Source of the DNA: Rhynchopus sp. YZ270_cl-10
Taxonomy: Eukaryota
DNA: 64,000 bases
Direction of reading: 5' to 3'
NCBI GenBank assembly: GCA_964035575.1
Contig: OZ037843.1
Location: 1,612,001-1,676,000, forward strand
Part shown: positions 1 through 64,000 of the stretch, piece by piece
How positions within the stretch are numbered: position 1 is the stretch's first letter
Layout of the letters: each line of letters opens with the position of its first letter
Notes under the pieces: generated by a model
Databases searched by the model: none
Seen by the model: only the letters and a program-made list of their open reading frames with translations
What the model was told of the DNA's origin: nothing
Program-made: the position numbers and the translations under genes

Positions 1-62
1 CAAGGAAAGAAAAGCAAGTTCTTTTCACATTTTTCTGCAACAAAAAATGATTGGGTGTTTCG

Positions 63-169
63 TACCGTAATCGTAAAAAATTCTGGGACGTAACAAAACT
101 GGGACATTTTGGATTTTTTTTTTTAAACTTGGGACATTTTTACGTCCCAGAATATTTACGATTACGGTA
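63..169. mobile_element. Short TA-flanked MITE (TIR TACCGTAATCGTAA), Tc1/mariner-pogo-like
   Basis: taccgtaatcgtaaaaaattctgggacgtaa at 63 is the reverse complement of ttacgtcccagaatatttacgattacggta ending at 169. The same TIR occurs at 16898/18516, with a relative at ~47081-47188. Confidence 0.8.
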
Positions 170-610
170 AGACTATCCTTTGTATTTCCTCTTAATGCAA
201 ACCATATGAAACTATATTTTTTTTTGTTACTGCTTTCATCTGGATGGCTGGCATCGTACAGTGGGTCAGTCTGAGGTGCCTGCATCAACAACTACAGTTT
301 TTTTTTTGTCTTTCCCACAGAATAGAGATGACAATATAATTGGATAAAAATGGCTACGTCTTTGTTTAGGGAAGGTGCTTTGTTCATACAAAATGGTGTT
401 TTGTTTGGTTGTCCAGATAGCCTTCTCACATACCATTAAACGAGCAGGCGCGTAAAACCCAAGTTCATCGTACCAACTTTTTCCTTATATGTGTGTGCAC
501 GAAAGGCACATCCAACGTACAACGTTTTCCCCTTTCCTTTCTCCAAGGTGGCTAAGCACGAGATGTTTTAGGTTAATCTCATTTTTCTTTCTTTCCCCCC
601 CTTCTTATTA

Positions 611-1015
611 GGGCACGGTAATTTTTATTTTTGGTAAGCGTCTGCGTGCGTACTTTTTTTTTGAGATTCCAGGGAAAAAAATTATGTAGAAAAAAAAATT
701 ATAAAGGGGGGCCCTCAATAACTCAACTATGTATTTTAGGTAAAAAATGTACATTTTTCAGCGCAAATTGACCCCATCACAGCACACACAGACTCCCGAG
801 AGCCGAAATCAAAAAAAATTTCCCCCGATTTTTTGTGGGCAAAAATTGGTGGGAAAATATTTTTGGTACCTGTATTTCCCCCACTGTAATTTTCCTCTAT
901 AATTTTTTTCACCACTCATAATTTTTTTTACTGCATAATTTTTTTTTGCGTGCGTGCGTACTTTTTTTTTTGAGAAGTGGTCTGACGCTTACCAAGAAAA
1001 AAAATTACCGTGCCC
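611..1015. mobile_element. PIF/Harbinger (Tourist-like) MITE
   Basis: TIRs gggcacggtaatttt...ggtaagcgtc / gacgcttacc...aaaattaccgtgccc, with a TTA target duplication at 608-610 and 1016-1018. Confidence 0.85.
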
Positions 1016-1517
1016 TTATCTGGTTATTCTGCGCCTGTGTGGCCGTAGCAAGACAAATATTTGAATATGTGATCAAGGTGACTAAGCACGAGAGGCTTAG
1101 GGTCATCTTATGAACTTCTCTTTTTTCTTCAGGTTGGGGTTTCCAATACCCAAAATATTTACTTTTCTCTGGGATTCCTAGAAAAAAAAGTAGTCCGGGT
1201 ATTGTACTTTCGCACTGTCGTCAAAAAAAAGTTGACGGATTTCGATAATATAGGCTGACGTGGCATGCCCATTTGTCACTTTTTTACCACCCGATTTTAA
1301 ACCGACCACCACCAAGGACCTTAGGTGTCAATCAGCCTATATTTCCTCCAAAAAAAAAAGACCCCTTGGAGGGTAAGTCCTCCCTGAAGAGGATCTCGAG
1401 AGCACTGCTTCTTTTTTCTTCTTGACCAATATTTTCAAATCACATATTATTTACAACCCAGTGTCCTGCGCCCTCCGGTATACGGTGAGGCGTTTGCACT
1501 TCAAATTCTCTTTTCAA

Positions 1518-1550
<33 letters not shown>

Positions 1551-2034
1551 GAAAAATGCCCTGCTTATTTTAGCATCGAAAAAACTGAATCAATCACAGA
1601 ATAATGAACACCGTTCACGTACCAATCTGGGATCGTACTTAAGTCGAGGCTTTTTGGTTAGTTTGGCTGAGTATGGTTCTGTGTAGTACAGGGCGGAAAG
1701 TGAAATACATGGACGCTGTCCACTTCCCCTTTCTTCACCCCGATTTGTTTCCCCGTTTTTTTTTTTATTGTTTATTTTTTTGTGGATCCTGAGGTATCAT
1801 TTTTTAAAAAAGGAGAGAAAATACCATCAGCGATTAACAGTGAAAAACGTGTTTTTTTTTTGTGGACAGCACGTTAGACATAGTTGGTTGCCTACGATTT
1901 TCAATTTTTTTCATTAAACTTCTTGTCAACAAAAAATGAATGTTTTTGGAATAATAAAACAAAAACAAGATGTTTGAACTTTGCTCTAGTCAACATGTGC
2001 GAGGCAAGAAGGTGAACCTGGTGTGTGTTAGGAC

Positions 2035-2333
2035 CAGGCACTCCGCTAGGTACTAAAGTTCTGTTGATTGTCAACAGAACTTTTTGAAAATGGGGAAAAA
2101 AAGAAAAAAAAAAAAAGTTCTGCTAAGTGGTTCAGACCCGTACTACCTGCCAAAAAATGCTCAGGAGAAGAAGATATGGAGAGGTGAGTGCTCAAACGTC
2201 CCAAAAAAGTCAAAATCGGGCGTTGGTAAAAAAAAAAGTTGCGTACCGTGCGCCTGCGGCGCAAGCATGTACCCCACCAACGTGGACCATCAACAGAATA
2301 TTTTCAAAATCGGAAATCCTAGCGGAGAGCCTG
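2035..2333. mobile_element. hAT-type MITE
   Basis: TIRs caggcactccgctagg / cctagcggagagcctg, with a perfect 8-bp TSD GTTAGGAC at 2027-2034 and 2334-2341. Confidence 0.85.
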
Positions 2334-2627
2334 GTTAGGACACCTTAAAAAAAAACAAAACAATACAAAATACAGCTCAACACCCATATCAAAGTAAAAC
2401 AAAAAAAAGCACAAAAAAAATGAAATGTGGAGCTCATCCTCGGGTGTCTACACCACTAATACAACCAAATCTTCAAAAAAAAAGACATCGCCATTCTTGT
2501 TATCCCCTTTTTCGCTTCCTTCTTCTGACCACCTCACACCCACAGGTTGTGTTCTTTTACACTACGGCTTTGTCTCCCGCTAAAGTCGAACTTAATTACC
2601 TTTTATTCACATTTTTTTTTGTCAACA

Positions 2628-5135
2628 ATGCCGTCTCCTGTGTTCTTCGCGTACTTCCGCCGTGCGCTGCTGACGTTCATCTTTGTTGTGATCGGGATGG
2701 CTCTGTACCTGGGACATGAGACTGACGCTGCTGTGCATACTGTGCATCTGCTTGTCCTTTCGACGACGGCGTACCTGATGGGTGAGCGTGCGGCGGGGAC
2801 AAGCGGCGACCGCTTCTCGCTGACGGACGTGCTGGTGTGGGTGGTGTACCTTGCTGTGCTGTTCTTTGTCTTGGTCACGTCCACACTCCTGACGGTGGAC
2901 AAGCCGTACATCACGCTGTGCAACCTGGGGATCTACTCATGCGCTGTGTTCTACACGGGAGGGAAGGTTGCTCTTGTGACGCTGTTGGTGGAGCGCCTCC
3001 GCATTCTGCGTGATGCCTCGCGTGACGCACCGCTCTCGAGGTGGAAGGACCGGCATTGGATGGTGATGATGGGCTTCATGCTGCCGTACATTGTGAGCGG
3101 GTTGCTCCTTGTGACGAATGTAGAGGCTGTCATCAGTGAGACGCACACATGCTTCCTCGCGTTGAAGCAACGTGCCACTTACGCAGTGTTGACGTACAAC
3201 ACGTTCTTCTCTGTCATCATCTCGGGATGCTTCTTCTGGGAGATCTTGAAGCTGCAGCGCCAAGGCAGTGTCATGATGCTGCGCGTGAGCGTCAGGGGCA
3301 TCAGTCCAACAGGGTCGGCCTTCTCGTGTCTGCTCTACCTCGCCTTCAGCACAATGAACGTAGGTTCCTTCGTCTTCAATGATCATCAGCACTACCGCAC
3401 CTGTCTGACGCTGTGTGTGCTGGATTTGTGGGTGGGCATGTTCGTGACAGACTACATGTCAGGGCTGGTGGCAGACATAGAGAAGGTGCGCACAGACGCG
3501 GAGGAGGCAATGGACGCAATCGCCGTGATGGAGCTGGACAGACTGGAGCATCTGGAGCGTGAGCCAACGTCGCGTGTGCAGGCGTCGCTTGCGCGCATCA
3601 TCGGCCTGCTGCGGGACATCAAGCAGTTCATCCCAAGCACGTACCTTGCGTCGCTCAAGGCAGACAGCGAAGATGGGATTGAGGACGACACGCACCGCGT
3701 CACACTGACACGCACAGATGCACCTGGGGCAGTGTCTGGCCGTGCTGCCATTGTTTTCACAGACATTGTGTCGTCGACACAGCTGTGGGAGGCCTGTCCT
3801 GAGGGCATGGCGAAGGGCATGCGTCTGCACAACAAGACCGTCCGCGACTGCATTGCTGAGATGAACGGGTACGAGGTGAAGACGATTGGGGATTCCTTCA
3901 TGGTGTCCTTCGACACGTCGCACGAGGCAGTCAGCTTTGGTGTGCTTGTGCAGGAGCGGATGTACGGGCTCACGTGGCCACAGGAGCTTATTGAGGTGTC
4001 TTCACCACGGGGCAGCCATGAACGAGAAGTCGGCATGCAGCTGCGCATCGGTGCGAACTTTGGTGATGTCCGTGTGGAGTTCAATGGCATCACAGGACGT
4101 GCAGACTACTTCGGCCCCACGGTGAACGTTGCAGCACGCATTGAGTCACGTTGTGTTGCTGGGTCGGTGGCGATTCCTGAGGGCATGTACCGCGAGTGGG
4201 AGGGTGTGCAGGACGACGCTGCTGCGGGCATCGGCATGGGCACCACGGAGCTCAAGGGTGTGGCGAGGACAGTGGCGCTTGTTGCTGTCGTGCCTGCAGC
4301 GCTGCCGTGGCGTGAGAAGGACGTCTTGACGGTGCTGCGGCAGTATGCTCCGGCAGCCTGTGAGGACGCTGTGAAGAGTCCCAACAACTGCCTCGTCACT
4401 AAAGCATGCCTTCCCGACATGTGCGGCAAAGCAGCCACACTGGCACGCATTGAGCTGCGTTTCAATGAAGCAGAAACCCTTACAGACCCGATAACCACGT
4501 TGAACGATAAGATCAGCAAAGTAATCAGCTGCCTGGAACGGACAGAAGGCTCCGTCACAGCCCTCTTCGGGTCGCACGTGATTGCGGGTTGGAACACATC
4601 ACGTCGGAACATGAACCACGTGCAAAGCTCCTTCGTGTTTTGCCAGATGCTGCACAAGTCGACAATGTGGGCCTACTCAGACGGTCCTGTGTTTGTCGGG
4701 CTGTGCACGGGCACAGTGTACGCAGCGACACTGGGTGCAGCAGGACAGCGCTTCATGACAAGCATTGGCGCGTGCCTGGGGATGGCAGGACACGTGCTGC
4801 ACCAGAGCATCAACCACAGGGTGTTTGCGCTGTACTGCACACTTCTCGACACACCTGTGACATATTCGGCTTCGACACGTCCTGTGCTGAGGTGGGATGT
4901 GAAGCGTCTTCATAGCACAGCGACTGTTGATGTGCACGAGGTGTGCACGGAGCTGGCGGGACTGCAGAATTTAGAAGACTTTGGCGAGGAACCGAAGTGG
5001 GGCTGGACACAGGATTACTGGGTTGCTTTTGCCGAAGGGAACGAGAAGTTGATCCGAAGCAGCTGCGAGGGTGAGGACGCACTCCTACGCATGCTTGACT
5101 TTGTTGACAATGGCCCACTCGAGCTCATGTGCTGA
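2628..5135 (+). CDS. GPCR-like multi-TM receptor adenylate cyclase, paralog 1 (835 aa; 8 TM + HAMP-like linker + class III AC + degenerate cyclase domain)
   Basis: Class III AC motifs AIVFTDIVSST, YEVKTIGDSFM, LRIG and ADYFGPTVNVAARIE. About 8 hydrophobic helices lie in the first ~280 aa. The start was set at the ATG (MPSPVFF) shared by all five paralogs. Confidence 0.92.
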   Translation: MPSPVFFAYFRRALLTFIFVVIGMALYLGHETDAAVHTVHLLVLSTTAYLMGERAAGTSGDRFSLTDVLVWVVYLAVLFFVLVTSTLLTVDKPYITLCNLGIYSCAVFYTGGKVALVTLLVERLRILRDASRDAPLSRWKDRHWMVMMGFMLPYIVSGLLLVTNVEAVISETHTCFLALKQRATYAVLTYNTFFSVIISGCFFWEILKLQRQGSVMMLRVSVRGISPTGSAFSCLLYLAFSTMNVGSFVFNDHQHYRTCLTLCVLDLWVGMFVTDYMSGLVADIEKVRTDAEEAMDAIAVMELDRLEHLEREPTSRVQASLARIIGLLRDIKQFIPSTYLASLKADSEDGIEDDTHRVTLTRTDAPGAVSGRAAIVFTDIVSSTQLWEACPEGMAKGMRLHNKTVRDCIAEMNGYEVKTIGDSFMVSFDTSHEAVSFGVLVQERMYGLTWPQELIEVSSPRGSHEREVGMQLRIGANFGDVRVEFNGITGRADYFGPTVNVAARIESRCVAGSVAIPEGMYREWEGVQDDAAAGIGMGTTELKGVARTVALVAVVPAALPWREKDVLTVLRQYAPAACEDAVKSPNNCLVTKACLPDMCGKAATLARIELRFNEAETLTDPITTLNDKISKVISCLERTEGSVTALFGSHVIAGWNTSRRNMNHVQSSFVFCQMLHKSTMWAYSDGPVFVGLCTGTVYAATLGAAGQRFMTSIGACLGMAGHVLHQSINHRVFALYCTLLDTPVTYSASTRPVLRWDVKRLHSTATVDVHEVCTELAGLQNLEDFGEEPKWGWTQDYWVAFAEGNEKLIRSSCEGEDALLRMLDFVDNGPLELMC

Positions 5136-6210
5136 TGCGAGCGCCCCTTGTCTGTGACAGTGTTCATCTGCAAAGTGGCAGGTGGTCGTGCTGTTCTGTT
5201 CCTTTTGTATTGTCGCAGAACGTAATTTATAAACGTTATACACCCGTCCCCTTTTCAGGTGACTACTCAAGCCTAAGGGTCTTAGAGGCATAGTACTTAA
5301 CTTTGCGTCTTTTCTTTTTTGATAAAATAATTGAATGATTCAATCTTTCTTTCTAATATTTATGCGCAAGGCATAACCCTTATAAACATGAGAATATAGT
5401 TGTGGGCTCTTACGGCTTTTGCCCGAACTGCGAAGTTCACCAACTGTGTCTTCTTGTTTGTTTTGTTCTTGCTGTAGTTTTACGGTTTCACACACCAGGA
5501 ACGGAGGGAGGGGGGACGGTTTCCCTTTTCTTTTCTCTCTCGGATACGCTGACTGTGTGCATGTATTTCCCCCTTATGTGGTAATTAATCCTCGTGGGGT
5601 TTGTTTATGATTGTGTTCCTTATCTTTTTTTTGTGTTTTGTATTTAATTACTCCAGTGCCAGCGTCCGGAGATGAGCGGTGGGGCGTTTTTGCACTTTCC
5701 ACTTCTCTCTCTCTCTCTCTTTCTTCTTTTTTTTTGTCCCGATCCCTAATTGCTTCGTGGTAGCCCCAAGGGAAGAAACCCTTCTTCAGAAGCCAGGTAG
5801 CGCATGCTGCTCCCCACCCCCCTCTACACTGTCCACGTAGATCCCCCCCACTACGTAAGGAGTCATCGCTCTCCCAAATCAAAAAGCATTTAGATGGCAT
5901 ATGCGCGTTTACGAACTGGGCCACTGATCGCCTTTAGGGATTGCTCTTTGTTGGTTTTCGCAACATTCGTGCTCACAAGCCGTCTTTTGGTTTTTTGTTC
6001 CCTGCCACGAGAGTACTCATATTATTTGAACAAGATATACAACAAAAAAGCTTGCGTTTCTGTTATCCCTAGTTTCGACAGCGAAACGTTTCCCCATGTA
6101 TTGCATGGGTGGTTCCGTGCATATCATAGAACCTGGCACCTTGTGTGTCTTCAAAAACTAAAAGCGTTTTGTGTAGTTTTGAAGGAAGGAAAAATAAAAT
6201 CTCTGTACAC

Positions 6211-7300
6211 TGGTGCTTCCCGGGGGGTGTGCATTTCACAAATTTTCACAAAATGTGACAAGTTTTCACAAATTTTCACCACACGAAAACTGCTACAAAA
6301 TTGTGAAGGCTGGCGAAAAGTGGTGAAAAAATGTGAAAAAATGTGAAAAGTTGTGAATAGTTGTGAAAAGTTGTGAATTGATTTTTTTTTGGGGTATGCG
6401 GGACTTCCCCTAGTCCTCAGGGTCTAAACGCCCCTGCCCTCTTTTATGCAAGTTCACCCTGGCAGGGTATATAAATGCTGGGTCAGGCTGGCCCCCCTAT
6501 GCTATGATGGGTGCTCGCACCCGGAGCATAAATGGCCAGCGGTCAGGCCAGAGTCGCTCTACGGAGTCTCTCTGCCACGCCTTTGGGTTACGGTGTGCTG
6601 CCTGTAAGGACGTCCATGTATATCCCTAAGAGAACGGGTGAGGCCCAACTGTCGGGTCAGCATGGGGCGCCAAGAGAGAGATGTTGTGACCCCCCCGCCC
6701 ACCCCTTTTTGTGTTTTTGGGTTTCTGCTCTCTTGTGTAGACTATCGTGCATCAAGCGTTGGGTGCAGCGAACTGCAGTACCTGTAAGCTCACAACTCTT
6801 CAACGGAAGGTGGGCCGCCGGCTGTCGAGCGGTTGTGTACCGCCCTCGTTCTCTTACGGTACGGGCCAGTCATTAGGTTTCCTTTTTACATCTTCTGTTG
6901 TTGGCCGCAGGGTACTTGTGCTTTCATCCGGATGGCTGGCATCGTACGTGGGTCAGTCGGAGGTGCCTGCATTAATAACTTCACTTTTTTTTTTGTGAGT
7001 GCTTTTTTTTTGGGCGGGTGGTGACCCACCCATTGAGGGGCACGCTGGGATTCACAAGATAGAACGTGATGTGGTGTACCAGTGTACCTGTGTACTGTGT
7101 GATGTGCGGAAATGACGAGAACTTGTCCATTTCGGCAAATTGACCCCACCACTGGCCGGACGGATTCCGGAAATGCAAATGCCGGCGTTTAAAAGCTTCA
7201 CCAACGAGAGAAAAAAGGGTAGTGAAAAGTTGTGAATAGTTGTGAAAAGTTGTGAATTGAATTGAAAATTTGTGAAATGCATACCCCCCGGGAAGCACCA
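6211..7300. mobile_element. Non-autonomous TIR element with ~40-bp TIRs and internal (TTGTGAA)-type repeats
   Basis: tggtgcttcccggggggtgtgcatttcacaaattttca / tgaaaatttgtgaaatgcataccccccgggaagcacca. The TSD is not clear. A partial relative lies at ~45860-45917. Confidence 0.7.
6895..6979 (+). repeat. Dispersed hairpin-forming repeat family A (copies ~231-292, 6895-6979, 38907-38999, 44665-44718, 49415-49508)
   Basis: Shared core catccggatggctggcatcgtac(a)gtgggtcagtcggaggtgcctgcat. All five copies are on the + strand. Confidence 0.85.
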
Positions 7301-8021
7301 TACAGAAGACTTATTCAGGGAAGTTCCTAAGTGGGACCGAGAACATGAAATTCTGGATTTTAGTTTTTTTTTCCTTTTTTTTCCTTTTTTCCTTGGGGGG
7401 CTTTCTTGTGGTTTCTGGTGGGTTTCACTGTAGGTGACACACCACCAGTGTGGTGAAATGGTCGAAACTCTCAAAAGCAAGAGTTTTCAGGGGGCAAGAA
7501 AAAAAAATTGACACCAAAATCCTGCACCATCCAGGGCTGTATCCCCAATTTTTTTTGCCTGCGGCGCCATTTTTCATTTTTTGCTCTGCAAAAAAGGGTC
7601 CGTTGGAAGCTAGATTTTTACACCGTACCCAAATTTTTTTGCCTGCGGCGCCATTTATATTATTTTTTTGCTCCGCAAAAAGAGAAGTGCAAACGCCTCA
7701 CCGTTCATCGGCGGAAGCACTGGTTCCACGGGTTATCGAACTTTAGAGAGCACTTCATTGGCATGCACACGGTTACCACGAGGGAGCGTACATGCAGGTA
7801 CAAAATCACTGCCCCATCCAAATAATATTCCCAACGTCTTTGGGGCCCCTTGCATTTTGCAGCCAAAATACAACTAGACCAAAGCTGCAAAAAGTTCCGA
7901 GTGCGTGTAGCGCGCCCGGGTTTGGGACCCCTTTTTGAATTTCGAGGGGCGGTTAAAGTGGGCCCAGAATCACAGTTCTGACACTCATTTAGCATTGTGA
8001 GCAACGCACTAGTTGTCGTAA

Positions 8022-9280
8022 GGGCAAACAAATTTTTCGTTTGCGTTCGCGTCCTAAGGGTACCCAGAAAAACCTAGGCAGGCAGGCAAAAAAAAGTTTG
8101 TTTCAAAAAAAAGGTTTTTTCAAAATGTGCTTGCTGAACCCGGGAGTTGACCCTCCGGAGTCGGTTTTTTCTCTTTTTTTTTTTCCTGTTGACACTGGTT
8201 TTGACTATTTTCTCATATTTCCCAAAATGGAACCACCTAAAGTTATATTATAAAATAGCAGGTGAGCACTTTTTCCCTCGGATGAGTACCCAGGCCACAG
8301 GCCACAGTACAGTGGTGCTGGTGAAGCTTTTAACGCCGGCATTTGCATTTTCGGAATCCGTCCGTCCAGTGGTGGGGTCGATTTGCTGAAATGGACAAGT
8401 TCTCGTTTTTGATCAATTTCCTCACAGTATACACAGTATACACAGTATACACAGTATACACAGTATACACAGTATACACAGTATACACAGTATACACAGT
8501 ATACACAGTATACACAGTATACACAGTATACACAGTATACACAGACGGAAATTTCCCAGGGTCGGGAGATGAGCAGGGGAGGGAAGAATGTTAACTCACA
8601 GCCCAGGGTGTCTCCTAATTCTGGAAATTTTTCAAAATTCCGACATCCGGAAGCAATTTTTTTCCCTGGAAAAAAAGTGGGTTTGCAGCCCCAAAACATA
8701 CTGCGATTGGCATTTCCGGAATCCGTCCGCGCTGTGGTGGGGTCACTTTGCCGAAATAGCCAAGTTCTTGGTTTTGGACAAAATGAGTGTAAGGTAAAGG
8801 GGGTAGGTAAATACCACAACCCAGATTTTCTCCCTGATCCTGAAAACATGAAAATGCCCGAAAACACCGGCATTTGCATTTTCGGAATCCGTCCGGCCAG
8901 TGGTGGGGTCAATTTGCCAAAATGGACAAGTTCTTGCTTGTGGTCAAAACCCGTCAGCGTAACGTAAAGGGGGCCAAGTGTTTGCCTGTAGAAACTGGTA
9001 GGAACAGACAGCGCCGCAGGCGCACGGTACCCAACATACTTTTTTCGGGAAAATACCAAAACATAAGCACTTTAAACACGTCCCTAATTTTTCCGCAAAC
9101 TTTTTCCCTGGCAATTTTTTTCCAAAGACCGGAAGCGGAAGCAAATTAGGAAACACCCTGACACAGCCCCAACACAAAAAAATTGAAAAAAACTTTTTTT
9201 CAAAAAAACTTTTTCCCCCAAAAATCTCAAAAAAACCTTGGCAGGCAGGACGCGAACGCATAAAAAAAGTTTGTTTGCCC
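8022..9280. mobile_element. Non-autonomous PIF/Harbinger-like element
   Basis: TIRs gggcaaacaaattttt..ttgcgttcgcgtcct / aggacgcgaacgcat..aaaagtttgtttgccc, with a TAA TSD at 8019-8021 and 9281-9283. Confidence 0.8.
8423..8544. repeat. Tandem 9-mer (CACAGTATA)x13
   Basis: Perfect tandem array inside the Harbinger-like element. Confidence 0.97.
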
Positions 9281-9484
9281 TAACCAAAATTTGTATCAAT
9301 CAAGAACTTGTCCATTTTATCGAAATGACCCCACTACAGTGAGGGTAGAGCTCGGAAAGCCCGAAAAAGGGCAAAAAACCCCACCCAAAAAAAGGAAAAA
9401 AACGGGAACATAAATCCAGAATTTTGCTGTTTTTTCCGAGAACAAGGGGCAACCCTGGACTTATTGCTGCTTTTATTTTCAAAA

Positions 9485-9704
9485 TGCCGACCCTCCCCCG
9501 TGAAATTGTCCCCCCTGGGGAAAAAGTGAGGGGGGGACAATTTCTCGTACTGTAGGGGGGTGGCCGTTTTGGTGTGAAGAAGGGAGAGCAAAGGTTGTCC
9601 CCGCGACTCCCTTGAAATTGTCCCCCCCTGCCTTGAAATTGTCCGTGGGGGCAAAATACCGGGTTTTTTTTTGGGGGGGGCAATTTCACGGGGGAGGGTC
9701 GGTA
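9485..9704. mobile_element. Short MITE
   Basis: Inverted termini ccgaccctcccccgtgaaattg / caatttcacgggggagggtcgg(ta). Confidence 0.75.
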
Positions 9705-9875
9705 GAATAAATGAACAAAAGCGGAACTTTCGATTCAGAGCGACGATCAGAAATGATTGCACGCCTTTTCGCACAAAGGTCCGTAGAGGTGGGAGACGTG
9801 GTTTGTACCTTCCGGCGCCACGACTCTTCCACAGGAACTGCTCCACCATTGTTTTGTTTTGTTTTTATCTGTTTA

Positions 9876-11571
9876 GGAGGTACCCTAACTGTTCGGTCCA
9901 ATTCGGTGTAATTCGGTCCATTTCGTTTTTTTTTTTTTTCGCAAAGGGAAATTTCCCCTTGTACCAGAAAAACCGAAAAAAACGAAATGAAAACCGAAAA
10001 AAACCGAAATGTTAGGGTACCTTTTTTGGTCGATTTCGTTTTTTTTCCAAAGGGGGGACCAAGGGGGCGACCAAAGGGTGGGGCCCTTTGGTCGCCGAAA
10101 TTCCCCAGCCAAATTTGGTCGCAAAATCGGCCGATTTTTCAAAAATCTCAAAAAAAAAAAAATTTTTTTTTTTTCACAAGTGTTTTTGAGGCCTGCTCAC
10201 TACACCCTAGGTACCCTTCTGAGACCAAAAAGTCAAAAAAAGCATGAATTGGGCTGTTTTGAGCATCTAGAGTTTATTCCCCAGCCATTTTCTGTACCAC
10301 CAGTGCACTTTGTATGGGCCAGCGCCTTGTCAAAAAATCGAAAAATCTCAAAAAAAAAATTTTTTTTTTCGGGAAAATTTCGACCACTGAGGTGGGTCTT
10401 TGGGCACCAAAAAATGCAAAAAAATGCAAAAATCGGGTGTTTTGACCATCTGTGGTTACACAAAACACACTTCTGTGTACAAGCCTACACCAATACAGTG
10501 GTAATACAAGGCGATTTTTGACCAAAAAAAAATATTTTTTTTCGCCCAAAATCGGGCGTGGTACGTCATAAAATGGCCCAAAAAATCCAAGGAAAACCTT
10601 CGATTGGGCAAATTATGAAAAAAATTTTCAAGTCAAATTTTCAACCAAAATACGGTCATTTTGTTCACACAGTGATTCTACGTCATGCTAGCTTCCTGTG
10701 CAGAACTCCAGCAATTCACCAATGCCGGCATCTATCTTTCCATTATCGCCATTGCACTTCGTGTGTTACCAACGTGCTCAAGAAATGGCGTGCTGTCACA
10801 CTCCAACCAGAGTATCGAACCCGTACGTACATAACGAAGATACACGAGCCCACCCAAAGGCGGAGGGTCTAGTCGAAGGCGGATGAGCTAGCCCAATCCG
10901 GACGAGCGAGCCTCAATCTAGACGAGCGAGCCTCATAAAGCACAGCAGCTCCAATCTGACGGGGAACTTCGAGCCTCTAAGCCCAGAGAAAGAACCTGGC
11001 CACCGGAGGGCCCTAACGGCCCGACGAGGAGGCGCCCCATAGGGCGCTGGGGCCAAGGGACTTAAGTCGCCCTAACGCTTCGCTAAGTACCTGGAAAAAT
11101 CCCCAAGGAAAAAAGTGGAAAAAAAAGTGTCTCAAAATTGACATCTATTTTTTGACCTTTTTGCTGGGTAGGTTTGGGTCGGTCCGACCTGACCCTACTG
11201 AGTCGGTTTAAGTCGGATTGGTAGCCTTGTCCCCTATCATCTCCCCTCTTCCCCCTTTTAATACAAGGGCAGTCTCGTGACTATGTAACCTACAAAACCA
11301 CCATTTAACCATCTAAGCACCCTCAACCCTCATCCACACAGATTCGCCTCCTTAAACCTGCAAACCTGCAAACTTGCAAACCTGCAAACCTGCAAACACC
11401 TCAGAGGGCAAGGCCCGCAAACCCTTATTCCAATGGAAGAATTTTTCAAAAATTCTCTACACTTCCTATGACTGGACCCAACTCCCCTCACTATTTTTTC
11501 CCTAAAAAAGCCCCCAAAATTCCTACCATTTTTACCATTTTTACCATTTTTGACCAATTTAGGGTACCTCC
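9876..11571. mobile_element. Non-autonomous PIF/Harbinger-like element (~1.7 kb)
   Basis: TIRs ggaggtaccctaa / ttagggtacctcc, with a TTA TSD at 9873-9875 and 11572-11574. No transposase ORF is present. Confidence 0.75.
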
Positions 11572-12589
11572 TTAGAACGTCTTTTTTTGGCACTTTCTCT
11601 TCTTTAATTTGAAAGTGCTAACTAATTGTTTGCATTTGCTCTCTCCTTGATGTGTAGTGTTCTACTTTCGCATCACTCCCACCGCACCACTATGTATGCG
11701 CTGCAATGAAAAGGGGCTTTGCAACCGGTGGCGGGGGATTTTGTTATGTCTCTGTGCTCTTACGGTACGGAGCATTCACGTCCCCACCCTTTGCATGAGC
11801 TCGGCTGAGATGCGTTTTAACAAGTTTCAACTCCCTCTTTATTTTTTTTTTTTGAATATACGAGAATCGTCGTATAAAAGTAAAACTCTGCTTTCAGAGA
11901 GATGCTTGCCGAATTACTCCCCAGACTCATTCACTCAGGGACACTAATTTGAGCGATCAACGAAAAAAAAACTTTCTCTCTTTTTTTCCTTGTTTTCGTT
12001 TCTTTTGACTGAATATCTATCTAAAAAAGGAAGAGTTTTATTTTCCGACGTAAGAAAAACCGAATGGAGTGGGAACGTAGTGAGAACACAGCGGAAACGA
12101 TAGTGGGGAATGCAGTGAGATTCCTTTTTTCATTCTCTTTTTTTTTCATAATGTTTTATTCTCCCCCTCCACAAAAATATCACAGAACAACACTCGTTTT
12201 TTTTCCTTCACAAAGCGCTTCCGTTGTTTTGTTTTTCTCAACGACACATTTTTTTTTTTTAATTTTTGGATTCGCTTTCAAACGTGAAGACCGTCCTTAG
12301 AATGAGACGTCCACACTAAGCAATCATATTATCAATTATTCCGCAGTGGGTACGTAAAATGAAAGATACACAAATGACGAGCGCTATTGTGCTGCTCTCT
12401 ATACCCCTACCCTCATCCCCCCCCTTCCAAAAAGCAATACGCGATTTACACTTCAAAAACAATTAAAAAAAAGGAAATATCAGATATTTTTTTTATCCCG
12501 CGGAGTTGGCGTTTTTTTCAACAACACCATTGTATCCACAGTTCCCGTGTTTGTTTTTTGTTTGAATTGTCACTTTTTTTTTGTCAACA

Positions 12590-15097
12590 ATGCCGTCTCC
12601 TGTGTTCTTCGCGTACTTCCGCCGTGCGCTGCTCGCGTTCGTCTTTGTTGCGATCGGGATGGCTCTGTACCTTGGAGGTGAGACCGACGCTGCTTGTCAG
12701 ACTGTGCACCTGATGGCGATAGCGACGACTGCGTACCTGATGGGTGAGCGTGCGGCAGGGACGAGCGGCGATCACTCGTCTCTCACAGACTTCCTTGTGT
12801 GGTCCGTGTATCTGTGTGTGCTGTGCTTTGTGCTTGTCACGTCCACAGTTCTGACGGTCGACAAGCCGTACATGGGGCTGTGCTACCTGACTGGCTACGC
12901 GTGTGCAGTGTTCTACGCAGGCGGGAAGGTTGCTCTTGTGACGCTGTTGGTGGAGCGCCTCCGCATTCTGCGTGATGCCTCGCGTGACGCACCGCTCTCG
13001 AGGTGGAAGGACCGGCATTGGCTTGCTATGATGGGTTTGATGGTGCCGTATCTGGTATCGGGGTCGATACTGCTGTCGCAGGTGAATGTGTACCTGACGC
13101 CAACGCGTACGTGCTTTCTCTTGCTCTCGTTGCTGGCGACGTACCCTGTCCTGTCGTACAACACCTTCTTCACGATCATTGTGTCTGGCTGCTTCTTCTG
13201 GGAGACGTGGAAGCTGAAGAGCAAAGGCGGCTTATCAACACTGCGTGTGAGTCTGAGAGGTGTGAGTCCAACGGGTGCTGTGCTCTCGTGTCTCATCTAC
13301 CTCACGTGCAGCACGATGAACGTAGGTTCCTTTCTGTTCAACTCTAGACAGCACTACCGCACCTGTCTGACGCTGTGTGTGGTGGATTTGTGGGTGGGCA
13401 TGTTCGTGACAGACTACATGTCAGGGCTGGTGGCAGACATGGAGAAGGTGCGCACAGACGCGGAGGAGGCAATGGACGCAATCGCCGTGATGGAGCTGGA
13501 CAGACTGGAGCATCTGGAGCGTGAGCCAACGTCGCGTGTGCAGGCGTCGCTTGCGCGCATCATCGGCCTGCTGCGGGACATCAAGCAGTTCATTCCAAGC
13601 ACGTACCTTGCGTCGCTCAAGGCAGACAGCGAGGATGTGATTGAGGACGACGCCTACAACGTCACACTGACACGCACGGATGCACCTGGGGCAGTGTCTG
13701 GCCGTGCTGCCATTGTCTTCACAGACATTGTGTCGTCGACACAGCTGTGGGAGGCCTGTCCTGAGGGCATGGCGAAGGGCATGCGTCTGCACAACAAGAC
13801 CGTCCGCGACTGCATTGCTGAGATGAACGGGTACGAGGTGAAGACGATTGGGGATGCCTTCATGGTGTCCTTCGACACGTCGCACGAGGCAGTCAGCTTT
13901 GGTGTGCTTGTGCAGGAGCGGATGTACGGGCTCACGTGGCCACAGGAGTTGGTGGACTTCAGCCTTGCACCGAAAGAAGAGAAGGAGAGCAAGGTCGGCA
14001 TGCAGCTGCGCATCGGTGTGAATGCAGGCGACACGCGTGTGGAGTTCAACGGCATCACAGGACGTGCAGACTACTTCGGCCCCACGGTGAACGTTGCAGC
14101 ACGCATTGAGTCACGTTGTGTTGCTGGGTCGGTGGCAGCACCACAGGCGGTCTACGACGAGTGGAAGACGGCGTGTGGCGACAGCGGGCTCAGCGTTGCG
14201 ATGGGTGACATTGAGCTGAAGGGTGTGGGCCAGAAGGTGTCTTTGGTGTGTGTGATTCCCTCTTCGATGCCGTGGCGTGAGAAGGCTGTCAAGGCACTAC
14301 TGCGGAGACCAAGCCTTACTGGGAAACTTGATCCAAAACGTTCGATGTGTTCCACAAGGTCTTCAGCGCACACAGCTACAAGGGTGCACGAGCGCAAGCA
14401 AGACTTCGAAGGCAAACTCGCAACAGTGGCACGCATTGAGCTGCGCTTCACCGAAACCTCAGGAGACCCCATCGGGAGCTTGAACGAGAAGCTTGGGAAG
14501 GTGATCGGCTCGCTGGAACGGACAGAAGGCTCCATCACAGCCCTCTTCGGGTCGCACGTGATTGCGGGTTGGAACACATCACGTCGGAACATGAACCACG
14601 TGCAAAGCTCCTTCGTGTTCTGCCAGATGCTGCACAAGTCGACAATGTGGGCCTACTCAGACGGCCCTGTGTTTGTCGGGCTGTGCACGGGCACAGTGTA
14701 CGCAGCGACACTGGGTGCAGCAGGACAGCGCTTCATGACAAGCATTGGCGCGTGCCTGGGGATGGCAGGACACGTGCTGCACCGGAGCATCAACCACAGG
14801 GTGTTTGCGCTGTACTGCACACTTCTCGACACACCTGTGACATATTCGGCTTCGACACGTCCTGTGCTGAGGTGGGATGTGAAGCGTATTCGTGGGACAG
14901 CGACTGCTGATGTGCACGAGGTGTGCCTTGAGACCAATGACTTTGAGGAGGAGCTGGAGTGGGGCTGGACACAGGATTACTGGACTGCTTTTGCTGAGGG
15001 AAATGAGAAGGAGATTCGTGAGAAGTGCGAAAGCAACACGTGTTTGATGGACATGCTTAACACTGTGTGCGACACGTCTGTGTTCCTTTATTGCTGA
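12590..15097 (+). CDS. GPCR-like multi-TM receptor adenylate cyclase, paralog 2 (835 aa)
   Basis: Same architecture and catalytic motifs (FTDIVSST, VKTIGDAFM, DYFGPTVNVAAR) as paralog 1. Confidence 0.92.
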   Translation: MPSPVFFAYFRRALLAFVFVAIGMALYLGGETDAACQTVHLMAIATTAYLMGERAAGTSGDHSSLTDFLVWSVYLCVLCFVLVTSTVLTVDKPYMGLCYLTGYACAVFYAGGKVALVTLLVERLRILRDASRDAPLSRWKDRHWLAMMGLMVPYLVSGSILLSQVNVYLTPTRTCFLLLSLLATYPVLSYNTFFTIIVSGCFFWETWKLKSKGGLSTLRVSLRGVSPTGAVLSCLIYLTCSTMNVGSFLFNSRQHYRTCLTLCVVDLWVGMFVTDYMSGLVADMEKVRTDAEEAMDAIAVMELDRLEHLEREPTSRVQASLARIIGLLRDIKQFIPSTYLASLKADSEDVIEDDAYNVTLTRTDAPGAVSGRAAIVFTDIVSSTQLWEACPEGMAKGMRLHNKTVRDCIAEMNGYEVKTIGDAFMVSFDTSHEAVSFGVLVQERMYGLTWPQELVDFSLAPKEEKESKVGMQLRIGVNAGDTRVEFNGITGRADYFGPTVNVAARIESRCVAGSVAAPQAVYDEWKTACGDSGLSVAMGDIELKGVGQKVSLVCVIPSSMPWREKAVKALLRRPSLTGKLDPKRSMCSTRSSAHTATRVHERKQDFEGKLATVARIELRFTETSGDPIGSLNEKLGKVIGSLERTEGSITALFGSHVIAGWNTSRRNMNHVQSSFVFCQMLHKSTMWAYSDGPVFVGLCTGTVYAATLGAAGQRFMTSIGACLGMAGHVLHRSINHRVFALYCTLLDTPVTYSASTRPVLRWDVKRIRGTATADVHEVCLETNDFEEELEWGWTQDYWTAFAEGNEKEIREKCESNTCLMDMLNTVCDTSVFLYC

Positions 15098-15600
15098 AGG
15101 CTCTATTCACCGCCGTGCATTCTGTTGGCAGGCGAGAACCGAAGCGCGTCAGTGGGGTTGCCTTCAATGATGCACAGTTTCAGTGAACATTACTGATGTG
15201 TATCATCATCAGACCTTTTCGCGTTCTTGTTTCGGTGACGTATTTCTGGAGTGACATTATTGCGCATTTTTATCAAGACAAGTACTTTGTGGTGGGAAAT
15301 GATTCAAGTATTCGAGACTTGTTGTTTATTCCTTTCCCCCTTTATTGTGCACTTACCTCATTTCTGTACTTCAGTCAACGGGATTTTTTCCCCTTTTGAC
15401 ATCCATTTCTGGACGTTGTGGGGGTAGAAGAAGAAATGTTTGTTGAAATTTTCTGGCTTTTTCTGAACTTTTCCCAGCTACTTTTCTGGTCGAGTAGCTA
15501 TTTTCACTTTTCTGGTGTATGAGTAGGTTTTCTGGGTGGGAGACTGGATTCTGGGTACAGTGGTGTGTCTGGGCACCCAGGCACCCAGGTGCCCAGACCC

Positions 15601-16000
15601 AGGTACCCAGGTACACGGTACACTGGTGTACAAGGAAAAAAGTCGTGAAAGAGCAACCACAGCTCCACATGACAAACACAAAAGTGTCCAGTCACGTGGG
15701 TCATTCATGCACTGAGGAGATAATGATCCAACAATTTACAAGAAAGATTACTTAACCTACTGCTGGAAGTTGCCAGGTCGTAGTAACACACAAAGTGTGC
15801 CTCCGTTCGGGAATACCGGATATTCTAGAGACCAAAAAGGCCTCTTCCGCTAGTCAAGGTAGAACCGAATGAACGGCCCAAGACCCCCCCGTGGAGAAGT
15901 TAAATGTTGTAATGCTATCAAGTAAACTGCGACCACTGTCTTACCCTCCTCAATGCATGGTGGAAGATGTCTTTGACAACAAATATCCTGTACCCAGGTA
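15601..16000. repeat. ~400-bp segment also found inside the Mutator-like element at 50721-51120
   Basis: Near-identical run aggtacccaggtacacggtacactggtg...aaatatcctgtacccaggta at both loci, in the same orientation. Confidence 0.9.
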
Positions 16001-16933
16001 CACAGGTACACAGATAAAACCCGTTAAAATTGTGTGTAAAAGTTCCTCAAAGCCAGAAATTTTCAACAAAGCCCTGTTTTCACCTCCCAAAAAGTCGTTT
16101 TCTCTTGATTCGTGATTTCTGAGTGTGCACTCAGAAAACACTCATCAAGAAAACGACTTTTCTGGTCGGTAAAAAATAGCTATTGTTACATTTTCCCAGC
16201 GTTTTCTTCACAGTAAAATCCTTCTTTTCGTTATGTGTAGACTGTTTTCTGTTACGTGTAGAATTTGGTGCCTGGTGCCCAGAATACTTGGGTACCAAAA
16301 AGTGATATGATAAGTACTACACTGTGTACAGTGTACAGTGTACAGTCTATAAAACTATATAACAGTGTATTTCTGTGATTCAAACACTGGAGAAAAATGT
16401 GACAAAGCACTGTTTTCCCCTCGAGAACAGCCGTTTTCCTTCACTCGTGTTTCCTTTGCGTGCAGAGAAAACACTCGTGAAGGAAAACGAATTTTCTCTC
16501 GAGAAATAATAGCTATTCTCAAGATGTCTAAAAGAAACAAAAAAACGAAGCTTAACCCATAAAAAACGTGCGTATTCCGTGGGTAGCGTACCAAGAAAGC
16601 AAGATGAAAGGGGTTTAAATTGTTGGACAGCACAACCAAATTTTGTGGGGAAAATAGAACCCCTCCAATAGCAATTGTCTGCCATTATCTTAATAGTCCA
16701 AGGTTCCACTACGACATGCGAGCTGAAGGGTCATGTTTAAAGCCTTTCTTCGATCTGCCTTTGTGTCAACTAGGACATTCGAGCATTCTTTCCAGAACGC
16801 TCTTTTTGCACACAACTCAACAAAGAACGCAATGATATTATTGATAGCCACAAAAGAAACAACAAATTTGTCAAAATAATGATAAAAGGAATAACGATAC
16901 CGTAATCGTAAGAATTCTGGGACGTAAAAATGT

Positions 16934-17033
16934 CATACATTGAAATCCCGGGGAGTCACGGGGAGTTTGGCAAAAAATCAAAAAAAACGAACTCCCCGTG
17001 AGTGTTTTTTTGGTTTCGAGAGTTTTCGAGAGT

Positions 17034-17070
<37 letters not shown>

Positions 17071-18148
17071 GGTTTTCTTCCTTGCTTTCGTATTTTTTGT
17101 TTTCTGTATCTATGTGGATCCCCCCCAGTGAACCGTTTGGGACCCCGCTCTGCCGTGGCAGTCGTTTTTTTTTTTTTTTTACGGAGAGTTTTCGCGATTA
17201 ATCGCGACAAAATTCGCGATTAATCCCCGGGAGTAAAATCGCGATTTTTTGTAGCATTTTACCCCAAACACAACCGTGCACACCTGGTGCTATCCGCATC
17301 TGACCTGCGCCTACCTGGGCACACGTTCAGTCTACGTACTCACATTACACCTACCGATTGATTCGCAAAATGCACCCACCACGACAGAGGGGTGATAAGC
17401 CTCGCGGCTTTAGGCGGCACAGTGGTGGCGGACATGAGCAAACGAGCCCACAGGTCGATCACAAATGCGACGGGTTAATTCCGCGCTTGGAAATTATCCA
17501 CACCTGTTTAAGATATAATTACGCTTAAATTACTCTGGGCGAAAAATGGTACACCATACCAGCACTGAAGCATACCACCACATGTAAGCAGGGCTATTTT
17601 AAATATGGGGATAAGGAACAAGAAAAGGGTGAAAACGGGTCGAGGCTTCCCGCCGCAGGCGGAAATTTTTAGATGCCGTGCACTTTTCCAGGTGGTTTGA
17701 AGAGTGATCTGACCATATTGTCCCAGTATAGCAGTACACCCAATAAATCCATTGGAGAAGGAACATTGCACTTTTGACCACCACAGAATACATGTTGCCA
17801 GCCACACCACTAAAGTACAAAAACCCCCTCGGAACGTAGTGAGAGCTTGTGAAAAAATCTCTCCCCGTTCATAGATGGCCCAGTTTTCGAGATTTTTTCA
17901 TAAATTCGCGATTAATCGCAAATTTTTATTTTATAAATTGGAGAGTTTTCGAGAGTATTTTTTTTAAATCGGGGAGTATTGGAGAGTTTTGGAGAGTTTT
18001 GGAGAGTTTTTTTTTAAATTGGAGAGTTTTCGAGAGTTTTTCACAAATTCGCGATTAATCGCGAATTTTTTTTCTTTTTTTTTAATCGCTAAAACTCTCG
18101 AAAACACCAGTGGAGAGTCTCCGCGACTCCCGGGGATTTCAATGTATG
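16934..18148. mobile_element. Nested non-autonomous TIR element with CAT..ATG termini and a 6-bp TSD
   Basis: catacattgaaatcccggggagtc / gactcccggggatttcaatgtatg, flanked by AAATGT on both sides. Removing it restores the host MITE motif aaaaatgtcccaag. Confidence 0.8.
17037..17165 (-). mobile_element. Very short 5'-truncated copy of the non-LTR retroposon 3' end with poly(A)
   Basis: A poly(T) run followed by ~97 bp identical to the segment starting at ~36075. Confidence 0.8.
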
Positions 18149-20090
18149 AAATGTCCCAAGTTTCAGATTTTCCCCCAATTGTCCCAGTTTTGTTACGTCC
18201 CAGAATTGTTCGGGCGGCTTTCCGGGTACTTGCCAATTTTTTGGGGGTGTGGGTGGTGGGGTGCGGCTGGTTGGCGGAGGGATAATAACCGGCCCAAGTA
18301 TGTATATTTTTTTTGTTTGTTGGACATGTTTGGGTTTGCACCTAAGTGCATGGGTGAGGGAGGGGGGAAGGTCACACAGACAATTCTGGGGCGTAAATAT
18401 TCTGGGACGTAAAAATGTCCCAAGTTTAAAAAAGCCCAAAATGTCCCAGTTTTGTTACGCCCCAGAATATTTACGTCCCAAAAATTTTACGCCCCAGCAT
18501 TCTTACGATTACGGTATGTTTTTTTTTTTTTTGCTTTCTCTGTATTCCGTTGTCACATCTCCCCATTTCCCTAGCTGCTTCGGAAATATATTTTCCAACC
18601 CCTGCTCAGATCACATCGAGATTTCAAACTTCCGCAATTTACAAACTTTCCCCCCCCCCCCGGTATCACTTGTGATACAGTTTTCATGGATAGACATGAA
18701 AAGGGGCAGCACACAGGTGGTTCCGTGCTGGTCTTTCCACAGAACCGACACGTGGGGCGTGTCTCCCAAAAATGAAACCGCACCCTACTTTTCCCTTTTA
18801 TGTTTTCCCCCCACCCCCACAAACAATAAAGCAATAAAGACAATAAAGACAAAAGGGAGAGGTTGTGGTGAAACGCACACACCTCGACCTGTCGGTGAAA
18901 TGTGGCTCTACTCCAACCCGCCCCGGATTAGAAAAATGGAAAAAGGATGGGAGTAGGGTACGGTGTTCAATTTCCTTTTAGCATTGCATGTAATCATACA
19001 ACAAAAAAGTAAATGAATAAAAAGGGTTGAAAGCAAAAAGGAAGAACAAAACAATGTGGTTTACAAAGGGGACTATAAAATTTTTACTTTGCTGAGATCT
19101 GTACGAGGCTGTTTTGTGGTTTTTTGTTTGTTTGGTTTTCACCTGACACAGACCAGGCGCAGTGCACTTTGTTGCCGTCTCTGACTCCATGAATGAGCAG
19201 GGTTCCTAAGCTCCAGGTGCCACTGCCCTTCTTTACTTCTGTTAGCTGCCGCGACTCACCCGTCGTCTCGTCTTTTTAGTAAAAACCCCGTGTGATTGTT
19301 TTATACTTTTTCCCCTTTTAATTTGTTTTTCGTGTCACGTATATTACGAAAGTTTGTAGTTTTCACAAAAAGCCGTGCGGCCACACAGTGGAGGGTTCTT
19401 TTCATAAAGCATACACGAGCGTAACAACACCGTAGGGGGCGGAATGCAACTCCACGTAGTGTGTCTCCTGTGCGCCCGTTGGCGAGGATGGATATCCATG
19501 AAACGCCTATTGAGGATAGGAGGTGGAGTGGGGGTGGGCGGACCCCCTGTGGGACTCAGCAAACCTCAGCCAAGAGCAGAACCGTCTGCAGGAATTTCTT
19601 CCGCATCTGCCGCACGCAATGACACCACGCGAGACACTGCCCCCTATTTGCCGTACGTTAAGGAAAGGCAGCTTCCTCTTTGCCAACTCCATTTTCTTGG
19701 ACCTGTTCCAGGACCGTGCATGCTCCGTTCCCTAAAAGGAATGGTAAAACCGTTTTCAAACAGCTCTCTGTGCAGTGAAGAGTTCCTACTTCACTCGTGT
19801 TGCATTACAAGGTACGAAGGCTTCCTGCTCGCACAGCCCTTTACAGGGTGACGTTTGCAGTCTGAAGTCAGCCTCTCATGTGAAAATCTATGCAAACAAT
19901 TGACGAAAATAAATAAAACAAAAAGCTTGCGTTTCGTTTATCGAACAGATTTTATTCTCCGCCCCGTACCCAAAACGTAAACACCACTTTCAATCAGAAT
20001 AAATATTTTCCTCTCCTTTTGTCTTCCACACACGCTGGTTGTTGTGTTCGCTAATTTTTATCGCAACGCTTTCCCCTAGTTTTGTCAACA

Positions 20091-22598
20091 ATGCCGTCTC
20101 CTGTGTTCTTCGCGTACTTCCGCCGTGCGCTGCTGACGTCCGTCTTTGTTGCGATCGGGATGGCTCTGTACCTTGGAGGTGAGACTGACACTGCTGTGCA
20201 GACTGTGCACCTGATGGCGATAGCGACGACTGCGTACCTTATGGGTGAGCGTGCGGCAGGGACGAGCGGCGATCACTCCTCGTATATGGGGATGTTGGTG
20301 TGGGTGGTGTACCTGTGTGTGTTTCTCTTCGTCTGCATCTCCTCGACTGTGCTGACGATAGACAAGCCGTACATGGGGATCTGCAGTCTAGTCATCAACG
20401 CGTGTGCAGTGTTCTACGTAGGAGGGAAGTTTGCTTTTGTGATGCTGTTGGCGGAGCGCCTCCGCATTCTGCGTGATGCCTCGCGTGACGCACCACTCTC
20501 GAGGTGGAAGGACCGGCATTGGAAGATGATGATGGGCTTCATGGTGCCGTACCTCGCAGTGGGTCTCATCCTCATCACGCATGCGGGTGCCCGCATCAGC
20601 CCGACGTACACGTGCTTTCTTCAGATCAAGCCCCTCGCGAGCATCTCGGTGGTCTCGTACAATGCCTCCTTCTCGTTCGTCATAGCAGGCTGCTTCTTCT
20701 GGGAGACAGTGAAGCTGCAGAAGCTGCAGCACAAGTCGTTGCGTGTGAGTCTGAGAGGTGTGAGTCCAGCTGGTGCCGTCATCACATGTCTTCTCTTCGC
20801 ACTGTTCAGCACAATGAGCATAGGTTCCTTCGCATTCCAGGAGCACCAGCACTACCGCACCTGTATGACATTCTGTGTGCTGGACAAGTGGTTCGGCATG
20901 TTCGTGACAGACTACATGTCAGGGCTGGTGGCAGACATGGAGAAGGTGCGCACAGACGCGGAGGAGGCAATGGACGCAATCGCCGTGATGGAGCTGGACA
21001 GACTGGAGCATCTGGAGCGTGAGCCAACGTCGCGTGTGCAGGCGTCGCTTGCGCGCATCATCGGCCTGCTGCGGGACATTAAGCAGTTCATCCCAAGCAC
21101 GTACCTTGCGTCGCTCAAGGCTGACAGTGAGGATGTGATTGAGGACGACGCCTACAACGTCACACTGACACGCACAGATGCACCTGGGACAGTGTCTGGC
21201 CGTGCTGCCATTGTCTTCACAGACATTGTGTCGTCGACACAGCTGTGGGAGGCCTGTCCTGAGGGCATGGCGAAGGGCATGCGTCTGCACAACAAGACCG
21301 TCCGCGACTGCATTGCTGAGATGAACGGGTACGAGGTGAAGACGATTGGGGATGCCTTCATGGTGTCCTTCGACACGTCGCACGAGGCAGTCAGCTTTGG
21401 TGTGCTTGTGCAGGAGCGGATGTACGGGCTCACGTGGCCGCAGGAGTTGGTGGACTTCAGCCTTGCACCGAAAGAAGAGAAGGAGAGCAAGGTCGGCATG
21501 CAGCTGCGCATCGGTGTGAATGCAGGCGACACGCGTGTGGAGTTCAACGGCATCACAGGACGTGCAGACTACTTCGGCCCCACGGTGAACGTTGCAGCAC
21601 GCATTGAGTCACGTTGTGTTGCTGGGTCGGTGGCAGCACCACAGGCGGTCTACGACGAGTGGAAGACGGCGTGTGGCGACAGCGGGCTCAGCGTTGCGAT
21701 GGGTGACATTGAGCTGAAGGGTGTGGGCCAGAAGGTGTCTTTGGTGTGTGTGATTCCCTCTTCGATGCCGTGGCGTGAGAAGGCTGTCAAGGCACTACTG
21801 CGGAGACCAAGTCTTACTGGGAAACTTGATCCAAAACGTTCGATGTGTTCCACAACGAAGTCCTCAGCGCACACACCGACAAGGGTGCACGACCGCACGC
21901 AAGACTTCGAAGGCAAACTCGCAACAGTGGCACGCATTGAGCTGCGCTTCACCGAAACCTCAGGAGACCCCATCGGGAGCTTGAACGAGAAGCTTGGGAA
22001 GGTGATCGGCTCGCTGGAACGGACAGAAGGCTCCGTCACAGCCCTCTTCGGGTCGCACGTGATTGCGGGTTGGAACACATCACGTCGGAACATGAACCAC
22101 GTGCAAAGCTCCTTCGTGTTCTGCCAGATGCTGCACAAGTCGACAATGTGGGCCTACTCAGACGGTCCTGTGTTTGTCGGGCTGTGCACGGGCACAGTGT
22201 ACGCAGCGACACTGGGTGCAGCAGGACAGCGCTTCATGACAAGCATTGGCGCGTGCCTGGGGATGGCAGGACACGTGCTGCACCGGAGCATCAACCACAG
22301 GGTGTTTGCGCTGTACTGCACACTTCTCGACACACCTGTGACATATTCGACTTCGACACGTCCTGTGCTGAGGTGGGATGTGAAGCGTCTTCGTGGGACA
22401 GCGACTGTTGATGTGCACGAGGTGTGCCTTGAGACCAATGACTTTGAGGATGAGCTGGAGTGGGGCTGGACACAGGATTACTGGACTGCTTTTGCTGAGG
22501 GGAATGAGAAGGAGATTCGTGAGAAGTGCGAATGCAACACGTGTTTGATGGACATGCTTAACACTGTGTGCGACACGTCTGTGTTCCTTTATTGCTGA
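20091..22598 (+). CDS. GPCR-like multi-TM receptor adenylate cyclase, paralog 3 (835 aa)
   Basis: Same architecture and catalytic motifs. A ttcccctAG acceptor-like site lies just upstream of the ATG. Confidence 0.92.
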   Translation: MPSPVFFAYFRRALLTSVFVAIGMALYLGGETDTAVQTVHLMAIATTAYLMGERAAGTSGDHSSYMGMLVWVVYLCVFLFVCISSTVLTIDKPYMGICSLVINACAVFYVGGKFAFVMLLAERLRILRDASRDAPLSRWKDRHWKMMMGFMVPYLAVGLILITHAGARISPTYTCFLQIKPLASISVVSYNASFSFVIAGCFFWETVKLQKLQHKSLRVSLRGVSPAGAVITCLLFALFSTMSIGSFAFQEHQHYRTCMTFCVLDKWFGMFVTDYMSGLVADMEKVRTDAEEAMDAIAVMELDRLEHLEREPTSRVQASLARIIGLLRDIKQFIPSTYLASLKADSEDVIEDDAYNVTLTRTDAPGTVSGRAAIVFTDIVSSTQLWEACPEGMAKGMRLHNKTVRDCIAEMNGYEVKTIGDAFMVSFDTSHEAVSFGVLVQERMYGLTWPQELVDFSLAPKEEKESKVGMQLRIGVNAGDTRVEFNGITGRADYFGPTVNVAARIESRCVAGSVAAPQAVYDEWKTACGDSGLSVAMGDIELKGVGQKVSLVCVIPSSMPWREKAVKALLRRPSLTGKLDPKRSMCSTTKSSAHTPTRVHDRTQDFEGKLATVARIELRFTETSGDPIGSLNEKLGKVIGSLERTEGSVTALFGSHVIAGWNTSRRNMNHVQSSFVFCQMLHKSTMWAYSDGPVFVGLCTGTVYAATLGAAGQRFMTSIGACLGMAGHVLHRSINHRVFALYCTLLDTPVTYSTSTRPVLRWDVKRLRGTATVDVHEVCLETNDFEDELEWGWTQDYWTAFAEGNEKEIREKCECNTCLMDMLNTVCDTSVFLYC

Positions 22599-24257
22599 AG
22601 GCGCTTTTTTCCTTAACTAGATAAAACAATAAGCTCGCGTTTCTTTTATCGAACAGATTTTATTCTCCGCCCCGTACCCAAAACGTAAACACCACTTTGA
22701 ATCAGAAAAAATATTTTCCTCTCCTTTTTTCTTCCACACGCGCTGGTTTTTGTATTTCGCTAATTTTTATCAAAAAGCTTTGTTTCGAGTGCGAAACGTT
22801 TCTCCATGTATTGCACGGGAAACAATATGACAAACAGGTGCAGGGTGGTTCCGTGCTTATCATAGAACCTGGCACCTTGTGTGTCTCCCAAAAACCAAAA
22901 AAGCGTTGTGTGTGTAGTTTTGAAGGAAGGAAAAATAAAATTCCTACCCCCACAAGAGGGCATGTGCCACCGCAAAAATGTGGTTTTTTGAGATTTTTTA
23001 TTGAGACGGGTTTTTACACAAAATATTATATGCAATTGATGAAATTTAGTTTTCATCCTGCTTTTCCAAGCGTGGATGATGAAAAGAATGCTACAACAGT
23101 CTTCCGACAAGTGCGTAGCGACACTTCCCTTGCGAGCTCAGAATCCAAGGTGTTCAAATTTGTGCCAACAGGTCAAGGCTTTGGTCTTTGAAGAGACCAA
23201 AGACTGTTTGATAATAGCAACGGGGCGTCAGTGGTTAAAACTCTTCACATCTCAGAGAGTCTTGCACTGACGATGTCCCCCTCTGATACTACCAATGTAT
23301 GCAGTTAGAACTGAAACATGATGACATCTTCAGATGTACTGAATTATTCTCAACTCCTTTATGTTTTACACAGACCCCTTTGACCCACCCCGTTCCCCCC
23401 AAACTCTGAAAACAACTTTTGTGACAGAAAAAATATTGCACGACTCATGCTTGCGGCACATGGTATACATGTGTTCGACAGAAGATTTTTAAAAAAGAGA
23501 GAAGACGACGCTGATGGACAACAACTCCGTCTTTCTGTTGAAAATAGTATCTTAAACATTTCAGAATATCTGCCCCCCTCCGAAGTGTTGTGTTGTATGT
23601 TGGAACCACTACGTCTTTTGAACCTTCAGTACAATGAGGCTTCGATCAAATTGTTATTACAGACCTTAGCTCACAACAAGGCGGGTACTTAGGCGAAAGT
23701 GTCGACAACAACAAATATTATTTTTTTCCCTGCCTCCCCTTCCCACCCGTTTCCCAAGGTACACTTTGTATTTCAAGCCAACTTTCGATTTTACACTCGA
23801 ACTACACTTTTTTAAGGTGACTAAGCACGAGAGGCTTGATCATCTTATAAACTTTTTTCTTTTTTAGTAAACACGTAGTATTTGACAAAATGCTCGAGAC
23901 CCTCGTGAAAAGTCGCGCGTCTGCGTATCCCGCTCCCCGCTTGTTTCCCCCTCTTTTCCCCCCTGTGCTCCACGACACTTTCTGTACTTCAGGCAAACAC
24001 AACCATATCGTAAATCAAGTCGAAGAAGAAAAAAAAAAAAAAAAGTCCACACCCACGAGGCGAGCGTTTTGGCAGGCGCTTGTAAGGACAGCCAAAAGAC
24101 TTGAATCTGAGTGCAGAAGTGGTGTGGAAGCGAACAACAAACAACTTTTACTTTTTTCCCCCCCGTTTATAGTCTTTTGAGCAACAAGCAAAGAGGAACG
24201 AGTCTCTCGAGCATTTTTTTGTCTCGATGCATGTGATGACTAAAGGGGGGGTGGGGG

Positions 24258-26893
24258 CAGTGTTCCTAACCCTAGTTTTAAACGAAACGTTTTAAACGTT
24301 TTAAACTCTAAACGTTTTAAACTGTTTTAAACGTTTTAAACTCGAATAAAAAACGGTGGTGAATTTTGGCTTTTCAGGCAAAAAAAAAAATTTTTTTTTT
24401 TTTTTTTCAGGCAAAAAAAAAATGTCTTTGCGAAAAAAATGTGGTATTTTCCTCTTTGCTGAACTTTTCAGTGGCAGCAGGCACGGTGTAATTAGGTGTA
24501 GTAGGTGTAAATTATGCGCATGCATGTTAATGCTGCGGTGTAGCCAACCCCCCACCCCCCTTAGTCAGACACATCTTCTATCTTCAGGCAAGAGTGCACT
24601 GCTGACAGCATCTGGAGCTTCTCTGCTGACAGACGGCACCTTCTGCCCCCCGAGAGCCAGCCCATCGAGCTGAACGTACGCTCCACCTCCGCCGTCGAGG
24701 GCCGGATCGCCACGATGGGGATGGCGATGCGCGCCAGCGTACACCCCTTCTTCGCAAGCACAGTCCACCACTCCTCCGGCGTCACCTTCCCCGCAATCTT
24801 CCAGAAGCTCTCCTTCGAGAAGAACTCCAGCTTGTTGGAGAGGAGGAGGAGGTCGGAGCTTTCCCCGCCGCACGCCTTCACGTACCGTTCGGCGGCTTCC
24901 TCAACTTCCGCAGGGGGGGAGTAGCCCTCGAAGAAGGCCTTCGCATCGCCAGCACCCTCCCGGGAATACTCCACGGGGGTCATCACGGTGGCGGCACACA
25001 GCCAGTCCTGTGACTCGTACTTCTCCCTCCGCCCAGCCGCCTTCTGCGCCCAGTCTCGCATCTTCTTCCGGTCTCCTGCAGGCACCGTTCCCTTCGCAGC
25101 GCAGGCAATGATCTTCTTCTCAACGGCAGAAAAGATAGGGATGATCATGCCTGCCCTGCCCTTGTTCCCCTGCAGGAGGTTTATCGCCACAGAGACGAAG
25201 GCCATAGCCTCGAGTACGACCGCGAAGGTGTCCCACTTATCCAGCAGCTCCTTGAGGGAGGGGCACTGCGCCGCAATTGTGTTGTCGTCATTCATGAGGA
25301 TGAGCGACGTCTTGGCTTCACACATCACTTTCCAGCACTCATGCGAGCTGGTCCAGCGGGTGAGGGTGGGGCGTGGGGGCTTCTTTGCCTGAGGGCGGCC
25401 ATTCTGGACCTGGAGCTCAGCAAACTTCTTCCCGAGAGCCTCGACATTGCGAATGGAGGAGGTGGTGGTGCTCAACAGATCTACCAGCCAAGCGAAGGCG
25501 TTCTTCACTTCCTTCCCCGCGCTCTTCCTCACCCCGAAGGCATCATTCAGGACACGGTTCAGGGTGTGAGTAGAACAAATGAGAAGCACGCACTTATGCT
25601 CGTTCTCCCCCCTGGCTTCATTGATTTCGGTAGCAAAAACCTTGCACCCTGCAGCTGTAGTGGTGTCCCCATCACACACTAGCCCACTCAACTTATCTTT
25701 TTCTGGCATCTCATGCAGGTGCGTACGGATCTCCTCCGCATTGTGCGAGTCCTCCTCCAAAACTTTTGTGCTTACAGGGCGGGCATCCGCACCATCTCCG
25801 GAGGCGACAAGGGTGAACACCTTCTCGTCGTTGTGCGCCTTCCAGCCATCAACGTATACCGAGATGTGCAGGCTCTGTGCTAGGGCTGCTCTCACAGGAA
25901 CCATGACCCTGTCATACTCAGCCTTAAGTACCCTGTTGCCCATCTGGTACCCGCTGGGAATTTTTGCCACATCAAATGCTGGCACCAAGCGCTTGATCAG
26001 CCTCTGCAGGTATATTGACTCTGCAGTGCTGAACGAGAGGCCGTGCGCAAAAAAGAGGCGACCAAGGTCAGCTTCGATGTTTGCGTAGTCCTCGTCAGTC
26101 AGAGCTGACGGATCACCCCGCTTGCGCTTCGCGCGTCGCGCCTGAGTTTGGGGAGTCTGCTCCGAAGATTGTGACGATGCCACTGGGGGAGACTGTGTCT
26201 GGGACACGGGTGGCTGTGAGGATGGCAACACCTCAGGGGATTCCGCCTGACCTGGGGGGGGAAGAAGCACCGGGGGAGCCTGGTCCGGGGGAGTCTCCTG
26301 CGAAGATGCTTGCGGCGCCCCATCATCCTCATCATCCTCCACGCCCTTGGCCTTCCGCACGATCGCTGCAGGGGCGTCGCTGCACTGGCTCAGGTGTTTG
26401 CGCATACGTGTTCCTGTTGCGCTCAGCACACACTCGCCGCAGTGGTTGCACTTAGCATCCTTTTCGGAGCTGAAGTGTGCACGCGACCAGCATGGCGGGC
26501 GACCCATAATTGTCTTGTGTATGTCTGTTCGTGTTGGGTGAACATACTGTACAAAAAAATGCAGTCCTGGGAAAATTTAAGACGGGGGTCTATCGGAAGG
26601 TTTTCGCGCATTCATTAGGGTACCGTACAGGAAACAAGTTGCCATAGCAGGAGAAACGAAGAAAAACCAGGCTAAATTGACCATAGATACACCAAAACTA
26701 TGATTTTTGATACAGAAAAAAAAAAATTCGAAAAATCCCCCCACTTTTTTTACGTTTTTTTGTGCAGAACTGCCACCCGTTTTTTATTCGAGTTTAAAAC
26801 GTTTAAAACGTTTAAAACGTTTAAAACGCGTTTTAAATAATTTAAAACGTTTAAAACGTTTTAAACGTTTTAAACGCAAAATTAGGAACACTG
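24258..26893 (-). mobile_element. Intact autonomous hAT DNA transposon
   Basis: Perfect 12-bp TIRs CAGTGTTCCTAA/TTAGGAACACTG, a perfect 8-bp TSD GGTGGGGG (24250-24257, 26894-26901), subterminal AAACGTTT arrays at both ends and an uninterrupted transposase ORF. Confidence 0.95.
24561..26507 (-). CDS. hAT-family transposase (648 aa)
   Basis: BED-type zinc finger (W..AHF..CNHC..HLSQC), catalytic D (VYVDGW), D (VCDGD), CxxH (CSTH), an RW motif (TRWTS) and the hAT dimerisation region with E (WW...PSTAEVERTFS). Confidence 0.93.
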   Translation of the reverse strand: MGRPPCWSRAHFSSEKDAKCNHCGECVLSATGTRMRKHLSQCSDAPAAIVRKAKGVEDDEDDGAPQASSQETPPDQAPPVLLPPPGQAESPEVLPSSQPPVSQTQSPPVASSQSSEQTPQTQARRAKRKRGDPSALTDEDYANIEADLGRLFFAHGLSFSTAESIYLQRLIKRLVPAFDVAKIPSGYQMGNRVLKAEYDRVMVPVRAALAQSLHISVYVDGWKAHNDEKVFTLVASGDGADARPVSTKVLEEDSHNAEEIRTHLHEMPEKDKLSGLVCDGDTTTAAGCKVFATEINEARGENEHKCVLLICSTHTLNRVLNDAFGVRKSAGKEVKNAFAWLVDLLSTTTSSIRNVEALGKKFAELQVQNGRPQAKKPPRPTLTRWTSSHECWKVMCEAKTSLILMNDDNTIAAQCPSLKELLDKWDTFAVVLEAMAFVSVAINLLQGNKGRAGMIIPIFSAVEKKIIACAAKGTVPAGDRKKMRDWAQKAAGRREKYESQDWLCAATVMTPVEYSREGAGDAKAFFEGYSPPAEVEEAAERYVKACGGESSDLLLLSNKLEFFSKESFWKIAGKVTPEEWWTVLAKKGCTLARIAIPIVAIRPSTAEVERTFSSMGWLSGGRRCRLSAEKLQMLSAVHSCLKIEDVSD

Positions 26894-27170
26894 GGTGGGG
26901 GATAAAACAATTATCCCCCGTTTTTTCTCCCCCATTTTATTTTATTTTATCACCCACTACAGTTATCCCCCATTTCCCACACCGCGTTTTTGGTGTGGAT
27001 TTTCCTTGGGGATGGGGATATTCAGGTGGGAAAAAAGAGAGATGTTTTTTTTTATCCCCCACTACAACTATCCCCCATTTTTTGAGAAGAAAAAACTGGC
27101 GATATTTTTTATTTTATCCGCCATTCTACAGTTATCCCCCACTACAATTATCCCTCCCCCCCCTTTAAAG

Positions 27171-27739
27171 TACCGTCTTTTGAAAAAATATGGACCAGAA
27201 ATAACATGGACCAGAATAATGATGGACCAGAACAATCATGGACCTTTTGGGATTTTTTTTTTTTTATGGACCTATTTTTCTGGTCCGACATATGTGTGGG
27301 GTTTTTTTGTACTTGTCCAGAATTTTGACAGGGAGTCGCGCGCGCGAAGCGCGTGCGACCGCTTGTGTGGGGAGAAAGCTCGGAATGGGTCTACCGGGCC
27401 ACATATAAGCCGAGATACCCCGCCAACGTGCGGTACCGAAAGCTCGGAATGGGTCTGCCGGGCCCACATATAAGCCGAGATGCCCCGCCAACGTGCGGTA
27501 CCGAAAGCCCGGAATGGGTCTACCGGGCCACATATAAGCCGAGATGCCCCGCCAACGTGCGGTACCGAAAGCTCGGAATGGGTCTGAAAATGGACAAGTT
27601 CAAAAAAAAAAAGCCTAACACAGATGGACCAGAAATAACATGGACCAGAACAATGATGGACCAGAACAATTATGGACTTTTTGGGATTTTTTTTTTTATG
27701 GACCTATTTTTCTGGTCCATAATTTTTCAAAAGACGGTA
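27171..27739. mobile_element. TA-flanked MITE with an internal ~62-bp tandem repeat (~3.3 copies, 27375-27586)
   Basis: ~30-bp TIRs taccgtcttttgaaaaaatatggaccagaaa / tttctggtccataatttttcaaaagacggta. Confidence 0.85.
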
Positions 27740-28132
27740 ATTTGCCAAGATTTCCATGTTGTGAATGTCACTTGTTTTGCAGACAACAACGCAGTGTAAC
27801 GCAGCGTAACGCAGTGTAACGGAGTGGTTGTTAGGAAATAATACAAACTGTAAGGATCGGACCTTTTTGGAATCGAAGGATGAAATTTGTGTGTATAATT
27901 CGATAGTCTTGTATGTGTTTCCTCTCTCTCTTTTCTCCCCAACCTCTGCTCCCCGACTCCAATTCAACCAACACTCGAGCACGGTTTGCAGCGCTTAAGA
28001 CTAACAGGTGCAGTCTGATAAACGAAAAGGTTACGAGTTGAGTTTAGTGCCATACGTCGCCCCGCAGCTTTGTCTTACTGTCATGACCATGCCTATTAAA
28101 ATCCTCCAAGGCAGACACAAGAGTAACGACAA

Positions 28133-28645
28133 AAGGTGCTTACCTCCGGTGTAAATACATCCTCTCAAATTTTTTCTGTCGACACGCCAGTGGAATTAGC
28201 TGGGTGGCCATTCAGGAATGAGAAGTAGTATCCACCGTTTAAAGTGCGATCGAAATAATTTATTGTTACACTGGGCTTGATTTTTGATTACACATCAACG
28301 CTCAGTGTTACCAGTGCAGGTCACTGTTGTACACTACATTACACCCTTAGGCCTTTTCTTTACTGGCAATAAGATAACCGCAGCTTTACAGCGCAATTTT
28401 ATATTTTTTCGACGCACTTTAAGACTTTAATAACATATGAGGTGGCCTTTCCTCCGTCGACACCCACGCTGCACACGATGGCTGGGTGGCCATTCGGGGA
28501 CGTGAGCCACTGTGCGGTCGGATGGCGTACTGATGTTGCTTTAAATTTATTGTAGTGCTCAGTGCGACCGAGTGGTGCACATTGGCAACATATATTACAC
28601 CGTTATGCCTATTCTTTTCTGGCAACTTAATACAGCTTACAGCAC
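28133..28645. repeat. Degenerate tandem duplication (two units of ~200-260 bp)
   Basis: Blocks gtcgacac, gctgggtggccattc, aatttattgt, gctcagtg, attacacc, ctggcaa and cagctt(t)acagc occur twice in the same order. Confidence 0.6.
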
Positions 28646-29762
28646 ACAGTAACAGCTAAATGACGCACACCATCCTGTAGTTAAAAGCTTTCCTTACTCT
28701 ATGTCCTTCGGCCTTTGTGCTCTTGATAGTACGAGGTTAAGTACGGGATCGAGAGGGAATAAGCTACAGTTGTGTTGAATTGAATTGGAGTAGGGGATGC
28801 GTTCAATGAAATCATTTGTGTAGAAAAGTTTCGAGGATGTAGGTTTTATTATTTTTATCTTTATCAAAAAGTTTGACGTGCTGGGTCGCGTTCTATTGAC
28901 GACTCTCCTCAAAAAAAAGATTTTTGCGGGCCACCCAACCGTCAAAAACAAACAAATACATCATGACCTTTCAAGACCAACCAACTACCTTTCAATAGAA
29001 AATAAAATCCTTTTGTTTGCTTGCGACACTATTCACTTTTTTCTCTTTGGTGCTAGGATCACCCTCCCCAGGGCCCCTATCACGTACCTTTCGATCCACC
29101 GTGCTCCGGTATGCACGTCAGAAGGCGTTTTTTGAGGGTGGTTTTCACGCTCTGTCTGACCCGGAGGCATCTCCGCAGAGAAACCCCCAGCAACCCCCCA
29201 GCCAGAGGGGACATTTGGATCCAAACCCCTCACTGAGGAATAATTCACGGCCACAATCGGTTTTTTCCCTTATGGAACCACCCATGGTTCTGACACCGTA
29301 ATTCACATACCTTTCACGAGTTCGCGTTTCCCACCCCACAGTATAACCAAAAATACCAATTTTTGGTTGGTACCGCCACCAAAAAGAGGGGAAAACCCCA
29401 GGTTTCTGGTGAAAAAACGCCTGATAGTGTAGCTGTAAAACACCGAACAGAGGGTTTAAAAGTGTAAACTTCACGACACAAAACTTCTTCAGAAGTACGA
29501 AGTATGGAAACGTCTGATTTTGAAGTCAATGAAAACTCCACCAACAGTAGTTTATGACCCTGCCATTTTTTCGGATCGCTCGCGAAACTTCATATTACGA
29601 TGTTTTGAGCAAATATAATCACACCAACCGATCCATGCCCCAAAATCAAAAATCCAGTGCGGCGGGTTTTTATGGGTTTTTTTGTTACCTACATCTGCAT
29701 GGGTTATCTTCATCACTGCCCCCCCGCCCTAGGCACACAGCAGTTGGCCCTTTCATACAAAA

Positions 29763-32267
29763 ATGCCGTCTCCTGTGTTCTTCGCGTACTTCCGCCGTGC
29801 GCTGCTTACGTCCGTCTTTGTTGCGATCGGGATGGCTCTGTACCTTGGAGGTGAGACTGACGCTGCTTGTCAGACTGTGCACCTGATGGCGATAGCGACG
29901 ACTGCGTACCTGATGGGTGAGCGTGCGGCAGGGACGAGCGGCGATCACTCGTCTCTCACAGACTTCCTTGTGTGGTCCGTGTATCTGTGTGTGCTAGGAT
30001 TTGTGCTTGTCACGTCCACAGTTCTGACGGTGGACAAGCCGTACATGGGGCTATGCTACCTCTCTGTCTACTCGTGTGGGGTTTTCTACGGGGGTGGGAA
30101 GGTTGCTCTTGTGATGCTGTTGGTGGAGCGCCTCCGCATTCTGCGTGATGCCTCGCGTGACCAAGCGCTCTCGAGGTGGAAGGACCGGCATTGGATGGTG
30201 ATGATGGGCTTCATGCTTCCTTACCTCGCGTCAGCGGCAATACTGATGGCTAACATCGATGCGGTACTGAGCCCAACGCGTACGTGCTTTATTTTGATCT
30301 CGTTGCTGGCGACGTACCCTGTCCTGTCGTACAACACCTTCTTCACGATCATTGTGTCTGGCTGCTTCTTCTGGGAGACGTGGAAGCTGAAGCGCAAAGG
30401 CGGCTTATCAACACTGCGTGTGAGTCTGAGAGGTGTGAGTCCGACGGGTGCTCTGCTCTCGTGTCTCATCTACCTCACGTGCAGCACGATGAACGTAGGT
30501 TCCTTTCTGTTCAACTCTAGACAGCACTACCGCACCTGTCTGACGCTGTGTGTGATGGATTTGTGGGTGGGCATGTTCGTGACAGACTACATGTCAGGGC
30601 TGGTGGCAGACATGGAGAAGGTGCGCACAGACGCGGAGGAGGCAATGGACGCAATCGCCGTGATGGAGCTGGACAGACTGGAGCATCTGGAGCGTGAGCC
30701 AACGTCGCGTGTGCAGGCGTCGCTTGCGCGCATCATCGGCCTGCTGCGGGACATTAAGCAGTTCATCCCAAGCACGTACCTTGCGTCGCTCAAGGCTGAC
30801 AGTGAGGATGTGATTGAGGACGACGCCTACAACGTCACACTGACACGCACAGATGCACCTGGGACAGTGTCTGGCCGTGCTGCCATTGTCTTCACAGACA
30901 TTGTGTCGTCGACACAGCTGTGGGAGGCCTGTCCTGAGGGCATGGCGAAGGGCATGCGTCTGCACAACAAGACCGTCCGCGACTGCATTGCTGAGATGAA
31001 CGGGTACGAGGTGAAGACGATTGGGGATGCCTTCATGGTGTCCTTCGACACGTCGCACGAGGCAGTCAGCTTTGGTGTGCTTGTGCAGGAGCGGATGTAC
31101 GGGCTCACGTGGCCGCAGGAGTTGGTGGACTTCAGCCTTGCACCGAAAGAAGAGAAGGAGAGCAAGGTCGGCATGCAGCTGCGCATCGGTGTGAATGCAG
31201 GCGACACGCGTGTGGAGTTCAACGGCATCACAGGACGTGCAGACTACTTCGGCCCCACGGTGAACGTTGCAGCACGCATTGAGTCACGTTGTGTTGCTGG
31301 GTCGGTGGCAGCACCACAGGCGGTCTACGACGAGTGGAAGACGGCGTGTGGCGACAGCGGGCTCAGCGTTGCGATGGGTGACATTGAGCTGAAGGGTGTG
31401 GGCCAGAAGGTGTCTTTGGTGTGTGTGATTCCCTCTTCGATGCCGTGGCGTGAGAAGGCTGTCAAGGCACTACTGCGGAGACCAAGCCTTATTGAGCCGA
31501 AGCGTGTGTCCAAGTGTTCTACAACGAAGTCTTCAGTGCAGACAGCCACAAGGGTGCACGAGCGCAAGCAAGACTTCGAAGGCAAACTCGCAACAGTGGC
31601 ACGCATTGAGCTGCGCTTCACCGAAACCTCAGGAGACCCCATCGGGAGCTTGAACGAGAAGCTTGGGAAGGTGATCGGCTCGCTGGAACGGACAGAAGGC
31701 TCCGTCACAGCCCTCTTCGGGTCGCACGTGATTGCGGGTTGGAACACATCACGTCGGAACATGAACCACGTGCAAAGCTCCTTCGTGTTCTGCCAGATGC
31801 TGCACAAGTCGACAATGTGGGCCTACTCAGACGGCCCTGTGTTTGTCGGGCTGTGCACGGGCACAGTGTACGCAGCGACACTGGGTGCAGCAGGACAGCG
31901 CTTCATGACAAGCATTGGCGCGTGCCTGGGGATGGCAGGACACGTGCTGCACCGGAGCATCAACCACAGGGTGTTTGCGCTGTACTGCACATTGCTCGAC
32001 ACACCTGTGACATATTCGGCTTCGACACGTCCTGTGCTGAGGTGGGATGTGAAGCGTCTTCGTGGGACAGCGACTGTTGATGTGCACGAGGTGTGCCTTG
32101 AGACCAATGACTTTGAGGATGAGCTGGAGTGGGGCTGGACACAGGATTACTGGACTGCTTTTGCTGAGGGGAATGAGAAGCAGATCAGGGACAAAGGCCT
32201 CAATGACGCAACACTGATGAAGATAGTGAACACTGTGTGCGACACGTCTGTGTTCCTTTATTGCTGA
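29763..32267 (+). CDS. GPCR-like multi-TM receptor adenylate cyclase, paralog 4 (834 aa)
   Basis: Same architecture and catalytic motifs. Confidence 0.92.
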   Translation: MPSPVFFAYFRRALLTSVFVAIGMALYLGGETDAACQTVHLMAIATTAYLMGERAAGTSGDHSSLTDFLVWSVYLCVLGFVLVTSTVLTVDKPYMGLCYLSVYSCGVFYGGGKVALVMLLVERLRILRDASRDQALSRWKDRHWMVMMGFMLPYLASAAILMANIDAVLSPTRTCFILISLLATYPVLSYNTFFTIIVSGCFFWETWKLKRKGGLSTLRVSLRGVSPTGALLSCLIYLTCSTMNVGSFLFNSRQHYRTCLTLCVMDLWVGMFVTDYMSGLVADMEKVRTDAEEAMDAIAVMELDRLEHLEREPTSRVQASLARIIGLLRDIKQFIPSTYLASLKADSEDVIEDDAYNVTLTRTDAPGTVSGRAAIVFTDIVSSTQLWEACPEGMAKGMRLHNKTVRDCIAEMNGYEVKTIGDAFMVSFDTSHEAVSFGVLVQERMYGLTWPQELVDFSLAPKEEKESKVGMQLRIGVNAGDTRVEFNGITGRADYFGPTVNVAARIESRCVAGSVAAPQAVYDEWKTACGDSGLSVAMGDIELKGVGQKVSLVCVIPSSMPWREKAVKALLRRPSLIEPKRVSKCSTTKSSVQTATRVHERKQDFEGKLATVARIELRFTETSGDPIGSLNEKLGKVIGSLERTEGSVTALFGSHVIAGWNTSRRNMNHVQSSFVFCQMLHKSTMWAYSDGPVFVGLCTGTVYAATLGAAGQRFMTSIGACLGMAGHVLHRSINHRVFALYCTLLDTPVTYSASTRPVLRWDVKRLRGTATVDVHEVCLETNDFEDELEWGWTQDYWTAFAEGNEKQIRDKGLNDATLMKIVNTVCDTSVFLYC

Positions 32268-33476
32268 AGGCTCTATTCACCGCCGTGCACTCTGTTGGCA
32301 GGCGAGAACCGAATCTCCACCTCAGGGTAAAGGTGCTGGGAATCCTACCCTGGGTGAAGGCAGGCACACTACATGTGTGTAGGGACCTCCTGGATACCCT
32401 AGCCAGTGAAGCCATGAGACCCCCCTAGGAAACTGGGATATTGGAAGAGACCTCGCTGGTAGCCGGGAACCCTCCCTGGGCTAGTGCAATAATGTAACTT
32501 CAATCTTAAGTCCACAGCTCGCGAGCTGATGGTTCATCTTTAAAGACTTTCTTGGCTTTGCCTTTGTGTCAACTAGGACATTGTAGCATTCTTTCCAGAA
32601 CGCTCTTTTTACACACAACTCAATGATATTATGATAGCCCCAAAAGAAACAACAAATTTTTCAAATGTTTTATTTTGAATTGATTCGCGCGTTCGAAAAA
32701 CGAAAACGCCTGCATACAACCGTAATTTCTGTTAACTGCCATGGGGGTGGCACGACCCACCTCTCGCCGCGTCTTTTTAGTCAAAACCCCGTGTGATTGT
32801 TTTATACTTTTCCCCTTTTAATTTGTTTTTCGTTGTGTCGTATATATTACAAAAACCCGGTGTGCGGTGGCAGACAGTGGAAGGTTCTGATCATAAAGCC
32901 CCTTTTTTCCGCACGTTAAGGAAAGGCAGCTTCCTCTTTGCCAACTCCATTTTCTTGGACCTGTTCCAGGACCGTGCATGCTCCGTTCTCTAAAAGGAAT
33001 GGTAAAACCGTTTTCAAACAAAAAAACAGCTCTCTGCAGCTCTCTGTGCAGTGAAGAGTTCCTACTTCACTCATGTTGCATTAGAAGGTACGAAGGCTTC
33101 CTGCTCGCACAGCCCTTTACAGGGTGACGTTTGCAGTCTGAAGTCAGCCTCTCATGTGAAGATCTATGCAGACACTTAACGAAGAAAAAGAAAATAATAA
33201 AACCTACATTCTTGAACTCTTCTACACGACGTGATTTTCATTGGACGCATCCCTTCTCCAATTCAATTCAACAAAACTGTGGCTTACTCCCTCAAAATTC
33301 GTGAAACTTCGCAGGAAAAAACTCTTTTTTTGTTCGCGAGTTTGTTTTGCATCTTCCGCAGTTTACAAACTTTTTTTTTTGCCCGGTATGGGAGCGTATT
33401 GCAGTAAATAAAATGTCAACACAGAATTTACACACTTTACGCACAAAACAAAGTCGTCTTTTTCTTTTTGTCAACA

Positions 33477-35987
33477 ATGCCGTCTCCTGTGTTCTTCGCG
33501 TACTTCCGCCGTGCGCTGCTCGCGTTCGTCTTTGTTGCGATCGGGATGGCTCTGTACCTTGGAGGTGAGACCCATGCAGCCACGATGACCGTGCATCTGC
33601 TCGTCCTTTCGACGACAACGTACCTGATGGGTGAGCGTGCGGCGGGGACGAGCGGCGACCACTCCTCGTATATGGGGATGTTGGTGTGGGTGGTGTACCT
33701 GTGTGTGCTGTGCTTTGTGCTGGTCACGTCCATGATGCTCTCAGTGGACAAGCCGTACCTGGGGCTGTGCTACCTCTCTGTGTACACGTGCTCCACTGCC
33801 TACGCAGGCGGGAAGGTTGCTCTTGTGACGCTGTTGGTGGAGCGCCTCCGCATTCTGCGTGATGCCTCGCGTGACGCACCGCTCTCGAGGTGGAAGGACC
33901 GGCATTGGCTTGCCATGATGGGTTTGATGGTGCCGTACCTCGGGTGCGGATCGATACTGCTCGCGAACATACACGCCAACATCAGTAAGACGAATACGTG
34001 CTTCCTGAACATACAGCAAATATCCACTATTTCGATGCTTTCGTGGAACACTTTTGCGTCGCTCGTCATCGGCTTCTCCTTCGTCTGGGAGACTGTGAAG
34101 CTGCAGAGGTTCAGAGATGGGTCCAAATCCTTGCGTGTGAGTCTGAGAGGTGTGCATCCAGCTGGTGCCGTCGTCGCCTGCCTGATTTACATCACCTTCT
34201 CCTGCGCCAACATCATCTCCCTCATCTACAACGAGCATCAGCACTACCGCACCTGTCTGACGCTGTGTGTTTGTGATAAGTGGTTCGGCATGTTCGTGAC
34301 AGACTACATGTCAGGGCTGGTGGCAGACATGGAGAAGGTGCGCACAGACGCGGAGGAGGCAATGGACGCAATCGCCGTGATGGAGCTGGACAGACTGGAG
34401 CATCTGGAGCGTGAGCCAACGTCGCGTGTGCAGGCGTCGCTTGCGCGCATCATCGGCCTGCTGCGGGACATTAAGCAGTTCATCCCAAGCACGTACCTTG
34501 CGTCGCTCAAGGCTGACAGTGAGGATGTGATTGAGGACGACGCCTACAACGTCACACTGACACGCACAGATGCACCTGGGACAGTGTCTGGCCGTGCTGC
34601 CATTGTCTTCACAGACATTGTGTCGTCGACACAGCTGTGGGAGGCCTGTCCTGAGGGCATGGCGAAGGGCATGCGTCTGCACAACAAGACCGTCCGCGAC
34701 TGCATTGCTGAGATGAACGGGTACGAGGTGAAGACGATTGGGGATGCCTTCATGGTGTCCTTCGACACGTCGCACGAGGCAGTCAGCTTTGGTGTGCTTG
34801 TGCAGGAGCGGATGTACGGGCTCACGTGGCCGCAGGAGTTGGTGGACTTCAGCCTTGCACCGAAAGAAGAGAAGGAGAGCAAGGTCGGCATGCAGCTGCG
34901 CATCGGTGTGAATGCAGGCGACACGCGTGTGGAGTTCAACGGCATCACAGGACGTGCAGACTACTTCGGCCCCACGGTGAACGTTGCAGCACGCATTGAG
35001 TCACGTTGTGTTGCTGGGTCGGTGGCAGCACCACAGGCGGTCTACGACGAGTGGAAGACGGCGTGTGGCGACAGCGGGCTCAGCGTTGCGATGGGTGACA
35101 TTGAGCTGAAGGGTGTGGGCCAGAAGGTGTCTTTGGTGTGTGTGATTCCCTCTTCGATGCCGTGGCGTGAGAAGGCTGTCAAGGCACTACTGCGGAGACC
35201 AAGCCTTACTGGGAAACTTGATCCAAAACGTTCGATGTGTTCCACAAGGTCTTCAGCGCACACAGCTACAAGGGTGCACGAGCGCAAGCAAGACTTCGAA
35301 GGCAAACTCGCAACAGTGGCACGCATTGAGCTGCGCTTCACCGAAACCTCAGGAGACCCCATCGGGAGCTTGAACGAGAAGCTTGGGAAGGTGATCGGCT
35401 CGCTGGAACGGACAGAAGGCTCCATCACAGCCCTCTTCGGGTCGCACGTGATTGCGGGTTGGAACACATCACGTCGGAACATGAACCACGTGCAAAGCTC
35501 CTTCGTGTTCTGCCAGATGCTGCACAAGTCGACAATGTGGGCCTACTCAGACGGCCCTGTGTTTGTCGGGCTGTGCACGGGCACAGTGTACGCAGCGACA
35601 CTGGGTGCAGCAGGACAGCGCTTCATGACAAGCATTGGCGCGTGCCTGGGGATGGCAGGACACGTGCTGCACCGGAGCATCAACCACAGGGTGTTTGCGC
35701 TGTACTGCACACTTCTCGACACACCTGTGACATATTCGGCTTCGACACGTCCTGTGCTGAGGTGGGATGTGAAGCGTATTCGTGGGACAGCGACTGCTGA
35801 TGTGCACGAGGTGTGCCTTGAGACCAATGACTTTGAGGAGGAGCTGGAGTGGGGCTGGACACAGGATTACTGGACTGCTTTTGCTGAGGGGAATGAGAAG
35901 CAGATTCGTGAGAAGTGCGAAAGCAACACGTGTTTGATGGACATGCTTAACACTGTGTGTGACACGTCTGTGTTCCTTTATTGCTGA
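33477..35987 (+). CDS. GPCR-like multi-TM receptor adenylate cyclase, paralog 5 (836 aa)
   Basis: Same architecture and catalytic motifs. The C-terminal half is almost identical to paralog 2. Confidence 0.92.
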   Translation: MPSPVFFAYFRRALLAFVFVAIGMALYLGGETHAATMTVHLLVLSTTTYLMGERAAGTSGDHSSYMGMLVWVVYLCVLCFVLVTSMMLSVDKPYLGLCYLSVYTCSTAYAGGKVALVTLLVERLRILRDASRDAPLSRWKDRHWLAMMGLMVPYLGCGSILLANIHANISKTNTCFLNIQQISTISMLSWNTFASLVIGFSFVWETVKLQRFRDGSKSLRVSLRGVHPAGAVVACLIYITFSCANIISLIYNEHQHYRTCLTLCVCDKWFGMFVTDYMSGLVADMEKVRTDAEEAMDAIAVMELDRLEHLEREPTSRVQASLARIIGLLRDIKQFIPSTYLASLKADSEDVIEDDAYNVTLTRTDAPGTVSGRAAIVFTDIVSSTQLWEACPEGMAKGMRLHNKTVRDCIAEMNGYEVKTIGDAFMVSFDTSHEAVSFGVLVQERMYGLTWPQELVDFSLAPKEEKESKVGMQLRIGVNAGDTRVEFNGITGRADYFGPTVNVAARIESRCVAGSVAAPQAVYDEWKTACGDSGLSVAMGDIELKGVGQKVSLVCVIPSSMPWREKAVKALLRRPSLTGKLDPKRSMCSTRSSAHTATRVHERKQDFEGKLATVARIELRFTETSGDPIGSLNEKLGKVIGSLERTEGSITALFGSHVIAGWNTSRRNMNHVQSSFVFCQMLHKSTMWAYSDGPVFVGLCTGTVYAATLGAAGQRFMTSIGACLGMAGHVLHRSINHRVFALYCTLLDTPVTYSASTRPVLRWDVKRIRGTATADVHEVCLETNDFEEELEWGWTQDYWTAFAEGNEKQIREKCESNTCLMDMLNTVCDTSVFLYC

Positions 35988-36062
35988 AGGTGCTATTTTC
36001 CTTCCTACCCCCACAAGAGGGCATGTGACACCGCAAAAATGCGGTTTTTTGAGGTTCTTTTT

Positions 36063-37250
36063 TTTTTTTTTTTTACTGGTTTTCTTCCTTGCTTTCGTAT
36101 TTTTTGTTTTCTGTATCTATGTGGATCCCCCCCAGTGAACCGTTTGGGACCCCGCTCTGCCGTGGCAGTCGTGGTTAGCGTTGTCATGTTTGTCTGTAGC
36201 ACACAAGTAAGAAGAGAGACTCTAGGTCTCATTGGCGTCTGTTTCTCAAAAGTTTGGTTGTTGTTCTACTCTTGTGGGTTGCCGTTTAACGGAAGCGCCT
36301 CCCCATTTACCACGAAAATCGGGGGGAACATACAGGCTGCACAGATCTCCCCCCACTATGTGGCAGTCGAGCCTTGTTACGTGGCTCCCTGGCCTGACTG
36401 CGAACTCCGCGCAACCTCACACGAGGTTAACCACGGAGTCAAAAGGAAAAAGAAAATATGATAAAAAAAAAATTTATAAAGTGCACCCAAGCCCCCCGGG
36501 GCCTGGGCACTTTATAAATTAAAAGGAAAAGCAATGATTTGTTTTTTTTTGTTTTTTTTTTTTTGTTTTTTTTTTTTTGCTTTTTTTTTGTTTTTTTATT
36601 GTTTTTTTTTTGAAAAGTAAAAAGTATGTTTGAAAGTGTAACACACGTCTTCGTAGAAGACGGCGTTCCGCACATGTTTTGTCTTCGCAACCGTCAGTTG
36701 CGCTGGTCGTGGTGCCGCAGGTACGTCCTGGGCTTGCTTTTTGTTCGTGGTTTTTTTTTCTCTTTTCTTTATTGTTTCAAGTTTTGGCCGGCGTCTCCTC
36801 AGCAGGTGTTGCTCCGCACGAGTTCAGGCAGGCTGGCCTCTGTCAGTTTTGCCGCGCTGATGTACTTCAGGCACAACTGGGGTTGCTCTAGCAGTAAGAA
36901 CTTGAGCGACTTGTTTGGCAGTAGGTCTGTCCTTAGTGCCTTGGTGGCTGAACACACTTTGAACATATGTTTCAGTGTCGCCTTTGCTTTTGCCGTGCAG
37001 TTGTTGCAGCGTGCCACGTCGTTGCTGCCCATGTAGTCGAACAGCGCAGGGTGGCGCTCTGTCCGCAGCAGTCTCATCTGCACTGCTCCCCGCCGCGTGA
37101 GCTCCGGTGTGCTCAGCTTGGGTCGCGCCACTCCCTTCGGGGTGTCCGCCGTGATCGTGCTGTAGAGTTCGCTCGCCGGTTGGGGTGTGTAGCTGGAGCA
37201 GACTGCGCGTATCGCCGCTTTGCACGCGAGGAGCGTGAGTGGTTCCTCCT
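36063..37250 (-). mobile_element. 5'-truncated non-LTR retrotransposon (ingi/I-clade-like 3' end)
   Basis: Minus-strand ORF remnant at 36799-37131 with LLRTERH..C-x2-C-x8-H-x4-C, typical of LINE ORF2 C-termini. A poly(A) tail lies at the left end, with TSD GTTCTTTTT at 36054-36062 and 37251-37259. The empty site is seen in the paralogous flank at ~22980-23010. Confidence 0.8.
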
Positions 37251-37893
37251 GTTCTTTTTGAGACGGGTTTACGCAAAATTATGAATGCAAATTGATGAAA
37301 TTTAGTTTACATCTTGCTTTTCCAAGCGTGTATGTTGAAAAAAAAATAGGGCAACAGTATTCCGACAAGTGCGTAGCGACACCTCCCTTGCGAGCTCAGA
37401 ATCCAAGGTGTTTTCAACTTTGTGTCAACAGGCCAAGGCTTTGGTTTTTGAAGAGACCAAAGACTGTTTGATAATAGCAACAGGGCGTCAGTGGTTAAAA
37501 CTCTTTACATCTCAGAGAGTCTTGCACTGACGATGTCCCCCTCTGATACTACGTGTGGCCTATGTTTTACGTGCCGACAATTGCTGCTATGGCGTATCTC
37601 ATCCACCGCACGAGATCCAACGTATGTGATTTTCCAACAATTTCTTTTGTACGAGTATGCAATACGTCTAAATGAATTGACGCGCTCTTCGGTTGTCATG
37701 AGTTTTACCGTTTTCCCCTTCCCCCTTTGTGCTCCACCTCTCCACCGTACTTCAGTACGCGGGTTTTTCGGGGGTTTTCGGGACTTTTGGGGTGTGAACG
37801 AAGGATGGATGCGATCAACAAACAACGAATAAAGAAGGGGGGGACCTTTAAATTCCCTTCAAGGGGGGGGTCACCTGGGGGGGGGTGTGTCAT

Positions 37894-37930
37894 TAAGGTG
37901 ACTAAGCACGAGAGGCTTAGGGTCATCTTA
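37894..37930 (+). repeat. Dispersed hairpin repeat family B (TAAGGTGACTAAGCACGAGAGGCTTAGGGTCATCTTA); copies ~545, 1075, 23813, 37894, 46645; partial ~5257, 45484, 45574
   Basis: Recurrent ~37-nt stem-loop. All copies seen are on the + strand. Confidence 0.85.
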
Positions 37931-38999
37931 TAAACTTTTCCTTTCATTTCCTGCACACTAGAGGCCCACTGCTGACATAATAACGGCTCAGTTGTGCCAG
38001 CAAAATGGAAAGGAACGTCTCTACGGCGAAGTTCCCCTATCATCCCTTGTGGCCACTCTTCCTTTCCTCAGAGACGAAGGGGTGCATCGTAACACGCTTT
38101 CCCTTTTCTCTGTTCAACGTTCCCACTAACACATAACCACATTATCCACACAACACACCACAGGGCGTCTACCAATTCCTCTGGGGCGGAACGGTCGGAC
38201 CTGTAGACATACAGTACAGTGGTGTCGTTTCGTGTTTTGTTACGTGATAATGCAGGCAACAGAAGAAAAACTGCGGCATGCAATGTATGCGTTTAGGACT
38301 GACACATGATGTACTGAATTCTTATCAACTCCTTTATGTTTTACACAGACCCCTTTACACGACCCCTTTCACCCACCCCTTTGATGGCAACTTCTGTGTT
38401 TTTCAGCACTTGAATGCAACGAGCCAAACCAATATTACGGGTGCGCAATATTACGCATAATTATGGGTAAAAATTGGATGGTGGGTGCACAACCGAGGCA
38501 ACTACACTAATCCAACAATTTATAAAAAAAAAAATAAGACGCAAATATTGTATCCAGCAGTGCAGGCTGGATTTAGCTCCAAAAAAAGAGGTTCTACAGC
38601 AACAGAACACAATTCTTTTATTTTTTTCCCCCACTCCCACCCCTTTTCTCACACGCAACACCAAAAAAAAAAAAAAAAATCTTAGCCTGGTAAAAGGGCT
38701 TTTCATTTTTGCTGCTCTCAAGGGTTCAGGACGACTGATGTCTATACCTTGGTACAAAGGCTTCTGCCAACATTCATTGGCCCTCCTTCTGTGATTGTCG
38801 ACAATAAAAGGCAGTGCAGTGCAACCGTACCTTCCTTTTTTTTCTTCTTCTTTCCCTCGTTCTCTTACGGTACGGGGAAGTCATTAGGTTTCCTTTTTCG
38901 CATCTACTGTTGCAGGCCGCAGGGTACTCCTTCCTATGATTTTCATCCGGATGGCTGGCATCGTACATGGGTCAAGTCAGGGAGGTGCCTGCATCACAG

Positions 39000-39071
39000 T
39001 TTTTCTTTTCTTCTTTCCCTCCCCACCCTTCTTCCAGTCTCTCTCTCCCTCCCTCCCTCTTCCCCTCCCAG
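39000..39071 (+). promoter_or_regulatory. Polypyrimidine tract + AG acceptor (putative trans-splice site) directly abutting the ATG
   Basis: ~70 nt of almost pure C/T ending cccctcccAG|ATG. Confidence 0.6.
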
Positions 39072-42000
39072 ATGATACTCCGTCTGCGTTACGTGATTGC
39101 AGGGGTGCTGTGTGGTGTGTGCGGGTGTAGCGCAGGGGGTCCCCCTCCTCCCGCTGCTCCACCCTCGCCTCAGTTCTTCGGCGATGTTGTGACGGGTGAT
39201 GTACCAAGCTCGGTTTATAAGAACGATAAGAATGTCCACATTGCTGCTGGAGACACGTTGACACACACACAGGTTTCATCTAGCCCGCTTCAGATCGTAA
39301 TGCACGACTCGCGGAGCTTTTCTGGGATGCTGTGGTGTACGTTGACAGCGTTTGACGACGCGGGGGTCGCAAAGATGTTTGCGGCAATGCGCATGGCAGA
39401 CGGCATTCACTACATTGTGCTCGACATCGACCCTGCAGCACCGTCGTACACAGGCGATTTGTATATGATCCCAGGGAGTCCCAGCGTTAAGACAAATGTC
39501 GCGACACAGTGCCTTCGGGATTTGGATCTCGTGTACGTCTGCGCAGACACTGCCACGTTGTACATCGTGGACACCTCGGTGCATACGGTCACGCCCTTCT
39601 CGTTGCCAGGGAACTGTTTGGACATCGCCGAGGACGCGTCGCGTGCTATATTGTATGTGGCCTTTGCTAATGAAGTGCGTGTGTATGATAACAGCCTGCC
39701 AAATGCGCTGAGCGAGCAGGTCGCAAACCGGCACAACATCCCAGGGTTCGTGCGGCTCGCGCACTCACCCGTGAAGGATATGATGATGCTGTTCTCAGAC
39801 TACGGCGCGCCGCCCACACAAGCAGTGCAGAGCTACTACTACACAAGCGTGCTTCCGGAGGACACAGTAGAGGAGTCGACCGTGCCGCGTCTGGTCGACT
39901 TCAGTGGTGGGCACTGCATCGTGTACGACAAAACAAACGGCGACCTGTGGTACTACGACTACGTGATATCTGGCGTGCACTACCTCTGGGTCAACAGCGT
40001 ATCAGGCGCGATCAAGTGGGGCGACGGCCCTGCGCCAGGACCCTGGATCGACGTGTATGTCCATTCGAATAAGTGGCTCTTCTTTTTCTCCTCCTCTGGT
40101 GTGCAGTACTGGACAACAGACTCCGTCTTCTTCGGTGTCCCACCTCCACCACCGACACCACTTCCACCAACACCAGCTCCAGCAACACCGTCACCACCAA
40201 CACCGTCACCAGCAACACCAGCTCCAGCAACACCTGCGCCTGCAACACCGTCACCACCAACACCTGCTCCACCAACACCGTCACCAGCAACACCTGTGCC
40301 TGCAACACCGTCACCAGCAACACCGTCACCACCAACACCAGCTCCAGTAACACCTGCACCAGCAACACCGTCACCACCAACACCTGCTCCACCAACACCG
40401 TCACCAGCAACACCTGCGCCTGCAACACCTGTGCCTGCAACACCGTCACCAGCAACGCCAGCTCCAGCAACACCAGCTCCAGTAACACCTGCGCCTGCAA
40501 CACCGTCACCACCAACACCTGCTCCACCAACACCGTCACCAGCAACACCTGTGCCTGCAACACCTGCACCAGCAACACCGTCACCACCAACACCTGCTCC
40601 ACCAACACCGTCACCAGCAACACCAGCTCCAGCAACACCTGTGCCTGCAACACCGTCACCAGCAACACCTGCTCCAGCAACACCTGCGCCTGCAACACCA
40701 TCACCAGCAACACCTGCTCCAACATCACCAGCTCCAGCATCACCATCACCAGCAACACCTGCTCCAGTAACACCTGTGCCTGCAACACCGTCACCACCAA
40801 CACCAGCTCCAGCAACACCTGCACCAACACCGTCACTAGCAACACCAGCTCCAGCATCACCGTCACCACCAACACCAGCTCCAGTAACACCTGCACCACC
40901 AACACCAGTACCTCCACCAACGCTTTCACCTCCCACACTGGCACCACCCACCCCTGCTCCTGCTACACCTGCACCGCAAACGCCGAGTCCACCAACTCCT
41001 TCACCTGTCACACTTTCTCCCATTCTACCAGCACCTCCAACACCTTCGCCACTGACACCCGCTCCAGCGACACCAGCACCACTGATCACGTCACCGCCTA
41101 CACAGAGCCCAGCAACGACCTCACCTGCTACACTTACACCGGTACCACTGACACCAGCTCCGCTGACTCCTTCACCTGCAACACCAGCACCTGTTACCCC
41201 GTCACCGCCAACACTGGCACCACCCACCCCTGCTCCTGCAACACCAGCACCACTGACCCCGTCACCTGCAACACCTGCATCACTGACACCGGCACCGCAA
41301 ACCCCGAGCCCACCAACTCCCTCACCTGCCACACCGTCACCGGCCACACCTGCGCCGCTTACCCCACCGACACCAGCTCCAGTAACACCATCACCTGCAA
41401 CACAATCACCTGCAACACAATCACCTGCAACACAATCACCGCCAACACCGTCACCAGCGACTTCTTCACCTACGCTGTCGCCACTAACCTCTGCTCCTAT
41501 TTCTCTAGCACCAACACAGGTGCCAACACCTTCGCCAACACCATCGCAAGCACCTTCACCTGTTACACCGTCACCAACGAGCCCACCAACACTGATCCCA
41601 ACACAAGCCCCGACACCACCGCCAACGCTGACACCACCCACCCTTGTTCCAGCAACACCAGCGCCACTGACACTTTCGCCAACATCTGTTGCACCGTCAC
41701 CAACGACGATCCCAGCAACACCCATCCCAACACTAAGCCCAACACCTTCACCACCTACACCCACCCCTCTCTCGCCACCACCACCAACACCTTCACCTGC
41801 AACGGCTGCACCGCTGACGACACCTCCTTTCACATCACCTGCGACACCTAGCCCACTGACTTCCAGCCCACTGACTGGCGTGCCTGCGACGCTCTCGCCG
41901 GATACTCCTGCACCGCTCACAACTGCACCACTGACAGCAGCACCTTCCACGCCTGCACCACCCTCAGGACCGCCCACACCAACCCAGGCACCCACCGCTG

Positions 42001-44006
42001 CCCCGTCGGAGCTGCCCGCTGCGCAGGCGACCTTCGTTCCCACAACACCGGGGCCTACAATAGCAGACACCATGACACCTACCCCAGCCACACACGCTGC
42101 CACTCCTGCGCCACCTACGGTCCAGCCTAGCCTTGCTCCGGAACCTGCAACACCACAAACACACCAGCCACAGGCGCGAACGGTACCACTGAACACTCCA
42201 CTGCCTGCACAGAACTTAACGGTGGTGGAGGTGAAGGTGCCACCGGCACCGGACGTGCTGAAGAACTCTGGGGGCGCGGAGAAGGTGTACGGCATTGTGT
42301 CGCACTCTGCTGGTGCTATTGCGGTGATGACTGCGGGCATGGAGTGCCTCAATGGCGGCGAGCCTGCAGTGCACATCCCCTTTCTCCTGCACCCTACGGG
42401 CCTCGTTATCCTAGGCAGTGAACGTGCCGGCTGCGTCGTGGGCAACACGATCCTCGTGTGCGCGTGGTGTGTGCTGATCGCGATCCTCGTCTTTGCGCGC
42501 TCGATGCTGAAGGACGCCTCCTCAGAGAACACCGCATTGCAGGAAGCGGTCTCGTACCTGAGGTACCCATCGTCATGCTCGTTGGTGCCCGCCTTCTTCT
42601 TGGCAGCAACGTTAAGCGCATCGCTTCAGATTCTTGTTCTCGGGGAGGGGACTGCAGGGCATGCGTTCATTGCGATCTTTGGGGCGCTGCAGTGTGTTGG
42701 GTTTGTCTTTCTGAACTACCTCAAGACTCAGAGGGAGGGCTTCAACTCATCGCTCAGGACGATGAAGCTGCCGGAGACGCGATGGGCACGCTCCGTCCGA
42801 TACGTATTTGGGTCAGACATCTGGGAGAGCGATGCCGGCGACAACCACACTGAACGCCTTGGTGTGATCTTCGAGAACTTTGCTGTCCGCAGGGACGTCC
42901 GGTTCCCATGGGTCACGCAGTTTGGCCGCTATGCTTTAGTAGAATTTGGCCAGGTACTCATCTTTGTCGCGATCTCTGCGATTCACGTTACAACCTGGGG
43001 AGGTTGCGCGACAAAGGCGTACATCCTTGCACTCATCTTCTTCTTCCTTGCGGCCGCAACAGTGCATCAGCGACCGTTTCTTGCGGAGTTCCTCAACCAC
43101 GTTGTCCTCGCCTCTCACGTCCTCTCCGGGTCGGGCATGCTGGTCTTCGCTGTAGTATTCACCTTTGAGTCGACCAACGGTACTGCACTCTTTTTAGGGT
43201 CGAACCTTCTCTTCATCGGGATGATCCTAAGCTACATACGTGCAGGCTACGACGGCATGACCTATTCAATGGACCTTCTGCAGTACAACCCAAAAATGAA
43301 CCTCGAACGCACAATGAACGAACTGCAGGATGACGCTGACGAATCGCTCTCCCCTCTAGGCGACACAAGCTATTCACAGCTCCTCGACACCCAAAGGGCC
43401 CGCAGAGCGCCCTCCGACTGCGACTCTGACGTCAACTCCACCTACGACTGCGCAAAGCTTGCACCCCTCCCAAGTGGTACCTCCTTCTCACAACACCCCC
43501 TTGGACTGCCATCACGACGAAGCGCGAGCCCACTCGGAGGCGGGTCGTCCTCACGCTCTGTCTCGCCTGCCTGCGGAAGGCCTACTTCTCCGATGATTTG
43601 CGTGCTCCCGCCACAGAAGAAGATGCCGTCAGAGAAGACCAGTCCTCTCTCGGACACTGAGAGTGATACTTCGGACGCCGTGATGCTGTCGGAGCAGTTC
43701 CGGTCGCCGATTACGCCAGGGTTGTTGCGGAAGGAGAGTGCGTTTTCGAGAAAGCAGTCAAGAACGCCGTCGAATGCGAGTCTGTCTTCGCCTACACCAG
43801 CGCCGTTGGTGCCGAGGATTGGAAGTCTCACTGCGACGCGGATGCCGACAAGTGTTGCGCGCTCTGTGGGACGCCGGACAGCGTCACACTCAACGCTGCC
43901 CCTCGTGAAGCACGACTCTTCACACTCCGTGAGTTCGCCACCACGGAGGAGTCTTAGCAGGATCTGCAGCGAAAGACTGCCGGTCCTGACTGAGCTGCGG
44001 CAGTGA
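39072..44006 (+). CDS. Large surface membrane protein (1644 aa): signal peptide, ~330-aa beta-rich domain, Pro/Thr mucin-like stalk, ~7 TM domain, Ser-rich cytoplasmic tail
   Basis: MILRLRYVIAGVLCGVCGCSAG is signal-peptide-like. ATPAP/PTPSP pentapeptide repeats follow, then seven hydrophobic segments from GCVVGNTILV to LLFIGMILSY. The upstream ORF extension is just the pyrimidine tract. Confidence 0.85.
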   Translation: MILRLRYVIAGVLCGVCGCSAGGPPPPAAPPSPQFFGDVVTGDVPSSVYKNDKNVHIAAGDTLTHTQVSSSPLQIVMHDSRSFSGMLWCTLTAFDDAGVAKMFAAMRMADGIHYIVLDIDPAAPSYTGDLYMIPGSPSVKTNVATQCLRDLDLVYVCADTATLYIVDTSVHTVTPFSLPGNCLDIAEDASRAILYVAFANEVRVYDNSLPNALSEQVANRHNIPGFVRLAHSPVKDMMMLFSDYGAPPTQAVQSYYYTSVLPEDTVEESTVPRLVDFSGGHCIVYDKTNGDLWYYDYVISGVHYLWVNSVSGAIKWGDGPAPGPWIDVYVHSNKWLFFFSSSGVQYWTTDSVFFGVPPPPPTPLPPTPAPATPSPPTPSPATPAPATPAPATPSPPTPAPPTPSPATPVPATPSPATPSPPTPAPVTPAPATPSPPTPAPPTPSPATPAPATPVPATPSPATPAPATPAPVTPAPATPSPPTPAPPTPSPATPVPATPAPATPSPPTPAPPTPSPATPAPATPVPATPSPATPAPATPAPATPSPATPAPTSPAPASPSPATPAPVTPVPATPSPPTPAPATPAPTPSLATPAPASPSPPTPAPVTPAPPTPVPPPTLSPPTLAPPTPAPATPAPQTPSPPTPSPVTLSPILPAPPTPSPLTPAPATPAPLITSPPTQSPATTSPATLTPVPLTPAPLTPSPATPAPVTPSPPTLAPPTPAPATPAPLTPSPATPASLTPAPQTPSPPTPSPATPSPATPAPLTPPTPAPVTPSPATQSPATQSPATQSPPTPSPATSSPTLSPLTSAPISLAPTQVPTPSPTPSQAPSPVTPSPTSPPTLIPTQAPTPPPTLTPPTLVPATPAPLTLSPTSVAPSPTTIPATPIPTLSPTPSPPTPTPLSPPPPTPSPATAAPLTTPPFTSPATPSPLTSSPLTGVPATLSPDTPAPLTTAPLTAAPSTPAPPSGPPTPTQAPTAAPSELPAAQATFVPTTPGPTIADTMTPTPATHAATPAPPTVQPSLAPEPATPQTHQPQARTVPLNTPLPAQNLTVVEVKVPPAPDVLKNSGGAEKVYGIVSHSAGAIAVMTAGMECLNGGEPAVHIPFLLHPTGLVILGSERAGCVVGNTILVCAWCVLIAILVFARSMLKDASSENTALQEAVSYLRYPSSCSLVPAFFLAATLSASLQILVLGEGTAGHAFIAIFGALQCVGFVFLNYLKTQREGFNSSLRTMKLPETRWARSVRYVFGSDIWESDAGDNHTERLGVIFENFAVRRDVRFPWVTQFGRYALVEFGQVLIFVAISAIHVTTWGGCATKAYILALIFFFLAAATVHQRPFLAEFLNHVVLASHVLSGSGMLVFAVVFTFESTNGTALFLGSNLLFIGMILSYIRAGYDGMTYSMDLLQYNPKMNLERTMNELQDDADESLSPLGDTSYSQLLDTQRARRAPSDCDSDVNSTYDCAKLAPLPSGTSFSQHPLGLPSRRSASPLGGGSSSRSVSPACGRPTSPMICVLPPQKKMPSEKTSPLSDTESDTSDAVMLSEQFRSPITPGLLRKESAFSRKQSRTPSNASLSSPTPAPLVPRIGSLTATRMPTSVARSVGRRTASHSTLPLVKHDSSHSVSSPPRRSLSRICSERLPVLTELRQ
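40140..42130 (+). repeat. Coding 15-nt (5-aa) degenerate tandem repeat encoding the Pro/Thr stalk
   Basis: Units such as gcaacaccgtcacca / gcaacacctgcgcct, homogeneous at the 5' side and decaying towards 3'. Confidence 0.9.
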
Positions 44007-47000
44007 GGGGGAGGGAGGGATCCGAGGGGGGGAGTGGGGTACACATACTCTGTTGGGGGAGGGAAGGTCATTACGCTCCGATAGGATTTGAGTGGGGTGG
44101 ATGTTTACGACTTTTTATTATGATGTAAACCACGAAAATGGGTGTAGGACTGCATGGTTGGGTGTCCACCCCCCGGTACAGCCAAAGGTACACTGTTCAC
44201 GAGAGGGCTTTGTATTTCAGTTCTACTTTTTTTTGCTCATATGTTTTTTTGTATGTTTTACCGCATGGTTATGTGTGACGTCGATTGTGGGGTGTTGGAA
44301 GGTCTCCTCATAATAGGAAGTGATGAGGTTATCATGCTTCTTGAATTTTGATGTTGTTGTTGTGTTTCATTTCGGCAAAACCACTCCGCAAAAAAGAAAT
44401 AATCCCCCCCATATGTTTGGTTTTTCTGCGCTTTTTTATTACAAAGAATTGTTTTCTCCGACGAAGATTCGGCTTATGTTTACCAACCTTTTTGTTCAGT
44501 TTTTGGTGACTAAGTACAACAGTACTGACGCATCTTTTGCCACACGTTTCCCTTTTGTTCAGGTGTTCCACACCGTGTCCAAAAGAGGTGTCGGCACGTT
44601 TTTCAACTTCACTTCATTTTTGTCTATATTTACTCACGCGTCGCCAAAAATAATAGTTTTGCCTTGCTTCATTTGGATGGTTGGCATCGTACAGTGGGTC
44701 AGTCGGAGGTGCCTGCATGACTATTATTTGTGTGCTTCGCTCACTTACACAACTCCTTACTATCAAAGACTCTCTTGCATTTGCGGGCTACATCCTTGCA
44801 GAATGGTGAGTCACATGACACCTTTTTTTTCACCCCCTGGTGCACAGCTGTTTCAGGTTTTTTGGTTCCATTTTTCTATATTTTTTTTTCGCCGATATTT
44901 CCCAAAATTAGCGCGACCCCTGATCTAAGTTCTATCGGGGGAAAAGCCCCCCTATCCTCGTTGCTTTTCCTTGGCAATTAGTTTGTTGTCTTGAAATTCA
45001 ATGTCTTCCACACATTTTTCCTTCAACCCCAGTATGTTGTAGGTACTCTACCAACCCTCGTGCAACGACTTTTTTTTGTGGTCTGACTTTATGTTCGTTT
45101 GCACCATATTTCGAAAAAAAAAAAAGTGTCGTTTCAATGAATTTTTTAAGCTACACAACAAGAAAGAAAGTACAGTGCAGCTCATCCTCGGGATGCCTAC
45201 ACTAATACACGAATAGAACCCACCTCACTGGTTAGGTTTTTACGTTTTTTTTATTTTATTTTTTTTATTTGATTCAGTGTCCTGCCCGCCGATGTACGGT
45301 GAGGCGTTTGCACCTTATCTTCTTTGTTTTCGTGATGGTATACTATAGGGGGTTTTCCGGTTCCGTTTTTTTTCTTTTCTTTTTTTCTTTTTTTTGGTGG
45401 TTTTCTTCCGCAAACCCGTAAGTGCGTTTGTCCCGTTAACGCCGTGAAGGCGTGCGGCGCGTATCAACACCTCCCTTCTATTTGTGACTAATCACGACAG
45501 GCTTGTGCCCACATGTCCACTATTCACCATTCATCTTCATCCTGATCACCCTTACGAATGTTCCCTTTATTGAACGAGAGGCTTAGGTCCAGCTTACAAA
45601 ACCTGTTCTTTGCGAATTTTTTATTTTATTTTATTTTACGCAACACACTTACCCGTGCGTTGTGGGGAGGAGTGATGAATTGAAAAAATTCCCGTTACTC
45701 GCACCCCTTATCCCCCCCGCTTTCTTCAGTCGTGATCAACAGGCACAGAGTACGTTTCCAGACGAGGCTGAGAGGTTTCTTATGATCCAGTGAGACGACA
45801 AACACCGGTGGGGGTAATAACTATGGACGTCACAACTCTTCACATACATGTTTTTTTTGTGAAGAGTTGTGAATTGAAATGAAAATTTGTATTTTTCGAT
45901 ACCCCGGGAACACACCAAACGTGGATTTAGAGATTTCAAAGCTCTAAGGAGGGCTTTTACCCCCTCAGATGTTTGTTGTCGTACTGTATGTGCAAACCTA
46001 GAATGATATGAATGTCTATTTTTTTCTGTTTTTCGATATGTGCAGGTAGTCGCGAAGGCAACCTACCTTTCCCCAAAACATATTTCTATGTGCGGTATCA
46101 ATGTACCACCTTTTTTTCTCGTTTTTCATTTTCTGGGTTAATGTTAGAAACCAATCTACTGAAGTTTCAATTTGTGCATGAAGCATTTATTTTTCTTTTT
46201 CTACGTTTTGCAAAACATTCCAAAAAAAAAAAGCAAGGGTACATTTGTCGCACCCTCTTTGCTTTCTTTTCATTTCGGTTAAGAAAAGAAAGTATATGAA
46301 ATTATTCGTTTTTCATTTTCTTTCATTTTGTTTGAGCATATAATTTATCTGGAAACGAAATACGAGTTCTTCTTGATACATTGAGTCTTACCGTTTCCCA
46401 CCCTCTTTTGCTCCACCTCTCTCATAACATTTTTTCCTTTGTGCAGAGGTTGTAACACTACGTTTCGTTTCGGTTGGGGTTTTTTTTGTTTCTTGTTTTT
46501 TTTGTTTCTTTTTTGGACTGGTACCTTGCGTCCGCCGATGCAAGGTGAGGCTGCAGGGTTCAATACGCAATCTGGCTGTTTTCCAGTGCACGTTGCTCCT
46601 CACTTCGGGAATCCAATTTGCGATTCATCCAGGTGACAGCGTTGTAAGGTGACCAAGCACGCAAGGCTCATGGTCGCCTTACAAACGTGTCTTTCATTTC
46701 ACAGTGAATCACAGTCTCTCCCTAACATAAGGGCATCATCAGACAGCTATGATGGTTCTTTTTCTTAGTTGACTATTTGTTGGGCGTCACTTTCATGATT
46801 TCACTGTATTTTTTACACTACACACATACACGATGTGAGTTGGGGCTTATTTTCCTCCCCCCCGCTCTTCATCTCAGTAGGGGGGGGGTGAACAACAAAC
46901 CGGCTGTTGTATTTCAAGTCAACTTCATCGTGGACAGCACCAGGCACACACTGCTGCGGTGTCTAGACCGCGTGAGGTGGTTTGCGTACACAGAAAGCTG

Positions 47001-47688
47001 AGTGGTTATATTTTACACTATACAATATCACACACAGCGCGACTCGACTCTTCTATTCTGGCACCGTATACACGAATTCAATATAACCGTAATCGTAAAA
47101 ATGTTCGACCGTAAAAAAAGGTCGACTTCCAGAAAATCCTGAAAAGGTCGAACATTAGTTCGATAATTTTTACGATTGCGGTTTATATTTTTCTCCCGGG
47201 TACAACGTCGGTTGTATGATCTTGGGGGCGCGTTTAAACAAGTCCATCTTTCTCGTTTTCGTGAAATCTCCCCCGTTATGGAATTAGCGGGGTGTGTGAG
47301 TCTTAATATTCATTGCGACAACGGGTAGACTGTGCCTCGAAGATTGTTGGTTGGGTTGGTGAAAATTTTTTCCTTTCCCCGTTTTCAGTTGTGAGCACAG
47401 AGCATAAAAAATGCCTACCCGGCCATATTCATTTTAACAACAAAACAAAGTGGCAATAAAAATCCAAATATAAAAAAAAATGCACCTGTTCTCACTTTAC
47501 CATCGGTCTCAACTTCCTCCAAACATCGCCAAACAAACGCCCAATACGGGTCAAAAAATCAGGCTTGTTTGGTACCCCAGAAATACACAAAAAAACGAAG
47601 TACGCGACAAACTACGCACTACGTACGCAATATGGGGTCGTCAGGAGCACCACCCCTAGACTAGAGGCTAGTAAAGCTTTATTGTTTA

Positions 47689-47826
47689 TCCCACTCCCAC
47701 TCCCACTCCCACTCCCACTCCCACTCCCACTCCCACTCCCACTCCCACTCCCACTCCCACTCCCACTCCCACTCCCACTCCCACTCCCACTCCCACTCCC
47801 ACTCCCACTCCCACTCCCACTCCCAC
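47689..47826. repeat. Microsatellite (TCCCAC)x23
   Basis: Perfect hexamer array ending ~15 nt upstream of a tttcAG site and ~40 nt upstream of the transporter ATG. Confidence 0.97.
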
Positions 47827-47864
47827 TACCCCACACCTTTCAGGTCCATCCTCCCCCTCTCCGC

Positions 47865-49217
47865 ATGTTGGTGTCTGATGAGCGACGATCGATTCTGTCT
47901 GCAGATGGTGAGGTGCAGTGTGTGCACGGAGGGGAGCAGCCTCCACCGCGGACGGTGCACCGTGAGATGTTCAAGGCGTATGTCAACATGCTGTGCACGA
48001 TGGCAGGGTCGGGCATCCTCGGGCTGCCGTACACCCTCCGGCAGGGGGGCTGGCTGATGGCGCCGCTGATGATCGTTATTGGAAGTCTTGCTTTGTACAC
48101 GGCACGTCTCGTAGCGGATAACCTACACCGACCGGACGGAAGGCTTCCTGGCTACCCAGAAACCGGGTATGAAGCAATGGGCCGTCCGGGGCGATGGCTT
48201 GTCCATGTCTTCCAGAAGCTGACTCTTATTGGAGTTTCGATTCTTTTTCTTATTTTGTCTGCAGGGTTTTTGCACGATGCGTCTGAAACGCTTCATGGAC
48301 CGAGCCTTACAACAAAACAGTGGACCCTCATCTCCGCAGGAATAGTCTCCATACCGGTGCTCTTTCAAGCAAATGTCGATGCCCTCGCTTCAACCTCCAC
48401 TATGGGTGGTGCCGTCACCTTTGCGACAGTGGTTGGGGTGCTGGGGGTAGCACTGAGCCACCCCCCGGAGGACACCCCTACACGCACCTTCGTTGAAGTA
48501 AAGAACTTTCCCATCGCCTTCTCCGCTGTGTGTCTCTCCTTTGGTGGGCACGGTGTGATTCCTACCGTTCAGGACAACATGGCGAAGGTGGGGGTCGACA
48601 ACACACACTTCAAACGCGTTTTGGACTATGCATTTGGCACACTCATTTTGTTTTATGTGCCGGTCGCGACGGTGGGGTACTATGTATATGGTAACGACGT
48701 AGCGTCGCCTGTTGTCAACTCGCTGCCTGCATCCAATGGAGGGACAGTGACTATTCAGTTGGCGATCACGGTGCATCTGCTGATGGCGTTCCCCATCCCA
48801 CAGCACGTTGTGTACTCGGAGGTGGAGAGGAGCTTAGGTCTGGTGCCCGAGGACGGTTCGTACATGGGGTCGAGGGATGTTGCGTTGATTGCCCCGCGCT
48901 TTGCGATCCGTCTCTTCGGTGTAGTTGGGTCTACGTTGACAGCATACTATGTACCTTACTTCGGCGACTGCATGTCTCTCGTCGGTGCGCTGGGGGACGG
49001 TGTTCTTGTGTTCATCTTGCCCTGCCTTTTTGCGTTGATTTTACACGAGAGGGAGAGGCCGAAAGCACGCAGAACTGGATACGAGATACTCTGGTACGTC
49101 TGGCTAGGAGTCATAATGTGTGTGGGTGTCGTCTGTGCGGTGTTTGGTGCGAAGCAGGCAATATCGAACCTCATCGACGATGTGGAGGGGTCTGGGTCTT
49201 CCTCCTCAGGAACCTAA
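47865..49217 (+). CDS. Amino acid transporter, AAAP/Aa_trans family (~450 aa)
   Basis: Motifs NMLCTMAGSGILGLPY..GW, YPETGYEAMG, SFGGHGVIPTVQ, GYYVYG, PYFGDCMSLVGA and FILPCLF, with ~11 TM segments. The start was placed after the microsatellite. Confidence 0.92.
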   Translation: MLVSDERRSILSADGEVQCVHGGEQPPPRTVHREMFKAYVNMLCTMAGSGILGLPYTLRQGGWLMAPLMIVIGSLALYTARLVADNLHRPDGRLPGYPETGYEAMGRPGRWLVHVFQKLTLIGVSILFLILSAGFLHDASETLHGPSLTTKQWTLISAGIVSIPVLFQANVDALASTSTMGGAVTFATVVGVLGVALSHPPEDTPTRTFVEVKNFPIAFSAVCLSFGGHGVIPTVQDNMAKVGVDNTHFKRVLDYAFGTLILFYVPVATVGYYVYGNDVASPVVNSLPASNGGTVTIQLAITVHLLMAFPIPQHVVYSEVERSLGLVPEDGSYMGSRDVALIAPRFAIRLFGVVGSTLTAYYVPYFGDCMSLVGALGDGVLVFILPCLFALILHERERPKARRTGYEILWYVWLGVIMCVGVVCAVFGAKQAISNLIDDVEGSGSSSSGT

Positions 49218-50325
49218 AAGGAGGGGAGCAAAGCCAGGTTAAAAATTAAAGGTTCAAAACTTGGATTGGGGAGGACATAGCAGGGGGAGGTGCGGAAAAT
49301 CCGAGTGGGGGGGGTGTGTGGGGATGCGTGTTGTGTTTGTTTGCTGTTGCAAACTCTCATTGAAAAGCTGGCAACACCTTTTGTTGTCTATACCATTAAA
49401 AAAAGTTTTTGTTTGCTGTTGTTGGCCGCAGGGTACTTCTAGTGCTTTTCCTCCGGATGGCTGGCATCGTACAGTGGGTCAGTCAGAGAGGTGCCTGCAT
49501 CAACAGCTGCAGGTTTGTTTTGTGTTGAAGACATCGATCGGACCATGATCGATCTGGTGGCGTGGACAGTTTTTGTGATGGAAAAGAGAGTGTAGGCGAG
49601 ACAAAAAAATGCGGCGTTCATTAGCTGTAGAAAGCTAGCAAAAGGGACGGCGTCGAAGCTGTTTGGGGGTTGCGCAATTGATTGCACAACAAAAAAAAAG
49701 GGGGCTTCTTTCAGAGGGATGTTCGCCTTCTGGTCTCTACATTTTTTTTTGGAAAGATTGATAACTGTGTAGACAATCCACGCAGCTGTTCTTCGCCTTT
49801 CACTTTTTTTATAAAGCTAGGTCATACGAAGTTGACAGAGGGGAAATTTCTACGGTCTCTCTAGCTGTTTTCACCCTCATTTGTGCTCCTCCCTTCTCAC
49901 ACCTCATCATCTGTACGTCAGGACTTTCATTTTCTTACCTTTTCTATTTGGCTCTGTTTTTTGCAAACATATCAGTTTTCAAAAAAGGTGGAAGCGTACA
50001 AACTAACAAACTCTCCCCCTATTTCGTTCCCGTTTTTTCCTGTGTTGGGTGAAGATAGTTATTGACACCGTACTGTTTTTGGGTGTCCACCCCGGTACAG
50101 CTGGTCATGTACCAAGGTACACTGGAGAGGGCTTTTGTATTTCAAGTCAGCATTTTTTGTGTCGGGTTGTGCAACGAGCTCCTTTGATTAAGGTATCTGC
50201 GCCAGTTCACTTTTACCCCAATTGTTTTTCCCCATGTATGTGTGCGCGAATCTTTATCCAAGTTTTCTTTCTTTTTTTAGATGTGTGAATTTCACTGAAA
50301 GGAACATGAATCTTCATTTTGTTTT

Positions 50326-51858
50326 GGGATAAGGACAGTCTGGCCCACTACGTTTGACTTTTGGACAGTATGGGCCCAACATGTTTCGATAAAGACAGTT
50401 CAGCCCCGAACGTTTGTAAAAAAGACAGTTCAGACCCAAAACGTTTGCAAAAAAGACAGTTCAGACCCAAAACGTTTACAAAAAAGACAGTTCAGACCCA
50501 AAACGTTTGCAAAAAAGACAGTTCAGACCCAAAACGTTTGTAAAAAAGACAGTTCAGACCCAGGCAGCTGCACCCATCTGAGCCCAAAAATGCCACCCCT
50601 GAGTGGGTCTTGGGCACGGCTATCACCGTGCGCTGGTCAGAGGTCTGACCAGGTATACCTGGTCAGACCACCTGTTATTTGGTCACATTTACCGGTACGT
50701 ACCCAGGCGACCAGGTGACCAGGTACCCAGGTACACGGTACACTGGTGTACAAGGAAAAAAGTCGTGAAAGAGCAACCACAGCTCCACATGACAAACACA
50801 AAAGTGTCCAATCACGTGGGGCATTCATGCACTGAGGAGATAATAATCCAACAATTTACAAGAAAGATTACTTAACCTACTGCTGGAAATTGCCAGGTCG
50901 TAGTAACACACAAAGTGTGCCTCCGTTCGGGAAGACCGGATATTCTAGAGACCAAAAAGGCCTCTTCCGCTAGTCAAGGTATAACCGAGTGAACGGCCCA
51001 AGACCCCCGTGGAGAAGTTAAATGCTGTAATGCTATCAAGTAGAAACTGCGACCACTGTCTTACCCTCCTCAATGCATGGTGGAAGATGTCTTTGACAAC
51101 AAATATCCTGTACCCAGGTACCCATATTCCCAGACCCACGCAGTACCACGTCGCAGTACTACGCAAAATTTACCACCAGACCCTGTCTTCGTGCACCTTA
51201 AGTACAACGCCGCAGACAGGCCAAACATGCGTTGGAATCAGAGGAATGCCTGCTGTGCAGTGTATCAAACATGAGAACCAACTCCCAGCAACAAGGGGCG
51301 CCTTTTGGCGGGCGTTGTTGAGGGTGTTTGGGGTGCAAAGTTTTCCACAATTTTGATGCTAGATAGATGTTATAATAAAGAGAATTCAGAACAAAACAAC
51401 ACCCTGCCCCATACACACTAAATTGTCATACTTCAAGAGCATGCCTGGGCCAAAATTGTTGTGATCCAAATGAGTAAGGCCACCAACAAAGTCTTTTGGA
51501 CTTTTTTGTTGCGTCGACTCTGGCAATTGGGGTGCGTGTACGTATGTACCTGCGTATCTGGGTGCCTGGGCACCCCAGTGCCAGATTCAGCGGGGGGTAC
51601 CCCCGCGAACACCCCTCCCACCAGAAACCCACAAACCCTCCCTACCGCTGCCTGGGTCTGAACTGTCTTTTTTGCAAACGTTTTGGGTCTGAACTGTCTT
51701 TTTTGCAAACGTTTTGGGTCTGAACTGTCTTTTTTGTAAACGTTTTGGGTCTGAACTGTCTTTTTTACAAACGTTTGGGGCTGAACTGTCTTTATCGAAA
51801 CATGTTGGGCCCATACTGTCCAAAAGTCAAACGTAGTGGGCCAGACTGTCCTTATCCC
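50326..51858. mobile_element. Mutator-like (MULE)/foldback non-autonomous element
   Basis: ~210-245-bp TIRs beginning gggataaggacagtctggcccactacg and containing 30-bp tandem units (aaagacagttcagacccaaaacgtttg). Perfect 9-bp TSD TTTTGTTTT. Confidence 0.88.
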
Positions 51859-52782
51859 TTTTGTTTTTTTTTACGCCCAGTGTTGTACCTCGTATGGAAA
51901 CCTGATAAATTCCATGTAAAAGGCTTCGCAAAAGGAAGAATAAAAAATGACAACAAATGAACAAAAAAGACCGCTACGAGTGTTTTTTTAGGAAAAAATT
52001 TTAGAATGCACTTTTTTTTCTTACAGAGATCTCTTGAGATCGTATAAACACGGCCAGAATAACACTTTTTTAGTTATTCTTTTTGTGTAGAAAACTTCCT
52101 TTTTTCCCTCCCTTTTCAAAGTGCACTACTGCTTAAGCAGGATCATCTTGTCTAATACAAGATACGTTTCCCACTCGGTAGACACGTCAATTATGACAAT
52201 AACTGTTTTTTTTTTCTCGCGAAATACTTTTGTAAAAATTGGCCTCCCGACCAACGCACTTCAGCTGCGGTCTGTGTTCTTCTAAAGGTTTCGTGGTAGC
52301 AGTACACTCCACTCTTTCCATGTGTTTTCCAAGACCCCCCCTATTTTGTTCACATCTTCTCTCCATCCCCGCGGTGCACCAGTCATGTACCAAGGTGTCA
52401 GGAGGGCTTTTGTATTTCAAGTCAAATTATGTTGTTGTTCGCAGGCACTTCTGCTTTCATCTGAGGCTGGCTGAAAGGGTCAGTCGATATGTCTGCATAA
52501 CAACGATTTTGTTTCAATGTCAGGATTCGAGATGAGGCAGGGGTTCAGGATCCGATTATAAACCTTTCCCCCTTTTTTGTTACTTTCCAACCGCCCTCTC
52601 GAGTGCATTCAGTTCTAATTGAAAGTGCATGGATGTAACCTATTTTTATACGCTGCATCCAGATATTTTGTCCACACAGACAAATACTTCCCTACTCCAC
52701 TAAATAAATCGAAATATGGTGCACTCAGCGGAGCCCAAATTCCACAAAAAAGCAACTTTATTCTTTTGATCTTTAGATCCTT

Positions 52783-54040
52783 CATGGATGTAGAAAGTAC
52801 GTGACGAAAAAAAAGTACTTTTTTTCCAAAAATCGGGTTACGTGATACTTCACGTACGTGACGTTTTTTGAAAAAAAAATTTACGTGATTTACGTGATTT
52901 CAAAAAAAAAACGAAAAAAAGTACTTTTTTTTTTTTGAAAAAAAAAAAAGTACTTTTTTTTCCACGTGAAAATCAACGTACGTGAAAATATTGGAGCGTT
53001 TTCGGCCATAAAAATGCCCGAAAACACCCGCATTTGCATTTCCGGAATCCGCCCATTCTGTGGTGGGGGATATACAGAAAAATGGACAAAATTTTAGTGA
53101 CTAAAATTTTCACGAAATATGAACCCACACCCAAATGGGTAAAAAAGTACTTTTTTTTTCCATTTTTCGTCACGTACTTTTTTACTTTTTTTTAAAAACA
53201 AGTAATTGCTATCGGAAAAAAAACGGCGTGTGCTGTGGAACTCCACCCTGTAGAAGTAACCTACAACACACCCAGCACTCTGCTCTTCTGCAGGTATGAT
53301 AACGCTCTTCGTACGCTGCCAGACCCACTGGGACGCCAGCATCTGAAATGTTCAAGAAGGGGGGCTGTCCTCTTCATCCAGCACCATCTGATCGATAGCG
53401 TTGTTGGACGTAGTCTCGGCAGGCTCGGCGTGTTCCAGCTCATTTTTGTCCACAGGGTCCCACGCAGTGTCGTCGTCGTTGGAGCAGTGCGGAAGAAGCA
53501 CAGAATGCACAAACGACAACACGTCGATCACACCAGGCACAGCAGCACCTCCAGCAAATCGCTTGGATGCTACGGTGCTTTCGAAAATCACGCGGGGTTT
53601 TCCACAGCACACCCCGTTTTTTTCTTAGCAATTAGTTGTTCTTGTTGTTATTGTAATTTTCAATCACCTTCCTTCAACCCTTGTAGGATCAGTTCATATT
53701 TTTTTTCGCGAAAACTTGAAATTACACATTTCAAGAGAACAAATTAAAAGGGTCCTTATTTGCATTTTTGGGCTCCGCCCGTGCAGTGGTGGGGTCAATC
53801 TCGAAAATTGGACAATTTTTTGACCACTTAAATTTTGAGAAATATGAGCCCGGTTGCTTATACGTGGGGCCCATTTTCGGCTAAAATTTTCCTCAAAATC
53901 TGGTTTTGTAAAATTGACCCTTTACTCCCCCCCCACATCGATTTCAATACTATACCTTACTTCACCTACGGTTGCCCTTACAGGGGGGGTGAAGGAAGGT
54001 AAGTTGAAAAAAAGTACGTGAAGTACTTTCTACATCCATG
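52783..54040. mobile_element. Non-autonomous TIR element with CAT..ATG termini and a 6-bp TSD
   Basis: TIRs catggatgtagaaagtac / gtactttctacatccatg, ATCCTT duplicated on both sides, and subterminal tacgtga/aaaagtactttt repeats. Confidence 0.82.
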
Positions 54041-54409
54041 ATCCTTGGTATCTTTCAAAAAAAAAAAAAAAAAAAAAAAAAAAGCTTTTTACTGCTGTCT
54101 CCATGTATATTGGTGCAACAGAAACAAGAGTACCAAAAGTAATAAGGACCTTAGGTGACAGCTTTGTCATGTAAGGACAGCCTGTTGAAGCAGGTGACGG
54201 ATGCTTTCTGGTAAATTCGATGGGTGGGGGTTTCATTTTATGTACACACTGTTCACGAGAGGGCTTTGTATTTCATGTCAACTTTTTTTTGGCAACCTCC
54301 CCAGTCCCCCTTCCTAACGAACGTAAACATACAACACTATCACATCAACGAAAACACGCTCTCCCCTCCATAGCCCCTCTTTTCTCACTTATTTTTTCCT
54401 CCTACTTAT

Positions 54410-55036
54410 CAGAGGTTTTTTTAGGGACCGGTATTTTTGAGCTTAGGGGGGGTGAGATGATTTTTGGTCAAAAAAATTTTCGCGCGCTTCGCGCGCGAAG
54501 ACCCTGGAGAAGCTAGTTTGTGGGGTTTTTGGAATCCGTCCGCGCTGTGGTGGGGTCAATTTGACGAAATGGGCAAGTTCTTGCTTTGGTCAAAATGGGT
54601 GTAAGGTAAAGGGGCCAGTGAAAACATAGAGGATAATATACGAAACAAGAAAAGGGTGAAATGGGTCAAGGGCTGCCCGCCGCAGGCGGAAAATTTTGAT
54701 ATCATTCACTTTTTTGGGGTCAGCAACGAGTACCATGTCATGGGAAGAGTGGGATGCTAGCTTGCGCCGCAGGCGCACGGTACGCTACTTTTATTGTTTC
54801 GCCACATCCTTTTTCTCATTCCCCGTTTGGTTCTACGAGTTCCGTCCGTCAAATGTTAGAAACACTTGTACTTTATAGTCTTTGGAAAACACCTTCTAAC
54901 TCCGCCCTCGGCACCCTACATCAAGCTTGCTCCTCGAATCACCCAGTTCACAAGCATGCTCACCCCCCCTAAAAACTCAAAAAAAATCGTGAGAGGGGGT
55001 GAAACCCCCCCTCACCCCCCCTAAAAAAAAACTCTG
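54410..55036. mobile_element. hAT-type MITE
   Basis: TIRs cagaggtttttttaggg / ccctaaaaaaaaactctg, with a perfect 8-bp TSD CTACTTAT. Confidence 0.85.
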
Positions 55037-55706
55037 CTACTTATTTTTTTAGTTGCTCTCTTGTCTTCATCGATCTGGTTAGCGGTTGTACAAGCATATC
55101 CTGTCCACACCACAAACCTCTACCCACATGGTGCAATGAATGACGCCTTCTTCTATACTGAGCTCCTCCTCTGTTCCACTTTAATCCCGCTGCGCCAATT
55201 CGCAGATCGACAAGACGACGAATCTTGTCAGAGCTTGTCAGCATGCTCCTTACTCCCGTCAGTGAAGTCGGCCCTGGTAATTATGGCATCACAGTAGATC
55301 ATGTGGTCCTGGATGGACTTTTCCCAGTCTCTCGATGAAGGCAAGCTTCTGAGGGCCCGGATCTTCAGCGAGTCCTAGACATTGTCTTTCCGAAGAAAGG
55401 CATGTGTTCCACTGGGTTGCGACTCCAAGTGTCCATAATCATTGTCCTTTTGGGGTGTTTCCCATTGCTATGCAGACGCAATCCAACGCTGTAGCTGGGA
55501 GTGTCTAGATGAGCCCTTAGCTCAGTCTCTGCGTCTTTGTTAGTGCCCCACACAATGAGGTTGTAGTACTGCATGGTTAGGGTCCACTCACGATGCACTG
55601 TTCCTGTACCAAGGTGTTCATGTGAGGGCTGTTGTATTTCAAGTTCGTCAATCTTTTCGCGGATCCGCCAAGAGAAACCACGTTTCAACTAAAAGCATTC
55701 TTTTTT

Positions 55707-57495
55707 GGGGTAAGGACATTCTGGTACCCCCAAGTTTGACTTTTGGACAATTCAGACCCACAAGGTTTCGATAAAGACAATCCAGACCCACAAGGTTTAC
55801 GATAAAGACAGTTCAGAACCACAAGGTTTGCATTTTGGACAGTTCAACCCCACAAGGTTTGCACTTTGGACAGTTCAGACCTTGTGGGTCTGAACTGTCC
55901 AAAATGCAAACCTTGTGGTCTGAAGTGTCCAAAATACAAACCTTGTGGTTCTGAACTGTCCAAAAGTCAAACCTTGTACGTGTTTTCTTCTTCTAAGGTG
56001 CTTGCTCTCCATACCTAGACCCTCGAATTTTTTTTCTTGACCCCATACACATGGGTGCATTTCGACGATTTGAGGCCATTCAAAGCAAAAGTTGGCACTT
56101 TTGAGCATCTGGGGGGTCTAAAACACGGTTTTGCGTACACCACGCTGGATGATAGGGGTCACATGATAGGTCACATCATGTGGCCATATATCAAGTTACA
56201 CCGCAAAAATAAACCAGACCCTGTCTTCGTGCACCTTTTTTCACCCACCCATACCTCACAGGATTACACCAAAATAATGAAAATTGGGTTTCAAGTACCC
56301 TGTTTCTCTCAGAAGTCAGTCACTGCTATTGCCATTTAACCCAGGGAGCGTAGCTAGTGCAAGAAATTCGACCTTTGGAAACTTTCCGGAAAGTCTGTCC
56401 TCTGCTCGCGGAGGACGAGGCACAAAAAAATATTGCGTTCCCCCAGAAAGCGCACATTTCACACTCCTTGTGGGTGGTCTTGTTGCCTTTTTTGTCACAG
56501 TAATTTTGGCCCAGGCATGCTCTTGAGCATGACAATTTAGTGTGTATGGGGCAGGGTGTTGTTTTGTTCTGAATTCTCTAGTTATCTGAGTCAATCGCGG
56601 GTGGTGGTTTGTGTAGCGTGAGGCGCTCTTTTTAACAAACTTCCTGCAGTCGATAATAACCTTTAAGGGGGGGGGGGGGGGGTGGTTTGCGGACGCTGCC
56701 ATATGCACTGTTGTTATTTCTTCGGATTTATCATCATACAGCGTAACATAGTGGATTCGCCTGGTCGACACAACCTTTGATAGATATGGGATAACCAACC
56801 CCCTTCGACCCCTCGTGGGTTCACTGAACAAGCCCTCGTGGTAGTTAAACGCGATTGAACATTTAAATTCCTAGAGATGAAAGAACAAGACAACACTTCT
56901 GTACCCGCGCATCAAAATTGTGGAAAACTTTGCACCCCAAACACCCTCAACAACGCCCGCCAAAAGGCGCCCCTTGTTGCTGGGAGTTGGTTCTCATGTT
57001 TGATACCTGCACAGCAGGCATTCCTCTGAGTCCAACGCATGTTTGGCCTGTCTGCGGCGTTGTACGAAGACAGGGTCTGGTAGATTTTTGCGGTGTAACT
57101 TGATATATGGCCACATGATGTGACCTATCATGTGACCCCTATCATCCAGCGTGGTGTACGCAAAACCGTGTTTTAGACCCCCGCAGATGCTCAAAAGTGC
57201 CAACTTTTGCTTTGAATGGCCTCAAATCGTCGAAATGCACCCATATGTATGGGGTCAAGAAAAATAATTCGAGGGTCTAGGTATGGAGAGCAAGCACCTT
57301 AGAAGAAGAAAACACGTACAAGGTTTGACTTTTGGACAGTTCAGAACCACAAGGTCTGAACTGTCCAAAGTGCAAACCTTGTGGGGTTGAACTGTCCAAA
57401 ATGCAAACCTTGTGGGTCTGAATTGTCTTTATCGAAACCTTGTGGTCTGAATTGTCCAAAAGTCAAACTTGGGGGTACCAGAATGTCCTTACCCC
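55707..57495. mobile_element. Mutator-like (MULE)/foldback element with ~430-520-bp TIRs
   Basis: TIRs begin ggggtaaggacattctggtacccccaagtttgac and extend to ~56230 and ~57060. Perfect 9-bp TSD TTCTTTTTT. The internal sequence is shared, inverted, with 51165-51490. Confidence 0.88.
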
Positions 57496-57621
57496 TTCTT
57501 TTTTTTTTGTGGACTGGATCAACAAAACTGCTCCCTTCCCTCTGCTCTTTTGAACGTAACACAACCACTCCCATGCTCCTCACTCCTCAGAAGACAAACC
57601 TTTTTTTCGTCGTTTCTGCAA

Positions 57622-60600
57622 ATGGGTTCCAATCCGGATCTGAAGCCAGGCGACAACAACAGGTCTGCCCTGGTGAGCGCGCAGGCCTTGCTGATGGAGA
57701 ACTACACAACACCGTCACAGGCGGTCCCGCATGGATCCTTCAGGTGCACATCGTACGCTCCTGTGGACGGGTCTGCCCCACAGGCGCACATCTTCATCAT
57801 CGACACTGACGACAACAAGACGGTGCGGCACTACCAAGAGGACCCCGCCAGCTTCACTGGCTGGACTGGTGAGGACATCGGTCTGAATGGGTCGAAAACT
57901 AAACAGCTGGTTGCAGGCTACGATGAGAAGGGACTCGTTCTGTTCTGTCTGAGCACCTCCCTCGAGGTGAGCTACATGCGTGCCCTCCCAGTCAACAAGA
58001 AGGGCAAAGTGACCTTCCTCCCCATGACGTGGACGACCATCGGGGCATTCCCGTCTAAGTACAGCTCGCACTCCACGACGCAGGTGCTCTCGCTTGCCAC
58101 AGACATGAAGCTGTACGCAGGGTGGGAGCGGACCGACACCAGCAGCGAGTATCTGGTGTGGCAGATCGACTGGTCGAAGACGTCGGACAACTGGTCGCAG
58201 CTGCAGATGGACCACAGCCACAAGTACTTCTTCACCCTGCAGGGTGGTGACGACAGTGTGTACGTGTCGGTGTCCGACAGCAACGGGGACAATTTCTACA
58301 TCAACCGTTACGAAGACAAGTCGTGGACAACAATCTGGACAAGCAGCAAGTACAAAAGCAAGCAGCTGGAGGCCACGACACTGCCGCAACAGAAGAACTG
58401 CCACGGGGTGTACTCACGCGACTCAAGCAACACGTTGCAGTGGCATTCGTACAACAGCTCCACAAAGGAGACGACGTCGACGGAGCTGATGAAGATGCAC
58501 GTTGAGGACTTCACTGTCGTGCAAGGGGAGACGTCTGAGTTCGAAAAGATCATTGCTGTGACGACGGACAACCTTCTGTACTCCGTGTCGTACGACGGGA
58601 CGGACTTCTCTGACCCCATTCAGGTGGGTGCAGCTGCGTCCGACATCATCGGTGCTTCCTTTTCTGGGGACACGAACCACGCAGCACTGTTCTACTCGCA
58701 CACTTCGGGGAACCTTGTGGAGATGACACAGAGCAGCGACGATGCGTTCCACCGTACACACGTGTGCGTCGAACCCGACGAGACGTTCAAGGACCCAAGC
58801 GAGTCGTCTGGGATCGCTGCAGGGTACCACTATGGTTCCCCAGAGCTGTTCTCGATGTCGGGCTCGAAGATATACCGCTACACTGCGAACTCAAAGGCAG
58901 ACCTGCTTCAGCACCTTTGGACGAAAAACGATGCCGACTTCCCCGACAACCACACACCAGCCTCCATCTGCAACACGACAGACAGCAAGGGTCGTATCGT
59001 GCTCTTCTGTGAGGACGACAAGGGGGAGGTGTGGGTGCGCACCTTTGGTGTGCCTCAGGGGTGGCAGTCGCTTGGGAACGGACCTTCGGGCGGGATCTCC
59101 AAGGTCTTCAGTGCGGGGCTGGTGAACGACGTCGTGACGCTGATGTCAGTTGTGACGTTTACATCGGAGACGAAGGTGTACAATGTGATCCTCACTGCTG
59201 GCGACGACTTTGGGAAGTGGGATCAGGCGACGTCGAACGACCATGGCAGTGCGACCAGCGTTTCTGTTGGGCCGAACAGCCACGCAGACGGGTTTTTCAC
59301 AAACTCAAAGAACGGTGGGATCTACTTTTATGAGTTGGGGACCCTGAACTCGCAGCAGACGTACTCGCATTCCATCAAGTACGACACAGTGTACGCAACG
59401 CCGACCAGCACAGACGAAGTCATTGCGGAGTCGCAGCACACGCTGCACTACGTGACCCCGTACGAGGACCAGCGCATCTCGTACCGTCAGTTCAACAACG
59501 GCAGGCTTTCGATGTACTACAACGAAGCAGGGCAACTTGTTTTCTTGGACTCTGGCTACGGTGACTCGTACTACATCTACCGCATCACGATGACGTCACC
59601 AGGACAGTTCTCCACCGACACAACGGCAGCGACAAGCTGCATTGCGGCCGTCGGACTCAGTGACGACGTCGTCTTTGGACGTGACAATAACACGTACCCC
59701 TCGCAGTTCAAGTTGAAGAATCAGTCAGACCTCCTTCCGACGTACACCGTTCCCAGGCTCCAGCAGAAGACTGGAGACAACAACGAACGTCCGCTGACGA
59801 AGTTTGCGTCGTGGAACATCAACTTCATGGTGACGGACAAGAACGGGGTCGGTATGGCGGGCCAAAAGGTGTCGTACAAGCCTGTTGAGGACGACGTGGT
59901 GCTGCGTGTGAACGGGAAGCTTGTGAGCGTTGGGCAGAGCGACCCGGAGATGGTTGCACACACAAACGCACGTGGTGCTGTCAACTTGATGAGTGTTGCT
60001 GACTCCCTGCACTGCCCTGTGTTCGAGGTGTGGACAGACCTGCACACCGACCTTGACGACGAAGCGACGTCTGTCCTTGAGCCGAACAACGAGGAGCAGC
60101 TGTACCTTGGGCAGGTGACGCTGGAGGAGCTTCAGGACGCAACCACACACGACCTGAAAGGGGACGGCAAGCGCGAGAAGCTGTTCCCGTCGGACCAGGA
60201 AGGGCTGAACCAGGACTTTGTGTTGGGACTGCACGCCACTGTGAACGCAGGCACACATTCGACAGACATCACAAACGCGTACGACCTGAGCTCCATCACC
60301 TCACGCAACAGCAGGGGCACGATCCTCCACTCGACCACCCACGCACGTGCACACGAGATCCGCCGACTGGACCCAAAGACCTGCGCGAAGACAAGCTTCC
60401 GCATCAAGTACCTCCGTAACGCAAAGGGGAAGAGGAGTGTTGAGTACGAGTCGCTTCCGCCAAACGTCGTGTCCACGATTATCGATGACATGGACGGTGA
60501 GCCGTACACAGGCACGTACGGTGAGCTTATGGCGAGTGCGAACTTAGGCTTCGTGGACGTGACGGGGACAGCCTTCGTTGGTGAGGATGCGACGAGGCCT

Positions 60601-62340
60601 AGTGGGAAGAAGGGTTTCTTCAAGAAGGGTCTGAAGGCTGCTGTGAGCTTCGTTGTGGGCGGCGTGAAGAAGGTGTGGAAGGGTGTGGTCGAGTTTGTTG
60701 AGGACGTGATGTCTGCTGCACAGTCGCTCTTTGCACACCTTGGTGTTCTGTTCGATAAGATGTTTGAGTGGCTCGGGTCGTTCTTCGCTTGGAAGGACAT
60801 CCTGAACACGAGCAACCTCATTAGCATGTACGTGAAGACATTTTTACAAAATGGGCCAAACGTCTGCAACAGCTTCGCTAATAAGTTTGACGAGGGCGTC
60901 GACACACTGAAGGAGAAGTTTGGTCATGGCGCGCCTGATGACTATCCTGAATCTGTGACCAAAGCAATGAACGTCACTGCGGATGATGGCATGGATATGG
61001 CCAATGACGTGAACCAAGAAATTGGCGACCCTGGCAGGTCTCAGCAGGACACGAACAAGACCGTGTACGGCACAGACCCACAGGCGACGTGGCTTACAGA
61101 TATATTCACAGCTGTGGCGCCGACAATGGAGGACACTGACGTCTTTGAAGCGACTGAGAAGCTGGCGTCGCTTTCAAGCCAAATGAAGTCCGACACTGAG
61201 GGCGCCATGAACGCCGCTGCTGACGGCCAGACGGACAATGCGGAATACGCGTCGGAGACTGTGAACAAGGAAGGCACGAGCTTCTGCCTGAAGGACTTCC
61301 TGGACAACATGAGGAAGACCCTCGTGGACGCTGCTCTCGATGGCACGAAGACAGCTATGGACTTTTTCTTCAAACTGGGGGGAGAGATGCTGGAAGAGTA
61401 CCTCACGATCATCACCAGGAAGATCAAGATCCCCATCATCTCGACTCTGTGGAAAACCGTCATCACCGACGGCGACGAGCTCACACTGCTGGACCTCTTC
61501 TGTCTCCTGGGTGCTGTGCCTGCGACCCTGGCATACAAGCTGATGATGTTCGCCAAGACCGGCCACATCTACCCCCCAGTTGTGGCGAAGTCTGGAGACA
61601 TCAAAAACAGCACTTACCAAGTTTCATTGGACCAGGTGTCGGACAGGCTGAATGGCATGTTCAAGGAGGATACCACACGCACAGAGGGGGCTGACGACGA
61701 CGAGGACGATGGGGGGGATGTGACAATTAGCTTTCTCTTTGGTTTTGTGTACTCTTTTAACTATTTAATCATGTCTGGTTTTGACGGCTACGAGGCTTTC
61801 ACGGGTTTGAAGGTGATGAAGGCCCTCGTGGTCGCGAACTCCGCATGCGCTCTCGTTATGTCCTTTCCAAATTGGTTTGGTGGAGCGAAGTTTTGGGACA
61901 GTTTCACAACAGAGATGATTGTCCGCGATGTTGCGTGGGTGATAAACTTGCCGATATTCTTCTTCAGCTTATGTACATGGGCGGGCGATACGGTGGACCT
62001 CTTTATGTTTGTGTTGGGTTCGCTGCACGCGGTCTCTTATGTTGTTGTGGGGATTGTGGAGGCAGTTATACTTTCAAACAACCCGGACCCGCCGCCGTTG
62101 TCAAACTTTGTTATGAAGTTCGTGCAGGGCACCTGCACCGCCATTGGGGAACAGATCACTTTGGGTCGCAATGCAGCGTCAAAAACCTGGCTTGCCGACC
62201 CCGAGCCGGTCACTAAGGGACTGGTAGGACTCGCAATCGTAGTGTATGAGATCGTTGCCTTCGCGGGGCCTGGCGCCCTCAGTCTCATCCGTGCAGGGCA
62301 GGATCTGGTCCTGGATCAGACACATCGTGTTGCAGCGTAA
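57622..62340 (+). CDS. Large uncharacterised protein (1572 aa): beta-propeller-like N-half, Ig-like segment, amphipathic/hydrophobic helical C-terminus
   Basis: Long intact ORF with host-like codon usage, start at ctgcaaATG after a pyrimidine-rich run. The ORF-track N-terminal extension overlaps the MULE TIR. Confidence 0.85.
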   Translation: MGSNPDLKPGDNNRSALVSAQALLMENYTTPSQAVPHGSFRCTSYAPVDGSAPQAHIFIIDTDDNKTVRHYQEDPASFTGWTGEDIGLNGSKTKQLVAGYDEKGLVLFCLSTSLEVSYMRALPVNKKGKVTFLPMTWTTIGAFPSKYSSHSTTQVLSLATDMKLYAGWERTDTSSEYLVWQIDWSKTSDNWSQLQMDHSHKYFFTLQGGDDSVYVSVSDSNGDNFYINRYEDKSWTTIWTSSKYKSKQLEATTLPQQKNCHGVYSRDSSNTLQWHSYNSSTKETTSTELMKMHVEDFTVVQGETSEFEKIIAVTTDNLLYSVSYDGTDFSDPIQVGAAASDIIGASFSGDTNHAALFYSHTSGNLVEMTQSSDDAFHRTHVCVEPDETFKDPSESSGIAAGYHYGSPELFSMSGSKIYRYTANSKADLLQHLWTKNDADFPDNHTPASICNTTDSKGRIVLFCEDDKGEVWVRTFGVPQGWQSLGNGPSGGISKVFSAGLVNDVVTLMSVVTFTSETKVYNVILTAGDDFGKWDQATSNDHGSATSVSVGPNSHADGFFTNSKNGGIYFYELGTLNSQQTYSHSIKYDTVYATPTSTDEVIAESQHTLHYVTPYEDQRISYRQFNNGRLSMYYNEAGQLVFLDSGYGDSYYIYRITMTSPGQFSTDTTAATSCIAAVGLSDDVVFGRDNNTYPSQFKLKNQSDLLPTYTVPRLQQKTGDNNERPLTKFASWNINFMVTDKNGVGMAGQKVSYKPVEDDVVLRVNGKLVSVGQSDPEMVAHTNARGAVNLMSVADSLHCPVFEVWTDLHTDLDDEATSVLEPNNEEQLYLGQVTLEELQDATTHDLKGDGKREKLFPSDQEGLNQDFVLGLHATVNAGTHSTDITNAYDLSSITSRNSRGTILHSTTHARAHEIRRLDPKTCAKTSFRIKYLRNAKGKRSVEYESLPPNVVSTIIDDMDGEPYTGTYGELMASANLGFVDVTGTAFVGEDATRPSGKKGFFKKGLKAAVSFVVGGVKKVWKGVVEFVEDVMSAAQSLFAHLGVLFDKMFEWLGSFFAWKDILNTSNLISMYVKTFLQNGPNVCNSFANKFDEGVDTLKEKFGHGAPDDYPESVTKAMNVTADDGMDMANDVNQEIGDPGRSQQDTNKTVYGTDPQATWLTDIFTAVAPTMEDTDVFEATEKLASLSSQMKSDTEGAMNAAADGQTDNAEYASETVNKEGTSFCLKDFLDNMRKTLVDAALDGTKTAMDFFFKLGGEMLEEYLTIITRKIKIPIISTLWKTVITDGDELTLLDLFCLLGAVPATLAYKLMMFAKTGHIYPPVVAKSGDIKNSTYQVSLDQVSDRLNGMFKEDTTRTEGADDDEDDGGDVTISFLFGFVYSFNYLIMSGFDGYEAFTGLKVMKALVVANSACALVMSFPNWFGGAKFWDSFTTEMIVRDVAWVINLPIFFFSLCTWAGDTVDLFMFVLGSLHAVSYVVVGIVEAVILSNNPDPPPLSNFVMKFVQGTCTAIGEQITLGRNAASKTWLADPEPVTKGLVGLAIVVYEIVAFAGPGALSLIRAGQDLVLDQTHRVAA

Positions 62341-62680
62341 GGCAACGACCGTGTTCTCCCTTGTTGCCTGTTATTGTGTCCAACGGAGTGGGGTTGTGTA
62401 GAGATCTTATGAATGGAAGGTATCTATTTTTGCAATGATTCTGCCTAAAAAGGGGGCGAGGTGCTTGCAACGTTTCTTGTTTGTGTTCCCCAATGTCTTG
62501 CTTCATGCACGTTTTTTGTGATTAACGGCTTACGATAAAACGAAAAAGAGTGTTTTATTGCATCGGTGACAGTTGAGTGTTCAGAACCTGCGTCACAGAG
62601 GCGTTTGCACCTGTCATACTTCACTTTTATTCGTTTGTAGTGTCCTTGAAGTCCGTCAGATTATAGTATTTTTGTTCTTA

Positions 62681-63439
62681 GGGTAGTGTAACTTTTTCGG
62701 TCTGTTACCGTTATTATGGTGTTCGAAAAAACCGGCGGGCGGCGGAGAAAAAAAGTTATGAAGAAAAAAAAGTTTTACCAGGGGAAAAAAAGTTATGAAG
62801 AGATTTTCTTACATTTTTCCAGAGTTTTCTTCACAGTAAAATCCTTATTTTCGTGACGTGTAGCATTTTGTGTTTTCTCTTTGTCTGTTGGCTGGGTACC
62901 TAGGTTCCTGGACACCGGGTGCCCGGTTCCCAGAACGGCTGGGTACCAGAAAGTTATAGGTACTACAGTGTGTACAGTGTACAGTGTACAGTGTACAGTG
63001 TACAGTGTACAGTGTACAGTGTACAGTGTACAGTGTACAGTGTACAGTGTACAGTGTACAGTGTACAGTGTACAGTGTACAGTGTACAGTGTACAGTGTA
63101 CAGTGTACAGTGTACAGTGTACAGTGTACAGTGTACAGTGTACAGTGTACAGTGTACAGTGTACAGTGTACAGTGTACAGTGTACAGTGTACAGTGTACA
63201 CAGCGTACAAGAAAACACTTGTGAAGGAAAACGACCTTTCTCTCGAGAAAAAATTGCTTACTCACCAAGTGATCGTGAGGTGCTATGGGTATGGGCCCTG
63301 TACAGCCCCACCCACATCTTTCCTATAGAACCTCTTCATAACTTTTTTCCCTAGGTACTTTCTACATAACTTTTTTTTCTTGGTTTTCAAAAAATCCGGC
63401 GGGCGGTAACGGTAACAGGCTGAATAAGTTACACTACCC
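62681..63439. mobile_element. PIF/Harbinger-like MITE
   Basis: TIRs gggtagtgtaactt..ctgttaccgtta / taacggtaacag..aagttacactaccc, with a TTA TSD at 62678-62680 and 63440-63442. Confidence 0.85.
62973..63200. repeat. Tandem 7-mer (TACAGTG)x~32
   Basis: Perfect array inside the Harbinger-like MITE. Confidence 0.97.
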
Positions 63440-64000
63440 TTACTAGTAATAGACTTTGTTTTTTTTGTTTTTTGCATAAAATCGCAGCTTATATACGTGT
63501 GTCGCTTGCGATCAGTGATGAGGCGTTTTGCACTTTCAACTTCTCTTTTGTTTTGGTGAAAGCGAATAAGAAGTCAAAGTACAACGCAGTCATCCTCAAA
63601 AATAGAGTCAAAAATACGTCACCTCTCTAGTCTAGTTACAACAACACTAAGAAGCGAGAGGAGCCCCCAAGTTTGTTTTTTTTAAAGTCATTTTTTGTTC
63701 TTCCCCTTATTGCCAGTTGTGTGCACGTTCAGGAAGGCAACTTCCTCTTTAGCCCGTCCGTTAGGGAGTGGGTTGTGCATGCTCCGTTCCCTAACAAGGA
63801 ATGGTACAAAGGTTTTCACAAAGTAGCCTTCCTTCACCCAATGGGGTGTTGCCCTTCCCCTGAAACCCCCTGCAGCATGTTGTGCACGAAAGGCACATTC
63901 CATGTTACAATGTTACATTATCATCATCGTTGCTATTGTCTTCAGTCGCAGAGAGATACTAGTAAGGAGCGCCTCCCATACCTGCTAATCGAGAAACAAA

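What the first reader, a model, noticed from the sequence alone, without database searches (positions are those of the whole stretch)
2628..35987. Tandem array of five GPCR-fold receptors fused directly to adenylate cyclase: a candidate one-component, G-protein-independent chemosensory system
Seen in the sequence: each protein has one extra N-terminal helix and seven further hydrophobic helices. In all five, a Cys at the start of the putative TM3 (L/I-C) is followed by E-R, with the Arg exactly 25 residues after the Cys (e.g. CNLGIYSCAVFYTGGKVALVTLLVER), and a second invariant Cys lies in the next extracellular loop (TCF). Established: class A GPCRs have this C3.25 to R3.50 (D/E-R-Y) spacing and a TM3-ECL2 disulfide. 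After TM7 come a HAMP-like segment (AMDAIAVMEL...LARIIGLLRDIKQFIP) and a class III cyclase with both metal-binding Asp, the ATP-specifying Lys/Asp pair (VKTIGD, ADYFG) and the transition-state Asn/Arg. Trypanosomatid receptor cyclases have a similar catalytic domain but one TM and a large ectodomain, and those organisms lack canonical GPCR/G-protein signalling. GPCR-enzyme fusions are described mainly in oomycetes. Inference: ligand binding in the 7TM pocket drives cAMP synthesis through the HAMP linker with no G protein.
Basis: partly seen in the sequence, partly recalled or inferred. Interest (0 to 1): 0.92.

Follow-up and report, generated by a model that had tools for sequence, protein, structure and literature searches.

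The report
GPCR-fold receptors wired directly to cyclase
Five neighbouring genes each join a predicted seven-helix, GPCR-like membrane domain of an unnamed family to an adenylate cyclase domain, with varied outer faces and near-identical enzyme halves, so they likely form a small repertoire of receptors that make cAMP without an intermediate G protein.

Summary
Five intronless same-strand ORFs (834-836 aa) each carry an extra helix plus a seven-helix bundle (AlphaFold pLDDT 90; all 47 Foldseek rows are GPCRs), a degenerate HAMP-like linker and a trypanosome-type class III cyclase with all six catalytic residues. The bundle is not class A: it has no 7tm Pfam match, lacks CWxP and NPxxY, and microbial rhodopsins and TMEM87A fit as well. 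It belongs to an unnamed family found without a cyclase in fungi and a stramenopile and fused to cyclase-type domains in diplonemids and one euglenid. It is one of many sensors plugged into a shared diplonemid cyclase chassis. Among paralogues the outer helix halves vary (79/117 vs 50/130 positions), while linker and cyclase are homogenised (dS 0.004-0.03 in genes 2-5), as expected of a chemoreceptor array. Direct ligand control of the cyclase and G-protein independence are inferred, not shown. Predicted GPCR-cyclase fusions are already described in oomycetes and were thought restricted to them. This looks like a separate, HAMP-linked version. Verdict: new variant of a known kind.

The parts
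2628..5135 (+). Gene 1 (P0001, 835 aa): TM0 + 7TM, HAMP-like linker, class III cyclase, pseudo-cyclase; the most divergent copy
12590..15097 (+). Gene 2 (P0002, 835 aa), same architecture; reference copy for residue numbers
12599..12673 (+). Gene 2 extra N-terminal helix TM0 (residues 4-28)
   Evidence: DSSP of model; hydropathy
12683..13423 (+). Gene 2 seven-helix bundle (residues 32-278) with family-conserved C98, C105, Y109, K113, E122, R138, C175, N244, C259, C263, D266
13424..13624 (+). Gene 2 degenerate HAMP-like helical hairpin and the following pre-cyclase helix (residues 279-345)
13682..14269 (+). Gene 2 class III adenylate cyclase domain (about residues 365-560), all six catalytic or specificity residues present
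14405..14959 (+). Gene 2 second cyclase-fold domain without catalytic residues (pseudo-cyclase, about residues 606-790)
20091..22598 (+). Gene 3 (P0003, 835 aa)
24316..26817 (-). hAT-family transposon lying inside the cluster (ORF 24561-26507; 41-nt inverted arms 24316-24356 and 26777-26817); not part of the receptor system
29763..32267 (+). Gene 4 (P0004, 834 aa)
33477..35987 (+). Gene 5 (P0005, 836 aa)

Best explanation
These five genes likely encode one-component receptor adenylate cyclases of a probable diplonemid, in which a predicted GPCR-fold seven-helix domain would sense an outside small molecule and, through a HAMP-like linker continuing from helix 7, would switch the fused cyclase. 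Shown: the domain order, the intact catalytic residues, the degenerate second cyclase domain, the modular chassis shared with Cache, solute-binding and other sensors, and the pattern of variable outer halves on homogenised cytosolic halves. Predicted: the eight-helix fold. Inferred: cytosolic N-terminus with both Cys outside; homodimer formation through the HAMP and cyclase domains (class III cyclases and HAMP domains work as dimers, established knowledge); ligand binding in the outer pocket; different specificities among paralogues; a regulatory or scaffolding role for the pseudo-cyclase; no need for a G protein.
For: Fold: pLDDT 90.2, pTM 0.86; 47 of 47 listed Foldseek rows are GPCRs, best E 3.8e-4; VIA Z 13.6-16.8 to seven-helix bundles over residues about 25-290. 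TM7 runs straight into the linker helix (H256-278, H280-299). Our linker profile matches 27 of 73 other cyclase relatives at E<1e-3 and 0 of 73 reversed controls; two of the matching linkers hit Pfam HAMP weakly (E 0.0037 and 0.01, below cut-off). The same cyclase chassis carries dCache, solute-binding, Bmp and ammonium-transporter modules, so the N-terminal slot is a sensor slot. Six catalytic positions are kept in 67-69 of 69 aligned rows. Variable positions: 79 of 117 in outer halves against 50 of 130 in inner halves (Fisher P 7e-6) and 1 of 67 in the linker. dS among genes 2-5 is 0.52 in the 7TM but 0.004 in the cyclase. Precedent that a membrane receptor can control a fused class III cyclase through HAMP: Tsr/Tar-Rv3645 chimeras (PMC4821796, passages).
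Against: No ligand, activity, expression or localisation data. The linker itself has no Pfam HAMP match and lacks the usual first Pro and second-helix Glu seen in the HAMP-positive relatives. Foldseek TM-scores are modest (0.33-0.53), and microbial rhodopsins and TMEM87A score as high as GPCRs. dN/dS is below 1 in the variable segments (7TM 0.23/0.52), so positive selection is not shown. The euglenid relative has only the degenerate cyclase domain, so the fusion does not always carry its own catalyst. In Dictyostelium ACR, deleting a seven-helix anchor left 40% of activity and still rescued the mutant (PMC3009899, abstract). The outer/inner boundaries were set by me from the model and an assumed topology.
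Confidence: 0.6

Rival explanations
1. The seven-helix domain is mainly an anchor, dimerisation or targeting module, and the cyclase is controlled by something else (the pseudo-cyclase, partner proteins, ions or pH).
For: Fold similarity shows no function. Precedent of Dictyostelium ACR, whose 7 TM helices are dispensable for rescue (PMC3009899 abstract). No positive selection shown.
Against: A passive anchor does not explain why outer halves stay divergent while short cytosolic tracts between them are homogenised (TM3-inner and ICL2 dS 0.05-0.06 between segments at 0.7 and 1.4), nor why the domain sits in the slot that known sensor modules fill.
Confidence: 0.18
2. The domain senses through a bound cofactor, metal or redox/electrophile chemistry rather than a diffusible organic ligand, using the family-wide Cys/Lys/Asp/Asn set in TM3, TM6 and TM7.
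For: C105, Y109, K113, N244, C259, C263 and D266 are kept in 51-54 of 55 rows from fungi to diplonemids; their i, i+4, i+8 spacing would put them on one helix face (inference).
Against: No coordinates were available to test whether they meet. The retinal lysine position of microbial rhodopsins (four after the TM7 Asp, recalled) is not Lys here (residue 270 is N, G, C or A in the tallied rows). The residues could simply be a second disulfide and a salt bridge.
Confidence: 0.12
3. It is a true G-protein-coupled receptor that also carries a cyclase, activated through G-alpha or signalling in both ways.
For: The unfused relatives are in fungi, which have G-alpha proteins (PMC3971589, passage). E122, R/K123 and ICL2 R138 are conserved and the cytosolic TM3/ICL2 face is the most uniform part of the 7TM. 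Such models are listed for oomycete bigrams (PMC6033456).
Against: No helix 8, NPxxY or CWxP. Kinetoplastids, the sister group, lack heterotrimeric G proteins (PMC6337498, passages). The linker hairpin directly follows TM7.
Confidence: 0.08
4. The near-identical cyclase halves are an assembly or polishing artefact and the array is overstated.
For: Identical tracts up to 1058 nt between copies.
Against: In read-derived contigs of runs X2 and X4, unique flanks and divergent 7TM pieces have depth 100-120 while shared linker/cyclase pieces have 418-499, about 4-5 fold (table 8; similar). Each gene has its own flanks.
Confidence: 0.02

Closest known systems
Oomycete GPCR-AC bigrams (van den Hoogen et al. 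2018, PMC5784254; review PMC6033456)
   Same: N-terminal seven-helix domain joined to a C-terminal adenylyl cyclase, proposed to bypass G proteins; also without experimental proof.
   Different: Reported as restricted to oomycetes and picked by TM count. No HAMP linker, extra TM0, pseudo-cyclase or diversified array is mentioned in the parts I read. No cyclase-fused hit that I could name was an oomycete; direct comparison of the 7TM domains was not possible.
Trypanosomatid receptor adenylate cyclases (GRESAG 4 / ESAG4; PMC7719234)
   Same: Closest solved catalytic domain (1fx4, 1fx2; E 1e-22 by profile; top Foldseek hits); expanded families with a variable sensor and conserved cyclase.
   Different: One TM helix and a large ectodomain there; eight TM helices, a HAMP-like linker and a pseudo-cyclase here.
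Enzyme rhodopsins (rhodopsin-guanylyl cyclase; recalled, catalytic domains 6aoa/6ao9 appear)
   Same: Seven-helix sensor plus an extra N-terminal helix, helical linker, class III cyclase: a proven one-component design (recalled).
   Different: Light-sensing type I rhodopsin with a retinal lysine and GTP specificity; here no such lysine, a TM3/ECL2 Cys pair and the ATP-type Lys/Asp pair.
HAMP-linked class III cyclases of bacteria (Rv3645) and euglenids (PMC4821796, PMC6366073)
   Same: Membrane module, HAMP, class III cyclase; direct trans-membrane control shown in chimeras.
   Different: Their membrane modules are 2TM-Cache or 6TM anchors, not GPCR-fold bundles.
Class A (rhodopsin-like) GPCRs
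   Same: Fold; Cys at the top of TM3 25 residues before an E-R pair; ECL2 Cys in a beta-hairpin.
   Different: No 7tm_1 match, no CWxP, NPxxY, conserved TM2 Asp or helix 8; the Arg is often Lys in the family.

Membership tests
GPCR/rhodopsin-type 7TM fold | Seven-helix bundle superposable on solved GPCRs | tested here: met
   (VIA Z 14.8 to H2R, rmsd 4.5, 245 aligned; Z 15.9 to Ste2, rmsd 4.8, 247 aligned)
Class A GPCR (criteria as listed in PMC12716839) | Significant match to 7tm_1 (PF00001) | tested here: not met
   no match at E<=1 in 5 of 5 paralogues or 27 of 27 family members
Class A GPCR | TM3-ECL2 cysteine pair | tested here: inconclusive
   both Cys conserved (53 and 54 of 55 rows, rest gaps) and placed in TM3 start and ECL2 hairpin; distance not measurable
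Class A GPCR | E/DRY in TM3 | tested here: inconclusive
   E constant; next residue R 31, K 22 of 55; third position never Y among the five commonest residues
Class A GPCR | CWxP in TM6, NPxxY in TM7, TM2 Asp, helix 8 | tested here: not met
   absent from the alignments; TM7 continues into the linker helix
G-protein-coupled receptor in the functional sense | Acts as exchange factor for a heterotrimeric G protein | not testable with these tools
   no genome held; supplement search for G-alpha in diplonemid tables uninformative
Microbial (type I) rhodopsin / enzyme rhodopsin | Retinal-binding lysine in TM7 and Bac_rhodopsin match | tested here: not met
   no Pfam match; position D266+4 is not Lys (motif recalled)
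Fungal GPCR classes I-XVII (Pfam-defined; table rows VIII-XVII seen in PMC13308352) and DUF6534 candidates (PMC12842992) | Match to the class-defining Pfam family | tested here: not met
   0 of 48 relatives match any GPCR-class family or DUF6534 at E<=0.05; a weak link to DUF7703 by language-model features only
Class III adenylate cyclase | Guanylate_cyc domain with two metal Asp, Lys/Asp for ATP, Asn/Arg for the transition state | tested here: met
   E 1e-23 to 1e-24 in 5 of 5; residues present
Class III adenylate cyclase | Enzymatic activity | not testable with these tools
   needs assay
HAMP domain | Pfam HAMP match or two amphipathic helices forming a parallel dimeric four-helix bundle | tested here: inconclusive
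Oomycete GPCR-AC family | Homologous 7TM domain | not testable with these tools
   no oomycete GPCR-AC sequence was returned under a name by any search

The most novel reading that the evidence does not exclude
An old, so far unnamed family of GPCR-fold receptors, orphan and unfused in fungi, has been wired in euglenozoans like a bacterial chemoreceptor: helix 7 drives a HAMP domain and a cyclase with no G protein, and the genes diversify their pockets while gene conversion keeps one common output. It would be a natural GPCR-fold chemoreceptor repertoire with a built-in cAMP read-out, and the fused form could serve to de-orphan the fungal relatives in chimeras.
Probability: 0.45. Interest if true: 0.86.

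Novelty: new variant of a known kind. Interest (0 to 1): 0.7.

Why it matters
Whether a GPCR-fold domain can control a fused enzyme directly is an open question for all GPCR bigrams; the review I read calls such direct transfer unprecedented (PMC6033456). These proteins make it testable in E. coli with a simple cAMP read-out, with five natural pocket variants on an almost identical enzyme as internal controls. They extend 7TM-cyclase fusions beyond oomycetes into an abundant marine protist group whose sensory biology is little known, and they expose a 7TM family in fungi that matches none of the Pfam-defined fungal GPCR classes.

Tried and rejected
Whole-genome search for G-alpha or more paralogues: no genome is held. 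A VIA second look at the cyclase-region model could not be run. Sequence search of the PDB with the 7TM profile: 0 hits at E<=10; with the pseudo-cyclase alone: only chance hits. Pfam and NCBIfam give no family for the 7TM. ESM Atlas: best scores for the window's 7TM 0.89, leads only; a fungal relative finds unnamed fungal clusters at 0.96-0.97. Expression: no RNA holder listed, which says nothing either way. Intramolecular pairing of the two cyclase folds as in mammalian C1/C2: the model does not adopt it (rmsd 24-27 A to AC9 and sAC, pTM 0.56); this is absence of support, not exclusion. Transfer from fungi: the diplonemid-type rows form their own clade (98/99) outside the fungal clades, with an open base; 2 short rows of 55 were left out and the Entosiphon row is a long branch of unsure place, so no donor can be named. 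Positive selection on the pocket: dN/dS below 1. Earlier findings of the scan: none. Literature: ten searches found no paper on a 7TM-cyclase fusion in diplonemids or euglenids; subscription journals are largely missing from the library, and supplements were searched only for PMC10161547.
Full report
Observation. The window holds five intronless + strand ORFs of 834-836 aa at the coordinates given, 74-77% identical to gene 1, with no further copy in the window. They are separated by 1.2-7.5 kb of repeat-rich DNA, and one spacer holds a hAT transposon. Cys98, the Glu-Arg pair at 122-123 and Cys175 are in all five. Pfam finds only Guanylate_cyc. The closest solved relatives by sequence are the T. 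brucei receptor cyclases GRESAG 4.3 and 4.1. The named relatives of the cytosolic part are Diplonema papillatum cyclases and transcripts of other diplonemids, so the source is probably a diplonemid (inference). No genome is held.

The membrane domain. A search of 1.84 billion representatives with residues 1-340 gave 49 hits. Of the 48 scanned, 3 carry a clear cyclase domain and 1 a marginal one; the other 44 have no cyclase; the 49th, P0007, has one. Look-ups of 20 proteins named Flectonema neradi (diplonemid, fused), Entosiphon sulcatum (euglenid, fused), Phycomyces, Cunninghamella, Umbelopsis, Cantharellus, Neofusicoccum and the stramenopile Heterosigma; several others have no name. A profile search among longer proteins added more basidiomycete and ascomycete proteins, all unannotated in this domain. 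The family keeps C98, C105, Y109, K113, E122, R138, C175, N244, C259, C263 and D266 in 51-54 of 55 rows; position 123 is R in 31 and K in 22. It has no Pfam, NCBIfam or PDB sequence match. In a tree of 53 rows the fused diplonemid-type sequences, plus the short P0009, form one clade (98/99) apart from the fungal clades; the base is open.

Fold. AlphaFold with 55 sequences gave pLDDT 90.2 and pTM 0.86: TM0, seven helices, a beta-hairpin carrying C175, then three linker helices that follow TM7 without a break longer than a few residues. All 47 Foldseek rows are GPCRs of classes A and C or viral GPCRs, with weak scores (best E 3.8e-4, TM 0.33-0.53). The wider VIA search is more cautious: of 50 rows, 28 are GPCRs, 19 microbial rhodopsins (two identified from recall, their titles do not say so), 2 TMEM87A and 1 a designed GPCR-like protein, all between Z 13.6 and 16.8. 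So the fold is the common seven-helix fold. The GPCR-like reading rests on the fold together with the TM3/ECL2 cysteines, the ECL2 hairpin and the Glu at the cytosolic end of TM3. Class A membership fails on 7tm_1, CWxP, NPxxY, TM2 Asp and helix 8 (criteria from PMC12716839, passages).

The cytosolic part. A search with residues 280-835 gave 79 hits, 73 of them beyond the close copies. None of the 73 has this 7TM. Their N-termini carry dCache, solute-binding, Bmp/cysteine-rich and ammonium-transporter modules, other multi-helix modules, and by precomputed accession cytochrome b5 and globin domains (names recalled). Our linker profile matches 27 of 73 at E<1e-3, against 0 of 73 reversed sequences. 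Two matching linkers hit Pfam HAMP weakly, and the alignment shows ours as a degenerate form. The first cyclase domain keeps all six key residues in 67-69 of 69 rows. A second domain, residues about 606-790, has the same strand-helix order, aligns to the first by profile (E 0.0015, low probability 17%) and lets the model align over 440-510 columns with two-domain cyclases, but none of the six positions is conserved. A profile of it finds 63 of the 73 (partly circular, as most were used to build it). The Entosiphon protein has the 7TM, the linker and this degenerate domain only (E 3e-15 to domain 2, none to domain 1). The model does not pair the two domains as in mammalian cyclases.

Evolution of the array. 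Among genes 2-5, dS is 0.004 in the cyclase, 0.007 in the pseudo-cyclase and 0.03 in the linker, but 0.52 over the 7TM and 0.9-1.4 in ECL2 and TM4; the cytosolic end of TM3 and ICL2 are again nearly uniform (0.05-0.06). Identical tracts reach 917-1058 nt, against at most 104-157 in 200 shuffles of those pairs. This points to gene conversion of the signalling half (inference). Variable positions number 79 of 117 in the outer halves and loops and 50 of 130 in the inner ones (P 7e-6). dN/dS stays below 1. Read-derived contigs show about 4-5 fold depth on the shared parts relative to unique flanks and 7TM pieces, so the near-identity is not an assembly artefact; one of these runs may be the source sample.

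Mechanism. Most likely each protein is a dimeric one-component receptor cyclase. A ligand in the outer pocket would move TM7, the HAMP-like hairpin would relay this, and the two catalytic domains would change their alignment; the pseudo-cyclase may tune or scaffold the dimer. The architecture is shown, the fold is predicted, and ligand binding, dimer, direction of control and absence of a G protein are inferred. Direct control of a class III cyclase by a fused receptor through HAMP has been shown in bacterial chimeras (PMC4821796, passages). Against over-reading, the seven helices of Dictyostelium ACR proved largely dispensable (PMC3009899, abstract).

Comparison with what is known. GPCR-AC fusions were predicted in oomycetes, four in P. 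infestans, with no homologues found elsewhere and a proposed bypass of G proteins (PMC5784254, passages and section 10; PMC6033456, first third). Euglenid cyclases with TM, HAMP and Cache domains are described (PMC6366073, passages). Trypanosomatid receptor cyclases have a single TM helix (PMC7719234, passages), and kinetoplastids lack heterotrimeric G proteins (PMC6337498, passages). The Diplonema genome paper does not use the words cyclase or GPCR in its main text; its supplement lists large cyclase orthogroups but does not settle G-alpha. Recent fungal GPCR catalogues define classes by Pfam families that our relatives do not match (PMC12842992, abstract and passages; PMC13308352, passages). 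I cannot exclude that the family equals one of the unnamed choanoflagellate groups such as GPRch3 (PMC12716839, section 18), as no sequences could be compared. Ten searches found no description of this fusion in euglenozoans.

Verdict. Real, well supported as an architecture, and a new variant of a known kind: a HAMP-linked 7TM-cyclase outside oomycetes, built on an unnamed receptor family, with an array pattern that fits chemoreceptors. Interest 0.70.

Noticed in passing
window 24316-26817 (-): Apparently intact hAT transposon (648-aa ORF with weak BED finger and hAT dimerisation domain, 41-nt inverted arms) between genes 3 and 4.
   Followed up: partly
window 38967-44006 (+): 1679-aa protein with a long Pro/Thr/Ala repeat stalk, a multi-helix hydrophobic region and a Ser-rich tail; no Pfam or NCBIfam match. 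Could be a surface or adhesion-type receptor.
   Followed up: partly
window 57622-62340 (+): 1572-aa intronless ORF with no Pfam or NCBIfam family above chance; looks like a beta-rich N-terminal part and a hydrophobic C-terminal part.
   Followed up: partly
window 47865-49217 (+): Aa_trans amino acid transporter, E 1e-61.
   Followed up: no
proteins P0097, P0100, P0106, P0125, P0126, P0135, P0149: The diplonemid cyclase chassis carries a wide set of sensors, among them a full ammonium transporter (P0125), Cache, solute-binding and haem-type domains. The ammonium transporter-cyclase fusion deserves its own look.
   Followed up: partly
proteins P0013-P0065: A widespread unannotated seven-helix family in Mucoromycota, Basidiomycota, Ascomycota and Heterosigma with constant Cys/Lys/Asp/Asn core residues and no Pfam match; candidate new fungal receptor class.
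   Followed up: partly
protein P0012 (Entosiphon sulcatum): 7TM and linker joined to the degenerate cyclase domain only, suggesting that the active cyclase was inserted in diplonemids or lost in this euglenid.
   Followed up: partly
protein P0009: 274-aa member of the diplonemid-type clade with TM0 but no linker or cyclase; stand-alone receptor or truncated gene call.
   Followed up: no
window 5600-12300, 15500-16500, 36050-36500: Spacers are filled with very high-copy repeats (read depth thousands of times that of the genes), including palindromic elements near 9878-10022 and 16077-16175.
   Followed up: no

Follow-up and report, generated by a model that had tools for sequence, protein, structure and literature searches.

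The window, the whole 64-kb stretch of DNA analysed, which is probably that of a diplonemid, a group of marine protists, contains five paralogous open reading frames on the plus strand, each free of introns and stop codons and each encoding a protein of approximately 835 amino acids. Copy 1 (c1; 2628..5135, 835 aa) comprises an extra N-terminal helix (TM0), a seven-transmembrane (7TM) domain, a linker, an adenylyl cyclase domain and a degenerate cyclase domain. Copy 2 (c2; 12590..15097, 835 aa) is a mosaic of c5-like and c4-like tracts. Copy 3 (c3; 20091..22598, 835 aa) and copy 5 (c5; 33477..35987, 836 aa) each carry a lysine in TM7; copy 4 (c4; 29763..32267, 834 aa) is the sensor sibling of c2, from which it differs in outer TM3 and TM4-ECL2. 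Copy 1 lies outside the interval delimited by the initial annotation, and copy 5 extends beyond it. Pfam PF00211 is matched in all five copies, in the same chain as the N-terminal 7TM; Rfam returned no matches. A self-comparison of the window revealed no partial copies, and each of the five is a complete ORF; within the window there is thus no sign of the silent or partial donor cassettes, feeding a single expression site, that mark programmed diversification of the VSG or pilin type.

Features within the proteins are given for c2, again on the plus strand. TM0 (residues 5-28; 12602..12673), seen in the structure model, is a putative signal anchor or signal peptide and falls beyond the part that aligns with 7TM structures. 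It is followed by a predicted 7TM domain of the GPCR fold (residues 32-278; 12683..13423), a prediction that draws on AlphaFold2, Foldseek, VIA-align and the family alignment. The AlphaFold2 model of the 7TM domain has a pLDDT of 90.7 and a beta-hairpin in ECL2; the full-length model (pLDDT 40) was unusable. As modelled, the membrane part has eight helices and no ectodomain. Foldseek gave nine matches to the 7TM model with E <= 0.001, and all 45 matches listed are GPCRs (TM-score 0.39-0.54). VIA-align matched rhodopsins (Z 16.9, rmsd 3.5, 215 aligned) and the GPCR Ste2 (Z 16.3, rmsd 5.1, 237 aligned); GPCRs, microbial rhodopsins and TMEM87 are tied in the fold search at Z 15-17 each, with no separation among them. 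Leads from the ESM Atlas all fell below 0.9 (eukaryotic clusters 0.87-0.89, DUF7703 0.84, TOM1 0.79).

In the family alignment the TM3 cysteine C98 is invariant and its ECL2 partner C175 nearly so, and E122-R123 occupies the position of the (D/E)RY-like motif, which in class A GPCRs lies 24 residues past the TM3 cysteine. The domain thus has the cysteine pair, a predicted disulfide, and the motif spacing of class A. C98, C105, K113 and E122 are invariant across 105 aligned sequences of the 7TM family. The class A motifs CWxP and NPxxY are absent from the five copies, and no Pfam 7tm family was matched at E <= 10. Homologues of the 7TM domain, with profile E values as low as 1e-22, occur as hypothetical proteins in Podila, Dichotomocladium, Umbelopsis, Phycomyces, Marasmius and others, but members of this Pfam-less fungal and protist family mostly stand alone, without a catalytic domain. 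Among the 69 of 150 listed 7TM matches that were scanned, there was no cyclase fusion from outside the Euglenozoa and no recognisable oomycete GPCR-AC protein.

The 7TM domain continues into a helical linker (13424..13609), HAMP-like by eye only, in which the copies show 0-1 differences per 25 codons (codons 276-325). No Pfam HAMP match to the linker was obtained at E <= 10, and HAMP is not among 25 of the 30 families listed for 63 family members. Next comes a class III adenylyl cyclase domain (13703..14239; PF00211), for which the closest solved structure is T. brucei GRESAG4 (E 6e-21). All six catalytic residues align with GRESAG4 and are identical in all five copies; we take these to be the metal-binding D379 and D422, the adenine-specifying K418 and D494, and the transition-state residues N501 and R505. 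Judged by its residues, this first domain is likely to be active and to make cAMP. The degenerate second cyclase-like domain (14387..14899) was recognised from profile matches and from an hhalign alignment that is in register but weak (E 0.035, probability 1.5%); family profile positions 527-708 match soluble AC10 (E 4e-8) and photoactivated cyclases (E 2e-6). In it the metal-binding aspartates are missing, and so is the Asn/Arg pair.

Trypanosomatid receptor-type adenylate cyclases have a single TM helix and a large extracellular domain; the array proteins, with eight predicted helices and no ectodomain, are unlike them in this respect. Rhodopsin-guanylyl cyclases, which have a TM0 architecture, share with them the eight-helix membrane part, the helical linker and a class III cyclase; the array proteins differ from them in the TM3-ECL2 cysteine pair and the adenine-type residues. 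An enzyme rhodopsin of this type was rejected on the position of the lysine: TM7 is without the Asp-x-x-x-Lys retinal motif, the residue at D266+4 being Gly in all five copies and the Lys of c3 and c5 lying at D+1. Passages of two reports (PMC5784254, PMC6033456) describe oomycete 'GPCR-bigrams' (GPCR-ACs), in which an N-terminal 7TM is joined to a C-terminal adenylyl cyclase and a bypass of G proteins is proposed, and place GPCR-ACs in oomycetes only. With an N-terminal GPCR-like 7TM and a C-terminal adenylyl cyclase, the array proteins have this architecture, and a ligand-regulated cyclase output is predicted for them; they are unlike the oomycete proteins in their euglenozoan-type cyclase (GRESAG4 nearest among solved structures), TM0 and degenerate second cyclase. 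Judged by the 7TM matches scanned, the fusion is likely to be independent of the oomycete GPCR-ACs. No euglenozoan GPCR-cyclase fusion was found in the portions of open-access literature covered, the supplements of which may list such proteins.

The five copies have not diverged evenly along their length. Among c2-c5, dS is 0.015-0.058 in codons 273-846 and, in five of the six pairs, 0.46-0.62 in the 7TM, in keeping with the claim of the initial annotation that the output domain is homogenised. Copy 1 is near-identical to the others in codons 273-450 and 651-775; its cytoplasmic codons 453-646 and 776-846 are largely unconverted. The description of an 'invariant chassis' holds for ICL2 (codons 113-144), where all ten pairs show 0-1 synonymous differences and the adjoining zones have dS of ~0.4 to >1, but not for the old blocks of c1 (codons 451-650, dS about 0.8), nor for ICL3, which varies at 16 of 26 positions. 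Nor is it supported that the sensors are 'hypervariable': their divergence is old (dS about 0.5) and purifying selection acts on them (omega 0.21-0.30), and the unconverted cytoplasmic blocks of c1 are equally divergent (omega 0.32-0.34). Tests for positive selection gave zero gain (M2a vs M1a and M8 vs M8a; four sequences, low power).

Superimposed on this pattern are blocks shared in conflicting combinations. Those claimed earlier are all present in the alignment: LLAFV (copies 2 and 5) vs LLTSV (3 and 4), HLLVLSTT (1 and 5) vs HLMAIATT (2, 3 and 4), SSLTDF (2 and 4) vs SSYMGM (3 and 5), WLAMMGLMVPYL (2 and 5) vs WMVMMGFMLPY (1 and 4), and DKWFG common to 3 and 5. At the nucleotide level, c2 is identical to c4 over 137 nt from TM1 to inner TM2 (12686..12822; 29859-29995 in c4), and to c5 over 114 nt covering inner TM3, ICL2 and inner TM4 (12913..13026; 33800-33913 in c5). 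It is again nearly identical to c4 in TM5-TM7 (13125..13381; 30298-30554), and identical to c5 over 1,058 nt (13943..15000; 34833-35890). The TM5-7 region common to c2 and c4 contains 6 nt differences (codons 173-265) vs 76-106 in the other nine pairs, and the C-terminal half common to c2 and c5 contains 3 differences in 1182 columns vs 19-58 in the other five pairs among c2-c5. A 48-nt tract of inner TM2 is identical in c3 (20274..20321) and c5 (33660-33707) and spans 22 sites where some other copy differs; a 52-nt tract from ICL2 to inner TM4 is identical in c1 (3031..3082) and c4 (30166-30217), and on its own is not significant in simulation. GC3 gave no clear separation of converted from unconverted blocks.

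A PHI-type test on the 131 informative 7TM sites gave p = 5e-5; with a single site kept per codon, p was 3e-4 in five of five draws, and on third positions alone it was 7e-4. In simulations on a single tree with regional rates, none of 500 reached the observed value. Run tests and AU tests also reject one tree, the AU segments having been picked after inspection of the data and serving as illustration rather than test. The notion that one tree explains all segments is accordingly rejected. Tests restricted to silent sites were non-significant (7TM, 17 sites, p = 0.31; whole gene, 24 sites, p = 0.06), as was the silent 7TM run test in all ten pairs. The identity tracts between copies are confined to coding sequence: in the 1.2-kb flanks matches between copies are just short or repeat-derived. 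Because the flanks are unlike, recent duplication of the whole unit does not explain the identical cores. Synonymous-site identity tracts, unlike flanks and incompatible trees together mark concerted evolution by non-allelic gene conversion, and segmental conversion between the copies, on which the PHI-type test, run tests and simulation agree, is well supported as a reading of the sequences.

A mosaic could also be manufactured by assembly, were the cores merged or polished into a single consensus and the sensors attached to cores not their own. Reads were mapped to 29700-36020, and c1, c2 and c3 were seen via contigs cross-mapping there. The c2 junction is present in contigs of all four sequencing runs, the c3 junction in a contig of run X3, the letters of c4 at 29996-30095 in run X4, and exact c5 contigs cover 33660-33829 (X4) and 33884-34265 (X2, X4). 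The sensor-internal junctions of c2, c3 and c5 therefore lie within single contigs from runs of two studies, which argues against chimeras, although the assembly may itself derive from one of these studies. No single contig runs the full length of a copy, such that the phase of, for example, the c2 sensor and its c5-like C-terminal half is not covered by one contig; the cores are, however, not fully identical. In X2 and X4 the core contigs are covered ~4-5x as deeply as single-copy contigs (X1 and X3 are noisier), weak support given that contig depth is not copy number. We regard an artefact as very improbable.

If conversion has occurred, what does it do to the sensor? The initial annotation saw in it an adaptive shuffler of ligand-pocket segments that yields a combinatorial repertoire of receptors. 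Differences within the helices do cluster towards the outside (56 of 82 outer positions variable vs 31 of 78 inner, p = 4e-4). Furthermore, c2 and c4 have TM1-2 and TM5-7 in common and are 10 nt apart in outer TM3 and 23 nt in TM4-ECL2, and the reads carry variants absent from c1-c5, which points to further donors or alleles. Against this, outer TM3 (10-23 nt differences) and outer TM4-ECL2 (20-29) are private to each copy in all ten pairs, and the tracts that copies have in common lie mostly towards the inner face of the membrane, chiefly in TM0, TM1, inner TM2 and ICL2. Variable helix sites lean towards the lipid (38 of 60 lipid-facing vs 26 of 63 bundle-facing, p = 0.019, by a helical-wheel proxy based on conservation moment), which speaks against a targeting of the pocket and, as far as a proxy goes, is an outcome that the initial annotation had itself named as refuting its reading. 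No positive selection was found, and the set comprises five copies here and two further close paralogs among database matches. What stands of the combinatorial repertoire is the c2/c4 pair, which alone resembles a half-pocket swap; as a general account we consider adaptive shuffling improbable.

An account without selection for difference must also be weighed: lipid-facing helices and loops may have drifted below the identity threshold for conversion, the copies being near-equivalent and kept for dosage. Consistent with this neutral escape are the lipid-facing lean, by the same proxy, the null site tests, and omega values in the sensor that are equal to or below those of c1's unconverted cytoplasm. 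In c1, the cytoplasmic blocks that escape conversion tend to be those poorly conserved in the family (rho -0.59), the outcome expected from a neutral homology barrier. In c2-c5, however, poorly conserved windows fare differently in the two halves: those of the cytoplasm are homogenised (third-position difference averaging 0.05 over 16 windows) and those of the 7TM are not (0.35 over 9 windows; p = 2e-4), the windows being non-independent and the conservation scales coming from two different reference alignments. Conversions have, moreover, crossed divergent sensor blocks (the 48 nt of c3/c5, TM5-7 of c2/c4) and not spread to all copies, family-conserved positions have changed (N244S in c3; K at 267 in c3 and c5), and two Flectonema transcript isoforms, possibly merged in assembly, have different 7TMs and an identical C-terminal half. 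Neutral escape appears to us unlikely.

We favour, with somewhat more confidence than doubt, the view that each protein is a predicted one-piece receptor, a GPCR-fold sensor with a likely active cyclase, that conversion homogenises the output, and that the old sensors mostly escape it because each probably senses something different. In its favour, ECL2 is variable at 15 of its 19 positions, and four of six TM3 positions that we take to be pocket-facing by class A numbering vary. The lipid-facing lean by proxy, the want of positive selection and the non-significant silent-only 7TM tests count against this view, as do the escape of cytoplasmic blocks in c1 and a fold search that does not set GPCRs apart from microbial rhodopsins or TMEM87. 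On this best reading the sensor is an island of retained divergence with occasional segment swaps, clearest in c2 and c4. A ligand would bind the 7TM bundle and shift TM7 and the continuing linker, switching the cyclase without a G protein. Since the second domain lacks the catalytic residues, activity would require pairing of first cyclase domains, the second being perhaps a regulatory pseudo-domain. Conversions replacing an entire sensor would be eliminated and short or neutral ones would persist, leaving a patchwork; the mosaics would be a side effect from which a new combination of sensor parts now and then emerges (c2 vs c4), not the work of a dedicated diversification system.

On divergence peaks under gene conversion, PMC3924837 cites Teshima and Innan (2008) and Noonan (2004). 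As described there, red/green opsins and protocadherin clusters have paralogs that are uniform except where function differs, and the homogenised cytoplasm and divergent 7TM windows follow that pattern. The array is unlike these cases in being five-way, with an entire output domain uniform and functional residues not pinpointed here. PMC1855330 and PMC7719234 describe tandem arrays in T. brucei that show partial gene conversion and chimaeric copies, the cyclase array Tb62 among them. The present array resembles GRESAG4/ESAG4 in its nearest solved catalytic domain and in tandem arrangement with gene conversion; it differs from Tb62, in which several breakpoints are at start or stop codons or in the UTR. 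Concerted evolution that leaves an island of divergence is on record already, trypanosome cyclase arrays included, and the fresher point is the predicted GPCR-fold cyclase fusion in Euglenozoa. A bolder proposal, which we hold to be distinctly doubtful, is that these are independently evolved G-protein-free diplonemid GPCR-cyclases in which half-pocket swaps by conversion (TM3/TM4/ECL2 vs TM5-7, as in c2 and c4) create new ligand specificities, selection holds linker and cyclase identical to let unlike receptors form working two-signal heterodimers, and the TM7 Lys of c3 and c5 marks a second chemical class among the sensors.

In the abstract of PMC7719234, no ligand is said to have been identified for the receptor cyclases of trypanosomatids. 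A sensor fused to its cyclase is a one-protein assay: cAMP in yeast or E. coli could reveal ligands, and such an assay would serve a 7TM family widely distributed among fungi for which there is no Pfam model. With its four sensors attached to a near-identical output domain, the array offers a controlled series made by nature, within which c2 and c4 represent a half-pocket swap.

Five intact, intronless paralogs (copies 1–5) lie on the forward strand of the window at 2628–5135, 12590–15097, 20091–22598, 29763–32267 and 33477–35987. Their shared architecture, established at the level of sequence, is an N-terminal helix, a predicted seven-transmembrane (7TM) sensor, a linker, an adenylyl cyclase and a degenerate cyclase. 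Diplonema papillatum and Flectonema neradi supply the named relatives, and the euglenid Entosiphon sulcatum a weaker one; a diplonemid source is therefore likely. Between copies 3 and 4, an ORF of 648 aa on the minus strand (24561–26507) encodes a hAT transposase dimerisation domain (E 3e-5). Beyond copy 5 are a PF01490 amino acid transporter (47565–49217, plus; E 2e-61) and two ORFs for which Pfam returned no match: a large one at 38967–44006 (plus), coding for a long stalk of Pro/Thr/Ala repeats and a hydrophobic C-terminal part of several helices, and one of ~1570 aa at 57469–62340 (plus), with a hydrophobic C-terminal region. Nested direct and inverted repeats at 50315–51871 and 55696–57508, including an inverted pair of 206 nt and 98.5% identity (50326–50531 and 51653–51858), may represent a transposon bounded by terminal inverted repeats.

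The cytoplasmic part matches PF00211 in all five copies, and its nearest solved structure is T. brucei GRESAG4 (E 6e-21). All six catalytic positions (D379, K418, D422, D494, N501 and R505) are kept. The second, downstream cyclase-like domain resembles soluble AC10 (E 4e-8) and photoactivated cyclases (E 2e-6) in a family-profile search, and on inspection is devoid of catalytic residues. The linker is HAMP-like by eye only; Pfam gave no HAMP match.

For the membrane domain no Pfam family was matched. A profile search returned 497 proteins at E ≤ 0.001; those whose source was looked up are mostly stand-alone fungal hypothetical proteins, together with cyclase fusions from Flectonema and from ENA contigs. 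The AlphaFold2 model (alignment of 105 sequences) is confident (pLDDT 90.7, pTM 0.87) and predicts a GPCR fold: an extra N-terminal helix, then seven helices, with ECL2 as a beta-hairpin. All 45 matches listed by Foldseek are GPCRs (9 at E ≤ 0.001; TM-scores 0.39–0.54); in VIA-align, however, microbial rhodopsins, Ste2, class A receptors and TMEM87 all reach about the same score (Z 15–17), and thus the fold by itself is no proof of GPCR descent. We favour a GPCR-like assignment from the family alignment, in which C98 is invariant, C175 (ECL2) nearly so, and E122-R123 is present in the class A register; CWxP and NPxxY motifs are absent from the domain. A rhodopsin was rejected for want of the Asp-x-x-x-Lys motif. 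Position 267 in TM7 (copy 2 numbering), adjoining the near-invariant Asp266, is Lys in copies 3 and 5, as well as in two additional paralogs, P0005 (on a separate 1.02-Mb contig) and P0006; it is Val or Ile in 91 of 98 wider family members and does not coincide with the rhodopsin retinal position.

The initial annotation proposed that segmental gene conversion shuffles ligand-pocket segments, and every shared block that it named is present in the alignment. Copies 2 and 5 are identical over codons 1–32 (96 nt), 108–146 (114 nt) and 453–815 (1058 nt), copies 2 and 4 over codons 33–78 (137 nt), copies 3 and 5 over codons 62–77 (48 nt, 22 sites variable elsewhere), copies 2, 3 and 4 over codons 37–50, and copies 1 and 4 over codons 135–152; copies 2 and 4 are near-identical over codons 173–265 (6 differences, against 76–106 in the other nine pairs). 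A PHI-type test on the 131 informative 7TM sites (p = 5e-5), together with single-tree simulations using regional rates, none of which (0/500) was as high as the observed value, rejects one tree for all segments. The signal holds with one site per codon (five of five draws), on third positions only, and in all four four-copy subsets tried. Identity runs of pairs 2–3, 2–4, 2–5 and 3–5 exceed all 500 simulations and that of pair 3–4 was reached once; runs of the four copy 1 pairs and of pair 4–5 are unexceptional. AU tests on segments picked post hoc (codons 1–32, 33–61 and 173–272) accepted disjoint tree sets. Tests on silent sites only were not significant (7TM, 17 sites, p = 0.31; whole gene, 24 sites, p = 0.06).

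Could such mosaics be artefacts of assembly? Contigs from four of the eight runs listed (X1–X4; two studies, one possibly the assembly source) were mapped on copies 4 and 5. In all four runs a contig is copy 5-like to codon 154 and copy 4-like from codon 171, which only copy 2 fits: the 54 nt before the junction show 1 difference to copy 2 (7–9 to copies 1, 3 and 4), and the 80 nt after it show 3 (28–40 to copies 1, 3 and 5). The copy 3 junction occurs in X3, with the 30 letters between exact, and copy 5 is matched with zero differences over codons 62–118 (X4) and 136–263 (X2 and X4). Across codons 78–111 all 15 listed variants in X1–X3 are those of copy 2, while X4 carries copy 4 letters. Sensor-internal junctions within single contigs make an artefact very improbable; no contig among X1–X4 spans a whole copy, and the support is accordingly local, for copies 2, 3 and 5, rather than for long-range phase. 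Core contig depth is ~4–5x single-copy in X2 and X4 (a weak measure; X1 and X3 are noisier). Five of 34 checked coding variants agree with none of the copies (window 34317 and 34343–34344 in X1–X3; 34623 and 34645 in X4), which points to a sixth paralog or allele. Copy 2-type contigs (29943–30125; joint 33937/30273) stand at ~2x single-copy depth in X1 and X3 and ~1x in X2 and X4, possibly copy-number variation between samples; depth is a poor measure.

The tracts are, on sequence grounds, attributable to conversion rather than recent duplication. Among copies 2–5, dS is 0.015–0.058 in codons 273–846 and 0.46–0.62 in the 7TM for five of six pairs; ICL2, flanked by two old zones, has 0–1 synonymous differences in all ten pairs. 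Copy 1 has near-identical blocks (codons 273–450, dS 0.04–0.05; 651–775, dS 0.02–0.04) on either side of an old one (451–650, dS 0.77–0.86, dN 0.40). The 1.2-kb flanks have only short matches in common, among them 46 nt beyond the stops of copies 2 and 4; a 302-nt match between copies 3 and 5 sits in a region of high copy number by reads. Incompatible trees, near-identical cytoplasmic parts beside old sensors, and unlike flanks bear out segmental conversion.

The proposed hypervariability of the sensors is not supported, for they are not evolving rapidly. Codon models put omega at 0.30 in the 7TM and 0.21 in TM4–7 (0.34 and 0.32 in copy 1's unconverted cytoplasmic blocks), indicating old sensors under purifying selection; site tests on codons 153–270 of four copies, of low power, gave no gain for M2a over M1a or M8 over M8a, and p = 0.27 for M8 against M7. 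Variable helix positions do concentrate in outer halves (56/82 vs 31/78, p = 4e-4). A helical-wheel proxy, which was derived from the 99 other members of the family and can misplace variable pocket residues, puts them more often on lipid-facing than on bundle-facing sites (38/60 vs 26/63, p = 0.019; outer half, 24/30 vs 17/33, p = 0.033). Some sites that likely face inward also vary (101, 102, 157, 183, 184, 187, 244 and 267); ECL2 varies at 15 of 19 positions and the intracellular ICL3 at 16 of 26. Outer TM3 (10–23 nt) and outer TM4-ECL2 (20–29 nt) differ in all ten pairs, and therefore no combinatorial sharing occurs there. Copies 2 and 4 provide the sole good half-pocket mosaic, and adaptive shuffling of pocket segments, which that pair would illustrate, is in our judgement improbable.

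If diverged stretches simply resist conversion through a homology barrier, escape should track low conservation, as it does in the cytoplasmic part of copy 1 (rho −0.59). In copies 2–5, however, low-conservation cytoplasmic windows are homogenised (mean third-position difference 0.05, n = 16) and 7TM windows are not (0.35, n = 9; p = 2e-4, from two reference alignments and non-independent windows), and conversions crossed divergent sensor blocks with no ensuing sweep. For these reasons we consider neutral escape rather unlikely, and selection against overwriting of the sensors the probable explanation. Two Flectonema transcript isoforms, unlike in the 7TM and identical from about alignment column 400 onward, split much as the five copies do; this may be an assembly merge.

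Over alignment columns 481–570, a stretch in which copy 1 has diverged, the P0005 protein is nearly identical to copies 2–5, a hint that the loci have exchanged sequence. P0121, P0122 and P0269, each on a contig of 178,867 bases, are likely a second cluster of 7TM-cyclase genes. P0123 is a stand-alone 7TM relative terminating just past TM7; P0126, from Entosiphon, is a 7TM protein whose C-terminal part resembles a degenerate cyclase, with no Pfam match.

Ligand binding would shift TM7 and the continuing linker, switching the cyclase without a G protein. The first cyclase domains would pair for activity, with the second regulatory, and identical output halves would permit working heterodimers between copies.

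The feature is real, and its evolutionary process is already documented: PMC1855330 describes partial gene conversion and chimaeric copies in T. brucei tandem arrays, one of them of cyclases, and PMC3924837 treats divergence peaks under conversion as established in opsins. Euglena cyclase expansions are described as carrying BLUF, HAMP and Cache domains, 'GPCR' being absent from the main text (PMC6366073), and an account of trypanosomatid receptor cyclases lacks the terms 'diplonem' and 'GPCR' (PMC7719234); searches of an open-access library, supplements aside, turned up no euglenozoan fusion of a GPCR to a cyclase. Fusions of a GPCR-like 7TM domain to a C-terminal adenylyl cyclase (GPCR-AC bigrams) are known from oomycetes (PMC5784254, PMC6033456), and PMC5784254 reports finding no homologues outside that group. 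In their architecture, these five predicted receptors look like a variant form of such bigrams, from a lineage new to them.
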